In this document: piece by piece, positions 1 through 32,000 of the stretch | How the letters are laid out: each line of letters starts with the position of its first letter | Position numbering within the stretch: the stretch's first letter is position 1 | The notes under the pieces: model-generated | The model's database searches: none | Told to the model about the DNA's origin: nothing | Seen by the model: only the letters and a program-made list of their open reading frames with translations | Program-made: the position numbers and the translations under genes | Assembly (NCBI RefSeq): GCF_000022265.1 | Contig: NC_011979.1 | Location: 3,630,001 to 3,662,000 of the forward strand | DNA from: Geotalea daltonii FRC-32 | Lineage (GTDB): Bacteria; Desulfobacterota; Desulfuromonadia; Geobacterales; Geobacteraceae | DNA: 32,000 bases | Direction: 5' to 3'

Positions 1-858
1 ACGAAAGCCATCCAATGCGGCCTGACGCCTGTTCTGGGAAAGATTTCCCTGGAGGGAAGCGGCCCGGTAACCGGCTTTTTCCAGCTGCTCGCCGACACGC
101 TTGGCGCGGTGTTTTGTTTTGGTGAAGACCAGCACCGACTGCTTGTCGGTGTGGCGCAGCAGTTCCAGGAGCAGAGGGGTCTTGAGGTGTTGGGAAACCG
201 GATAGATTGCATGATTCACCGTAACCGGCGGAGCGGTGGATCCCACCTGCACCGTAACCGGGTTGTGCAAAATTTCTCCGGCCAGGCGTTTGATATCCGG
301 AGGCATGGTTGCCGAAAAGAGCAACGTCTGGCGCTTTTTCGGCAATTGTCCTAGGATGCGGCGGATGTCGGGAAGAAATCCCATGTCGAACATCTGGTCG
401 GCCTCATCCAGGACCAGCACTTCCAGATGGGATAGATCGATGGTCCTTTGGCCCATGTGGTCCAGGAGGCGTCCCGGACAGGCAACGACGATTTCCACGC
501 CATTTCTCAGCTTCTGTATCTGCGGATTGATGTTAACGCCGCCATAGACGGTGGCGCTCTTAAGGCGGGTCTGCTGTCCGAGCACCGTAATGGCCTCGTG
601 AATCTGCTCGGCCAGCTCCCTGGTCGGTGCGATAATCAGGGCGCGCACCCTGCCCCTCGGTCCCTCCATCAGCCTTTGCAGGATTGGCAGAACGAACGCG
701 GCTGTTTTTCCGGTGCCGGTCTGGGCCAGGCCCATGACATCCTTTCCATCCATAACAGGAGGAATTGCCTGGGTCTGAATCGGTGTCGGCGTCACATAGC
801 CTGCTTCCTTCACTGCGGCCGAGATAAGTGGGTGAAAATTAAATAACTGAAAATTCAT
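1..858 (-). CDS. DEAD-box ATP-dependent RNA helicase (RhlE/CsdA-like), first 286 codons; 3' end lies beyond the window
   Basis: Absent from the ORF track because it is open at the window edge. Reverse translation from ATG (856-858) gives MNFQLFNFHPLISAAVKEAGYVTPTPIQ (Q motif), AQTGTGKT (motif I), PTRELA (Ia), VLDEADQM (motif II, DEAD at 397-408) and SAT (III). The frame stays open to base 1. A GGA Shine-Dalgarno (SD) remnant lies 5 nt upstream. Confidence 0.92.
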   Translation of the reverse strand, partial: MNFQLFNFHPLISAAVKEAGYVTPTPIQTQAIPPVMDGKDVMGLAQTGTGKTAAFVLPILQRLMEGPRGRVRALIIAPTRELAEQIHEAITVLGQQTRLKSATVYGGVNINPQIQKLRNGVEIVVACPGRLLDHMGQRTIDLSHLEVLVLDEADQMFDMGFLPDIRRILGQLPKKRQTLLFSATMPPDIKRLAGEILHNPVTVQVGSTAPPVTVNHAIYPVSQHLKTPLLLELLRHTDKQSVLVFTKTKHRAKRVGEQLEKAGYRAASLQGNLSQNRRQAALDGFR

Positions 859-872
859 AAGATCCTTTTTTC

Positions 873-908
873 AAAAAAAAAGCCGCGGATTTCTCCGAGG
901 CTTTTTTT
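873..908 (-). terminator. Rho-independent terminator downstream of the cold-shock gene (bidirectional-looking)
   Basis: The stem is GCCGCGG (882-888) and CCGAGGC (895-901) with loop ATTTCT and one internal mismatch. It is flanked by A9 (873-881) and T7 (902-908), so either strand reads stem plus U-tract. On the minus strand the U9 tract ends 14 nt before the helicase ATG. Confidence 0.6.
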
Positions 909-931
909 GCGTTGACGAAGTACTACTTGCT

Positions 932-1132
932 TCAAATTCTGGTTACATTCGCGGCCTGAAGCCCTTTCGGACCCTTGGTGACCTCAAACTGAACCCTATC
1001 CCCCTCAGCAAGGGATTTGAATCCTTCGCCGCTGATGGCGGAAAAGTGGCAAAATACATCTTCGCCGTTTTCCTGCTCGAGAAATCCAAAACCTTTGCTG
1101 TCATTAAACCATTTTACTGTTCCGTTTACCAT
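932..1132 (-). CDS. Cold-shock protein, CspA family (CSD fold)
   Basis: 66 aa. [18 protein letters not shown] carries an RNP1-like KGFGF motif and DVFCHFSAI an RNP2-like motif. The length is typical of the family. Confidence 0.95.
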
Positions 1133-1194
1133 TCGTTACTTTTCTCCGATTTCTTTACTGCTTGATATTATCCGGCATATTCCGGACCGAAGTC

Positions 1195-1224
1195 ACCATA
1201 ACAGCATTGTTTGTACGGAGTCAA
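1195..1224 (-). promoter_or_regulatory. Candidate sigma70-type promoter of the cold-shock gene
   Basis: On the minus strand: TTGACT (1224-1219), 18 nt, TATGGT (1200-1195). An A/T-rich UP-like tract lies upstream (1225-1255). This would give a 5' UTR of about 55 nt containing the small palindrome TCCGGCATATTCCGGA. Confidence 0.35.
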
Positions 1225-1293
1225 GCTAATAAAAATAAATATTAAAATATTTTTCCAGAGGCGGCCTGGGTCTGCAACCGCAGTCGATGGGTT

Positions 1294-1584
1294 TTATTCT
1301 ACGCCGGTCATGAGATTCACGGCTTTATCCGCCATCAGGGTTTCGGTAGCCTTCACATAAGCGGTGAAATGAGGCGATGCCATGTGCCGGTCCAGGGCAT
1401 CCTTGTTCTGCCAGTTTTCGTAGAAAATAAAGATGGCCGGGTCATGGTTATCCTGGTGCAGCCGGTACTCGATGCATCCTTCCTCTTTCCGGGTGGGTGG
1501 GATCAGTTTGAACAGCTCCGCCTTCAATGCCTCGATGGATTCCTTTTTTGCCACTACCTTTGCCACGACGGTCAAGTGTGCCAT
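1294..1584 (-). CDS. Antibiotic-biosynthesis-monooxygenase (ABM) domain protein, putative quinol monooxygenase
   Basis: This is the track ORF 1294..1740 trimmed to the internal ATG at 1584, which is preceded by AAGGAGAA. The 96-aa product MAHLTVVAKVVAKKE...EEGCIEYRLHQD..DPAIFIFYENWQNKDALDRHMASPHF fits the ABM dimeric alpha/beta-barrel pattern. Confidence 0.8.
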   Translation of the reverse strand: MAHLTVVAKVVAKKESIEALKAELFKLIPPTRKEEGCIEYRLHQDNHDPAIFIFYENWQNKDALDRHMASPHFTAYVKATETLMADKAVNLMTGVE

Positions 1585-1651
1585 GATACCTTCTCCTTTA
1601 CTATGTTTACAGGTTACGGCGCAGCATAACAAAACAATGCTGCCAGGGCAA

Positions 1652-2863
1652 TCATGGATATTTTTTCCCTTCCAGCATCCTGAGCATCTCCACACGCTTT
1701 TGCAAAATGAAGTCGGCACGCTTTTCTGCCGGAATGGCACAAAGCCGCTCTATCTCGATCCCCAGTTCCGCCGTAGTCATGGCGGCAACTTTCACCGCTG
1801 TTTCCCAGCCGAGGGGTATGGTGTTCTCCGGCTTGTCGGCCCCGGCGATCACCGGCAAGATCGAGGCAATACCCGCCTTGGCGGCCTGTTCCGCACTCCT
1901 GATCCTGGTAGAAGAGCGCAGCTCAGCCCATTTGTTCAGATGCATATGGAGCCGGCTTGTCCAGGAAAGAGCCTTCATGTAACTGGCAGGCAGACACAGA
2001 CGCCTGCCCAGACGGTGTCCCATATGGAATCCTGCCTCTTCGTGGCCATGATGCCTGGGATACAGGTCAGGACCGGTGGCCAGCTTGCCGATATCGTGAA
2101 AAAAAGCACAGAAGCGGGCCAGCGGGTCGCCGGTCACCGCTGCGGTCCGTTGCAGCACCTGCAGGGAGTGGGTGAACAGGTCTCCCTCTGGATGATGCTC
2201 CAGGGGGCCGGCCGGGACTTTCGTCATGGAGAACAGCTCGGGCAGCCACTCCTTGCCCACCCGGCACGCCAGCATCCGCTGAAAGAATATCCCCGGCTCC
2301 TTGCCGCCGAGGGCCTTGAGCATTTCCCGGCTGAATCGTTCCACCGGGATATGGCCGAGCCTGGCAGTCCAGTCCCTACCCAGGATCAGCGCCTTGGACC
2401 CGGTTGTCATCTGCCAGCCGTCCGCCTCGAAACGGAAGGCCCTGAAGATCCTCAAGGGGTCGTCGGCAAAAGTATTGTCGGTACAGGCCTGCAAAAGGCC
2501 TTCCCGCAAGTGGCGGCTCCCGTCAAGGGGATCGTATAGCATACCGGAAAGATGCATGGCAATAGCGTTGATGGTGAAGTCACGGCGGCGCAGGTCCTCA
2601 ATGAGGGACTCTTCCCTGAGCTGAATGATCTCGATCTTCCCCAGTTCAGGGTGGCACTGGAACCAGATGGGGACGGTCGTCTTGCCCGTGATCGGGTAAA
2701 ACCCGCAGCTACGGAGCGTTTCATCGGGAAGCGCCGCCACCAGGTCGATATCTTCGCTCTCCTTGCCGAGTAGGAAGTCACGGACACTCCCCCCTACCAC
2801 ATAAATATGTTCATGGCAGTCGGTTGGGAAAAGCGCCTGCAGGGAGATCAGCAAATCCTTCAT
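1652..2863 (-). CDS. cca: CCA-adding enzyme / tRNA nucleotidyltransferase with C-terminal HD domain
   Basis: This is the track ORF 1652..2926 trimmed to the ATG at 2863 (GGAG upstream), which avoids overlapping the upstream gene. The PolyA_pol head shows VVGGSVRDFLLGKESEDIDLV and RRRDFTINAIA. The HD part shows HSLQVL...FFHDIGK. Confidence 0.8.
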   Translation of the reverse strand: MKDLLISLQALFPTDCHEHIYVVGGSVRDFLLGKESEDIDLVAALPDETLRSCGFYPITGKTTVPIWFQCHPELGKIEIIQLREESLIEDLRRRDFTINAIAMHLSGMLYDPLDGSRHLREGLLQACTDNTFADDPLRIFRAFRFEADGWQMTTGSKALILGRDWTARLGHIPVERFSREMLKALGGKEPGIFFQRMLACRVGKEWLPELFSMTKVPAGPLEHHPEGDLFTHSLQVLQRTAAVTGDPLARFCAFFHDIGKLATGPDLYPRHHGHEEAGFHMGHRLGRRLCLPASYMKALSWTSRLHMHLNKWAELRSSTRIRSAEQAAKAGIASILPVIAGADKPENTIPLGWETAVKVAAMTTAELGIEIERLCAIPAEKRADFILQKRVEMLRMLEGKKYP

Positions 2864-2882
2864 GGATTCTCCATACTCCTCA

Positions 2883-4040
2883 CTACAACCGCACCTTCGG
2901 CCGCCTGTCGCTCTTCGTAGCCGCAACCAGCCCTGTCCCTTGCGGTTTCCTCACCCAGGCTACCTGCGATTCCCTGGAAAGCCCGGCAAAACGATACCCT
3001 TCCCGCTTGAGCCTCGGCACCAGTTCCTTCAGCGCCGCCAGGGTTTCCTGGTGCCCCGCTCCGTCGTGGAACAGTATGACGATATTTTCCCGATGCCGGT
3101 TCTTCAACTGGTTCAGCACGCTTCTGGCAATGAATGCATGATTACCCAGCCCTTCCGGCCTGGTATCGTTGCTGTCTACGTCCCAATCGATAATCTGTAC
3201 CGACGGATCGCTGATTTGGGAGATTCGGCGCCGGATGGTGTTCGACCCGTACGGAATGCGGACCAGAAGTCCGTCTCCTCCAAGCTGGTCCAGGAGTGCC
3301 GCTGTTCTTGCAATTTCGCCGTTGAGGGCCGATGGGCTGGCGGATAACCTTCTGGCATCATGGGTAAAGGTATGGTTGGCGACCGTATGGCCATTGCCGA
3401 TGGTATCTTTCACAAGCTGTTCGTGTCCCTTGATATTCCGCCCCACGGCAAAAAAGGTAGCGTTAATCCCTTCGGACTTGAGATATCGGGCGATGGTGAG
3501 GGTGAGCGGCGAGGGCCCGTCATCGAAGGTAAGATAAAGGGTCCGTTTGGCCCCCTTGCGATTGGCCTTTTCCGGCGAGCCGGCCGGCCTGGCAGCTGGC
3601 TCGGCCGGGCGAAGGGAAAGGATCTCTTCGTTTGCCAGGGCCGCCTGTTCTTTGGCTTGCAGAATTGCACGCTCCCGTGCCCGTTCCAGGGAAGCCCTGT
3701 TTGCTTCGCCCGCCCCATGGAGAAGCTGGGCAGTTTTTGCAATGACATTTTTATGCAGCATCCTCCCCTTGATGACGGTCAGCTGGTAAAACCGGTCGGC
3801 CTCTTCATCCTTTCCCTGCTGCAACAGGAGTTCGGCCTGGGAAAAGGCGATATGGACACTCTCGAATTCAGTGGGCAGGTGCTTATCGGCACTTTCCTGG
3901 CGGGCAGCGTGTAAGGCGTTAACGGCGTCGTCCCGCCAGGGAGACGGGGTTGTGGAGCATGCAGAAAGACACAGGGAGGCAATCAGCAGGAGGAACCAGT
4001 GCCTTCGGTTGAATGATGCTTTGAATATGCCTTCAGCCAT
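2883..4040 (-). CDS. Polysaccharide deacetylase (NodB homology domain) lipoprotein
   Basis: NodB motifs are present: LTFDDGP, ANHTFTHD and LVRIPYGS. The N-terminus carries a lipobox (LCLSAC|S). The track start at 4061 is GTG. The ATG at 4040 is preferred because GAGGGAAGGGA lies upstream, so the start is uncertain by 21 nt. Confidence 0.85.
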   Translation of the reverse strand: MAEGIFKASFNRRHWFLLLIASLCLSACSTTPSPWRDDAVNALHAARQESADKHLPTEFESVHIAFSQAELLLQQGKDEEADRFYQLTVIKGRMLHKNVIAKTAQLLHGAGEANRASLERARERAILQAKEQAALANEEILSLRPAEPAARPAGSPEKANRKGAKRTLYLTFDDGPSPLTLTIARYLKSEGINATFFAVGRNIKGHEQLVKDTIGNGHTVANHTFTHDARRLSASPSALNGEIARTAALLDQLGGDGLLVRIPYGSNTIRRRISQISDPSVQIIDWDVDSNDTRPEGLGNHAFIARSVLNQLKNRHRENIVILFHDGAGHQETLAALKELVPRLKREGYRFAGLSRESQVAWVRKPQGTGLVAATKSDRRPKVRL

Positions 4041-4287
4041 TACGTCCCTTCCCTCATTCACAATACATTTAGATCAGGCGGCGATTTCACCCTTTATACA
4101 TCACATGCAGCAGAATTCAATACGCAAAAAACAACAAGTATTCGTAGCATTGTAACGTCATAGCGTCAAGACGTTGCATGCATGGTATGTTATTGAGAAA
4201 GTCGGTAAGTCGATCTTGCTTTTAAATATGGAATCACAAAACCAGTAGTACCACAACGTTTAGCTTGACAACACAGCTAGTTACAAA

Positions 4288-4317
4288 GAAAGCCGGTTCT
4301 GGTATGAACCGGCTTTC
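4288..4317 (-). terminator. Rho-independent terminator closing the giant-protein operon
   Basis: A perfect 12-bp stem, GAAAGCCGGTTC (4288-4299) and GAACCGGCTTTC (4306-4317), with a 6-nt loop. It starts 25 nt after the stop at 4342 and on the minus strand is followed by TTTGT. Confidence 0.75.
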
Positions 4318-4341
4318 CTGTAGATCCATTTCCATACGGTA

Positions 4342-7300
4342 CTACTGCTTCTGATACCACCTGCCTGAAAAGCTTACCAGCAGCTTGTCCAGCTCCCTCC
4401 TTATAGGGGCGGTATCAACAGTATGAATATCCACCATTGCACCGATCGCTTTAAGCAACTCGTGAATTATTGCATCTAATTCGATAACGGTGTACGAGGC
4501 CTGTATCGTTACCTTACTCATTGCTGTTAGTGCTGTTGCAACATTTGCATTTTCTTCATTGGTAAGCGGATAAAGGTTGGCAAGCTGCATTCTTACTATA
4601 TCAATTGACTCTGCCGTATCACTGGATATTGCCGGCGCAACCGCATAACGTCCAGTCTCATCCCAGATACCGTCAACGGAATAACTGATGCTGCTTTCAA
4701 GGGTATACTCCCCCTTCTCAACCGGCAACTGAGCGTAATAGAGCATGGTCTTCTTCTCGTCCGGCATCAGCATGAGATTGTAAACCCATGGGTTATCAGT
4801 AATCCATTGACCCGACGCCGGATCGAACAATCTCACACCGGCAGGGTACGACTCGCTGATCTTCAGGCTGAATTCGTCAGCCAGGCTTTTTACCGTGAGT
4901 TCAACCGGAACCATCTGCCCCGGTCCGTAAGAGACGGTTGAAGCCGGCTGATGGATATGGCGGAAAGCATTGGTCAGGAGCTGGGCAAAGGCATCATAGT
5001 TGCGACTGGTCATGCCCAGGTCGAAGCCAAGGAACACCACATTGCCCAAGCCATACTGTCGCACGATCACAGCCGGATACCTGGTCGGTTTGTTGTTGCT
5101 AACCTCGGTGATCCACCCGACAACCTCAGCAGGATTGACCGCTTCCACCTTGATCGACCGGCCATAGGACTGCAGGCTGCCGGCAGCGGAGATCGGACTT
5201 GACGCTAATTCCACAAGGTAATCGCTTCCCGAAGCTACTCCTATGGTCTTGATGCCAAACATCGCCTCGTTCAGATTGTTCCTGGTAAACGGCGAGGAGA
5301 TCAGCCCTTTCCCGCGATTTACTTGCTCTCGCAATTCTTCAGAGAAGTGGTCCTCGGTGGGAAGCTGATCGCCAAGGATGAGGTAATCAGTATAGATTTG
5401 ATTGCGGATTTCACGTTCGAAATCTTTCTTGTCGGTTACGATGGTATAAAGCACCCCGGCCTCGCGGAGCGCCCGCTCCACAGGTGGCCGCTCAGGACAG
5501 TTCTGGCCGCTTGTCCAGGGGTAGTCGAGCCATACAAGTACGTTGCCGATACCCGAAACAGCTTTCGTCACCTCAAGTTTAGGCTTAACGGGAACGACCA
5601 CTTCGAAATTGGCGCGGGCCAGAGTCTTGGTTTGAGAGCTCCCTGAAAGGGTTGCTTTCAGGAAGGCTGCGTAGGTGCCGACGTTGAGCCCGGCAGTGGA
5701 AACGGTCAGGTTATCGGCACTGGTTGCCCCCATCGGCAGCGTAATGGACGCAGGCAGGGTTTGTTTCACCTCCATGGTGACAGCATCGGCAATGACTATG
5801 CTTAGTGCAAGATTGAACAGATCTTCATTACCAGTATTGGTCACCGTATAGGCGATTTTCTCCTCTAGCCCCTGATATACCGGACTTGGCTGGGCGGTTA
5901 TGGTGCCGCTGACCCCTACCCCGGTTGCGGATGTACCCAGGATGTCGAATGCGGTGGAGGAAGTGGTGAGCAGGCCGGAGGCGTCACTCACCTCAAGCTG
6001 TGCCATATATTTCCCTTTGGCATGGGAGCCGCTGTTCCAGTCGCTCCTCAGGTCGGTGCTCTGCCCCTGCAGCAGCGTCTTGATCACTTTATCATCGGAA
6101 AAGACCTTGTTACCGGCGCTGTCGGTAACGGTTACGCGCGCAGTAAGATCTTGCAGTACGTAGTTAGGGCTCGTACTCCGAATGGTGGAAGTTATAACCA
6201 CCGGTTGATAGGAGACATACGCGGCCTTGTCGCTGCTGATGTTAGATGTGGCGCTTCTCTCCGGAGTCACTTTAAAGGGGGCGAAGGATTCTCCTACCTG
6301 TTTGCCGTTGTCGAGAAGAAGCAGATGAGCCCTGTAGTCACCCGGGTAGCTGGTCCCGGTATTGTAGGTTACGGTAAAGCTTTGCGGGGTGCCGACGGCG
6401 AAGGGGACGGCCGGGCGGGTTTCCTGCCCCAGGACATTCCCCATTGCGTCCTCTATAAGGATTTTGACGTCGACTGAACGCTGGTACTGCCCCACGTTTT
6501 TCACGGTTGCACTGACCAGCGCATCTGCATTGGGACCATAAGACGGTTTGTCCGTCGCAATTGCAGTTTCGAAAGCTGATGTCAGCACCTGGGCCAAAAG
6601 GGAGCCTAACTCGGTGCGGACCGGCTGACCGTTCACGGCGTTGTACAGCAGTTCCACCTTATGGGTCACCAACCGTTGCTCGCCGGGGACAGGATTTTTC
6701 AGGATGACGTCGAAGGCGATATCGGTCGACAGATCGGCAGGAAAGCTGTCATATCGCCATTCGATCACCGTGGTGTCTTCGAGGTTCGTCACGCTGTAGG
6801 GGGCTTTGGTGAACGAGTTGGTATCAACCTGGATATCCTTGGTCGAAACGGTATCGATAATCCGGACAGCGGTCAAGGTCGGTACCAGCGACAAGGTGAT
6901 GGGTGAGAGCACTTCATTGCCGACGCCGTCCGTTACCCGGAGCAAGCCGCTTCCCGGCAGAGCCGAATCTATCAAGGTCACACTGAAGCCAACCGACAGT
7001 GCACCCGGCACAAAGGCAAGAGTGGTCAATTTGAGGTTGTTCGCCCCCGGCTCCAGCTCAATTTTGAAGACACCGGTATCACGGTCCAGGTATCCGTTGC
7101 CGTTAAGATCTTCTCCGGCATCCAGCTTGCCGTTACCATTCACGTCTTCACTGCGACGATCGACCACGCCGTTGCCGTTCAGGTCCTCTCCCGCATCGAG
7201 CACACCGTTGGCATTGATATCCTCGCTATCGGTAGCGGTCCCCCAGATAGTGTCGTTTATCTGGTTCAGTCTGACATTTGGCGCGTAGGTATCCCCCATG

Positions 7301-8598
7301 GGATTGATGAACTCGTAGGCCATCCCTCCGGGATACCCATAGGAATCGTAACTGCCGAAACCGTAGACATAGATGCCGAAGGGGACACTCCCTGTGATGG
7401 TATGAGACCCGAGGCTGATGGGAACCTGCCCGCCGCTGAATCCGCTGGAGCCGACCGGGGAAAACAGCGCGGCATTGACCGGTGTGCCGTCAAGCAGCAG
7501 AGACGACACCGACGAGGTCGGGACCACGACATTGACATAATTCCTGCTGAACCCGCCGGACGGAGTGCTGAAGGTGTACTGGTTCAAGAACTGCTCAGTC
7601 GGTGGAATGAGCATCATGAAAGGGTCCGAGACCACACCATCGAAATCCTGTCCCGCAGAGTATTGGGACACCAGTACCGGCGCACTGGCCTCGATTTGGG
7701 AGCGAGCAGTCAAGATTTTCTCGAAAAATCTCCCGCGGTTGATCGTCGCAGCCAAGGCGCCATTGATGTACACCTTGGTGTCATCTTGGGAAGCAAGGAT
7801 CCTGTAGGGATCACCCTTCAAACGCGTCGCCAGGGGAACCGTCAGGAACGATTTTCCCCAGGTGGCGACCGGAGGCATCATTTCCACAATGTGGTCACAG
7901 GCCCAATAACCCACCGGAACGTTGACGCATTGCACACCGCTCATGACCGACACCGGTGCCGTCGCGGTCACAATGGTTCCGGTCAGGTCTGCGGTGCCGG
8001 AGCCGCGAACCTCATAGGTGTCGCCGCGATTGAGCCGGATGGTGTACGGGACCCCTGCCGCCCTGCCGTCGGCCGCATTCGAGGGAGTGATGGTGACTTC
8101 GGTATTATCATACGCCCCAACAACCGCAACCTGAGACGGCTCATACTGTATGTTTAAGCCGTTATAGCTCATGGCTATATACTCCAGCCCCAGAATGTCG
8201 GTCGGAAGAGCCAGGAAGGCATCGGTTGAAGCAGTCCTTTGATTGAGGGCGTATATGGTCACTTCCTTTTGCGCCGTCACGTGGATACCCAGCCTAGCAA
8301 CCACGTTGCTTCCCAACCGTTGCGCTGATTCTGGAATGCTGATGGTGGTAACCTGGTTTGCCACAACGGTGAAGGTGGTACTGAAATTTATGCCCGCTAT
8401 TTCAACGACACCCTGAGTATCCTCCTTGCCGGTTATGAACAGAGCAAGGTTGGAGGTATTGGTGTAGTTTTCCTGAAAGGCGAAATAGAAGTCTTTGCCT
8501 GAGCTGTCGGAAGCCGCCCGTGATGCCACCGGCATCGTCAACAGCAGGGCAAAAAACGCGCTGAAAAGAAATTTCAATGTATGTTGAGTGGCTCTCAT
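4342..8598 (-). CDS. Giant secreted protein 3 (1418 aa): IgGFc-binding-protein-N-terminal-like domain, acidic Ca-binding loop repeats, beta-sandwich (CARDB/MG-like) modules, and a possible GATase1-like module
   Basis: The ATG at 8598 overlaps the upstream stop (ATGA, 8595-8598). Sec signal: MRATQHTLKFLFSAFFALLLTMPVASRA|AS. Residues ~33-430 carry GKDFYFAFQEN, WACDHIVEMMPP..WGK, DPFMMLIPPTEQ and YVYGFGSYDSYGYPGG. Residues 457-507 hold four D/N-x-N-G-N-G-x-x-D loops. Residues ~1000-1200 (VLVWLD...YDYLILGD...GKGLI...GLGNVVFLGFD) resemble a class I glutamine-amidotransferase-like fold, which is a weak by-eye call. Confidence 0.85.
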   Translation of the reverse strand: MRATQHTLKFLFSAFFALLLTMPVASRAASDSSGKDFYFAFQENYTNTSNLALFITGKEDTQGVVEIAGINFSTTFTVVANQVTTISIPESAQRLGSNVVARLGIHVTAQKEVTIYALNQRTASTDAFLALPTDILGLEYIAMSYNGLNIQYEPSQVAVVGAYDNTEVTITPSNAADGRAAGVPYTIRLNRGDTYEVRGSGTADLTGTIVTATAPVSVMSGVQCVNVPVGYWACDHIVEMMPPVATWGKSFLTVPLATRLKGDPYRILASQDDTKVYINGALAATINRGRFFEKILTARSQIEASAPVLVSQYSAGQDFDGVVSDPFMMLIPPTEQFLNQYTFSTPSGGFSRNYVNVVVPTSSVSSLLLDGTPVNAALFSPVGSSGFSGGQVPISLGSHTITGSVPFGIYVYGFGSYDSYGYPGGMAYEFINPMGDTYAPNVRLNQINDTIWGTATDSEDINANGVLDAGEDLNGNGVVDRRSEDVNGNGKLDAGEDLNGNGYLDRDTGVFKIELEPGANNLKLTTLAFVPGALSVGFSVTLIDSALPGSGLLRVTDGVGNEVLSPITLSLVPTLTAVRIIDTVSTKDIQVDTNSFTKAPYSVTNLEDTTVIEWRYDSFPADLSTDIAFDVILKNPVPGEQRLVTHKVELLYNAVNGQPVRTELGSLLAQVLTSAFETAIATDKPSYGPNADALVSATVKNVGQYQRSVDVKILIEDAMGNVLGQETRPAVPFAVGTPQSFTVTYNTGTSYPGDYRAHLLLLDNGKQVGESFAPFKVTPERSATSNISSDKAAYVSYQPVVITSTIRSTSPNYVLQDLTARVTVTDSAGNKVFSDDKVIKTLLQGQSTDLRSDWNSGSHAKGKYMAQLEVSDASGLLTTSSTAFDILGTSATGVGVSGTITAQPSPVYQGLEEKIAYTVTNTGNEDLFNLALSIVIADAVTMEVKQTLPASITLPMGATSADNLTVSTAGLNVGTYAAFLKATLSGSSQTKTLARANFEVVVPVKPKLEVTKAVSGIGNVLVWLDYPWTSGQNCPERPPVERALREAGVLYTIVTDKKDFEREIRNQIYTDYLILGDQLPTEDHFSEELREQVNRGKGLISSPFTRNNLNEAMFGIKTIGVASGSDYLVELASSPISAAGSLQSYGRSIKVEAVNPAEVVGWITEVSNNKPTRYPAVIVRQYGLGNVVFLGFDLGMTSRNYDAFAQLLTNAFRHIHQPASTVSYGPGQMVPVELTVKSLADEFSLKISESYPAGVRLFDPASGQWITDNPWVYNLMLMPDEKKTMLYYAQLPVEKGEYTLESSISYSVDGIWDETGRYAVAPAISSDTAESIDIVRMQLANLYPLTNEENANVATALTAMSKVTIQASYTVIELDAIIHELLKAIGAMVDIHTVDTAPIRRELDKLLVSFSGRWYQKQ
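7078..7230 (-). repeat. Four tandem 12-13-residue acidic loop repeats (thrombospondin-type-3/EF-hand-like Ca-binding) inside giant protein 3
   Basis: The translated segment is DSEDINANGVLDAGEDLNGNGVVDRRSEDVNGNGKLDAGEDLNGNGYLDRD. This is not the RTX GGxGxD nonapeptide. Confidence 0.7.
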
Positions 8599-11500
8599 TT
8601 CAGCACCTCCCCCTTCAGATGGATGTTTATACGCAGACGCTTGTCGCCGTCAGGGGTCACCTTTGCAGGCGTCAACTGCTGTGTCGGTTCAATGTGGGTG
8701 CCCGGTGCCACCGTAACGGCTTCTCCGGTAAAAACCGCAGGCATCGGTCCGCTTTGCAGCGTCACCTGTACGGGATGCACACCGCTCTGCGTGAAGGTAA
8801 AGGGGAAGGTTTCCAGCTGCAGGGATTTACTCCCTTCGCCGGGCAGTACCGAAATGGTTCCGGTGCCGCTGTGCAGCACGCCTCCGCTTGGGCTCAGCCA
8901 CTGGTAGGCGACTGCCAGCTCGATGGGGACGTTCGAGCGGTTCACCAAGCTTGCCAGTAATGCTATCTGCTCGGTTGCGTTAAAGTTTGCAAAACGCGGC
9001 AGCGGCGTCAGGGTCAGGCTTGCCACCGCCTGGGTCGGAGCCACCGTGAAGAGAGTCGCGCCTTTGGCGGCAACCACCGTCCCGAAGCTTATGCCCGTTT
9101 CCCCTTCGGTGACTTTCAGCACCGCCCGATAAATGCCCGGTTGTCGGTTGCCGGTCTCCCATGGGATAGTGATCACCTTCGGAACCCCCGGTTCGAACCA
9201 TATCAGGGAATTCTGCACCCCGTTGTCATCGGCGGCCGTTGCCAGCAAATTATCCGTTACCTGCCCGTCGGCATCGAGTATGGTCACGCTCACGGTGCCA
9301 GCGATTGCCAGGGTGCCCATGTTAAGAACTTCCGCCTGTATGGAGACCGCTGAGTACGCGGGATAGCTCTGACTATCCGTTTTGAGCGAAGCTATGGACA
9401 AGGAGCTCGCCTGGCTGGGGTTCAGGGGGAAGTTCACCCGGTAGAATCCGTTGGCTGCCGAGGAGACGCTTTGCAACAGGGAGTCGTACCCGGTGACGCC
9501 GGCTCTCAATGAGAAGTCCAGCAGCGTAATACCGGAGATGCTGTAGGCGCCGTTACTGTCGGTTCTGGCAGAGAGGCTGGTACCCGCCACCGTCACCTCG
9601 GCGCCTTCAATCGGGTTGCCGGTCAAAAGGTCGCTGACCACACCGGCTACAGCCGAACTCTCCAGCAGGGGGGTAAGGTAGACGGTCTGGATGTTGGTAG
9701 TTATCCCTTCCACTACGATGACAGTGTAATTCAGGCTGACATGATCAGCTGCGGAAATGGTCACATAGCGTGCGCCGGGGACAACACGGCTGGCATGAAA
9801 GACCCCATCCGCATCGGTATTCACCGAGATTTCCCCAACCACAGTGATGGTCGCACCGGGGATGGGAAGATTGGTCATGGCATCTACCACAACACCGGTG
9901 AATTCCCCTGTGCTGCCTGCAGGGGGCAATTCCTTCAAGGCCCCATTGCTGACCAGCATCCCTCCTGCCTGCACCGTGCCGGTCCCCGTCTGCGGGTAAT
10001 ATCCCGCTTTGGTAATGGCAATGAACACAGGACCAGGTGTTGCCTGGGAAAAGGCATAGGAGCCGTCTGCCTGAGTGACGGTGCTCCCGCTAAAGGAGCC
10101 GCTGACTGTGACTGTTGCCCCCGAAAGCGGCAGATTGGTAGACCCGTCGGTGACGACACCCTTGATGAATCCGGTGGTAGCGCTGGAGGCAAGTGGCAGG
10201 CTGCCGAGATCGAGGATCACGCCGGCGATCATGTCGAGGGTCACGCGGCTCGTCATGTACCCGGAGAGGCTGAAATCAACGGTATGGCTACCGGGAGTAA
10301 CGTCCGGTAGCGAGAAGCCGCCTGCGCTGTCGGTGTTCACCACGACCGGGGGATCACCGGCCAAGGTCACGGTGACGCCGCTCAAGGGATGACTATCGAC
10401 CGCATCCACCACTCGTCCAATGAGAGTGCCGGTAGTTGGCTGGGCTGGTATCGCCTGCAGTTGAGTGTTCAGAGACAGAATCCATCCTGCCATGAGAGTT
10501 ACCGTACCTGTCGTGGGATAGTAGCCGTTCTTGACTACACTCAGGGTCCGGTCTCCTGTAATAAGTTCCGGAAAGAGGAAGCTGCCATCGGTTCCTGAAA
10601 TGCCTGTCAGGCCGGCTCCGTCGACCGTGATGGTCGCCCCTTCAATCGCCTTGCCGGTTGCCGCATCGGACACCGTCACTTTCAGCACGCCGGTGGTCGG
10701 GTTGGAAGAGAGAGGGAGCGTGCCGAGATCCAGGGAAAAACCGGCTGTGCTGGTGATCTTTGCGACAGCCGCCGAATATCCCGGCAGGGAAAAATCCACA
10801 GCCTGGTCACCGACCGGGATATTGCTCAACAGGAAACTGCCGGTGGCATCTGTTACGGTACGGACAGCCGAATCATTTTGCAGGGTCAGCACGACCCCAC
10901 TTAACGCTTCCTTCGTGGTGGCGTCCACCACCCTGCCGGTTATGGTACCTGTGTCCGGCTGAGGCGGTATCAGGACCAGCTGCGGAGTGAACAGCAGCAA
11001 GCCACCTGCGGAAATCGATCCACTCCCTGTAGCCTGGAAATATCCGGCTTTAGATGCAGTAACAGTCACGCTTCCGGGAGTGACCTCCGGAAAGAGGTAA
11101 GTCCCGTCAGCACCGGTTATGGCTGTGCCATTGAAGGAGCCGGTAACGGCAACGGTCACTCCTGCCAGCGCTTGCCCATCGGCGGCATTGGTGATGGTGC
11201 CTTTTATAACGGCCGACGTCGGATTCAGAGAGAGCGGCAGATCCCCGAGATTGAGCAGAGCTCCGGCTGCCACCTCTACGGCTGCGGTCCCTGAAGCATA
11301 CCCGGTTAAGGTCACCTCCAGCTGCTGACTCCCAGCCGGTATGGCCGTGAGAGTAAAACTACCTGAAGCGTCGGTGGTCGCTTTGATCGAGCCATTGCTG
11401 CCAAGAGTCACAACAGCGCCAGTCAGCGGCAGTTTGCTTGCTGCATCAACCACTTTTCCGGTCACGGTCCCGGTAGTCGGTTGCGGTGGAATCGCGGTCA

Positions 11501-14435
11501 AGCGGGCGTTCAGGTATAACACGCCGCCAACAGGCACAACCCCGGTCATGGATGCAGGATAAAAGCCACTCTTCGCCCCGGTTACGGTCAGCGCACCAGG
11601 TGAAACACCCGACACCGCAAAGCTGCCATCGGCTCCCGTAACCGTAGTGCCGCTGAAAACGCCGGTCATGGTTACTACTACCCCTGGTAGCGGCTGGTCG
11701 GTGGAGCCGTCGACCAGTACCCCTTTAACCGTGCTGGCGGTCGGGGTTAGCGAAAGAGTCACCACTCCCAGATTTACGGTAGATCCCCCCACAACGCCCA
11801 CCGCCGCACTGGTGGGGGCATAACCCGAGAGGGTAAAATTGAGCTTCTGGCCACCTTGCGGTATGCCCGACAAGGTAAACGTGCCGGTAGGATCGGTGGT
11901 CGCAGTGATCCCCGGATCGGCTTGCAGTGCCACAAAGGCACCCGACAGGGGCTGTTTCGTTGCTGCATCGAATACCTTACCAGTCACTGAACCGACCAAT
12001 GGCACGGAAACCGGCGTCTTCATCTGCGGATTGAAAAAGAGAACCTGTCCGGCCACCACGGTCCCGGTAGTGGCAACCTGCTCATATCCCGTCTTGGAGG
12101 CTGAAATGGTGACGCTTCCCGGGGAAACATTCCCGATCACGAATGCGCCATCGGTACCGGTCACTGCATTCCCCTGGTAGGCGCCGGTAACAGTCACGCT
12201 CACCCCCGATAGGGGAAGACCTGTTGCCGCGGCCGTCAAAGTTCCTTTGATAATGCCGGTTACAGGGTTTGGCGCCAGCTCCAGGGGGCCAAGGTCCGAA
12301 ATGGCTCCCGCCGTAACCGTCATCGTGCGGGTCAATTGCCCATAATCGTTCAGCGAGACGACAATAGACTGGGAACCCTGTGGGACATCGGCAAGAGTGA
12401 AAGAGCCATTAGAGGTCGACATTGCAGTAATGGCGGGATCGCTTGCCAACGTAACGCTCACGCCGGCAAGAGCCTGATGGGTAGTGGCATCGGTGACCGT
12501 TCCTGTGATGGTGCCTTTGGTCGTAGGGGGCGTTGGCGGCGGTCTCCTGGCGAAGTTGTATAATGCCTCCACCGCCAGTGCAGTCGTGTAAGGGTCCTGC
12601 AGCCATGATCCATCCTCCAACTGTGTCGAGGACAGGTAGCTGGCCGCCAAGCCCAGAATCGTCATATCCGTGATATCTCCGGACAACGCGCCATAAGCGA
12701 GAGCCGTTTCATATACTGTTGAAGGGGAACTACCGAAACCTCCATCCACGTTCTGATGGCTCAACAGGAATGTGGTCGCCTTCCTGATAACTGTCGCCAG
12801 GAGGCTGTTGGACGGCAGTCTTTGCAGCGTGGCCGAGACCTGGGCCGTTACCAGGACGGCACTGGCCGCGTCGGCATGGAAGCCCCACCCGCCGTCAGGA
12901 TTCTGCCTGGCAATAAGGAACGTTTTGCCGTTTTCAACGGCGATCCCAGTCGTATGCGCAGCCACGAGAGCCTTCAATGCCAGGGCGGTATCGACCGGAT
13001 TACTGGAATAGTTTCTGTCGCTTCCCCAACCACCATCCCCATTCTGTCGAGCAAGCAGTTCGGCAAGTAGTGTTGCGGGAATCTGTCCGGCATCCGCCAG
13101 CGCCGCAATTCTGGTGGCGAGATAATCAGTGTTACCGTTGCCATTGGCAGTCAGCCACTGCAAACCACGGGCTGCCGCCGATGTGCCGGTGGCGAAATTC
13201 CTCAGTACGGTCACGGCTTCCGAGGTCTCCCTTTCCGTAAGCCGGAGATCGGTGGCCCAACTGCCGTCCTCCTTCTGTGCAGCCACTAACCAGGCAGCAC
13301 CTTCATCGACATTTGCCGCTGCCGTGCGTTTGGTACCTTGTTCCGGGAAAAGCCCCGGATTGTCAGCCACCTCTTCAATCGGCGCCGGCGTTGCCGACAA
13401 AAGCGCAGCAGCATCGGTCAAGATTGAATATCTGGTTGCCACCCCCCGCAACAGGTTCTCCAGCGCATTGGTCTCATCACCCGTGAAACTCCCAGGGGTG
13501 GTAATAAAAATCACCGCCATGTTGAACTTCTTTTGCGACTGCGAAGCGGACGGTATCCGCTCACCCTCTACGGCAATGATATCGTCTATGGTGACATAAC
13601 GGGGGATGCCGCTGATGGTGGTCCCGGGCTTTGGAACCTGGTTGGCATCGATCGCAGGATTTTCGATCAACGTAATGGGGGGAACGCGCGACTTGTCGTA
13701 AATACCCATCAGGTAGAGATCGAGCGGGCTGAAGTATTTGCCCCCTTCTTGAGCGGTAAATGTCCCGTCTCCGTTATCATGCCAGGTGTTGCCGTAGAGG
13801 ACAGACCTTTGGGAATCTAGGAGAAAGCTCCAGTGGCTGCCGTCCTTACCGAGAAGGGCGCTACTGGTAGTGCCGTCGGCAGCCTTGAATTTTACCCGCG
13901 CCCCCCACCGATGCATCATTTCGTGGTTCATGATATAGAAGGTGTTCTCGAAATCGGGGCTGTAAGGGTCGGTAGCGATGTAAGCCAGGTTTCCCATGTC
14001 GATCGTCCCCTGGAGCCTGCCACCGCTGCCGAATAAGCTCGTATTGTCGAACAGTTCCTCGCCGATGCCGCGGGTATCGTTCTTCACCCCCATGTAAAAG
14101 GCCCGCGCCTCTGTCTCCGGCATCTTGAAGTCGAAGTTGCTGACAATCACCAGGAAGTCGTACTCATCCTTGTGGGTCTTGTAAAACTCCCTGGCAATTA
14201 CCGCCCTGGCGTCCGAATTGACTGTGCCATCGGTGTTTTTGGCGTCATAATTCCCGGTCACCTCCATGGCGGTCACGTTGCCGAAATCACCCAGCCATAC
14301 GGCATTGAAATCGTTTGCAAAGGTGTTGTCAGGGGGAATGAGCAAAGCGATCGCCGACAGCAAAAAGAGCATCAGGCCCTTCATTGCGAAGGCAAACCGA
14401 CGGTGCGACAGTATCAATGAGCGTTGCGGGTCCAT
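8595..14435 (-). CDS. Giant secreted protein 2 (1946 aa, cysteine-free): HExxH metallopeptidase-like N-domain, prenyltransferase/terpene-cyclase-like alpha/alpha repeats, 12 CarboxypepD_reg-like modules, CARDB-like C-terminus
   Basis: This is the track ORF 8595..14477 trimmed to the ATG at 14435, which has GGAGGG 3-4 nt upstream and clears the upstream stop at 14455. Signal: MKGLMLFLLSAIALLIPPDNTFA|ND. HEMMH lies at 13911-13925 (FYIMNHEMMHRWG). Five Q-x-x-DG(G/S)W(G) repeats occur (AQKEDGSWATD, RQNGDGGWGSD, RQNPDGGWGFH, HQNVDGGFGSS, TQLEDGSWLQD; about 12558-13301). A PPPTPPTT linker follows, then the repeat array (9414-12521). No Cys occurs after the signal peptide. Confidence 0.88.
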   Translation of the reverse strand: MDPQRSLILSHRRFAFAMKGLMLFLLSAIALLIPPDNTFANDFNAVWLGDFGNVTAMEVTGNYDAKNTDGTVNSDARAVIAREFYKTHKDEYDFLVIVSNFDFKMPETEARAFYMGVKNDTRGIGEELFDNTSLFGSGGRLQGTIDMGNLAYIATDPYSPDFENTFYIMNHEMMHRWGARVKFKAADGTTSSALLGKDGSHWSFLLDSQRSVLYGNTWHDNGDGTFTAQEGGKYFSPLDLYLMGIYDKSRVPPITLIENPAIDANQVPKPGTTISGIPRYVTIDDIIAVEGERIPSASQSQKKFNMAVIFITTPGSFTGDETNALENLLRGVATRYSILTDAAALLSATPAPIEEVADNPGLFPEQGTKRTAAANVDEGAAWLVAAQKEDGSWATDLRLTERETSEAVTVLRNFATGTSAAARGLQWLTANGNGNTDYLATRIAALADAGQIPATLLAELLARQNGDGGWGSDRNYSSNPVDTALALKALVAAHTTGIAVENGKTFLIARQNPDGGWGFHADAASAVLVTAQVSATLQRLPSNSLLATVIRKATTFLLSHQNVDGGFGSSPSTVYETALAYGALSGDITDMTILGLAASYLSSTQLEDGSWLQDPYTTALAVEALYNFARRPPPTPPTTKGTITGTVTDATTHQALAGVSVTLASDPAITAMSTSNGSFTLADVPQGSQSIVVSLNDYGQLTRTMTVTAGAISDLGPLELAPNPVTGIIKGTLTAAATGLPLSGVSVTVTGAYQGNAVTGTDGAFVIGNVSPGSVTISASKTGYEQVATTGTVVAGQVLFFNPQMKTPVSVPLVGSVTGKVFDAATKQPLSGAFVALQADPGITATTDPTGTFTLSGIPQGGQKLNFTLSGYAPTSAAVGVVGGSTVNLGVVTLSLTPTASTVKGVLVDGSTDQPLPGVVVTMTGVFSGTTVTGADGSFAVSGVSPGALTVTGAKSGFYPASMTGVVPVGGVLYLNARLTAIPPQPTTGTVTGKVVDAASKLPLTGAVVTLGSNGSIKATTDASGSFTLTAIPAGSQQLEVTLTGYASGTAAVEVAAGALLNLGDLPLSLNPTSAVIKGTITNAADGQALAGVTVAVTGSFNGTAITGADGTYLFPEVTPGSVTVTASKAGYFQATGSGSISAGGLLLFTPQLVLIPPQPDTGTITGRVVDATTKEALSGVVLTLQNDSAVRTVTDATGSFLLSNIPVGDQAVDFSLPGYSAAVAKITSTAGFSLDLGTLPLSSNPTTGVLKVTVSDAATGKAIEGATITVDGAGLTGISGTDGSFLFPELITGDRTLSVVKNGYYPTTGTVTLMAGWILSLNTQLQAIPAQPTTGTLIGRVVDAVDSHPLSGVTVTLAGDPPVVVNTDSAGGFSLPDVTPGSHTVDFSLSGYMTSRVTLDMIAGVILDLGSLPLASSATTGFIKGVVTDGSTNLPLSGATVTVSGSFSGSTVTQADGSYAFSQATPGPVFIAITKAGYYPQTGTGTVQAGGMLVSNGALKELPPAGSTGEFTGVVVDAMTNLPIPGATITVVGEISVNTDADGVFHASRVVPGARYVTISAADHVSLNYTVIVVEGITTNIQTVYLTPLLESSAVAGVVSDLLTGNPIEGAEVTVAGTSLSARTDSNGAYSISGITLLDFSLRAGVTGYDSLLQSVSSAANGFYRVNFPLNPSQASSLSIASLKTDSQSYPAYSAVSIQAEVLNMGTLAIAGTVSVTILDADGQVTDNLLATAADDNGVQNSLIWFEPGVPKVITIPWETGNRQPGIYRAVLKVTEGETGISFGTVVAAKGATLFTVAPTQAVASLTLTPLPRFANFNATEQIALLASLVNRSNVPIELAVAYQWLSPSGGVLHSGTGTISVLPGEGSKSLQLETFPFTFTQSGVHPVQVTLQSGPMPAVFTGEAVTVAPGTHIEPTQQLTPAKVTPDGDKRLRINIHLKGEVLK
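9414..12521 (-). repeat. Intragenic array of 12 CarboxypepD_reg-like beta-sandwich modules; the first 10 form five A/B di-domain super-repeats of about 174 aa (about 522 bp; 9918-12521)
   Basis: A-type modules begin TG(T/S)(I/V)TG(K/R)VVDA..K.PL(S/T)G. B-type modules begin TG.IKG.(V/I)TD...G.PL.GV.V.V.G.F.G..VTG.DG.F. A-type starts fall at ORF-track residues ~655, 829, 1002, 1177 and 1349. The copies are diverged, about 50% amino-acid identity by eye. Confidence 0.85.
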
Positions 14436-14454
14436 GTTCCCTCCACGACAGTGT

Positions 14455-14838
14455 CTATTTAACCGGCTGGGCCTCAACCGGGATGCTGAAGGTCCCTGTT
14501 GCCGTTAGCGGCCGGTGCTCACCGGATGTTTTGCGAATTTTTTCGATTCTCTGCACGCCGTTATCGAGGATCAGAAAAACTGTCTCCACCCCTTGGTCCG
14601 TTGTTTCCTCAACGACGATTTTTCCCTTGGTAATATCAGAGACTTTCGCCCCTTTTCCCAATTCGTCACCGATCTTTAGCAGGTGAAGTATGCCATCCGC
14701 AGACTTGACCGTAGCCAAACGGTCCTGGGCTGATATCTTCACGATCTTGATTGTTTTAAGCGATAGCGGAGCGGTTTCCTGCGCCAGCACAGGAAGGGGC
14801 AGTAGCACTAAAATCAGCAGCAAAATGCTTTTAATCAT
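14455..14838 (-). CDS. Small secreted protein (127 aa), function unknown; faint PilP/GspC-HR-like beta-domain pattern
   Basis: AAGGAG lies 9 nt upstream of the ATG. Signal: MIKSILLLILVLLPLPVLA|QE. The core ...KISAQDRLATVKSADGILHLLKIGDELGKGAKVSDITKGKIVVEE...ETVFLIL resembles the pattern 'A.v....G....l.vGd.l..ga.V..I....vvl' seen in PilP and GspC homology regions. This is a weak call. Confidence 0.75.
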   Translation of the reverse strand: MIKSILLLILVLLPLPVLAQETAPLSLKTIKIVKISAQDRLATVKSADGILHLLKIGDELGKGAKVSDITKGKIVVEETTDQGVETVFLILDNGVQRIEKIRKTSGEHRPLTATGTFSIPVEAQPVK

Positions 14839-14912
14839 TAACTAAACTCCTTGGTATCCTGTTCTTTAGGATGACGTTTAAGCCAAAACCATCTTAACAA
14901 GCAGCTTGTGAT

Positions 14913-15395
14913 TCAATTGTTGTCAACAGGTTTTCCGTTCATGGTCCAGACTGCTCCATAGCGTTTTTTCTGATAGTTTTCGTAGGAGTGGTTATAATCT
15001 CCCACGACCTTGTTCCCTTTGTACAAAAAATCGGCATGCATGTGAATCGGAGCGGTCCACTCCTTCCAATCGGTTGTGGAACGGACGTGCAAGGTAAGGC
15101 ACTGCTTTGCGTTGGGAGGCAGATCCCCTTTCCAGTGCAGATCACCATCGAGTAACTTCAATTCCGGCGGCAGAGATACTTTGATATTCACGTTGGATAA
15201 TGGCTCTACAAAGGAATTCAGACATAAGTCGAAACTATTTTCACTCCCTTTGTGAGCACCGAGACTGCCGGAATACCCCATATCGAACTTGATCATGATC
15301 TCATGGTCAGCCGGAGACCATCCTTCCTCATCGCAACCGGCCAAAGCTGAAACGCATATTAGAAGTACAATGATAAATTTCTTCGCAAAAACCAT
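14913..15395 (-). CDS. Lipoprotein B (160 aa), paralogue of 15506..15988; beta-sandwich-like, function unknown
   Basis: Starts at ATG 15395 (the track's GTG at 15398 is one codon upstream), with GAGGAG upstream. The lipobox is SALAG|CDEEG, with Asp at +2. About 70% identical to the upstream paralogue, sharing GCDEEGWSPADHE, NVNIKVSLPPELKL.DGDL.WKG and KQCLTLHVRSTT.WK.W. Confidence 0.88.
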   Translation of the reverse strand: MVFAKKFIIVLLICVSALAGCDEEGWSPADHEIMIKFDMGYSGSLGAHKGSENSFDLCLNSFVEPLSNVNIKVSLPPELKLLDGDLHWKGDLPPNAKQCLTLHVRSTTDWKEWTAPIHMHADFLYKGNKVVGDYNHSYENYQKKRYGAVWTMNGKPVDNN

Positions 15396-15403
15396 CACTC
15401 TCC

Positions 15404-15495
15404 TCAGTTCAAACAGAAAGACAGATCCAGGTTCTCATCCAGATCGGCCCTGCTCTGGAATACCTGGCCCGCAGCACCTATGACATGACGGCGTT
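15404..15495 (-). pseudogene. Relic of the last ~25-30 codons (plus stop and SD) of a giant-TGase-gene copy, left by tandem duplication
   Basis: The minus strand of 15404-15478 reads GAAGQVFQSRADLDENLDLSFCLN*. The true C-terminus of the 1709-aa gene (15996-16070) reads GSAGQVFQSRAKLNEDLDITFCLN*. Nucleotide identity is about 85% by eye. Upstream of 15478 the frame is broken by an indel and a TAG. Homology ends near 15496-15500, immediately after the stop of lipoprotein A. Confidence 0.75.
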
Positions 15496-15505
15496 TACAT
15501 CTTGT

Positions 15506-15988
15506 TCAGTCGTTTCTGATCTGTTTTCCGTTCATTGTCCAGACTGCTTCATTGCGGTTTTTCTGAGTGTCATCGTAGGACACGTTATAATTCCCCACAA
15601 CGTTGTTCCCCTTGTACAAAAACTCAGAATGCATATTAATCGGTGTGGACCAGTCCTTCCATTCGGTGGTGGAACGGACATGCAGGGTAAGACACTGCTT
15701 CGCGTAGGTAGGCATGTTGCCTTTCCAACGTAGATCCCCGTCGACTAACTTCAATTCTGGCGGCAATGAAACCTTAATGTTTACATTAGATAGCGGGTCG
15801 GCAAATGACATTAGGCATAAATCGAAACTGTATCCATTACCTTTGTGAGCGCCAACACCGCCGGAATACCCCATTTGGAATTTTGTCAACACTTCATGGT
15901 CAGCCGGAGACCATCCCTCCTCATCACAACCAGCCAGTAAGGTCAGGCCGACAATTAACACCATTATCCACTGCTTGATAAAAAACAC
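15506..15988 (-). CDS. Lipoprotein A (160 aa), paralogue of 14913..15395
   Basis: GTG start at 15988, 7 nt after the giant gene's TGA; that TGA is part of the SD context (AAC TGA GGAAAAG GTG). The lipobox is TLLAG|CDEEG, with Asp at +2. The rest aligns along its whole length with lipoprotein B. Confidence 0.88.
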   Translation of the reverse strand: MFFIKQWIMVLIVGLTLLAGCDEEGWSPADHEVLTKFQMGYSGGVGAHKGNGYSFDLCLMSFADPLSNVNIKVSLPPELKLVDGDLRWKGNMPTYAKQCLTLHVRSTTEWKDWSTPINMHSEFLYKGNNVVGNYNVSYDDTQKNRNEAVWTMNGKQIRND

Positions 15989-15995
15989 CTTTTCC

Positions 15996-18900
15996 TCAGT
16001 TCAAACAAAAAGTTATATCCAGGTCCTCATTCAACTTGGCCCTGCTCTGGAATACCTGCCCCGCACTTCCCAGGACGGCGTTTGAGCCAAAGCCAACCTG
16101 GAGTACAGCGGCCCTTTTTCCGAACAGATCATTCTGAAACCATTTCCAATCGTAGACGTCGGTTACCGTTCCGACGACATGCACACCGTTGATACATAAA
16201 TGTCCAGATTGATCTTCAAGATTGGCATTAATAGTGGTAAGTTCAACTGTTGCCGTCCCGTAGGCCAAGCCAAGATCGTTCAGAATAAACTTGCCGGCAA
16301 TACGTTCCCTGAAGTCTAAGGAAACTGCGTTAGCAAAAGTCGGATAAAGCTGGCCCGGATTAGCGTTAAACCAGGCAACCATTTTCGCCTTCTCGTTACG
16401 CAAAGTCGAATCTATCAACCCTCTGACACTAGGAGCATTGGCAATCTTGGCCATCATCTCCGGGCCTCTTGCTATGTTTTTGTCATAGACTAATTCCGGA
16501 ATGTCCGCCGAGCAGTCCGCCCTCAGGTAAGCCCCTGAATTAAGGTCAAGCTGTCCAGCCGCTAACGGGGCTGTACCTATCGGCCGTAATGGCTGGATCG
16601 GCGCATCAGCCCCCTCACCGATAAACTGCATCAGGAAGGAGGAACCCATCGGTTTTTCCAGTACGCCGGTGGCGCTAAGCAGGAAATAAAGACCCTGCAT
16701 CTCCAAGGGCATGGTCATTACCAGAGCAGCACACGCCGCGTCAGGCCTGGCGATACACTTGAGCCATTGCCTGCTCAGTTCAAAGTCAGCTTTCGAGATC
16801 ACCGTAACAGTAAAGGTGCGTACAATATTGTCACCGGAATCAAAGACGCCGTTGCCATTGATGTCGACACCGACAGATAGCTTATAATCCCGTGTCACGA
16901 GCGCGGAAATGTCGCTGAACGGATCGCCGGACGTGAAGCTTCCCGATTCGGGGAAGGCACTATTTGGAAACGCACTGAAACCCCAGACAAGTTCTGGAGC
17001 CGCACCAGGAGGATCGAGCTCCACGTGCATAGCCACTCGCGCTTTATTGGACGGATCGACGCCAATCACCAGGCTGTCCATCAATTTACCCGGCGCCTGG
17101 TTACAAGGGTTATTGGCATCGTAAGCTTTGACGGTGTTCACGCTGCTTAAAACAACTGGTTTCTTGTCGCCGCGAAGTTCTATGTCCCCCCATCCGTAAT
17201 TCAACACCACTGTTGCATCATAGCTGCTGTTGGTGTCATACCAGAAGCCTTTAGATAAAGTCGCGAAGCCGTTCCCGCTCACTTCCGTGGGGATTGACGC
17301 TATGGTCTCACCATTTTTGGTAATCACCACGTAGGCCGACCCAGCCTTATAGTCGGCAGGTTCAATGGAATAGGCAGCCTTCACGTCGTTGTACGAATAC
17401 CCCTTAATATCCAGGAAAGCCCGGGTTGGCGTTTTCGACACGATTTTGACACCGTATACCGGGATGTTTATGCCGGTGGTTGCTGTAAAATCGACGGTCT
17501 GAATGACATTGCACAATTGGCAAATGGAATAAGTCTTTCTCCCTGAGACGGTGGCCGTCGCCGAAACGGCTACATTGTTGAGCCCCGGAGCCAGGGTATA
17601 TAGCCCCCGGTAAAGCCCTCCCCCCAGGTTGACTCCCGGTTGTCCGCCGAAAGTCACCGTTGCCGATTTGAAATTGGTGTCTATCCGATACTGCCTGTTG
17701 CCGACGATTTTCGTGCAGGTCCTCGGACCGCTGCAATTAAGGGTTTCCAGAATCTCCTTTTCCCCTTCGCGCAAATAGAAAACTCTCGCCTTCAGGGGGA
17801 CGGCAGTACCTGCCTTACCGGCATATATGTTGTTTCCGGCGCTATCTACAGGTTTCGAATAGGTGACGTACAACATGTTGGCTGGCGGCTGATCTCCTCC
17901 ACAATTGCCGTAAGGCTCAGTGGACTGGGTGAATGTCTCTGTCAAATTTCCGGAAGTAACAATGACACTGTATGTGGCATCAGGGACCCCACCCAAAATC
18001 ATGTCGACCGACGCCCCTTGCTTGCTGCTGATATCCTGTAGAGTCATGGTTGGAGTTCCACATTGTCCCCATACCGGAAGATTGGCTGTACAGGTATCCC
18101 CCGTCTTAATCAGGTACCCTTGCCTGCTATCCTGGTTGGGGAGAGTGCAGGTCGAAAGGTTTGATCTGGCGGCCTGCAAGGCAAACTTCACCACACTGTT
18201 GGATATGGGGTTGTCGTACATATCTTCAACCATCACCGACAATGAGCCGGTGTGGGACAGGATCGGCCTGGTTATGTCGTCCCCCAAGGTCTTTTTCAGG
18301 TGGTGAGGGGTTTTGGGAAAGGCATAGGCGGTAAACGGCTTGGCAGTGGGAATTCCTGATGCCAGGGTGGCGTCGATTATGTTTTCGCCGATCTGCTGCG
18401 CGTAGGTATAGCCGTCCTCCCACCAGTAGGTCGGGTTCGCCCCGGTCTTCTCTCCCACAGTCGGGCTGACTGAGGCAATCCCGGCGCGGTTGGTATAGGT
18501 GGTGTAGGATCCTGAATTATAAGCCAGATGGCCCCCTCCTGCACGCACAGTGAAGGTTACGGGGGCATTTTGCACCGCTCTTCCCTGTTTATCGGTAACC
18601 CTTACCTGCAGCCACTTGGGCAGTCTCTCCCCGACCTTCACAAACTGCAAATCTCCTGTCATCTTCTGGATAAACAACGCTGCGTTTTGATCGGGATTGG
18701 GGGGCTCTGTAAAAGGGGTGGTCAGCATGCTCGCATAATAGGCGGGCCACCGGTCGATGCCCCACGCAGTCATCCCGCCGGCTATCATACCGCTTAACAT
18801 GTAGCCGGCCTCGCCGGTCGCAGGATTCTCTTTGATGTATCCGGTACCTGTCCAATCCTGAAAGGAGGTAGCAGCTGCGGGTATTCTTACCAGATAATTT

Positions 18901-21125
18901 TGGGCCACGCTCTGGGTTATATCGGCTTTAATTGCGTCGTCATATGAAAGCGTCGGAAGTACCGTATCGATATTGGTGGAGTCAATGGTCAGCACCTGGC
19001 CCCCCAGTTCTTGGAAAAGCCGCGCCGTCGATATTGCCCCGACCTGAAAATCATCCTCGAACAGCCTGTGCTCCAGCACCGACCCCTGCAGTGCGGAAAA
19101 GAGCATGAAATCCTTCCGTTTTGCCGCAGCAGAGTCGCCGGCGCCTTTTGCCGCTCCAGGATAGATCCGCCGCAGGGCTGCATCCAGGTATACCCCCTTC
19201 CAGGCGAAGCCATGGGGGGTATCGAGGATGTATGAGACATCGATCACGCCACCCAAAATGGCCACCGACGGTATGGGGCGTGCCATCGAGAGGTGCAACA
19301 GTGAAGAGAGTTGCTCCTCAGCTTCATACCAGCGACGGGCGTAGTTTTCCGCCTCCTCAAGCAGAATTCGTTCAGCGTCCACATCCTCCGGTTTGACTTC
19401 CGGCAGAGTGATGGTTTTCTGTGCAACAACAGAGAGCACCGACAGGTTTCCTACGATGTGATTGCCGCTGACAGTCTCGGTTCCACGTGGGCCGACCAGG
19501 GAAACAGTCACGGTGTAATCGCTTCCCATGGGTAGTCCGTCGGTCGCCACCACCATCCGCTCCCCATCCAGCTTCAACACCGGACGCAACCTCACCAGAT
19601 AACTCGGAGTGTTGTCGAGGCCGCCGTAGGAGCTTATTATCTGCTGGTCTTCGACGTTCTCCGGCTCATAGCTTAAAACCAGGCTGCGGTTGGAAACTTT
19701 GAAGGTATCGATAGTGGTTTCGAAAAGTTGCTTGCCATCCCGGTCCGCGGCGGTCACTTTCACCTTGTGGAGCAGCTCATCCGGAATGCTCGAAAGCTCC
19801 TGTGTCACTTTGATTTCTCGAAATTGCAAACTGGCTGGGAGGATTTTGAGCAGTTCCGGTGCGTGGGTCCGGACTCGCAGTAAATTGGCATAGACCAGTT
19901 CCGGATGATTGGTAGTCAAAAAGTCTTCGATTTTTGTTTGGAGAAATTCGACAGGGGTCTGCTGCGACGGCGCGGATAAATAAAGATCACGAGTATCGGC
20001 AAGGGAGATCTCGGGCATGAGATCCCTTGGCGCGTTCCACTGATAGTCGCCACCTTTGATACTCGTGTCCAGGGCGATCCAGGTCCGGCCGGCGCCATCC
20101 TTCATGGTGCCGCGGTAATTCAGATAGGGAACCTGAGTTTCTACCCAGACGTGCTCTATCTGAAAATTGTCTATTTTCGAGCCTGATATGAGCGGCCTGT
20201 ATGGAATCCCCGCATGCCTGAAAAAATTCGCGATCTCCAATGGGTCGTCGATTCCGGTCAAATTCTTCACCCGCTCCATGCCGGGAAAAAACTCTATCAC
20301 ACCTTTGACGTACCGAGCCGGATAACCGGAAGCCCTCAGCAGGGAAACAAGTAGTGCCGCCTGATCACAGTCATTGCCACTTTTCTGGCGCATGGTCTCC
20401 TCTGCGCCCTTCATGCTACCCCAGTACCACTCGGTTTCCACGTTGTTCTTTACCCACTCATAGATGCCGACCGGGTTCCAGTCCAACGATTGTGCCAGAG
20501 CCGCAATTTCCCTGGAAATCGGCGCCTCAGGGGAACCCTTCAGATCAGCGGCACCGACCGCAGTAGCTGCACCATTCCGGTAGGCCGGCAGTAGCGAGGG
20601 GGCATCCGTCGGCTCCACCGCAGGATAATTGATAACTTTGTACGGAAGGGTCCCGAGAATCTGTGTCTTTTTCTTGGGAAGCGAGGTATCGAGAAGCAGT
20701 TCAAGCCTGGCCGCAGCTGAGTCGCTGATCGCCTCGCCTGCCGGTATTTGCTCAAATATGGAGATGATTTCCCCTAGCGCTGCGCGGTAGCGCTCGTTCA
20801 TGGCGTTATGCCGCTCCACTGCAGTTGCAGATACCGATTTTGTCCGTTCCTCTGCCAGTCGGAACCGTTCCGACAGAATCAGGTCTACGGCCTTGATCTG
20901 CTGCAGCAGTTGTTTCAGTAACGCTGTCTCGGTAGCCGTATACCTGCCGGTTTCCCGCATCTTTTTGATGACGGCCCGGCTTTTTTCCGAGATTCCTTGC
21001 AGGTCCTCCTCGATATTGAAGTCCGCTGCGTAAATGAGCATTGGACTGAGAAGGCTGACCAGCAGAATGAGAAGCTGGAAAAAAGGCATGTTTACAGAGC
21101 CAAGGAAGCTGTTTATCGTTTTCAT
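15996..21125 (-). CDS. Giant secreted protein 1 (1709 aa) with transglutaminase-like cysteine-protease core, Big_1-like Ig modules and an unassigned ~320-aa C-terminal domain
   Basis: GAGGGA lies upstream of the ATG at 21125. Signal: ...FFQLLILLVSLLSPMLIYA|AD. The TGase core (about 20046-20513) shows GNDC(253)DQAALLVSLLRASGYPARYVKG, IEH(325)VWVE and IALD(353)TS; the Cys codon is at 20367-20369. Big_1-like segments include LQVRVTDKQGRAVQNAPVTFTVRAGGG and LSVMVEDMYDNPISNSVVKFAL. One DINGNGVFDSGDN loop is present. I cannot place the C-terminal ~320 aa in any family. Confidence 0.88.
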   Translation of the reverse strand: MKTINSFLGSVNMPFFQLLILLVSLLSPMLIYAADFNIEEDLQGISEKSRAVIKKMRETGRYTATETALLKQLLQQIKAVDLILSERFRLAEERTKSVSATAVERHNAMNERYRAALGEIISIFEQIPAGEAISDSAAARLELLLDTSLPKKKTQILGTLPYKVINYPAVEPTDAPSLLPAYRNGAATAVGAADLKGSPEAPISREIAALAQSLDWNPVGIYEWVKNNVETEWYWGSMKGAEETMRQKSGNDCDQAALLVSLLRASGYPARYVKGVIEFFPGMERVKNLTGIDDPLEIANFFRHAGIPYRPLISGSKIDNFQIEHVWVETQVPYLNYRGTMKDGAGRTWIALDTSIKGGDYQWNAPRDLMPEISLADTRDLYLSAPSQQTPVEFLQTKIEDFLTTNHPELVYANLLRVRTHAPELLKILPASLQFREIKVTQELSSIPDELLHKVKVTAADRDGKQLFETTIDTFKVSNRSLVLSYEPENVEDQQIISSYGGLDNTPSYLVRLRPVLKLDGERMVVATDGLPMGSDYTVTVSLVGPRGTETVSGNHIVGNLSVLSVVAQKTITLPEVKPEDVDAERILLEEAENYARRWYEAEEQLSSLLHLSMARPIPSVAILGGVIDVSYILDTPHGFAWKGVYLDAALRRIYPGAAKGAGDSAAAKRKDFMLFSALQGSVLEHRLFEDDFQVGAISTARLFQELGGQVLTIDSTNIDTVLPTLSYDDAIKADITQSVAQNYLVRIPAAATSFQDWTGTGYIKENPATGEAGYMLSGMIAGGMTAWGIDRWPAYYASMLTTPFTEPPNPDQNAALFIQKMTGDLQFVKVGERLPKWLQVRVTDKQGRAVQNAPVTFTVRAGGGHLAYNSGSYTTYTNRAGIASVSPTVGEKTGANPTYWWEDGYTYAQQIGENIIDATLASGIPTAKPFTAYAFPKTPHHLKKTLGDDITRPILSHTGSLSVMVEDMYDNPISNSVVKFALQAARSNLSTCTLPNQDSRQGYLIKTGDTCTANLPVWGQCGTPTMTLQDISSKQGASVDMILGGVPDATYSVIVTSGNLTETFTQSTEPYGNCGGDQPPANMLYVTYSKPVDSAGNNIYAGKAGTAVPLKARVFYLREGEKEILETLNCSGPRTCTKIVGNRQYRIDTNFKSATVTFGGQPGVNLGGGLYRGLYTLAPGLNNVAVSATATVSGRKTYSICQLCNVIQTVDFTATTGINIPVYGVKIVSKTPTRAFLDIKGYSYNDVKAAYSIEPADYKAGSAYVVITKNGETIASIPTEVSGNGFATLSKGFWYDTNSSYDATVVLNYGWGDIELRGDKKPVVLSSVNTVKAYDANNPCNQAPGKLMDSLVIGVDPSNKARVAMHVELDPPGAAPELVWGFSAFPNSAFPESGSFTSGDPFSDISALVTRDYKLSVGVDINGNGVFDSGDNIVRTFTVTVISKADFELSRQWLKCIARPDAACAALVMTMPLEMQGLYFLLSATGVLEKPMGSSFLMQFIGEGADAPIQPLRPIGTAPLAAGQLDLNSGAYLRADCSADIPELVYDKNIARGPEMMAKIANAPSVRGLIDSTLRNEKAKMVAWFNANPGQLYPTFANAVSLDFRERIAGKFILNDLGLAYGTATVELTTINANLEDQSGHLCINGVHVVGTVTDVYDWKWFQNDLFGKRAAVLQVGFGSNAVLGSAGQVFQSRAKLNEDLDITFCLN

Positions 21126-21166
21126 ATTCCCTCGCTAGTTCAGATCAAACCCCTAACTTTGGATAA

Positions 21167-21195
21167 TTAATATTTTGTATATAAAATTTTGTCAA
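21167..21195 (-). promoter_or_regulatory. Candidate sigma70-type promoter of the giant-protein operon
   Basis: On the minus strand: TTGACA (21195-21190), 17 nt, TATTAA (21172-21167), within a strongly AT-rich tract. The implied 5' UTR is about 35 nt. The -10 hexamer lacks the consensus final T. Confidence 0.4.
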
Positions 21196-21544
21196 CAGAT
21201 TAATAAAACATTTTTATATAAATCACTATCCATCATCGTCTGCCTGATCGGCTACGACTGGATCTATCTATAGCGGCCACGAAGAGAATTCCGGGAAAAG
21301 GTTGGTTTACAGCATTCAGTACAGGAGCTGTGATTGCAGGGATATAATAGGTCGCAGAATCGCCGCCGGGCTGGAATAAGATGAAGAATCCTGAGGGGGA
21401 CATCCATGATTAAAATAAAGTAAGTCAAGGGAGTGGTAGTAATTCCCTGGCTCTATAAGCCTAATGAAGATGCAGGACCGGTTTGACATCGCCGGGAACT
21501 ATGCCAGACTTTTTAGTGGGAAGGGGTGCACAAGGAGGAAAAAT

Positions 21545-21832
21545 ATGGCTCAGACAATGCCGAAGATTAAAGTCTGTGACGTTACCGACTGCGCCTACAA
21601 CAATGAGAAAATCTGTCATGCCATGGCAATAACGGTGGGGGATTCTCACCCCACTTGCGATACCTTTACCAATTCATCACAGAAAGCGGGTGTGTCGGAA
21701 ATTACCGGCGGCGTAGGCGCCTGCAAGGTGGACAGCTGCAAGTTCAATCAATCGCTGGAATGTTCCGCCCCCGATATTCAGGTTACTATCCATAAGGACC
21801 ATGCATGCTGCAAAACGTTCACGGAAAGGTAG
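21545..21832 (+). CDS. DUF1540 domain protein (two Cys-rich half-repeats), 95 aa
   Basis: This is the track ORF 21464..21832 trimmed to the ATG at 21545, which is preceded by AAGGAGG (21532-21538). The two modules are CDVTDCAYNNEKICHAMAITVG..HPTCDTF and CKVDSCKFNQSLECSAPDIQVT..HACCKTF. Confidence 0.85.
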   Translation: MAQTMPKIKVCDVTDCAYNNEKICHAMAITVGDSHPTCDTFTNSSQKAGVSEITGGVGACKVDSCKFNQSLECSAPDIQVTIHKDHACCKTFTER

Positions 21833-21880
21833 TTGTGAGCATTTGACAAAAACCACTCCCCCTTCCCGCCTTACCTTATA

Positions 21881-22384
21881 TCAGAACTCCGCGAGGACCA
21901 GCTCTTCCGCGTCCTTGCGGATGGAACGCTGACCAGTGTCTGCAGGATAACCGATGGCTAATACCGCCATCAGCTCCATTTCCGAAGAAACCTGGAGCAG
22001 GCGCCCCACCTCGGCGGCACTTTTGAGGATTTCCCCCAGCCAGACCGCCCCCAGCCCGAGCCCGTGGGCGGCAAGAAGCATGTTCTGCAGGCAGGCGCCC
22101 ATGGCCTGGTGGTCCTTGACATCGTTATACATGACCGTGCGATCGCAAAAAACGGCAATGGCCACCGGTGCACCGCCGATAATGTGCCGGTAACGGGTCA
22201 GGGCTGCCAGCTGCTGCCTTATTTCCGCACTCCTGACGATAACAAACCGCCACGGCTGGTTGTTGAGCCCTGAGGGCGCCCAGGAGCCGGCTTTGACTAT
22301 TTCCAGCACTTGATCCCTGGTTGGTTCTTCATGGGTGTAGCTGCGCACGCTGCGGCGCGAATAGATCCCTTCCATCAAATCCAT
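21881..22384 (-). CDS. Nitroreductase family protein (FMN-dependent)
   Basis: 167 aa. Motifs: RRSVRSYT, APSGLNNQPWRFVIV and GLGAVWLG. GGAGGAAG lies upstream of the ATG. Confidence 0.9.
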   Translation of the reverse strand: MDLMEGIYSRRSVRSYTHEEPTRDQVLEIVKAGSWAPSGLNNQPWRFVIVRSAEIRQQLAALTRYRHIIGGAPVAIAVFCDRTVMYNDVKDHQAMGACLQNMLLAAHGLGLGAVWLGEILKSAAEVGRLLQVSSEMELMAVLAIGYPADTGQRSIRKDAEELVLAEF

Positions 22385-22399
22385 CAGGACACTTCCTCC

Positions 22400-22726
22400 T
22401 TAATCATCGCGAACAACACGTTCCTTTTTTCTCCGTGACACAATTTTTTTCTCGGAGAGCCGTCGCTCTTTGGCCTTTTTAGGCGTTTTGGTGGCGATTC
22501 TTTTTTTTGTTTTTCGCTCCCGCTTGATAAGCGCCTGCTGCAGACGAGACATGGCCAGCTCACGATTTTGCCACTGGGAGCGATTCTCGGCTGCCTGCAC
22601 CACGATGCCCGTGGGCAGGTGGCGGATACGCACGGCGGAATCAGTGGTATTGCGGTGCTGCCCCCCAGGTCCCGAAGCCCGGTAAAACTCCACTTTTATA
22701 TCAGTTTCCTTTATCTCCATTGTCAC
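22400..22726 (-). CDS. Small GGQ-domain peptidyl-tRNA hydrolase, ArfB (YaeJ)-like / release-factor-like protein
   Basis: 108 aa. The sequence [26 protein letters not shown]...[14 protein letters not shown] matches RF domain 3. The lysine/arginine-rich tail [20 protein letters not shown] resembles the ArfB C-terminal tail. The GTG start has GGAG 7 nt upstream. The stop lies 15 nt before the nitroreductase start. Confidence 0.8.
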
Positions 22727-22778
22727 CCGACAACTCCGTTTTAAATCAATAATTATTATTGCGCCTGCTTGTATACAA

Positions 22779-22806
22779 TTGACAGGCAGGCACGCCTCAA
22801 TATAAT
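22779..22806 (+). promoter_or_regulatory. Near-consensus sigma70 promoter (TTGACA-16 nt-TATAAT) upstream of the HD gene
   Basis: TTGACA at 22779-22784 and TATAAT at 22801-22806. The first ATG of the downstream ORF (22816) is only 9 nt past the -10 hexamer. Confidence 0.55.
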
Positions 22807-22815
22807 AGCTTCAAA

Positions 22816-23403
22816 ATGTTGCGGGGTAAACATATGGATGCGGCAGCACTGCTAAAAAAATATTTTTCCAATGAAGCGGCTCTGGAGATTGTGCTGAAAC
22901 ACAGCCGACTGGTCGCCGATAAGGCCCTGGAGGTTGCCGGAGGACTTGGCATACCGATTGACCTGAAATTTATTGAAGAAGCGGCACTGCTGCATGATAT
23001 AGGCGTGTCGCGGGTCCACGCGCCGAAGATGTTCTGTTTCGGCAGCCAGCCCTATATATGTCATGGCATCACCGGCAGAGAGATCCTTGAAACAGAGGGC
23101 TTGCCCCGCCATGCCATGGTATGCGAGCGACATATCGGGGTCGGACTCACCGCGGAGGACATCCGGCGCCAGAAACTGCCCCTGCCGGCCAGGGACATGG
23201 TGCCCCTCTCCCTGGAAGAGGAGATCATCTGCTTTGCCGACCTCTTCTATTCCAAGATTCCCGATTCGGTGACGGTGATGAAATCCAGGGAAGAAGTTCG
23301 CGCTTCACTGGAGAAATTCGGTGAAGGAAAAATCACCATCTTCGACCGCTGGTATGCAAGGCTGTGCCCGCAGCCTGAATGTGCATCCGGTTGTCCTGCC
23401 TGA
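22816..23403 (+). CDS. HD/HDIG-domain metal-dependent phosphohydrolase
   Basis: 195 aa. Motifs: EAALLHDIGV, ICHGITG and CERHIGVGL. The start is either ATG 22816 (possibly leaderless) or ATG 22834. Confidence 0.85.
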   Translation: MLRGKHMDAAALLKKYFSNEAALEIVLKHSRLVADKALEVAGGLGIPIDLKFIEEAALLHDIGVSRVHAPKMFCFGSQPYICHGITGREILETEGLPRHAMVCERHIGVGLTAEDIRRQKLPLPARDMVPLSLEEEIICFADLFYSKIPDSVTVMKSREEVRASLEKFGEGKITIFDRWYARLCPQPECASGCPA

Positions 23404-23421
23404 GTAAAAAGGAGAAACGTT

Positions 23422-24513
23422 ATGGCTAAAAGGATTTTCATCGGCGCCACCGGTCAGAACTGCGGCAAGACCACCATGAGCGTTTCTCTCATGCACCTGG
23501 CGCGCAAGAAGTACAAAAAGGTCGGCTTCATCAAGCCTATCGGCCCAAAGATCGAGCTTTACGAAGATTTCATCGTCGATATGGATGCGGTGCTAATGGC
23601 CAGAGCCTTCGGCCTTGAGGAGGATATCGCCCTCATGTCCCCGGTGGCATTGCATAAGGATTTTACCAAGGACTATCTCAGCGGCAGGCTGAACGACCTG
23701 TCCCTGGAGGACTGCATAATAGATGCGGTGGAAGAGCTTGATTCAAAATACGACTTTCTCATCATCGAAGGGGCCGGACACGGCGGCGTCGGTTCGGTCA
23801 TCGGCCTGAGCAATGCCCGGGTGGCAAATATGGTAGAGGCGCCGGTAGTCATCGTCACCGAAAGCGGTATCGGCAAGGTGGTGGATGCCGTACACCTGAA
23901 CCTGGCCCTTTACGAGCGGGAAAAGGCCGATGTGCGGGCAATTCTGGTCAACAAGCTGTTGAGCAAGAAAAGGGAGCATGTCCTCGGCTACCTGCAGAAG
24001 GCCCTTGCACCCAACCACATTCAGGTAATCGGCGGCTTCAACTTTTCTCCGGTCCTGGCCAACCCCACTTTGGGGCATATCGGCAAGCTGCTCAACCTCC
24101 CCCTCAACGGGAATCCAGATGAAAAAACCCGCATCATCAATCATATCCAGCTGGGTGCCGCCTCTTCACAGCGGGTTATCGACGGTCTGCTGGACTCGAC
24201 CCTGATGATCCTGACCAGTTCCAGGGACGAATTGATCGTCACCCTTGCCTCCCTCTATCACATCCCCGCCTACAAGTCCAAGATCGCCGGTCTGGTCATA
24301 GCGGGCCATGTGCCCGTATCCAAGATCAGCCAACAGATCCTGGACGACAGCAACATCCCCTATATCCGCGTCGATAAAACCACCGCCAAGGTCTTCACCA
24401 CCCTGTCGGCAGATGTTGCCAAAATCACCGCCGAAGACGAAGAGAAGCTCAACTGGATCAAGACCAATGCCGAGCAGGATGTTGATTTTGATGCCATCGA
24501 CGCCCTGCTGTAA
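23422..24513 (+). CDS. P-loop (dethiobiotin-synthetase-like AAA_26) plus DRTGG-domain protein, Pta-N-terminal-like but without a phosphotransacetylase catalytic domain
   Basis: AAAAGGAGAA lies upstream of the ATG. P-loop: FIGATGQNCGKTT, then FLIIEGAGHGG. The C-terminal DRTGG-type segment is LMILTSSRDELIV...IAGLVIAGHVP....NIPYIRVDKTT. Confidence 0.8.
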   Translation: MAKRIFIGATGQNCGKTTMSVSLMHLARKKYKKVGFIKPIGPKIELYEDFIVDMDAVLMARAFGLEEDIALMSPVALHKDFTKDYLSGRLNDLSLEDCIIDAVEELDSKYDFLIIEGAGHGGVGSVIGLSNARVANMVEAPVVIVTESGIGKVVDAVHLNLALYEREKADVRAILVNKLLSKKREHVLGYLQKALAPNHIQVIGGFNFSPVLANPTLGHIGKLLNLPLNGNPDEKTRIINHIQLGAASSQRVIDGLLDSTLMILTSSRDELIVTLASLYHIPAYKSKIAGLVIAGHVPVSKISQQILDDSNIPYIRVDKTTAKVFTTLSADVAKITAEDEEKLNWIKTNAEQDVDFDAIDALL

Positions 24514-24530
24514 GCCCTCCGCCGTAAGCC

Positions 24531-24697
24531 TGCCGTGGCTTCGGGAGTGAGTGACAGAGCCACAGCGGCGAGCGGACACCCGCCAATGCATAAACGAAGT
24601 ATCCTCCGCGGCAAATGGAAACTCTGGCATGAGGTCAAGAGACGGTGCAAGGTCCGCAGCTGGGGCGACCAAGCGATCGGACGAAGTCGCGGCAGGC
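24531..24697 (+). repeat. Copy 1 of a ~167-nt intergenic element with a 16-bp terminal inverted repeat / closing helix
   Basis: The left arm (about 54 nt, TGCCGTGGCTTCGGGAGTGAGTGACAGAGCCACAGCGGCGAGCGGACACCCGCC) and the right arm (about 50 nt, GTGCAAGGTCCGCAGCTGGGGCGACC..GGACGAAGTCGCGGCAGGC) are shared with copy 2. The central ~60 nt is diverged. The 5' end GCCTGCCGTGGCTTCG pairs with the 3' end CGAAGTCGCGGCAGGC. Confidence 0.8.
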
Positions 24698-24709
24698 CCC
24701 CTCCACGGC

Positions 24710-24875
24710 TGCCGTGGCTTCGGGAGTGAGTGACAGAGCCATAGCGGCGAGCGGACACCCGCCGATAGCAAATGAAGTCCACTGTGCGGCAATCTTGGTT
24801 CAGGCAACGACACCAAAAGGCAGTGCAAGGTCCGCAGCTATGGCGACCGAACGAACGGACGAAGTCACGGCAGGC
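24710..24875 (+). repeat. Copy 2 of the ~167-nt element (period 179 nt); its right arm supplies the last codons and stop of the P-type ATPase gene
   Basis: The arms match copy 1 with only a few substitutions. The right arm ...GACGAAGTCACGGCAGGC overlaps 24865-24875. On the minus strand this reads CTG CCG TGA, which is L-P-stop of the ATPase. Confidence 0.8.
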
Positions 24876-27486
24876 GTTTTCTCCTCAGCACAGCCTTTTC
24901 CAGCTCCGACACCAACAAAACCGCCACAGACAAGGCCAGCACCATCCCCATTTCCCTCAGGTCCAGGGGCTCTGTGGCAAAAACGGGGTTCGTGGCAGGA
25001 ATCCAGACGACACAGGCATGCAGAATGACAACGAGGAGTATGGCGCCGATCAGCTGACTGTTGCTGAAAATGCCCAGTTGCAGAAGCGACAACTGCCGGG
25101 ACCGTGCAGAAAGGGCCATGGCCATTCTGCTGAGGATGAGAAAGGTGAAGACCATGGTCTGCCAGGAATGCCCAGCCTTCATGGCATAAACCTGCAGACC
25201 CAGGGCGAGACCGCCGATAAAAATGCCATAACGGGCCATGAACCACCCTCGACCTTCGGCAAAGACCCCTGAGGCTGGATCGATGGGGGGCCGATCCATG
25301 GCATCCTTTTCTACCGGCTCCACGGCCAGAGCCAGACCGGGAAAACTGTCGCAAAGCAGATTAAGCCATAAAATCTGAATGGGAAAGAGCGGCAAAGGCA
25401 ACCCCAAAAATGGGGCAAAGGCAATCAGCACCAGGGTGCCGCAATTGGATGAGATGGAATAGATTATGAACTTGAGAATGTTGGCATAGATGCGCCTTCC
25501 TTCCCTGACCGCTCTTACGATAGTGGCAAAGTTGTCGTCCAGGAGGATCATGGCTGCTGCCTCCTTGGCAACGTCGGTACCGGTAATCCCCATGGCGACG
25601 CCGATATCGGCCCTTTTCAGGGCAGGGGCATCGTTGACCCCGTCCCCGGTCATGGCTACATATTTCCCACGATCTTTTAGCGCCTGGACGATTTTCAGCT
25701 TCTGTTCCGGTGCCACCCGGGCATAAACACGGATGTCCTCCACCCGTTTCTCCAGTTCATGGAGCGGCAGCGCCTCAAGCTGGGGGCCGGTCATCACCTC
25801 CCCTTCCCCATCGAGGATCGACAACCTTCTGGCGATGGCCGCCGCCGTCGCCGGATGATCGCCGGTTATCATTACCGGAATTATCCCGGCCGTCTTGCAT
25901 TGGGCTACTGCATCGAAAGCCTCCTCCCGGGGCGGGTCCTCCATTCCCACCAGTGCGAGAAAGGTCATATCCTTTTCTATCGCCTCTGACGAAATATCCT
26001 CAGGCAGGGATGCCCATCGCCGCATGGCCACGGCCAGTACCCGCTGACCGGAAGCTGCCATAGCCTCATTTGCCGGGTGAACAGCACCAAAGTCAAGGGA
26101 GACAATGGTCGAACCGGAAAGCATGGACGAACTCCTGGCGAGAATTGCCTCCAATCCCCCCTTGGTGTACGACACGACCCCTTCCGAGCCTTCATGGATG
26201 GTGGTCATGCACTTCCGATCGGCATCGAAGGGGAGTTCAGCCAGACGCGGAAACTGGGCCGCCAGTTTTACCGGATCGAAGCCATTTTCAGCAGCCATGA
26301 CATAGAGAGCAGTCTCCGTTGGATCACCACTCAGCCCGTTGTCGCCGTTAGTCCTGGCATCGTTGCACAAGGCCGCTGCAGCCATAAGGTGGAAGAGGGA
26401 GGAATTGCCGGCAACCCCGGCATCCCGTGCAGACGTGGCCGCCGGAATAGTCCGTCCATCCGCAAAAAGCCGGGTTACAGTCATTCGATTGCGGGTCAGG
26501 GTGCCTGTTTTATCGGTGCAGATATGGGTAACGGCACCAAGGGTCTCCACTGCCGACAGCCGCCGGATAAGCGCTTTCTGCCTGACCATCTTTTTGGCGC
26601 CCAATGCCAGCGAGATGGTCACCACTGCCGGTAACGCTTCGGGGATGACCGCCACCGCCAGGGAAATGGCGGTCATGAACATGAGCAAGGGGGATTCCCC
26701 CCGCAAATAGCCCATGGCGAAAATGACGCCGCAGATGAAGAGCACCAAAAGGGCCAGACGGCGACCGAAAGCCGCCAGCTTCCTTTGCAGCGGCGTCCTG
26801 GTATCCCCTTCCGCCTGGATCATCGACGCTATTTTGCCAAGTTCCGTCTCCATGGCGGTGGCAACAGCCAGTCCAACGCCCCTGCCCGCTGAGACGATGG
26901 TCCCCCTATAGGCCATATTGACTCTTTCGCCCAAGGGTAGGGAGGCTTCATCAAGGGTGCTTGATTTTTTTTCGGCGGGAAAGGACTCTCCCGTAAGCGA
27001 AGCTTCATCCAGTTTAAGCTGGGCGGCCTCAGTAATCCGCAGATCGGCAGGGACAACGTCACCGGCTCTCAGAAGCACCACATCCCCCGGCACGATCTCT
27101 TCCACCGCCATCGTCTGCGGCTCTCCCCCCCGGATGACTTCAGCGGTAAAGCCCGCCATCTTCTTCAGGGCGGCAATGGCCCGTTCAGCACGGTATTCCT
27201 GCATAAAACCTATGATTGCATTGAGCAGGACAATGGCAATGATCGGCGCCATATCCCCGGCATCGCCGATTATCCCGGCGATGACAGCCGCAGCTATAAG
27301 CACCAGGATCATGAAGTCGCCGAACTGGGCAACGAACATGACAAAGGGAGACCTGGCCCGTTTTTCCCTGAGCTGGTTCCGCCCGTATTGTTCCAGTCGC
27401 TTACGAGCCTCCTCAAGGCTGATGCCGCTCTTGGAGGAGCCAAACTTGGCGAATGCTTCTTCAATTGAGAGTAAATGCCAGTCCAT
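24865..27486 (-). CDS. Cation-translocating P-type ATPase, P2 (Ca2+/Mg2+ pump-like)
   Basis: 873 aa. Motifs: LTGES, CTDKTGTLT (phospho-Asp), TGDGVNDAPAL and M4 IPEALP. The N-terminal Cation_ATPase_N-like segment reads LSIEEAFAKFGSS..GISLEEARKRLEQYG. Confidence 0.93.
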   Translation of the reverse strand: MDWHLLSIEEAFAKFGSSKSGISLEEARKRLEQYGRNQLREKRARSPFVMFVAQFGDFMILVLIAAAVIAGIIGDAGDMAPIIAIVLLNAIIGFMQEYRAERAIAALKKMAGFTAEVIRGGEPQTMAVEEIVPGDVVLLRAGDVVPADLRITEAAQLKLDEASLTGESFPAEKKSSTLDEASLPLGERVNMAYRGTIVSAGRGVGLAVATAMETELGKIASMIQAEGDTRTPLQRKLAAFGRRLALLVLFICGVIFAMGYLRGESPLLMFMTAISLAVAVIPEALPAVVTISLALGAKKMVRQKALIRRLSAVETLGAVTHICTDKTGTLTRNRMTVTRLFADGRTIPAATSARDAGVAGNSSLFHLMAAAALCNDARTNGDNGLSGDPTETALYVMAAENGFDPVKLAAQFPRLAELPFDADRKCMTTIHEGSEGVVSYTKGGLEAILARSSSMLSGSTIVSLDFGAVHPANEAMAASGQRVLAVAMRRWASLPEDISSEAIEKDMTFLALVGMEDPPREEAFDAVAQCKTAGIIPVMITGDHPATAAAIARRLSILDGEGEVMTGPQLEALPLHELEKRVEDIRVYARVAPEQKLKIVQALKDRGKYVAMTGDGVNDAPALKRADIGVAMGITGTDVAKEAAAMILLDDNFATIVRAVREGRRIYANILKFIIYSISSNCGTLVLIAFAPFLGLPLPLFPIQILWLNLLCDSFPGLALAVEPVEKDAMDRPPIDPASGVFAEGRGWFMARYGIFIGGLALGLQVYAMKAGHSWQTMVFTFLILSRMAMALSARSRQLSLLQLGIFSNSQLIGAILLVVILHACVVWIPATNPVFATEPLDLREMGMVLALSVAVLLVSELEKAVLRRKRLP

Positions 27487-27587
27487 ATGAAGGTCTTTCT
27501 TAGTTGCAGGGCAACTGGAGGAAATCTGGTATAAGTATAAAGGTCGGTCCGGTTATGGCAATTATTGAATTGAAAAGGTGACAAAGC

Positions 27588-28814
27588 GTGCGTTTCTTTG
27601 CCGATCTCCATATCCACTCCCCCCATTCCATCGCCTGCAGCCGAGATCTGAACCCGGAAAACCTCTGTCGGTGGGGTCAGCTGAAGGGGATTTTCGTGAT
27701 TGGCAGCGGCGATTTCACCCATCCCCTTTGGTTGAAAGAACTGCAGGAAAAACTGGAAGAGGACGAAGGCCGACTGTTTGCCTTGAGAAAGGAGCTGATC
27801 CCGGTCAAGGTCCCCTCTTCCTGCCGCGCCCAGGTCAGGTTCCTCCTCTCCGGAGAGATAAGCTGCATCTACCAAAAAGCCGGTAAAACGAGAAAAGTCC
27901 ATGCCCTCGTCTTTGTCCCCGATTTCACCTCGGCAGTAAAACTGACGGAGCGGCTGGCAAAAATAGGTTCCATCACCTCAGATGGCCGCCCCATCCTCAA
28001 GCTTGACGCAAAGAAGCTGCTGGAAATGGTGCTGGAAGTTTCACCGGAGGCGATGTTGGTGCCGGCCCATGTCTGGACGCCACATTTTTCAGTGCTTGGC
28101 GCTGCTTCCGCCTTCAGTTCCGTTGAAGAGTGCTTCGAAGAGCTTACTCCATATATCTACGCCGTGGAGACGGGGCTCTCTTCCGATCCGGCCATGAACT
28201 GGCGCCTCTCGTCCCTGGACGGGATGCGCCTCATCTCCAATTCCGACGCCCATTCGCCCGCCAAACTGGGAAGGGAAGCGACCATCTTTGATACCGACCT
28301 GAGCTACGGCAGCATCATGGCAGCGATTAAAACAGGTAAAGGACTTTGCGGAACGGTGGAATACCTGCCGGAGAAAGGCAAATACCACAGCGACGGACAC
28401 CGCAGCTGCGGCATACGCCTGACGCCCCGGGAAACCATTGCCCACGGCTTTCGCTGCCCCGCCTGCGGCAAAAAGATTACCGTGGGGGTTTTGCACCGGG
28501 TGGAAGAGCTGGCAGACCGGCCGCAAGGGTTCAAGCCGCCGGGGACGCCGCCTTTTCATTCGGTAATTCCGCTGCAGGAATTAATCGCCGAAACGCTGAA
28601 AATCGGCGCCGGCAGCAAACGGGTTGAACGGATTTATTTTACCATGCTGGAAAAGCTGGGGAACGAACTGGCCATATTGCTGGAGAAAAGATATGAAGAG
28701 ATCGCCGGCGCCTCATCCGTGGAGATCGCCGACGCCATCGTGGGAGTGCGGGAAGGAACAATCCGTATCGAGCCGGGGTATGACGGCAAGTTCGGCTCGA
28801 TACGGATTGAGTAA
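27588..28814 (+). CDS. Endonuclease Q-like PHP-domain protein with Zn ribbon (COG1379-type)
   Basis: 408 aa. The GTG start is preceded by AAAGGTGA. PHP motifs: FADLHIHSPHS, PAHVWTPHFS and SNSDAHSP. A CPACGKKITVGVLHRVEEL zinc ribbon lies near the C-terminal third. Confidence 0.8.
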   Translation: MRFFADLHIHSPHSIACSRDLNPENLCRWGQLKGIFVIGSGDFTHPLWLKELQEKLEEDEGRLFALRKELIPVKVPSSCRAQVRFLLSGEISCIYQKAGKTRKVHALVFVPDFTSAVKLTERLAKIGSITSDGRPILKLDAKKLLEMVLEVSPEAMLVPAHVWTPHFSVLGAASAFSSVEECFEELTPYIYAVETGLSSDPAMNWRLSSLDGMRLISNSDAHSPAKLGREATIFDTDLSYGSIMAAIKTGKGLCGTVEYLPEKGKYHSDGHRSCGIRLTPRETIAHGFRCPACGKKITVGVLHRVEELADRPQGFKPPGTPPFHSVIPLQELIAETLKIGAGSKRVERIYFTMLEKLGNELAILLEKRYEEIAGASSVEIADAIVGVREGTIRIEPGYDGKFGSIRIE

Positions 28815-28816
28815 GA

Positions 28817-29527
28817 TTATTTCTTCAGTAATTGATCGATCTTGTTTGTATCGGCGCCAACCACCTGCTGGCCATTGACAAAGAAGGTCGGCGTCCCCTG
28901 GACCCCCATTTTTTTGGCCAGTTCGATGTGTTCCTGGGCCAGCGCCTTGACCTTGTCGCTCACCGCCGGGGCATTGGCAGGAATCTCCTGGCCCAGCATC
29001 ATCTCGTCATAGGCTTTCACCTTGTTTTCGGCATTGAGGATGTACTGGATCTTGGCGATGGCTGCAGGATGGGCCAGTGGAGTAAAGAACACGTAGCGGG
29101 TGACATTCGTCTTCTTCATGAGGTACTCTGAAGCTTTCCGACAGTATGGACAGTCAGGATCGGTAAACTCGACGATAACATTCTTTCCCTCGCCGATTTT
29201 CACTGCCTTGTCCAACGGCAGGCTCTGCACCAGCTTGGCTGCCATTTGCCCTTTTTTCTCCGCCGTCAGGCTTTTGCCTTCCTTGGTGAATATCTCCCCG
29301 AGTATTACGTAATCCTTCTCCGGCAGGTAATAGAGCACATTCTGGCCGGTAACCACCTGATACAGACCATTGATGTCCGTTGATTCAAAGCTGTCCACCT
29401 TTACCTGAGGATAGGCCTGTTTGAAGGCGACCTCGGGCTTTACGGCTGCGGTAGCGGCAAAAGCGGCCGGCGAGCAGACCAAAGCCAGTAAAAATCCTGC
29501 GCAAAGCTTTCTGCTGATGATTGTCAT
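28817..29527 (-). CDS. Periplasmic thiol:disulfide interchange protein, DsbC/DsbG family
   Basis: 236 aa. It has a signal peptide (LALVCSPAAFA|AT) and a thioredoxin-fold CxxC motif in DPDCPYCRK. GGGGAG lies upstream of the ATG. The stop is 2 nt from the convergent EndoQ-like stop. Confidence 0.88.
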   Translation of the reverse strand: MTIISRKLCAGFLLALVCSPAAFAATAAVKPEVAFKQAYPQVKVDSFESTDINGLYQVVTGQNVLYYLPEKDYVILGEIFTKEGKSLTAEKKGQMAAKLVQSLPLDKAVKIGEGKNVIVEFTDPDCPYCRKASEYLMKKTNVTRYVFFTPLAHPAAIAKIQYILNAENKVKAYDEMMLGQEIPANAPAVSDKVKALAQEHIELAKKMGVQGTPTFFVNGQQVVGADTNKIDQLLKK

Positions 29528-29745
29528 CTCTTTTCTCCCCTGTAATCACTGGATTATTCAATTCTAACTCCTAACGCTTTTGAAACTTACCCCAGCACAA
29601 CAAGGTTGTCAATAGACTGAGGGTCTGTTGCCCAAAGGCTGATTAGGGCAAGCATAGGAGTTCAACTTTCAACTAAATTATTTTTTAGTAATATTCAAAA
29701 ATTTGACTTGGATTATTCTTGTTAACCATTGGATTTTACTATGGC

Positions 29746-29783
29746 ACTGTAAAAATTTTTTACAGTGTAAAAATTTTTTACAC
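29746..29783. promoter_or_regulatory. Two adjacent perfect A/T-rich palindromes (candidate operator or activator sites) in the DsbC/T1SS divergent intergenic region
   Basis: ACTGTAAAAA-T-TTTTTACAGT (29746-29766) and GTGTAAAAA-T-TTTTTACAC (29765-29783) share the core TGTAAAAATTTTTTACA. Their centres are 18 bp apart. They lie about 50-90 bp upstream of a TATAAT hexamer at 29834-29839. Confidence 0.45.
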
Positions 29784-29869
29784 TTATTTTAATATTGATT
29801 TTTTTAAGATTCTTAGATAGTTGATTTCTTGAATATAATCACCAATTTAATAAAACGAGCCAACTTAGC

Positions 29870-32000
29870 ATGAGAGTCGCCCCATTCAGAAAAATCCGAC
29901 ACAGGCACGTACCACCTGGCAATCTTACCGGGCCCGACCTGCTGTGGCTGCTTGGCAGTCTCTGCCAACTGCACCGGATCCCATTCGATCCCCTGCTGGT
30001 CGAACGCCAGTTTCCTCCCCCCTGCTCATTCACCTCCATCCATAATGCCCTCCATGCCTTCGGTTTTAAAACCGGTGACCGCTCCCTTCCCGCAAGCGGA
30101 TCTGAACTTAACAAACTGCCACTGCCGGTGGCGGGTTTTCTGCCGCTGCCGGTTACTGACACCCAGCCTCGACAATCGGAAACCTCCGGAAGCACCAGCG
30201 AACCTAACCTCACCCCGATACTGATCGTTAAAGTTAATGAAGACAGCATTCTGTTCTTCCGGCCACGCGCCCAGACACCGGAGACTCTTTCACTGACAGA
30301 GGCCCAGGCGCAGTTGTCCCCTCAGCTGCTGCTGGTCTCCAGTGGCGAACAGACAACGGGCAGCGTCGGTACGGACGGACTGGACGGCCAGCAGGTTACC
30401 CGCCGGTTCGGCTTTCGCTGGTTCATCCCCGAACTGCTCAAGCACAAGCTGATCTGGCGCGACGTGCTCATCGCCTCCCTGATCATCCAGTTGATCGGTC
30501 TGGCCACGCCGCTTTTCACCCAGGTGGTTATTGACAAGGTAGTTGTGCACCAAACCCAGAGCACGCTGGTAGTCATCGGTGTCGGTATGCTGATGTTCAT
30601 TGTCTTCAGCTCCGTCATGACTTGGTTGCGCCAATACCTGGTGTTGCATACAGGCAACCGGATCGATGCGGTGCTGGGTACCCAGGTTTTCAGCCACCTG
30701 CTCCGGCTGCCCCTCACCTACTTCGAGCACCGGCCAACGGGCGTACTGGTAGCCCGCATGCAAGGGGTTGAGAGCATCCGCCAGTTCGTCAGCGGCGCGG
30801 CTGCCTCTCTGGTGCTCGATTTCCCCTTTCTGCTGATCTTTCTGGGGGTCATGTTCTGGTACAGTTGGCAGCTCTCCCTGATCGCCCTGGGTATGCTCTC
30901 CCTGATCGCCTTGATCAGCTTGCTGGTCACGCCGGTCTTTCGTGACAAACTCAATAAGCAGTTCATGCTCGGGGCACGAAACCAGGCCTTCGTCACCGAA
31001 TACGTCTCAGGCATGTCCACCGTCAAGTCACTGCAGATGGAACCGGTGCTGGAAAAACGCTACGGCGATTACCTTGCCTCCTATCTGGCAGCCGGTTTTT
31101 CCACCCGTCAACTCTCCAACACCTACAATACCATTGCCAATGCCATGGAGCAGTTGATGACCCTCGCCATTCTGGTGGTCGGCGCCCTGCTGGTCATGCG
31201 CAACGACGGCTTCACCATCGGCAGACTGGTGGCCTTCCAGATGTTCGCCAATCGGATGAGCCAGCCGATGCTGCGGCTGGTAGGGTTATGGCAGGAGTTC
31301 CAGCAAGCCGACATCGCAGTCAAGCGGCTGGGCGACATCATGGATATGCCGCTGGAGCCCTATTCCCTGGTTCCTACCCGCAGTTCCTCCTCCCAGGGAG
31401 GCGTGATGGAGCTGAAAGATCTGAGTTTCCGCTATTCCGAGCAGCACCCCTTTCTCTACCGCAATCTGAATCTCACCTTCAGGGCAGGCCACTTGAGCCT
31501 CCTCATGGGACCGTCCGGTTGCGGCAAGAGCACGCTGGCCAAACTGCTGCAGGGCTTCTATTTCCCCAGCGACGGCCAGATCAGGATCGACGGTCGGGAT
31601 ATCCGCCACATGGCCGCCAACGAACTCCGCTCCATCTTCGGTGTCGTCCCCCAGGAAACGGTCCTCTTCTCCGGCACCATCTACGAGAACCTGAACCACG
31701 CCAATCCCCACGCCACCTTCCAGGATATCGTCACCGCCTGCCGGCAGGCCGAGATCCATGATGTGATCGAAGGACTGCCCCAGGGCTACCAAACCGAGAT
31801 CGGCGAACAAGGGGTCGGCCTCTCCGGCGGTCAGCGGCAACGGATCGCCATCGCCCGGGCACTGCTTAAGCGCCCCCGCATCCTCATTTTTGATGAAGCC
31901 ACCTCCAATCTGGACCAGCAGACCGCCGAACACTTCGCCGCTACGGTTAACCAGCTTAAGGGCAAAGTTTCCATGATCTTCATCACCCATCAACTGCCCA
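29870..32000 (+). CDS. Type I secretion system ABC transporter (HlyB family: C39-like domain, six-helix transmembrane domain (TMD), nucleotide-binding domain (NBD)); 3' end lies beyond the window
   Basis: Absent from the ORF track because there is no stop in the window. 29870 is the first ATG after the in-frame TGA at 29822, and the frame stays open to 31999. The N-terminus is C39-like (GPDLLWLLGSLCQLHRIPFDPLLVERQF...ILIVKVNEDSILFF). The TMD contains LIWRDVLIASLIIQLIGLATPLFTQVVIDKV. The NBD shows Walker A GPSGCGKST (about 31508-31534), the signature LSGGQRQR and Walker B ILIFDEATS. Confidence 0.92.
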   Translation, partial: MRVAPFRKIRHRHVPPGNLTGPDLLWLLGSLCQLHRIPFDPLLVERQFPPPCSFTSIHNALHAFGFKTGDRSLPASGSELNKLPLPVAGFLPLPVTDTQPRQSETSGSTSEPNLTPILIVKVNEDSILFFRPRAQTPETLSLTEAQAQLSPQLLLVSSGEQTTGSVGTDGLDGQQVTRRFGFRWFIPELLKHKLIWRDVLIASLIIQLIGLATPLFTQVVIDKVVVHQTQSTLVVIGVGMLMFIVFSSVMTWLRQYLVLHTGNRIDAVLGTQVFSHLLRLPLTYFEHRPTGVLVARMQGVESIRQFVSGAAASLVLDFPFLLIFLGVMFWYSWQLSLIALGMLSLIALISLLVTPVFRDKLNKQFMLGARNQAFVTEYVSGMSTVKSLQMEPVLEKRYGDYLASYLAAGFSTRQLSNTYNTIANAMEQLMTLAILVVGALLVMRNDGFTIGRLVAFQMFANRMSQPMLRLVGLWQEFQQADIAVKRLGDIMDMPLEPYSLVPTRSSSSQGGVMELKDLSFRYSEQHPFLYRNLNLTFRAGHLSLLMGPSGCGKSTLAKLLQGFYFPSDGQIRIDGRDIRHMAANELRSIFGVVPQETVLFSGTIYENLNHANPHATFQDIVTACRQAEIHDVIEGLPQGYQTEIGEQGVGLSGGQRQRIAIARALLKRPRILIFDEATSNLDQQTAEHFAATVNQLKGKVSMIFITHQLP

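Follow-up and report, generated by a model that had tools for sequence, protein, structure and literature searches.

The locus discussed here raises the question what six co-directional genes on the minus strand of Geotalea daltonii FRC-32, Geob_3313 to Geob_3308 (G1 to G6), accomplish together. Three of their products (G1, G5 and G6) are giants with a summed mass of 538 kDa. Neither the operon nor the flanks of the window, by which we mean the whole stretch of 32,000 nucleotides that was analysed, encode an outer-membrane conduit. From our point of view, the operon is likely to represent a Sec-dependent polymorphic toxin system that serves competition between bacteria. The genes and the signals that frame them are the following:

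15996..21125, minus strand: G1 (Geob_3313), 1709 aa, candidate Sec-exported polymorphic toxin carrier (based on the homologue search)
15506..15988, minus strand: G2 (Geob_3312), 160 aa lipoprotein with a LAGC lipobox and Asp at +2, candidate cognate immunity protein
14913..15398, minus strand: G3, 161 aa, paralogue of G2, candidate second or orphan immunity lipoprotein
14455..14838, minus strand: G4, 127 aa, signal peptide and GspC-HR/PilP-like domain (marginal profile similarity)
8595..14435, minus strand: G5, 1946 aa counted from the ATG, zero cysteines
4342..8598, minus strand: G6 (Geob_3308), 1418 aa, start overlapping the G5 stop by 4 nt
21167..21195, minus strand: candidate sigma-70 promoter (TTGACA, 17 nt spacer, TATTAA), ~40 nt upstream of the G1 ATG, read by eye
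4283..4318, minus strand: intrinsic terminator, hairpin (~4289-4316) and U-rich tail, 24 nt past the G6 stop

An earlier note on this DNA had described six co-directional genes across 4342-21125, and six minus-strand open reading frames do occupy the region. Its junction lengths of 7, 74, 19 and -4 nt hold, whereas the spacer between G2 and G3 measures 107 nt instead of the claimed 110 nt. A mechanical list of open reading frames starts G5 further upstream, at a TTG at 14477. The promoter candidate put forward upstream of G1 is readable in the sequence but was not reported by a consensus scan, because its -10 hexamer lacks the final T; the promoter and terminator sites found by that scan in the region were no more numerous than in shuffled sequence. 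The strong downstream terminator that had been claimed was confirmed by folding, as the hairpin reaches -25.3 kcal/mol (z = -7.7) and none of 200 shuffles folds as well. Likewise, the proposed Sec and lipoprotein signals can be read in the N-termini as signal peptides and LAGC lipoboxes. Neither an Rfam scan nor a tRNA scan of the window gave a match.

The carrier G1 and its transglutaminase domain

Residues ~1-1320 of G1 are kept in more than 230 homologues, with alignments that cover ~77% of the query. Family-wide conservation stops at residue ~1317 (last invariant residue N1309, last near-invariant residue I1317), and the end of the conserved part is marked by the motif VVLNxGxxxEI. This N-terminal part comprises a coiled-coil region, a transglutaminase (TGase) fold, a module that we call 'mid' and an Ig-like stalk, and is followed by a variable region:

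19986..20528, minus strand: TGase-like core, predicted to be inactive (residues ~200-380; Transglut_core E 9.7e-12)
18636..19985, minus strand: conserved 'mid' module (residues ~380-830)
17166..18635, minus strand: Ig-like stalk (residues ~830-1320; Big_1 and MG4 matches sub-threshold)
15999..17165, minus strand: variable C-terminal region (residues 1321-1709; no Pfam match)
15999-16670, minus strand: candidate toxin tip, the last ~220 residues of G1

The TGase domain had been taken for an intact Cys-His-Asp core, a view that does not survive alignment to the solved TGase-like protein 3ISR, in which the nucleophile slot of G1 is filled by Asp252. The Cys next to it, Cys253, is shifted by one position relative to that slot and varies between Cys, Ala and Ser among close orthologues, even at 84% identity. 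To judge from these alignments, the domain is catalytically dead, with the Cys nucleophile missing family-wide. This bears directly on the idea that the operon builds a covalently cross-linked envelope scaffold by TGase catalysis. A significant Transglut_core match and the conservation of His325 and one Asp speak in its favour, yet Asp252 occupies the nucleophile slot throughout the family, and therefore the cross-linking idea fails and retains a very small residual probability at best.

For the 'mid' module, an AF2 model of good quality was obtained (pLDDT 84, pTM 0.81), for which Foldseek returned no meaningful structural match (best E 0.12 in PDB and 5.6e-3 in BFVD, with a TM of ~0.1 in both). 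The Big_1 match in the stalk reaches 28.3 bits in Pfam against a cut-off of 34.9, and for many G1 homologues PF02369, RHS and YD-shell domains are recorded.

Such a domain order has a precedent in the 'inactive transglutaminase' polymorphic toxins that were defined by comparative genomics, which combine a signal peptide, a TGase fold without catalytic residues, Ig or RHS modules and a variable C-terminal toxin with an immunity gene, and which were assigned Sec/T2SS dependence (Zhang et al., 2012; PMC3482391). There, too, the TGase domain was judged inactive (PMC3482391). G1 shares with this class the signal peptide, the TGase core with Asp252 in the Cys slot, the variable C-terminus and an adjacent candidate immunity gene. 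As such, the domain combination that the earlier note did not recognise as a named system belongs, for the carrier part, to the class of Zhang et al. (2012), whereas the linkage to G4, G5 and G6 is not described in PMC3482391.

The variable tip and the lipoprotein pair

Among the G1 homologues, the conserved carrier is joined to diverse and unrelated C-terminal domains, as would be expected of a member of that class. These comprise Phosphodiest, RHS / YD-shell / DUF6531, PGAP1 / DUF676 lipases, Abhydrolase and DUF900, and further Ntox16, Peptidase_M23 and the pre-toxin domain PT-TG. The tip of G. daltonii itself matches no Pfam family and contains no recognisable catalytic motif; it differs from the known class in that neither this tip nor the CDEEG lipoprotein matches a Pfam or NCBIfam family. 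The tip recurs in ~30 other proteins, always at the very end of the chain and behind N-termini that are unrelated. Ten of these were analysed with Pfam and revealed no RHS, PAAR, LXG or TPS domain and only weak TSP3/DUF7151 matches, so that the argument for a mobile tip rests on its position and not on the nature of its carriers.

What follows the tip varies together with it. When the last 300 residues of the homologues and their first downstream open reading frames were clustered, the two sets of clusters paired one-to-one (10/10, 6/6 and 2/2), with the singletons each unique; in other words, the gene directly downstream, where the class of Zhang et al. carries its immunity gene, co-varies with the tip. 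Hydrolase-type tips are followed by genes for signal-peptide proteins or lipoproteins, and RHS-type tips by genes for cytoplasmic proteins, one of them an ankyrin protein.

In G. daltonii, the gene following the tip has been doubled. G3 is identical to G2 in 111 of 161 residues, and the spacer between them contains the duplication relic that had been postulated to fill this junction:

15401..15497, minus strand: relic of the G1 3' end, ~95 nt in the G2-G3 spacer, detected by local alignment

The relic indicates a tandem duplication of the toxin end together with the immunity gene, and one homologous locus (L002) has only a single copy of the lipoprotein gene. Searches with G2 and G3 in Pfam, NCBIfam and PADLOC gave no matches. 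We infer from these sequence features that G2 and G3 are a tandemly duplicated pair of candidate immunity lipoproteins. The locus would hence add a candidate tip family and a candidate family of lipoprotein immunity proteins, both without a Pfam match.

The polymorphism is confined to this cassette. In a contig of the same species (L001), G4-G6 are 99.5% identical to the locus and the upstream part of G1 is 97.5% identical, and identity falls to ~81% between 16800 and 14950, i.e. over the toxin tip, G2 and G3. The GC content of the tip/G2/G3 cassette is 0.47-0.51, compared to 0.55-0.59 elsewhere in the operon. At other loci, orphan carrier fragments and arrays of small genes are present.

The many lipases, esterases and phosphodiesterases among the homologue C-termini could also suggest a surface-displayed exoenzyme platform for nutrients, in which the small downstream genes would encode chaperones or inhibitors instead of kin immunity. 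We consider this improbable, since other members carry RHS/YD shells, Ntox16, PT-TG or M23 domains and one of them precedes the ankyrin gene, and since hypervariability that is limited to the tip and the downstream genes in near-identical strains, along with orphan cassettes, argues for a conflict system rather than for metabolism. The suggestion of the earlier note that the operon might be a module for contact-dependent antagonism pointed in the right direction, with G1 matching a polymorphic-toxin class and a candidate immunity pair next to it.

Several known systems resemble such a toxin locus in layout. The Maf loci of Neisseria combine a Sec-exported polymorphic toxin (MafB) with a conserved N-domain (DUF1020) and a variable C-terminus, a downstream immunity gene (MafI), orphan cassettes and an accessory envelope protein, the small lipoprotein MafA. 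Their layout is similar to that of G1-G6 with no known sequence relationship, and the present locus differs in having a TGase N-domain rather than DUF1020 and two giant multidomain accessories rather than the small MafA. CdiB/CdiA/CdiI systems (T5SS) likewise feature a filamentous carrier of giant size whose C-terminal toxin, past a conserved motif, is exchangeable, together with an immunity gene and orphan relics, but no TPS domain or CdiB/FhaC beta-barrel was found in the six proteins with Pfam and NCBIfam. Lastly, many G1 homologues place an RHS/YD shell between carrier and tip in the manner of Rhs/YD-repeat toxins, whereas RHS repeats are missing from G1 of G. daltonii and its locus offers neither a PAAR/VgrG nor a TcA/TcB context.

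The accessory proteins G4, G5 and G6

Almost all of the domains that the earlier note had read from the letters are borne out by Pfam and motif searches (Transglut_core, CarboxypepD_reg, toroid, IgGFc_binding, HEMMH and Ca loops). Those of the two giant accessory proteins are arranged as follows:

G5: signal peptide; HExxH domain (~41-390); prenyltransferase-like toroid (~390-650); 12 CarboxypepD_reg; C-terminal beta-sandwiches
13911-13925, minus strand: HEMMH motif inside the HExxH domain of G5
G6, N-terminal part: signal peptide; IgGFc_binding (126-413); 4 Ca-loop repeats (460-505); Ig/MG/CARDB-like sandwiches
G6, residues ~1000-1418: ThuA/GIFT-like alpha/beta domain, then a beta-sandwich, then a helical bundle

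G4 on its own yields only a weak PilP match in Pfam (E 0.046), and no matches in NCBIfam and PADLOC. Its GspC/PilP likeness emerged from a profile of 12 homologues, whose top three PDB matches are GspC (7OIO, E 0.011) and PilP (2Y4X and 2LC4), with E-values of 0.011-0.031. When the 12 family members were searched individually in Pfam, T2SSC was matched by 8 and PilP by 6 of them, all sub-threshold, so the similarity is marginal and lies below the Pfam cut-offs.

The HEMMH motif is the only one of its kind in G5. HExxH(R)W and HWS are invariant across 14-15 G5 homologues, including H171, E172 and H175. Sequence and profile searches of this domain against PDB and Pfam found no peptidase family, only the first toroid repeat and noise, and Reprolysin_3 weakly matches 2 of 14 family members (E 0.007). 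Of the features that define a zincin, the domain thus has the invariant HExxH and lacks an assignable peptidase family or fold. Behind it, Pfam detects an SQHop_cyclase/Prenyltrans toroid and 12 CarboxypepD_reg stretches. The latter also drive a match to the NCBIfam model Kustd1514 (267 bits against a cut-off of 1400) and an apparent likeness to SusC-like transporters; an S-layer reading and a transporter reading were both rejected on these grounds. In G6, the IgGFc_binding domain is identified with E 2.9e-80 and is followed by four DxNxNGxxD loops. The CARDB matches are below the Pfam cut-offs.

The toroid fold and weak matches to TED_complement, MG4 and MG2 had led to the proposal of an alpha-2-macroglobulin-like protease-trapping or defence module, and MG-like sandwiches together with an alpha/alpha toroid are indeed found both in bacterial alpha-2-macroglobulins and in this locus. 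However, no CxEQ thioester motif is present in G1, G5 or G6, and G5 contains no cysteine at all, so that a thioester is not possible and trapping of this type fails. The TED_complement and MG4 scores stay sub-threshold in Pfam (18.2 against 22 and 20.8 against 24.7), no family of these proteins passes its threshold, the toroid most closely resembles terpene-cyclase and prenyltransferase repeats, and PADLOC reports no matches. Moreover, in contrast to alpha-2-macroglobulins, the domains are split over three proteins and there is no bait region. We therefore give this proposal hardly any credence.

A gene-neighbourhood check agreed with the view that the six genes belong together as a conserved unit, which recurs in other genomes. 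The toroid protein (G5) and the IgGFc_binding protein (G6), which are translationally coupled, adjoin TGase-carrier toxins across phyla, among them Desulfobacterota, Nitrospirota, Gammaproteobacteria (including Vibrio harveyi) and others; a long form of this set additionally has the GspC/PilP-like G4 and the invariant HExxH domain. Among 19 loci in which a G1-like gene is flanked by at least 5 kb in each direction, G4-like and G5-like genes lie downstream in 13, and the other 6 of these well-flanked loci have no accessory gene within 10 kb. In 12 further loci, G6-like C-termini are found directly upstream of G1-like genes. Seen from the side of G6, all 19 loci that encode a full-length G6 have a toroid gene directly upstream, which overlaps G6 by the same 4 nt in 17 of them, and a TGase carrier is adjacent in 12, whereas ~60 loci with proteins that have only the IgGFc_binding domain show neither toroid nor TGase-carrier neighbours. 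The V. harveyi cassette sits on an integrase-flanked island, and on plasmid pA of Spartinivicinus a prenyltransferase-repeat gene precedes a TGase-RHS toxin. A general requirement of inactive-TGase toxins for G5 and G6 was considered and dropped, since several plasmid-borne TGase-RHS toxins stand alone, with no accessory neighbours on Burkholderia and Methylomonas plasmids; the accessories are hence not obligatory for every toxin of this kind.

Proteins of the G4, G5 or G6 type linked to toxins were found neither in PMC3482391, which names no signature neighbourhood genes for the Sec/T2SS route, nor in our literature searches. Those searches, which covered the Geob tags, bacterial PF17517/IgGFc_binding, TGase interbacterial toxins and the squalene oxidase repeat with RHS, returned nothing relevant beyond papers of the Aravind group. 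Compared with the class as defined in PMC3482391, syntenic G4/G5/G6-like genes across phyla are the difference. The toxin class itself is hence already known, and it is the conserved accessory set G4-G6 that appears to be new.

Proposed roles and delivery

For toxicity, the site of action and the whole role of G4, G5 and G6, we infer the following. G1 would be exported by Sec, with the conserved ~1320 residues acting as carrier and the last ~220 residues as an exchangeable toxin domain. G2 would be the cognate immunity protein and G3 its diverged tandem duplicate. Both have Asp at +2 and, following the +2 rule of E. coli, probably stay anchored in the inner membrane on its periplasmic side, which suggests the cell envelope as the target of the toxin. 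G5 and G6 may form a complex in the envelope or at the surface that holds the carrier, plausibly via the dead TGase domain, and that exports, displays or processes G1. The G4 adaptor may couple this complex to a secretin, which would have to be encoded elsewhere, as the window contains none; the absence of an outer-membrane component from the operon had already been pointed out and holds.

One could speculate further that G5 and G6, together with G4 and the HExxH domain of the long form, constitute a dedicated and previously unrecognised pathway for the export or surface display of Sec-dependent polymorphic toxins, in which the carrier would dock through its dead TGase domain and its 'mid' module, the one without a structural match, and the distant secretin would serve as outer-membrane conduit. 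We put this forward tentatively, as a possibility with less than even chances. Another way to look at the locus is that only G1-G3 form a toxin-immunity module and that G4-G6 are no delivery machine but co-regulated giant adhesins or matrix proteins that bring about cell-cell contact or aggregation and so let a surface-displayed toxin act, or receptor-binding partners. G5 and G6 indeed consist mostly of adhesin-type modules (CarboxypepD_reg, CARDB/MG-like sandwiches, Ca loops and IgGFc_binding), their repeat regions differ widely in length between loci (~900 to >6000 aa), and a G6-like giant directly upstream of a G1-like gene carries Big_13, F5_F8_type_C and FlgD_ig. However, it is the toroid, HExxH, IgGFc_binding and ThuA-like domains that are conserved across loci and not the repeats, and both the close synteny, with its permuted gene order, and the 4-nt overlap that G5 and G6 have kept speak for a stoichiometric complex with the carrier. 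We therefore regard the adhesin interpretation as unlikely, with perhaps one chance in a handful.

Overall, the sequences themselves show how the operon is built, that it is polymorphic, that each type of tip goes with its own downstream gene, that the cassette is hypervariable and that the genes are syntenic across loci. Sec/T2SS-dependent polymorphic toxins are, to our knowledge, the least understood delivery class, and we know of no account of how they cross the outer membrane and reach the neighbouring cell. The coupled pair of partners that accompanies the inactive-TGase carrier across phyla provides concrete candidates for the missing delivery machinery. If the reading of an export pathway is true, it would be a new toxin-delivery route common to Desulfobacterota, Nitrospirota and marine Gammaproteobacteria, and some of the carriers occur in culturable and genetically tractable organisms such as Vibrio harveyi. 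The locus further contributes, with the 'mid' part of G1, a module of 450 residues that is modelled with confidence and for which Foldseek found no solved structural analogue. For Geotalea itself, six 'hypothetical' genes gain a testable role in the competition among subsurface metal-reducing bacteria.

The operon and its products

In Geotalea daltonii FRC-32, previously placed in Geobacter, the six co-directional genes described in the earlier note turned out to be a real, conserved unit, with six minus-strand ORFs filling 4342-21125 (G1, G2 and G6 were assigned by sequence identity):

15996-21125, minus strand: G1 (Geob_3313), 1709 aa, candidate toxin carrier
15506-15988, minus strand: G2 (Geob_3312), 160 aa, candidate immunity lipoprotein
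14913-15398, minus strand: G3, 161 aa, candidate immunity lipoprotein
14455-14838, minus strand: G4, 127 aa, GspC/PilP-like
8595-14435, minus strand: G5, 1946 aa, giant with HExxH domain and toroid
4342-8598, minus strand: G6 (Geob_3308), 1418 aa, IgGFc_binding giant

The intergenic gaps from G1 through G6 are 7, 107, 74, 19 and -4 nt, as noted earlier except for the G2-G3 gap, which had been put at 110 nt. The strong downstream terminator is borne out by a hairpin 3' of G6 (-25.3 kcal/mol, z -7.7). The promoter candidate 5' of G1 (TTGACA / 17 nt / TATTAA) can be read by eye but is absent from a consensus promoter/terminator scan, in which the site total was not above that of shuffled sequence. 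All six products have the expected Sec-signal-like N-termini, and both G2 and G3 carry a LAGC lipobox followed by Asp-Glu-Glu. The flanking genes have ordinary housekeeping roles and include neither a secretin nor a beta-barrel; about 340 nt upstream of G1 lies a divergent 122-aa gene (21464-21832, plus strand) with two DUF1540 repeats.

Most domains recognised from the sequence alone were recovered: Transglut_core in G1, twelve CarboxypepD_reg modules and an SQHop_cyclase/Prenyltrans toroid in G5, and IgGFc_binding in G6 (E 2.9e-80) all exceed their Pfam thresholds, and the HEMMH motif occurs once in G5 and the DxNxNGxxD calcium loop four times in G6. Of the CARDB/MG-like sandwiches, CARDB and MG4 matches are present but, as with Big_1 and TED_complement, under the Pfam cut-off. 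Searches of Pfam, NCBIfam and PADLOC returned no match for G2, G3, the first ~390 residues of G5 or the last ~390 of G1, and a single weak, sub-threshold PilP match for G4. The three best PDB matches of a G4 profile (12 members) are GspC 7OIO (E 0.011) and PilP 2Y4X and 2LC4, and 8/12 family members touch Pfam T2SSC below threshold; the putative GspC/PilP likeness is consistent, though sub-threshold.

G5 homologues share an invariant HExxH(R)W and, downstream of it, an invariant HWS, but the HExxH domain matched no peptidase family; the toroid repeats are of terpene-cyclase type. The proposed alpha-2-macroglobulin-like trap is contradicted, since G5 has zero cysteines and a thioester is thereby ruled out; MG4 and TED_complement were also sub-threshold. 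The C-terminus of G6 is confidently modelled (pLDDT 90) as an alpha/beta domain of ThuA-like / GH42-trimerisation / IFT52-GIFT type, followed by a beta-sandwich and a helical bundle. This fold, together with the lack of any conserved Cys or His in the region, would fit a role in assembly or binding better than an enzymatic one.

A conserved carrier with an exchangeable tip

Strong matches to G1 number more than 230 proteins but cover just ~77% of its length, and the C-termini of the homologues are unrelated (Phosphodiest, RHS / YD-shell / DUF6531, PGAP1 / DUF676 / Lipase_2, Abhydrolase_6, DUF900). An alignment of 24 sequences has no invariant or near-invariant column beyond about residue 1317, past the motif VVLNxGxxxEI. 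The same alignment has C, A or S at C253, the nucleophile favoured in the earlier note, and Ser replaces it in an orthologue of 84% identity; the catalytic Cys of the solved TGase-like protein 3ISR falls opposite Asp252, its near-invariant neighbour. Because of this variation and this alignment, the canonical thiol nucleophile is missing family-wide, which contradicts the idea of a TGase cross-linked scaffold. With its signal peptide, dead TGase and variable C-terminus, G1 fits the inactive-TGase toxin class (signal peptide, dead TGase, RHS or bacterial Ig domains, variable toxin), which has been put on a Sec/T2SS route with proposed cell-surface anchoring of the toxin (Zhang et al., 2012, PMC3482391). 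The mid-module of G1 (residues 370-850) is modelled confidently (pLDDT 84, pTM 0.81) and has no structural neighbours in PDB or BFVD.

Tips and downstream genes are paired. From 80 genome loci, 40 G1-like genes with an intact 3' end were compared: each tip cluster, defined on the last 300 residues, goes with one cluster of first downstream ORFs in every case (10/10, 6/6 and 2/2), and each singleton tip has its own unique downstream ORF. The proteins encoded after hydrolase-type tips have a signal peptide or lipobox; those after RHS-type tips lack signal peptides and include an ankyrin-repeat protein. G2 and G3 share 111/161 residues, and a related locus (L002) has a single gene of this type. 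Since ~95 nt from the 3' end of G1 persist in the G2-G3 spacer, the toxin gene end and the immunity gene were duplicated as one block. Within this relic lies a weak terminator-like hairpin (15424-15445, minus strand; 7 pairs, 3 GC), which could attenuate read-through into G3-G6 or may have no meaning at all.

The sharpest evidence for G2 and G3 as candidate immunity proteins comes from comparison with L001, a metagenomic contig of the same species.

Nucleotide identity to L001
14900-5600: G4-G6, 99.5%
18531-16900: upstream G1, 97.5%
16800-14950: tip, G2 and G3, 81%

Within the operon, GC is at its lowest in the divergent segment (0.47-0.51 vs 0.55-0.59 elsewhere). By window position, 14001-17000 (tip, G2, G3, G4) has a GC of 0.47-0.51 and 9001-13000 (G5) ~0.59, a drop consistent with a horizontally exchanged cassette. 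An exhaustive HMMER search placed the last ~215 residues of G1, always 0-48 residues from the C-terminus, in ~30 proteins that are otherwise unrelated, many of which have signal peptides; the tip thus appears mobile among unrelated proteins. No known chemistry could be read from its conserved positions (DL..A.G.A, G...DLYDF, AA..Q.G).

In L029 the candidate immunity gene is separated from the G4-like gene by an IS200-like Y1 transposase (16866-17537; Pfam Y1_Tnp, E 1.6e-17), which recurs at the equivalent site in L015, L019, L046, L049, L067, L076 and L084 (Geobacteraceae and relatives); this transposase may be tied to cassette exchange. Extra truncated G1-like fragments (L025:16932-18350, L037:17833-21960, L070:18938-20449, L080:7-4090), each followed by more small ORFs from the same clusters, look like the orphan toxin-immunity arrays of Rhs and CDI loci.

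Accessory genes across loci

Anchored on G1, the genome collection shows two layouts, in Geobacterales, Desulfuromonadales, Desulfobulbales, Smithellaceae, Nitrospirota/Thermodesulfovibrionales, Myxococcota and Bacteriovoracaceae. The first (G1-like, 1-4 variable small ORFs, G4-like, G5-like) occurs in 13 of the 19 loci flanked by 5 kb or more on either side; in the second (12 loci), a giant of >3300 aa ending in the G6-like middle and C-terminal modules lies directly upstream of the G1-like gene. Conservation among G5 homologues is limited to the HExxH domain and the toroid, 45-60% identical between loci, and the remainder varies. The longest G5-like protein (6151 aa; L003:17778-26318, Nitrospirota) adds CARDB, FlgD_ig, F5_F8_type_C and Tricorn-like beta-propeller domains.

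With full-length G6 as independent anchor, a toroid gene lies directly upstream in 19/19 loci, the 4-nt overlap of the window recurs in 17/19, and a TGase-carrier gene adjoins 12/19, most others stopping at a contig edge. As an internal negative control, ~60 loci sharing the IgGFc_binding domain only have no toroid or TGase-carrier neighbours. G6-anchored loci are mostly of a short form without G4, with a toroid protein of ~900-1100 aa lacking the HExxH domain and a carrier of ~1030-1110 aa that lacks the Ig stalk and ends in Ntox16, Peptidase_M23 or pre-toxin PT-TG domains. A TGase-RHS toxin on Spartinivicinus plasmid pA has a 'prenyltransferase/squalene oxidase repeat' gene directly 5' of it.

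A short cassette (toroid, IgGFc_binding, TGase carrier) in the Vibrio harveyi assembly L086 seems to lie within a mobile island, since it is flanked by two integrase genes (5177-6142 and 21166-22086) and adjoins a DUF927/HTH_17 block; there a pAdhesive_15 (choice-of-anchor A) gene separates the G6-like gene from the carrier. The Geotalea uraniireducens locus (CP000698, L004:15379-22852) looks broken up by insertion sequences, with rve, ISL3 and IS21 transposase genes replacing G4/G5 after the G1 homologue.

Proposed mechanism and novelty

Taken together, these comparisons show a predicted polymorphic toxin-immunity locus in which the carrier is conserved and the tip exchangeable, accompanied by candidate immunity lipoproteins and a syntenic partner set. 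Among the ideas in the earlier note, contact-dependent antagonism pointed in the right direction. The toxin would target the cell envelope, because the candidate immunity proteins are lipoproteins with Asp at +2; this residue is an inner-membrane retention signal in E. coli and may be one in Geotalea. Conserved translational coupling suggests that G5 and G6 form a stoichiometric complex, which might export, display or process the carrier. G4 may couple this complex to a secretin, tip release may fall to the HExxH domain, and the dead TGase fold, proposed to bind peptides (Zhang et al., PMC3482391), is a plausible docking element.

For the inactive-TGase class the same paper gives no neighbourhood signature and no toroid/IgGFc_binding-type partners, whereas here G4-G6 are syntenic with the carrier. 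Literature searches of incomplete coverage did not find the accessory-toxin link; because of that coverage, the accessory set can be called undescribed only provisionally. The toxin-immunity core is, as judged from its genes, a new member of a class that comparative genomics had already defined. What appears to be new is the conserved accessory module, which could, though less probably than not, define a new delivery route.

Follow-up and report, generated by a model that had tools for sequence, protein, structure and literature searches.

Why does a copy of the last codons of a very large gene lie between two lipoprotein genes in Geotalea daltonii FRC-32? The DNA analysed is a 32,000-nt window (NC_011979.1, 3,630,001-3,662,000), and ORF calls place every gene of the array region on the minus strand. 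The array follows a giant gene (15996..21125, from the ORF list, Pfam and motif positions) that encodes a 1709-aa secreted protein with an N-terminal signal peptide, a transglutaminase core, Ig-like/macroglobulin-like domains and a C-terminal region without a known family. Transglut_core was matched at residues 220-277 (Pfam E 1e-11), and the Big_1 and MG4 matches fall below the Pfam cut-offs. The transglutaminase triad C253/H325/D353 is apparently intact as judged by eye against the known motif (GNDCDQ, EHVWVE, IALDTS). Lipoprotein B ('B-type', 15506..15988; 160 aa, GTG start, from the ORF and its translation) comes next, followed by its paralogue, lipoprotein A ('A-type', 14913..15395; an ORF of 160 aa counted from the ATG at 15395). 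A conserved secreted protein gene (14455..14838, ORF of 127 aa) with a homologue in relative L009 forms the right-hand border.

A detached copy of the giant gene's 3' tip

The first-pass annotation had proposed a tandem duplication with a unit of about 594 bp, made of the giant-gene 3' tip plus a lipoprotein gene. A repeat search found two direct-repeat families, 14930-15229 versus 15523-15822 (79% identity) and 15401-15484 versus 15993-16076 (82% ungapped over 84 nt), and both are spaced by 592-593 bp. The pairwise MAFFT alignment of the two units shows homology that includes the giant-gene tip segment and carries the spacer homology across a 5-nt indel on to AAACGCCGTC (15488-15497). The lipoprotein genes are adjacent same-strand paralogues that share this period with 75-82% nucleotide identity across the unit. 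These results bear out both the tandem gene duplication and the composition of its unit.

The spacer translates as KRRHVIGAAGQVFQSRADLDENLDLSFCLN-stop and the giant protein ends in NAVLGSAGQVFQSRAKLNEDLDITFCLN-stop. A tblastn search of the window with the giant protein matched the spacer at 15407-15484 over 26 aa (73% identity, E 3.3e-7). There are 26 codons in frame (IGAAGQVFQSRADLDENLDLSFCLN-stop), then the 5-nt indel, and AAACGCCGTC further 5'. Alignment, repeats, translation and tblastn identify the 94-base spacer (15404..15497, minus strand) as a detached copy of the giant gene's last ~30 codons. Its counterpart is the active 3' tip, the last ~33 codons plus stop (15996..16095). The spacer homology had been placed at 15404-15495; it stands, but the relic reaches 15497, and ~8 nt (15498-15505) separate it from the upstream lipoprotein stop. 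The unit alignment upheld the claim that the spacer keeps the stop and the TGA-GGAG start context, which is common to both repeat copies. The giant gene's TGA stop shares bases with the GGAG that serves as ribosome-binding site for lipoprotein B. The relic lacks a start codon, and lipoprotein A, with its ribosome-binding site, begins after it.

Two independent Logan assemblies (L003 and L004) have the same arrangement as the window with 0 mismatches over 1401 nt, which excludes an assembly artefact. A terminal partial relic of 24 nt (14868..14891), found as a repeat match, lies directly after lipoprotein A and encodes GFGSNAVL. It is identical to 16072-16095 at 20/24 positions, and 1/1000 dinucleotide shuffles did as well. 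The same remnant is present in strain L001.

Lipoprotein B has an LAGC lipobox with Asp at +2, and its AlphaFold model (pLDDT 87) is an Ig-like beta sandwich; the L001 orthologue is P0002. The A and B genes are 75% identical in nucleotide sequence with a dN/dS of 0.15 at a dS of about 1.0-1.2. Purifying selection acts on both lipoprotein genes. The lipoprotein tree separates an A clade (bootstrap 92%) from a B clade (84%), and the L002 and L005 genes join the A clade with a bootstrap of 69%.

The module recurs in distant lineages

Relatives from only about six independent lineages were compared. As anticipated, lipoprotein copy number varies: L002 has one gene, the window, L001 and L008 have two, and L009 has three. 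The L008 order is tip, lipoprotein, a 52-codon in-frame relic, lipoprotein and a truncated relic; this third relic reads IHDWKWFQDLFGRRAAVFQIGFGTNVLL-stop and corresponds to the 24-nt terminal remnant of the window. L009 has a lipoprotein gene, a 57-codon relic, a second lipoprotein gene, a lipoprotein-like gene and a 128-aa homologue of the border gene. In L014-16, a solitary remote lipoprotein gene has ...GKVFWDTIAMDQDINVSFCF-stop just ahead of it. The relics of the distant relatives L008, L009 and L014 hold 22-57 in-frame codons. Longer orphan C-terminal fragments, which the first-pass annotation had also raised, exist as well: in L007 a 181-aa piece of the C-terminal region and a lipoprotein gene lie behind an unrelated gene, and in L011-13 a giant-gene fragment runs from near residue 669. 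Solitary lipoprotein genes occur in L005, where only ~22 nt of tip precede the gene, and in L010 and L017. On the available sequence no giant gene accompanies the solitary genes of L005, L010 and L014-17. Copies that are 5'-truncated, lack a start codon and have the partner gene next were found in the window, L001, L008 (two), L009, L014, L007 and L011. The lipoprotein start lies 8-9 nt past the giant stop in the window, L001, L002, L007 and L008, and 21 nt past it in L011.

Tip and relic alignments define the motif DWKWFQNDLFGKRAAVLQVGFG (giant residues 1659-1680; 16086..16151), and its first 18 residues are invariant among close relatives. The relics of L008, L009 and L014 begin at the invariant motif DWKWFQNDLFGKRAAVLQ.

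A relic that keeps its frame in the window, L008 and L009 could be functional in place as a small peptide, as a read-through extension of lipoprotein B, with which it is in frame past a single TGA, or as a regulatory RNA or translational coupling element for lipoprotein A. A weak terminator-like hairpin at 15445-15424 fits the last option. We consider a function in place highly improbable. No in-frame ATG, GTG or TTG precedes the conserved part in the window, and the L008 and L009 copies lack a start codon before the motif segment. The frame relative to the upstream gene varies, with two stops in L008, another frame in L009 and an early TAA in L001. The RNA fold has a z-score of -0.37 and there is no Rfam match. 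In L001 the stop and most of the relic sequence are gone, yet lipoprotein A there is still intact.

Strain divergence and the origin of the relic

The near-identical strain L001 was compared with the window for synonymous divergence (pS). Giant residues 866-985 and 1426-1465 show 0.00, with patches of ≤0.23 between them, and values from residue 1466 to the end are 0.32-0.55. Values are 0.51-0.56 in lipoprotein B, fall from 0.87 to 0.22 across lipoprotein A, and reach 0.05 in the 127-aa gene beyond the array, where near-identity resumes. The protein sequences are 100% identical at residues 866-1099 and 82-86% identical in the last 200. Nucleotide identity per 100 nt is 72-91% in the giant C-terminal region versus mostly 99-100% in the flanks (lowest 90%). 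The island comprises the final ~245 codons of the giant gene together with the relic and the two lipoprotein genes (pS 0.3-0.9 overall); its left part is the strain-variable C-terminal region (residues ~1466-1709; 15996..16730). Nowhere else do the window and L001 diverge strongly, and the divergence is abrupt although the ends stay homologous. The L001 haplotype was found again in the independent metagenome L006 (100% over 1927 nt). The lipoprotein genes lie inside the same island as the giant C-terminal end, and the A and B types pair tip with lipoprotein. The downstream lipoprotein gene co-varies with the giant C-terminal end and is, judged from these sequences, a candidate immunity gene.

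One account of the locus is a single unequal crossing-over that copied the lipoprotein gene plus ~100 nt upstream. The relic would be a by-product kept for its ribosome-binding site, the lipoproteins would have sub-functionalised, and there would be neither cassette exchange nor tip/lipoprotein specificity. The regular 592-593 bp period and the 75% identical paralogues fit this account, as does the spacer, in which no promoter, RNA family or stable RNA fold was found. The short tip remnant of L005 also agrees with it. The L001 relic is only 65% identical to its own tip, its substitutions are even across codon positions, and it is heavily decayed save for the last ~40 nt beside the start codon. 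Some relics at least simply decay, as this one does.

The L008 relic behaves differently. Compared with its resident tip it has a pS of 0.50, a pN of 0.07 and a dN/dS of 0.09, and the lipoprotein pair that flanks it has a pS of 0.64 and a pN of 0.19. The L008 relic diverges like coding sequence and not by neutral decay, so simple in-place duplication plus decay is incomplete as an explanation. The window relic has a pS of 0.44 and a pN of 0.10 against the L002 tip, and second-codon-position changes against three tips number 1/15, 0/12 and 2/13. It is 82-85% identical to the functional tips of three lineages versus 62% to the L001 relic, and functional tips resemble one another as closely as the window relic resembles the tips of other lineages. 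The window relic and the working tip of single-copy L002 have GAAG, LDENLD and the GAGGAGAG-N-GATGG start context in common. The crossing-over account leaves unexplained this preference for the tips of other lineages over the same-position L001 relic, the sole strongly divergent island between strains otherwise identical at synonymous sites, the 52-57 in-frame codons of L008 and L009 with a dN/dS of 0.09 at a pS as high as that of the lipoprotein pair, and the same motif as relic boundary in distant lineages. We consider it unlikely.

Comparison with related loci suggests that the pair of gene tip and lipoprotein gene forms a cassette that can be swapped and varies between strains, with the same build as the orphan toxin/immunity modules of bacterial competition loci and a putative effector role. 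An orphan module consists of the giant gene's last ~30-55 codons plus a lipoprotein gene, and modules lie head to tail behind the giant gene in a small family of Geobacteraceae-type loci. Each starts at the DNA encoding DWKWFQNDLFGKRAAVLQ, with a truncated motif segment ending the array. We propose the motif DNA (16086..16151) as the recombination site ('R'). Motif copies in one genome, or in the genome and DNA from another strain, could recombine homologously or unequally and thereby duplicate a module, delete one so that an orphan is fused to the giant gene, or replace one so that the old tip and its lipoprotein gene are pushed downstream. In the window the giant gene would carry a B-type tip with lipoprotein B, and an A-type tip would be the relic ahead of lipoprotein A; the A-type assignment is based on 25 codons and on the placement of L002 in the A clade at 69% bootstrap. 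In L002 the A-type tip would be the working end of the giant gene. The membrane-anchored Ig-like lipoprotein may be the specific binding partner of the giant C-terminal region. It could neutralise an effector domain that acts in the periplasm, much as an immunity protein would, or it could serve as a matching anchor or receptor. Older lipoprotein genes may persist since alleles that they protect against, or match, are still in circulation in the population.

Module exchange is supported because the relic is recurrent, the island is confined, the modules are typed, and a terminal remnant and longer orphans are present. That [tip + lipoprotein] modules are exchanged, displaced or deleted by recombination at the motif, with the lipoprotein as partner of the giant C-terminal region, is in our judgement just on the probable side. 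Several observations count against it. Because the relics are limited to the final 22-57 codons, exchange at the motif would alter ~30 residues and no domain. No toxin or enzyme family is detectable and the C-terminal ends are all homologous rather than unrelated. The neighbouring giant secreted proteins mean that a surface structure fits as well as a weapon. The generic Ig-like lipoprotein fold, the decay of the L001 relic and the sample of about six lineages also weigh against the model.

The C-terminal region and known polymorphic systems

Pfam and NCBIfam gave no toxin or enzyme family in the giant C-terminal region, Pfam gave no Tox/Ntox match, and no sequence relative was found in the PDB. 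The AlphaFold model of the region has a pLDDT of 41, too low to use. The C-terminal regions of the window, L001, L002, L007, L008, the L009 relic and L011 all align with one another, and the known C-terminal regions and tips are 37-94% identical in amino acids over matched stretches. Among the roughly six lineages there are no unrelated C-terminal domains on a common scaffold, only homologous variants.

Such variants, together with conserved cysteines in the giant tip, the C-terminal region and the lipoprotein, would also suit a surface structure without conflict. The C-terminal region would dock on the lipoprotein as membrane anchor, or as assembly chaperone of a complex with the neighbouring giants; phage, predator or kin-recognition pressure would cause the variability, and the array would be a reservoir for switching docking pairs, much like variation through silent cassettes. 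The operon beyond the giant gene does encode more very large secreted proteins (Pfam), with HExxH/TED-like and IgGFc_binding matches, 12 CarboxypepD_reg repeats and a TED/prenyltransferase-like toroid, and the lipoprotein fold is a generic Ig-like sandwich similar to macroglobulin and TRAP-beta domains. Spare anchors without a cognate tip would be expected to decay, whereas selection on the two lipoprotein genes is purifying, and solitary lipoprotein genes that persist without a giant gene (L005, L010, L014-17) fit retained protection better. We regard the docking account as quite unlikely.

The locus had been read as carrying the signature of orphan toxin-tip/immunity arrays (CdiA-CT/CdiI, Rhs). 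The architecture, the start at a motif, the missing start codon, the small gene that follows and the island agree with that reading; the toxin domain is unrecognised, the tips are homologous, the relics have 22-57 codons and the CDI and Rhs hallmarks are absent. Orphan cdiA-CT/cdiI modules have no start signals and open with the VENN motif; in one orphan pair that was compared, homology extends between successive VENN sequences, and an orphan has been joined to the main cdiA gene by a deletion (Poole et al. 2011, PMC3150448). The array likewise consists of 5'-truncated 3' ends of a very large secreted-protein gene, each relic being followed by a small co-varying gene and arrayed behind the full-length gene, which is near-identical between strains to one point and divergent beyond, as in CDI loci (PMC3150448). 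Unlike in CDI, the part past the motif is ~30 residues versus a toxin of 200-300 residues, all tips are homologous variants, and the partner is a secreted lipoprotein with an Ig-like fold. Membership in CDI was rejected, as the giant protein has no TPS domain, FHA repeats or VENN/DUF638 and Pfam gives only Transglut_core, Big_1 and MG4. A CdiB-like protein was absent from the other five proteins scanned with Pfam.

Rhs/YD-repeat toxins carry orphan rhs-CT/rhsI modules (Koskiniemi et al. 2014, PMC3967940), and as in those loci the main gene here is followed by 5'-truncated C-terminal fragments and small genes. Membership was rejected because the giant protein has no RHS repeats (Pfam, NCBIfam) and no PxxxxDPxGL demarcation was detected. 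Recombination at a shared sequence is said, in the work of Koskiniemi and colleagues, to move an rhs orphan into the expressed gene. The window has no T6SS context.

Sec-dependent polymorphic toxins with an N-terminal inactive transglutaminase domain have also been described; the domain comes directly after the signal peptide, has lost its catalytic residues and is followed by RHS repeats, and the Imm65 immunity family of the same survey is a lipoprotein (Zhang et al. 2012, PMC3482391). Common to both are a signal peptide, a transglutaminase-fold domain near the N terminus and a C-terminal end that varies and has a partner gene downstream, with bacterial Ig domains in some cases (PMC3482391). 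This class was rejected as well: the core of the giant protein starts ~200 residues in (220-277), Cys253/His325/Asp353 are present so that the triad is apparently intact, and there are no RHS repeats. In Neisseria, silent promoterless partial pilS copies donate sequence to the expressed pilE gene by homologous recombination. The relics resemble these silent cassettes as promoterless partial copies in frame near an expressed gene, but each comes with an intact downstream gene of its own that is under selection.

The locus may represent a new polymorphic effector/partner system of Geobacteraceae-type bacteria, a tentative proposal to which we give somewhat less than even weight. The last ~30-55 residues of a Sec-exported transglutaminase-domain giant would set the specificity for an Ig-like lipoprotein and would be switched at the DWKWFQNDLFGKRAAVLQ-encoding motif via orphan cassettes, with the lipoproteins acting as periplasmic immunity or matching-receptor proteins. 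If this is true, the exchangeable unit would be far shorter than in CDI or Rhs systems, and immunity or receptor lipoproteins would pile up in arrays and as solitary genes.

A tandem array of giant-gene tips and lipoprotein genes

The array occupies the (-) strand at the 3' end of the gene (15996-21125) for a 1709-aa secreted transglutaminase-domain protein, the giant. Two paralogous lipoprotein genes follow, B (15506-15988) and A (14913-15395, called from ATG, not GTG), and then the gene for a 127-aa secreted protein (14455-14838), all on the (-) strand. A repeat search detected two pairs of direct repeats spaced by 592-593 bp: 14930-15229 versus 15523-15822 with 79% identity, and 15401-15484 versus 15993-16076 with 82% identity over 84 ungapped nt. 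Unit-to-unit alignment carried the homology in the spacer between the lipoprotein genes (15404-15497) past a 5-nt indel to AAACGCCGTC at 15488-15497. This spacer, the relic, translates as KRRHVIGAAGQVFQSRADLDENLDLSFCLN-stop, and the working 3' end, or tip, of the giant gene encodes NAVLGSAGQVFQSRAKLNEDLDITFCLN-stop. The relic was recovered when the giant protein was searched against the window by tblastn (E 3.3e-7), and two independent assemblies of the same organism (L003 and L004) are identical over 1401 nt. Tandem Repeats Finder found no repeat, the period being above its limit and the copies ~75-80% alike. These results confirm the tip-like spacer and tandem unit described in the first-pass annotation, and the unit of tip plus lipoprotein gene is real and was found again in other lineages.

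The relic might be functional in place, but this is unlikely. It lacks a start codon, and its frame relative to the upstream gene varies among loci. As an RNA element, the spacer has no Rfam match, a fold z-score of -0.37 and no gene-strand promoter, and the relic in L001, a near-identical strain, has degenerated while lipoprotein A is intact. A weak terminator-like hairpin lies inside the relic at 15424-15445 (-), consisting of GATCTGGATGAGAACCTGGATC and a T-poor tail; the counterpart sequence in the active tip has no self-complementarity, and the hairpin is probably due to chance.

The giant begins with a signal peptide and contains a transglutaminase core (Pfam E 1e-11), with Big_1 and MG4 matches that both fall below the Pfam cut-off. 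The Cys/His/Asp triad is present by eye (GNDCDQ, EHVWVE and IALDTS). The last ~260 residues have no recognisable family in Pfam or NCBIfam, the C-terminal region has no sequence match in the PDB, and an AlphaFold model of the last 262 residues from a 2-sequence alignment was unusable (pLDDT 41). Two word-index searches with the C-terminal region returned only a protein fragment, P0005. The searches missed the 1709- and 1710-aa giants known to be in the collection, which makes negatives for long proteins unreliable, and therefore an absence of long relatives is not concluded.

Both lipoproteins have the lipobox LAGC with Asp at +2. Asp at this position signals inner-membrane retention in enterobacteria, a rule that may not apply to this phylum. 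AlphaFold models lipoprotein B as an Ig-like beta sandwich (pLDDT 87) whose PDB fold matches are generic Ig-like only (TRAP-beta, complement MG domains and CARDB). The family has no Pfam or NCBIfam model and is tiny, with four 90%-identity clusters among 5.8 billion proteins and 43 remote relatives in an exhaustive profile search. Lipoproteins A and B share 75% DNA identity with a dS of ~1.0-1.2 and a dN/dS of 0.15, a measurement that the first-pass annotation had proposed. These values indicate that the lipoprotein duplication is old and that both copies are under purifying selection.

Further along from the array lie genes for two more large proteins on the (-) strand. The 1960-aa secreted protein (8595-14477) has an HExxH motif near the N terminus (NHEMMHRWG), a TED/prenyltransferase-like alpha/alpha toroid with a sub-threshold complement TED match, 12 CarboxypepD_reg repeats and a partial match, far under the cut-off, to the anammox Kustd1514 S-layer model. 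The 1418-aa protein (4342-8598) contains a full-length IgGFc_binding domain (E 3e-80), and the first 4 nt of its gene (8595-8598) coincide with the stop end of the 1960-aa gene. These two genes and the giant gene look like one operon of very large secreted proteins, and the putative operon is conserved in L001 and in L002, a locus with a single lipoprotein gene.

Recurrence of the module in related loci

Related loci came from look-ups of exact proteins and from scans of collections, of which those of genomes and metagenomes contributed only L005 and L006. The comparison set covers only about six independent lineages, mostly on short metagenomic contigs. The first-pass annotation had raised variable lipoprotein copy number and longer orphan C-terminal fragments as features to look for, and both are present: loci carry between one and three copies, and longer fragments occur in L007 and L011-13. 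The L001 and L006 sequences, identical and from two metagenomes, have two lipoprotein genes and a decayed relic, and L002 has a single lipoprotein gene right after a 1710-aa giant. In L005, a Geobacteraceae MAG (JBGQLM010000031.1), an A-type lipoprotein gene stands alone in unrelated surroundings (9974-10483), with no more than ~22 nt of the end of the giant gene, TGTTTGTACTGAGGAGAGAGATG, retained. The order in L008 is giant tip, lipoprotein, a 185-nt spacer that encodes HNWKWFQNDLFGKRAAVLQIGYGTNSQLGTAGQVFRDRVDIDEDVDISFCFD-stop in frame, a second lipoprotein and a truncated third relic, IHDWKWFQDLFGRRAAVFQIGFGTNVLL-stop. The order in L009 is lipoprotein, a relic spacer encoding ELYDGKWYQNDLFGKRAAVLQIGYGSTGVLGKAGQIFNSRVEIDEDLNLSFCF-stop, lipoprotein, a lipoprotein-like gene and a homologue of the 127-aa gene.

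In L007 (1-936), an ORF with a TTG start (197-742) covers just the final ~175 residues of the giant (60% identity). It has an in-frame stop just upstream (182-184), preceded by the 3' end of an unrelated gene, and a diverged lipoprotein gene begins 9 nt after it. An assignment of the upstream gene as a transposase with a DnaA-type helix-turn-helix was dropped for want of Pfam support. The distant giant of L011-13 (37% identity) ends in DFCIN-stop and is followed by a lipoprotein gene. Overlapping the stop of the lipoprotein gene in L011 is an ORF (1891-2058) with homology to giant residues 669-719, seen also at the ends of L012 and L013. From its sequence this ORF looks like a long 5'-truncated copy of the giant gene, the contigs stopping before its full extent. 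In L014-16, a remote solitary lipoprotein (P0011, 33% identity) is preceded by a tip-like sequence ending in GKVFWDTIAMDQDINVSFCF-stop (L014:9913-9981 and L015:5841-5909) in a PdxA/UvrA/P-II neighbourhood; in L015 an rve integrase gene lies ~500 nt downstream.

The spacer after the L002 lipoprotein gene is 137 nt (10484-10620), of which ~85 nt have no detectable tip, relic or lipoprotein similarity. A decayed second module was rejected here because local alignment was no better than shuffles (568/1000), the exception being the conserved ribosome-binding region of the next gene.

A neighbor-joining tree of the mature lipoproteins resolves an A clade (window A and L001 A, 92% bootstrap) and a B clade (window B and L001 B, 84% bootstrap), and the L002 and L005 genes group with the A clade (69% bootstrap). 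The window relic and the working L002 tip have GAAG and LDENLD in common, where the working tips of the window and L001 have GSAG and (N/D)EDLD instead. The start context GAGGAGAG-N-GATGG is common to the window relic, L002 and L005, and B genes are preceded by GAGGAAAAG instead. These few positions are suggestive of an A-type module that would be an orphan in the window and L001 and expressed in L002.

A strain-level island and the divergence of the relics

Direct alignment of the window with L001 over 13 kb gave 96.5% identity overall, and almost all of the difference falls within ~16730-14940, where identity is 55-92% per 100 nt. In the flanks, identity is 99-100% for the most part; a few windows reach only 96-98%, and patches drop as low as 90%. 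The synonymous difference per site (pS), computed in 40-codon windows, is 0.00 for giant residues 866-985 and 1426-1465, patchy at 0.00-0.23 for residues 986-1425, and 0.32-0.55 for residues 1466-1709. It is 0.51-0.56 in lipoprotein B, falls from 0.87 to 0.22 in lipoprotein A, and is 0.05 in the 127-aa gene. The island extends over exactly the C-terminal region of the giant and the lipoprotein array. The dN/dS is low throughout (0.08 for the tips, for example), which argues that the island is an old alternative allele joined to identical flanks by recombination rather than the product of rapid local mutation. Smaller patches with 90-97% identity lie at 17433-17632 and 16933-17232 within the otherwise identical giant gene (pS 0.15-0.23, residues ~1066-1265 and 1306-1345), and may be further recombination tracts.

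The L008 tip and relic differ with a pS of 0.50, a pN (non-synonymous difference per site) of 0.07 and a dN/dS of 0.09, a coding-type divergence; the flanking lipoprotein pair has a pS of 0.64 and a pN of 0.19. Neutral drift since an in-place duplication should have given the L008 relic several-fold more non-synonymous change. Identity of the window relic to the working tips is 82% for the window, 82% for L001 and 85% for L002, within the 80-86% range of functional tips among themselves, but just 62% to the relic that occupies the equivalent position in L001. The window relic has few changes at second codon positions (1/15, 0/12 and 2/13). The L001 relic, in contrast, is 65% identical to the tip of the same locus, its substitutions fall evenly on all codon positions, and it has lost the stop. 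The contrast between the L008 and window relics and that of L001 indicates that relics differ in age. These patterns indicate that the L008 relic was for most of its past the coding end of a functioning giant gene, and the window relic less clearly so.

Motif boundaries and likeness to orphan-module systems

The relics of L008 and L009 begin at the motif DWKWFQNDLFGKRAAVLQ, whose residues are invariant among close relatives. A 24-nt remnant encoding GFGSNAVL, a segment that follows the motif in the giant, lies just after lipoprotein A (14868-14891). It matches 16072-16095 at 20/24 positions, a score equaled by 1/1000 shuffles, and is likewise present in L001. Its end nearly coincides with that of the truncated third relic in L008. 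Motif-bounded relics and a terminal remnant define the array as repeated motif-tip-lipoprotein units that end in a partial motif copy, as would be expected were modules made, deleted and replaced by recombination between copies of the motif. One duplication in place, with the relic kept passively, suffices for the window taken alone, but leaves unexplained the divergent island, the relic divergence, the module types and the motif boundaries.

In the proposed mechanism, modules would be exchanged at the motif by homologous or unequal recombination, and the replaced tip would be displaced downstream as an orphan with its lipoprotein gene. Deletion between motif copies would fuse an orphan to the giant gene and yield an L002-like state. 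The C-terminal region of the giant would have the lipoprotein as its specific partner. A possible alternative is a pair that serves in docking or anchoring and is under diversifying pressure. The upkeep of several lipoprotein genes under selection, and of solitary genes elsewhere, appears to fit an immunity-like role better than a structural anchor.

Translation start signals are absent from orphan cdiA-CT/cdiI modules, which begin at the VENN-encoding motif; one orphan pair that was compared is homologous from its own VENN to the next (Poole et al., PMC3150448). The same study describes an orphan fused to cdiA by a deletion and CdiA proteins that are near-identical between strains up to VENN and divergent beyond (PMC3150448). 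Each of these properties has a counterpart at the window locus. However, the giant has no TPS, FHA or VENN element of CDI and no RHS repeats. In a survey of polymorphic toxins, a Sec-dependent class carries an inactive transglutaminase domain at the N terminus with RHS repeats after it, and one of the immunity families, Imm65, is a lipoprotein (Zhang et al., PMC3482391); in contrast, the giant's triad looks intact and RHS repeats are absent. The giant also has no known toxin domain, and the C-terminal ends here are variants of one family rather than the unrelated domains of polymorphic toxins. The first-pass annotation had read the locus as an orphan toxin-tip/immunity array of the CDI/Rhs kind. 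This interpretation has partial support: the orphan-module architecture stands and recurs in other lineages, any toxin/immunity function is putative, and CDI or Rhs membership fails, the defining parts being absent. Judged by its sequence, the locus is genetically like an orphan-module system without being a member of either.

If this reading is right, the orphan-module logic of CDI, Rhs and Maf loci reaches a family with none of their components, in which the scaffold is a transglutaminase-domain giant, the C-terminal domain has no known relatives and Ig-like lipoproteins are the cognate partners. The exchangeable cassette could consist of no more than the final 30-55 codons and a single small gene, offering a compact model for the co-evolution and shuffling of specificity pairs. 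Even on a modest reading, the locus is a clear natural case of motif-bounded recombination generating copy-number and allele variation in one species. Geobacteraceae are known for aggregates and syntrophic contacts, and on the fuller reading they would have a so far unnoticed strain-discrimination or competition system.
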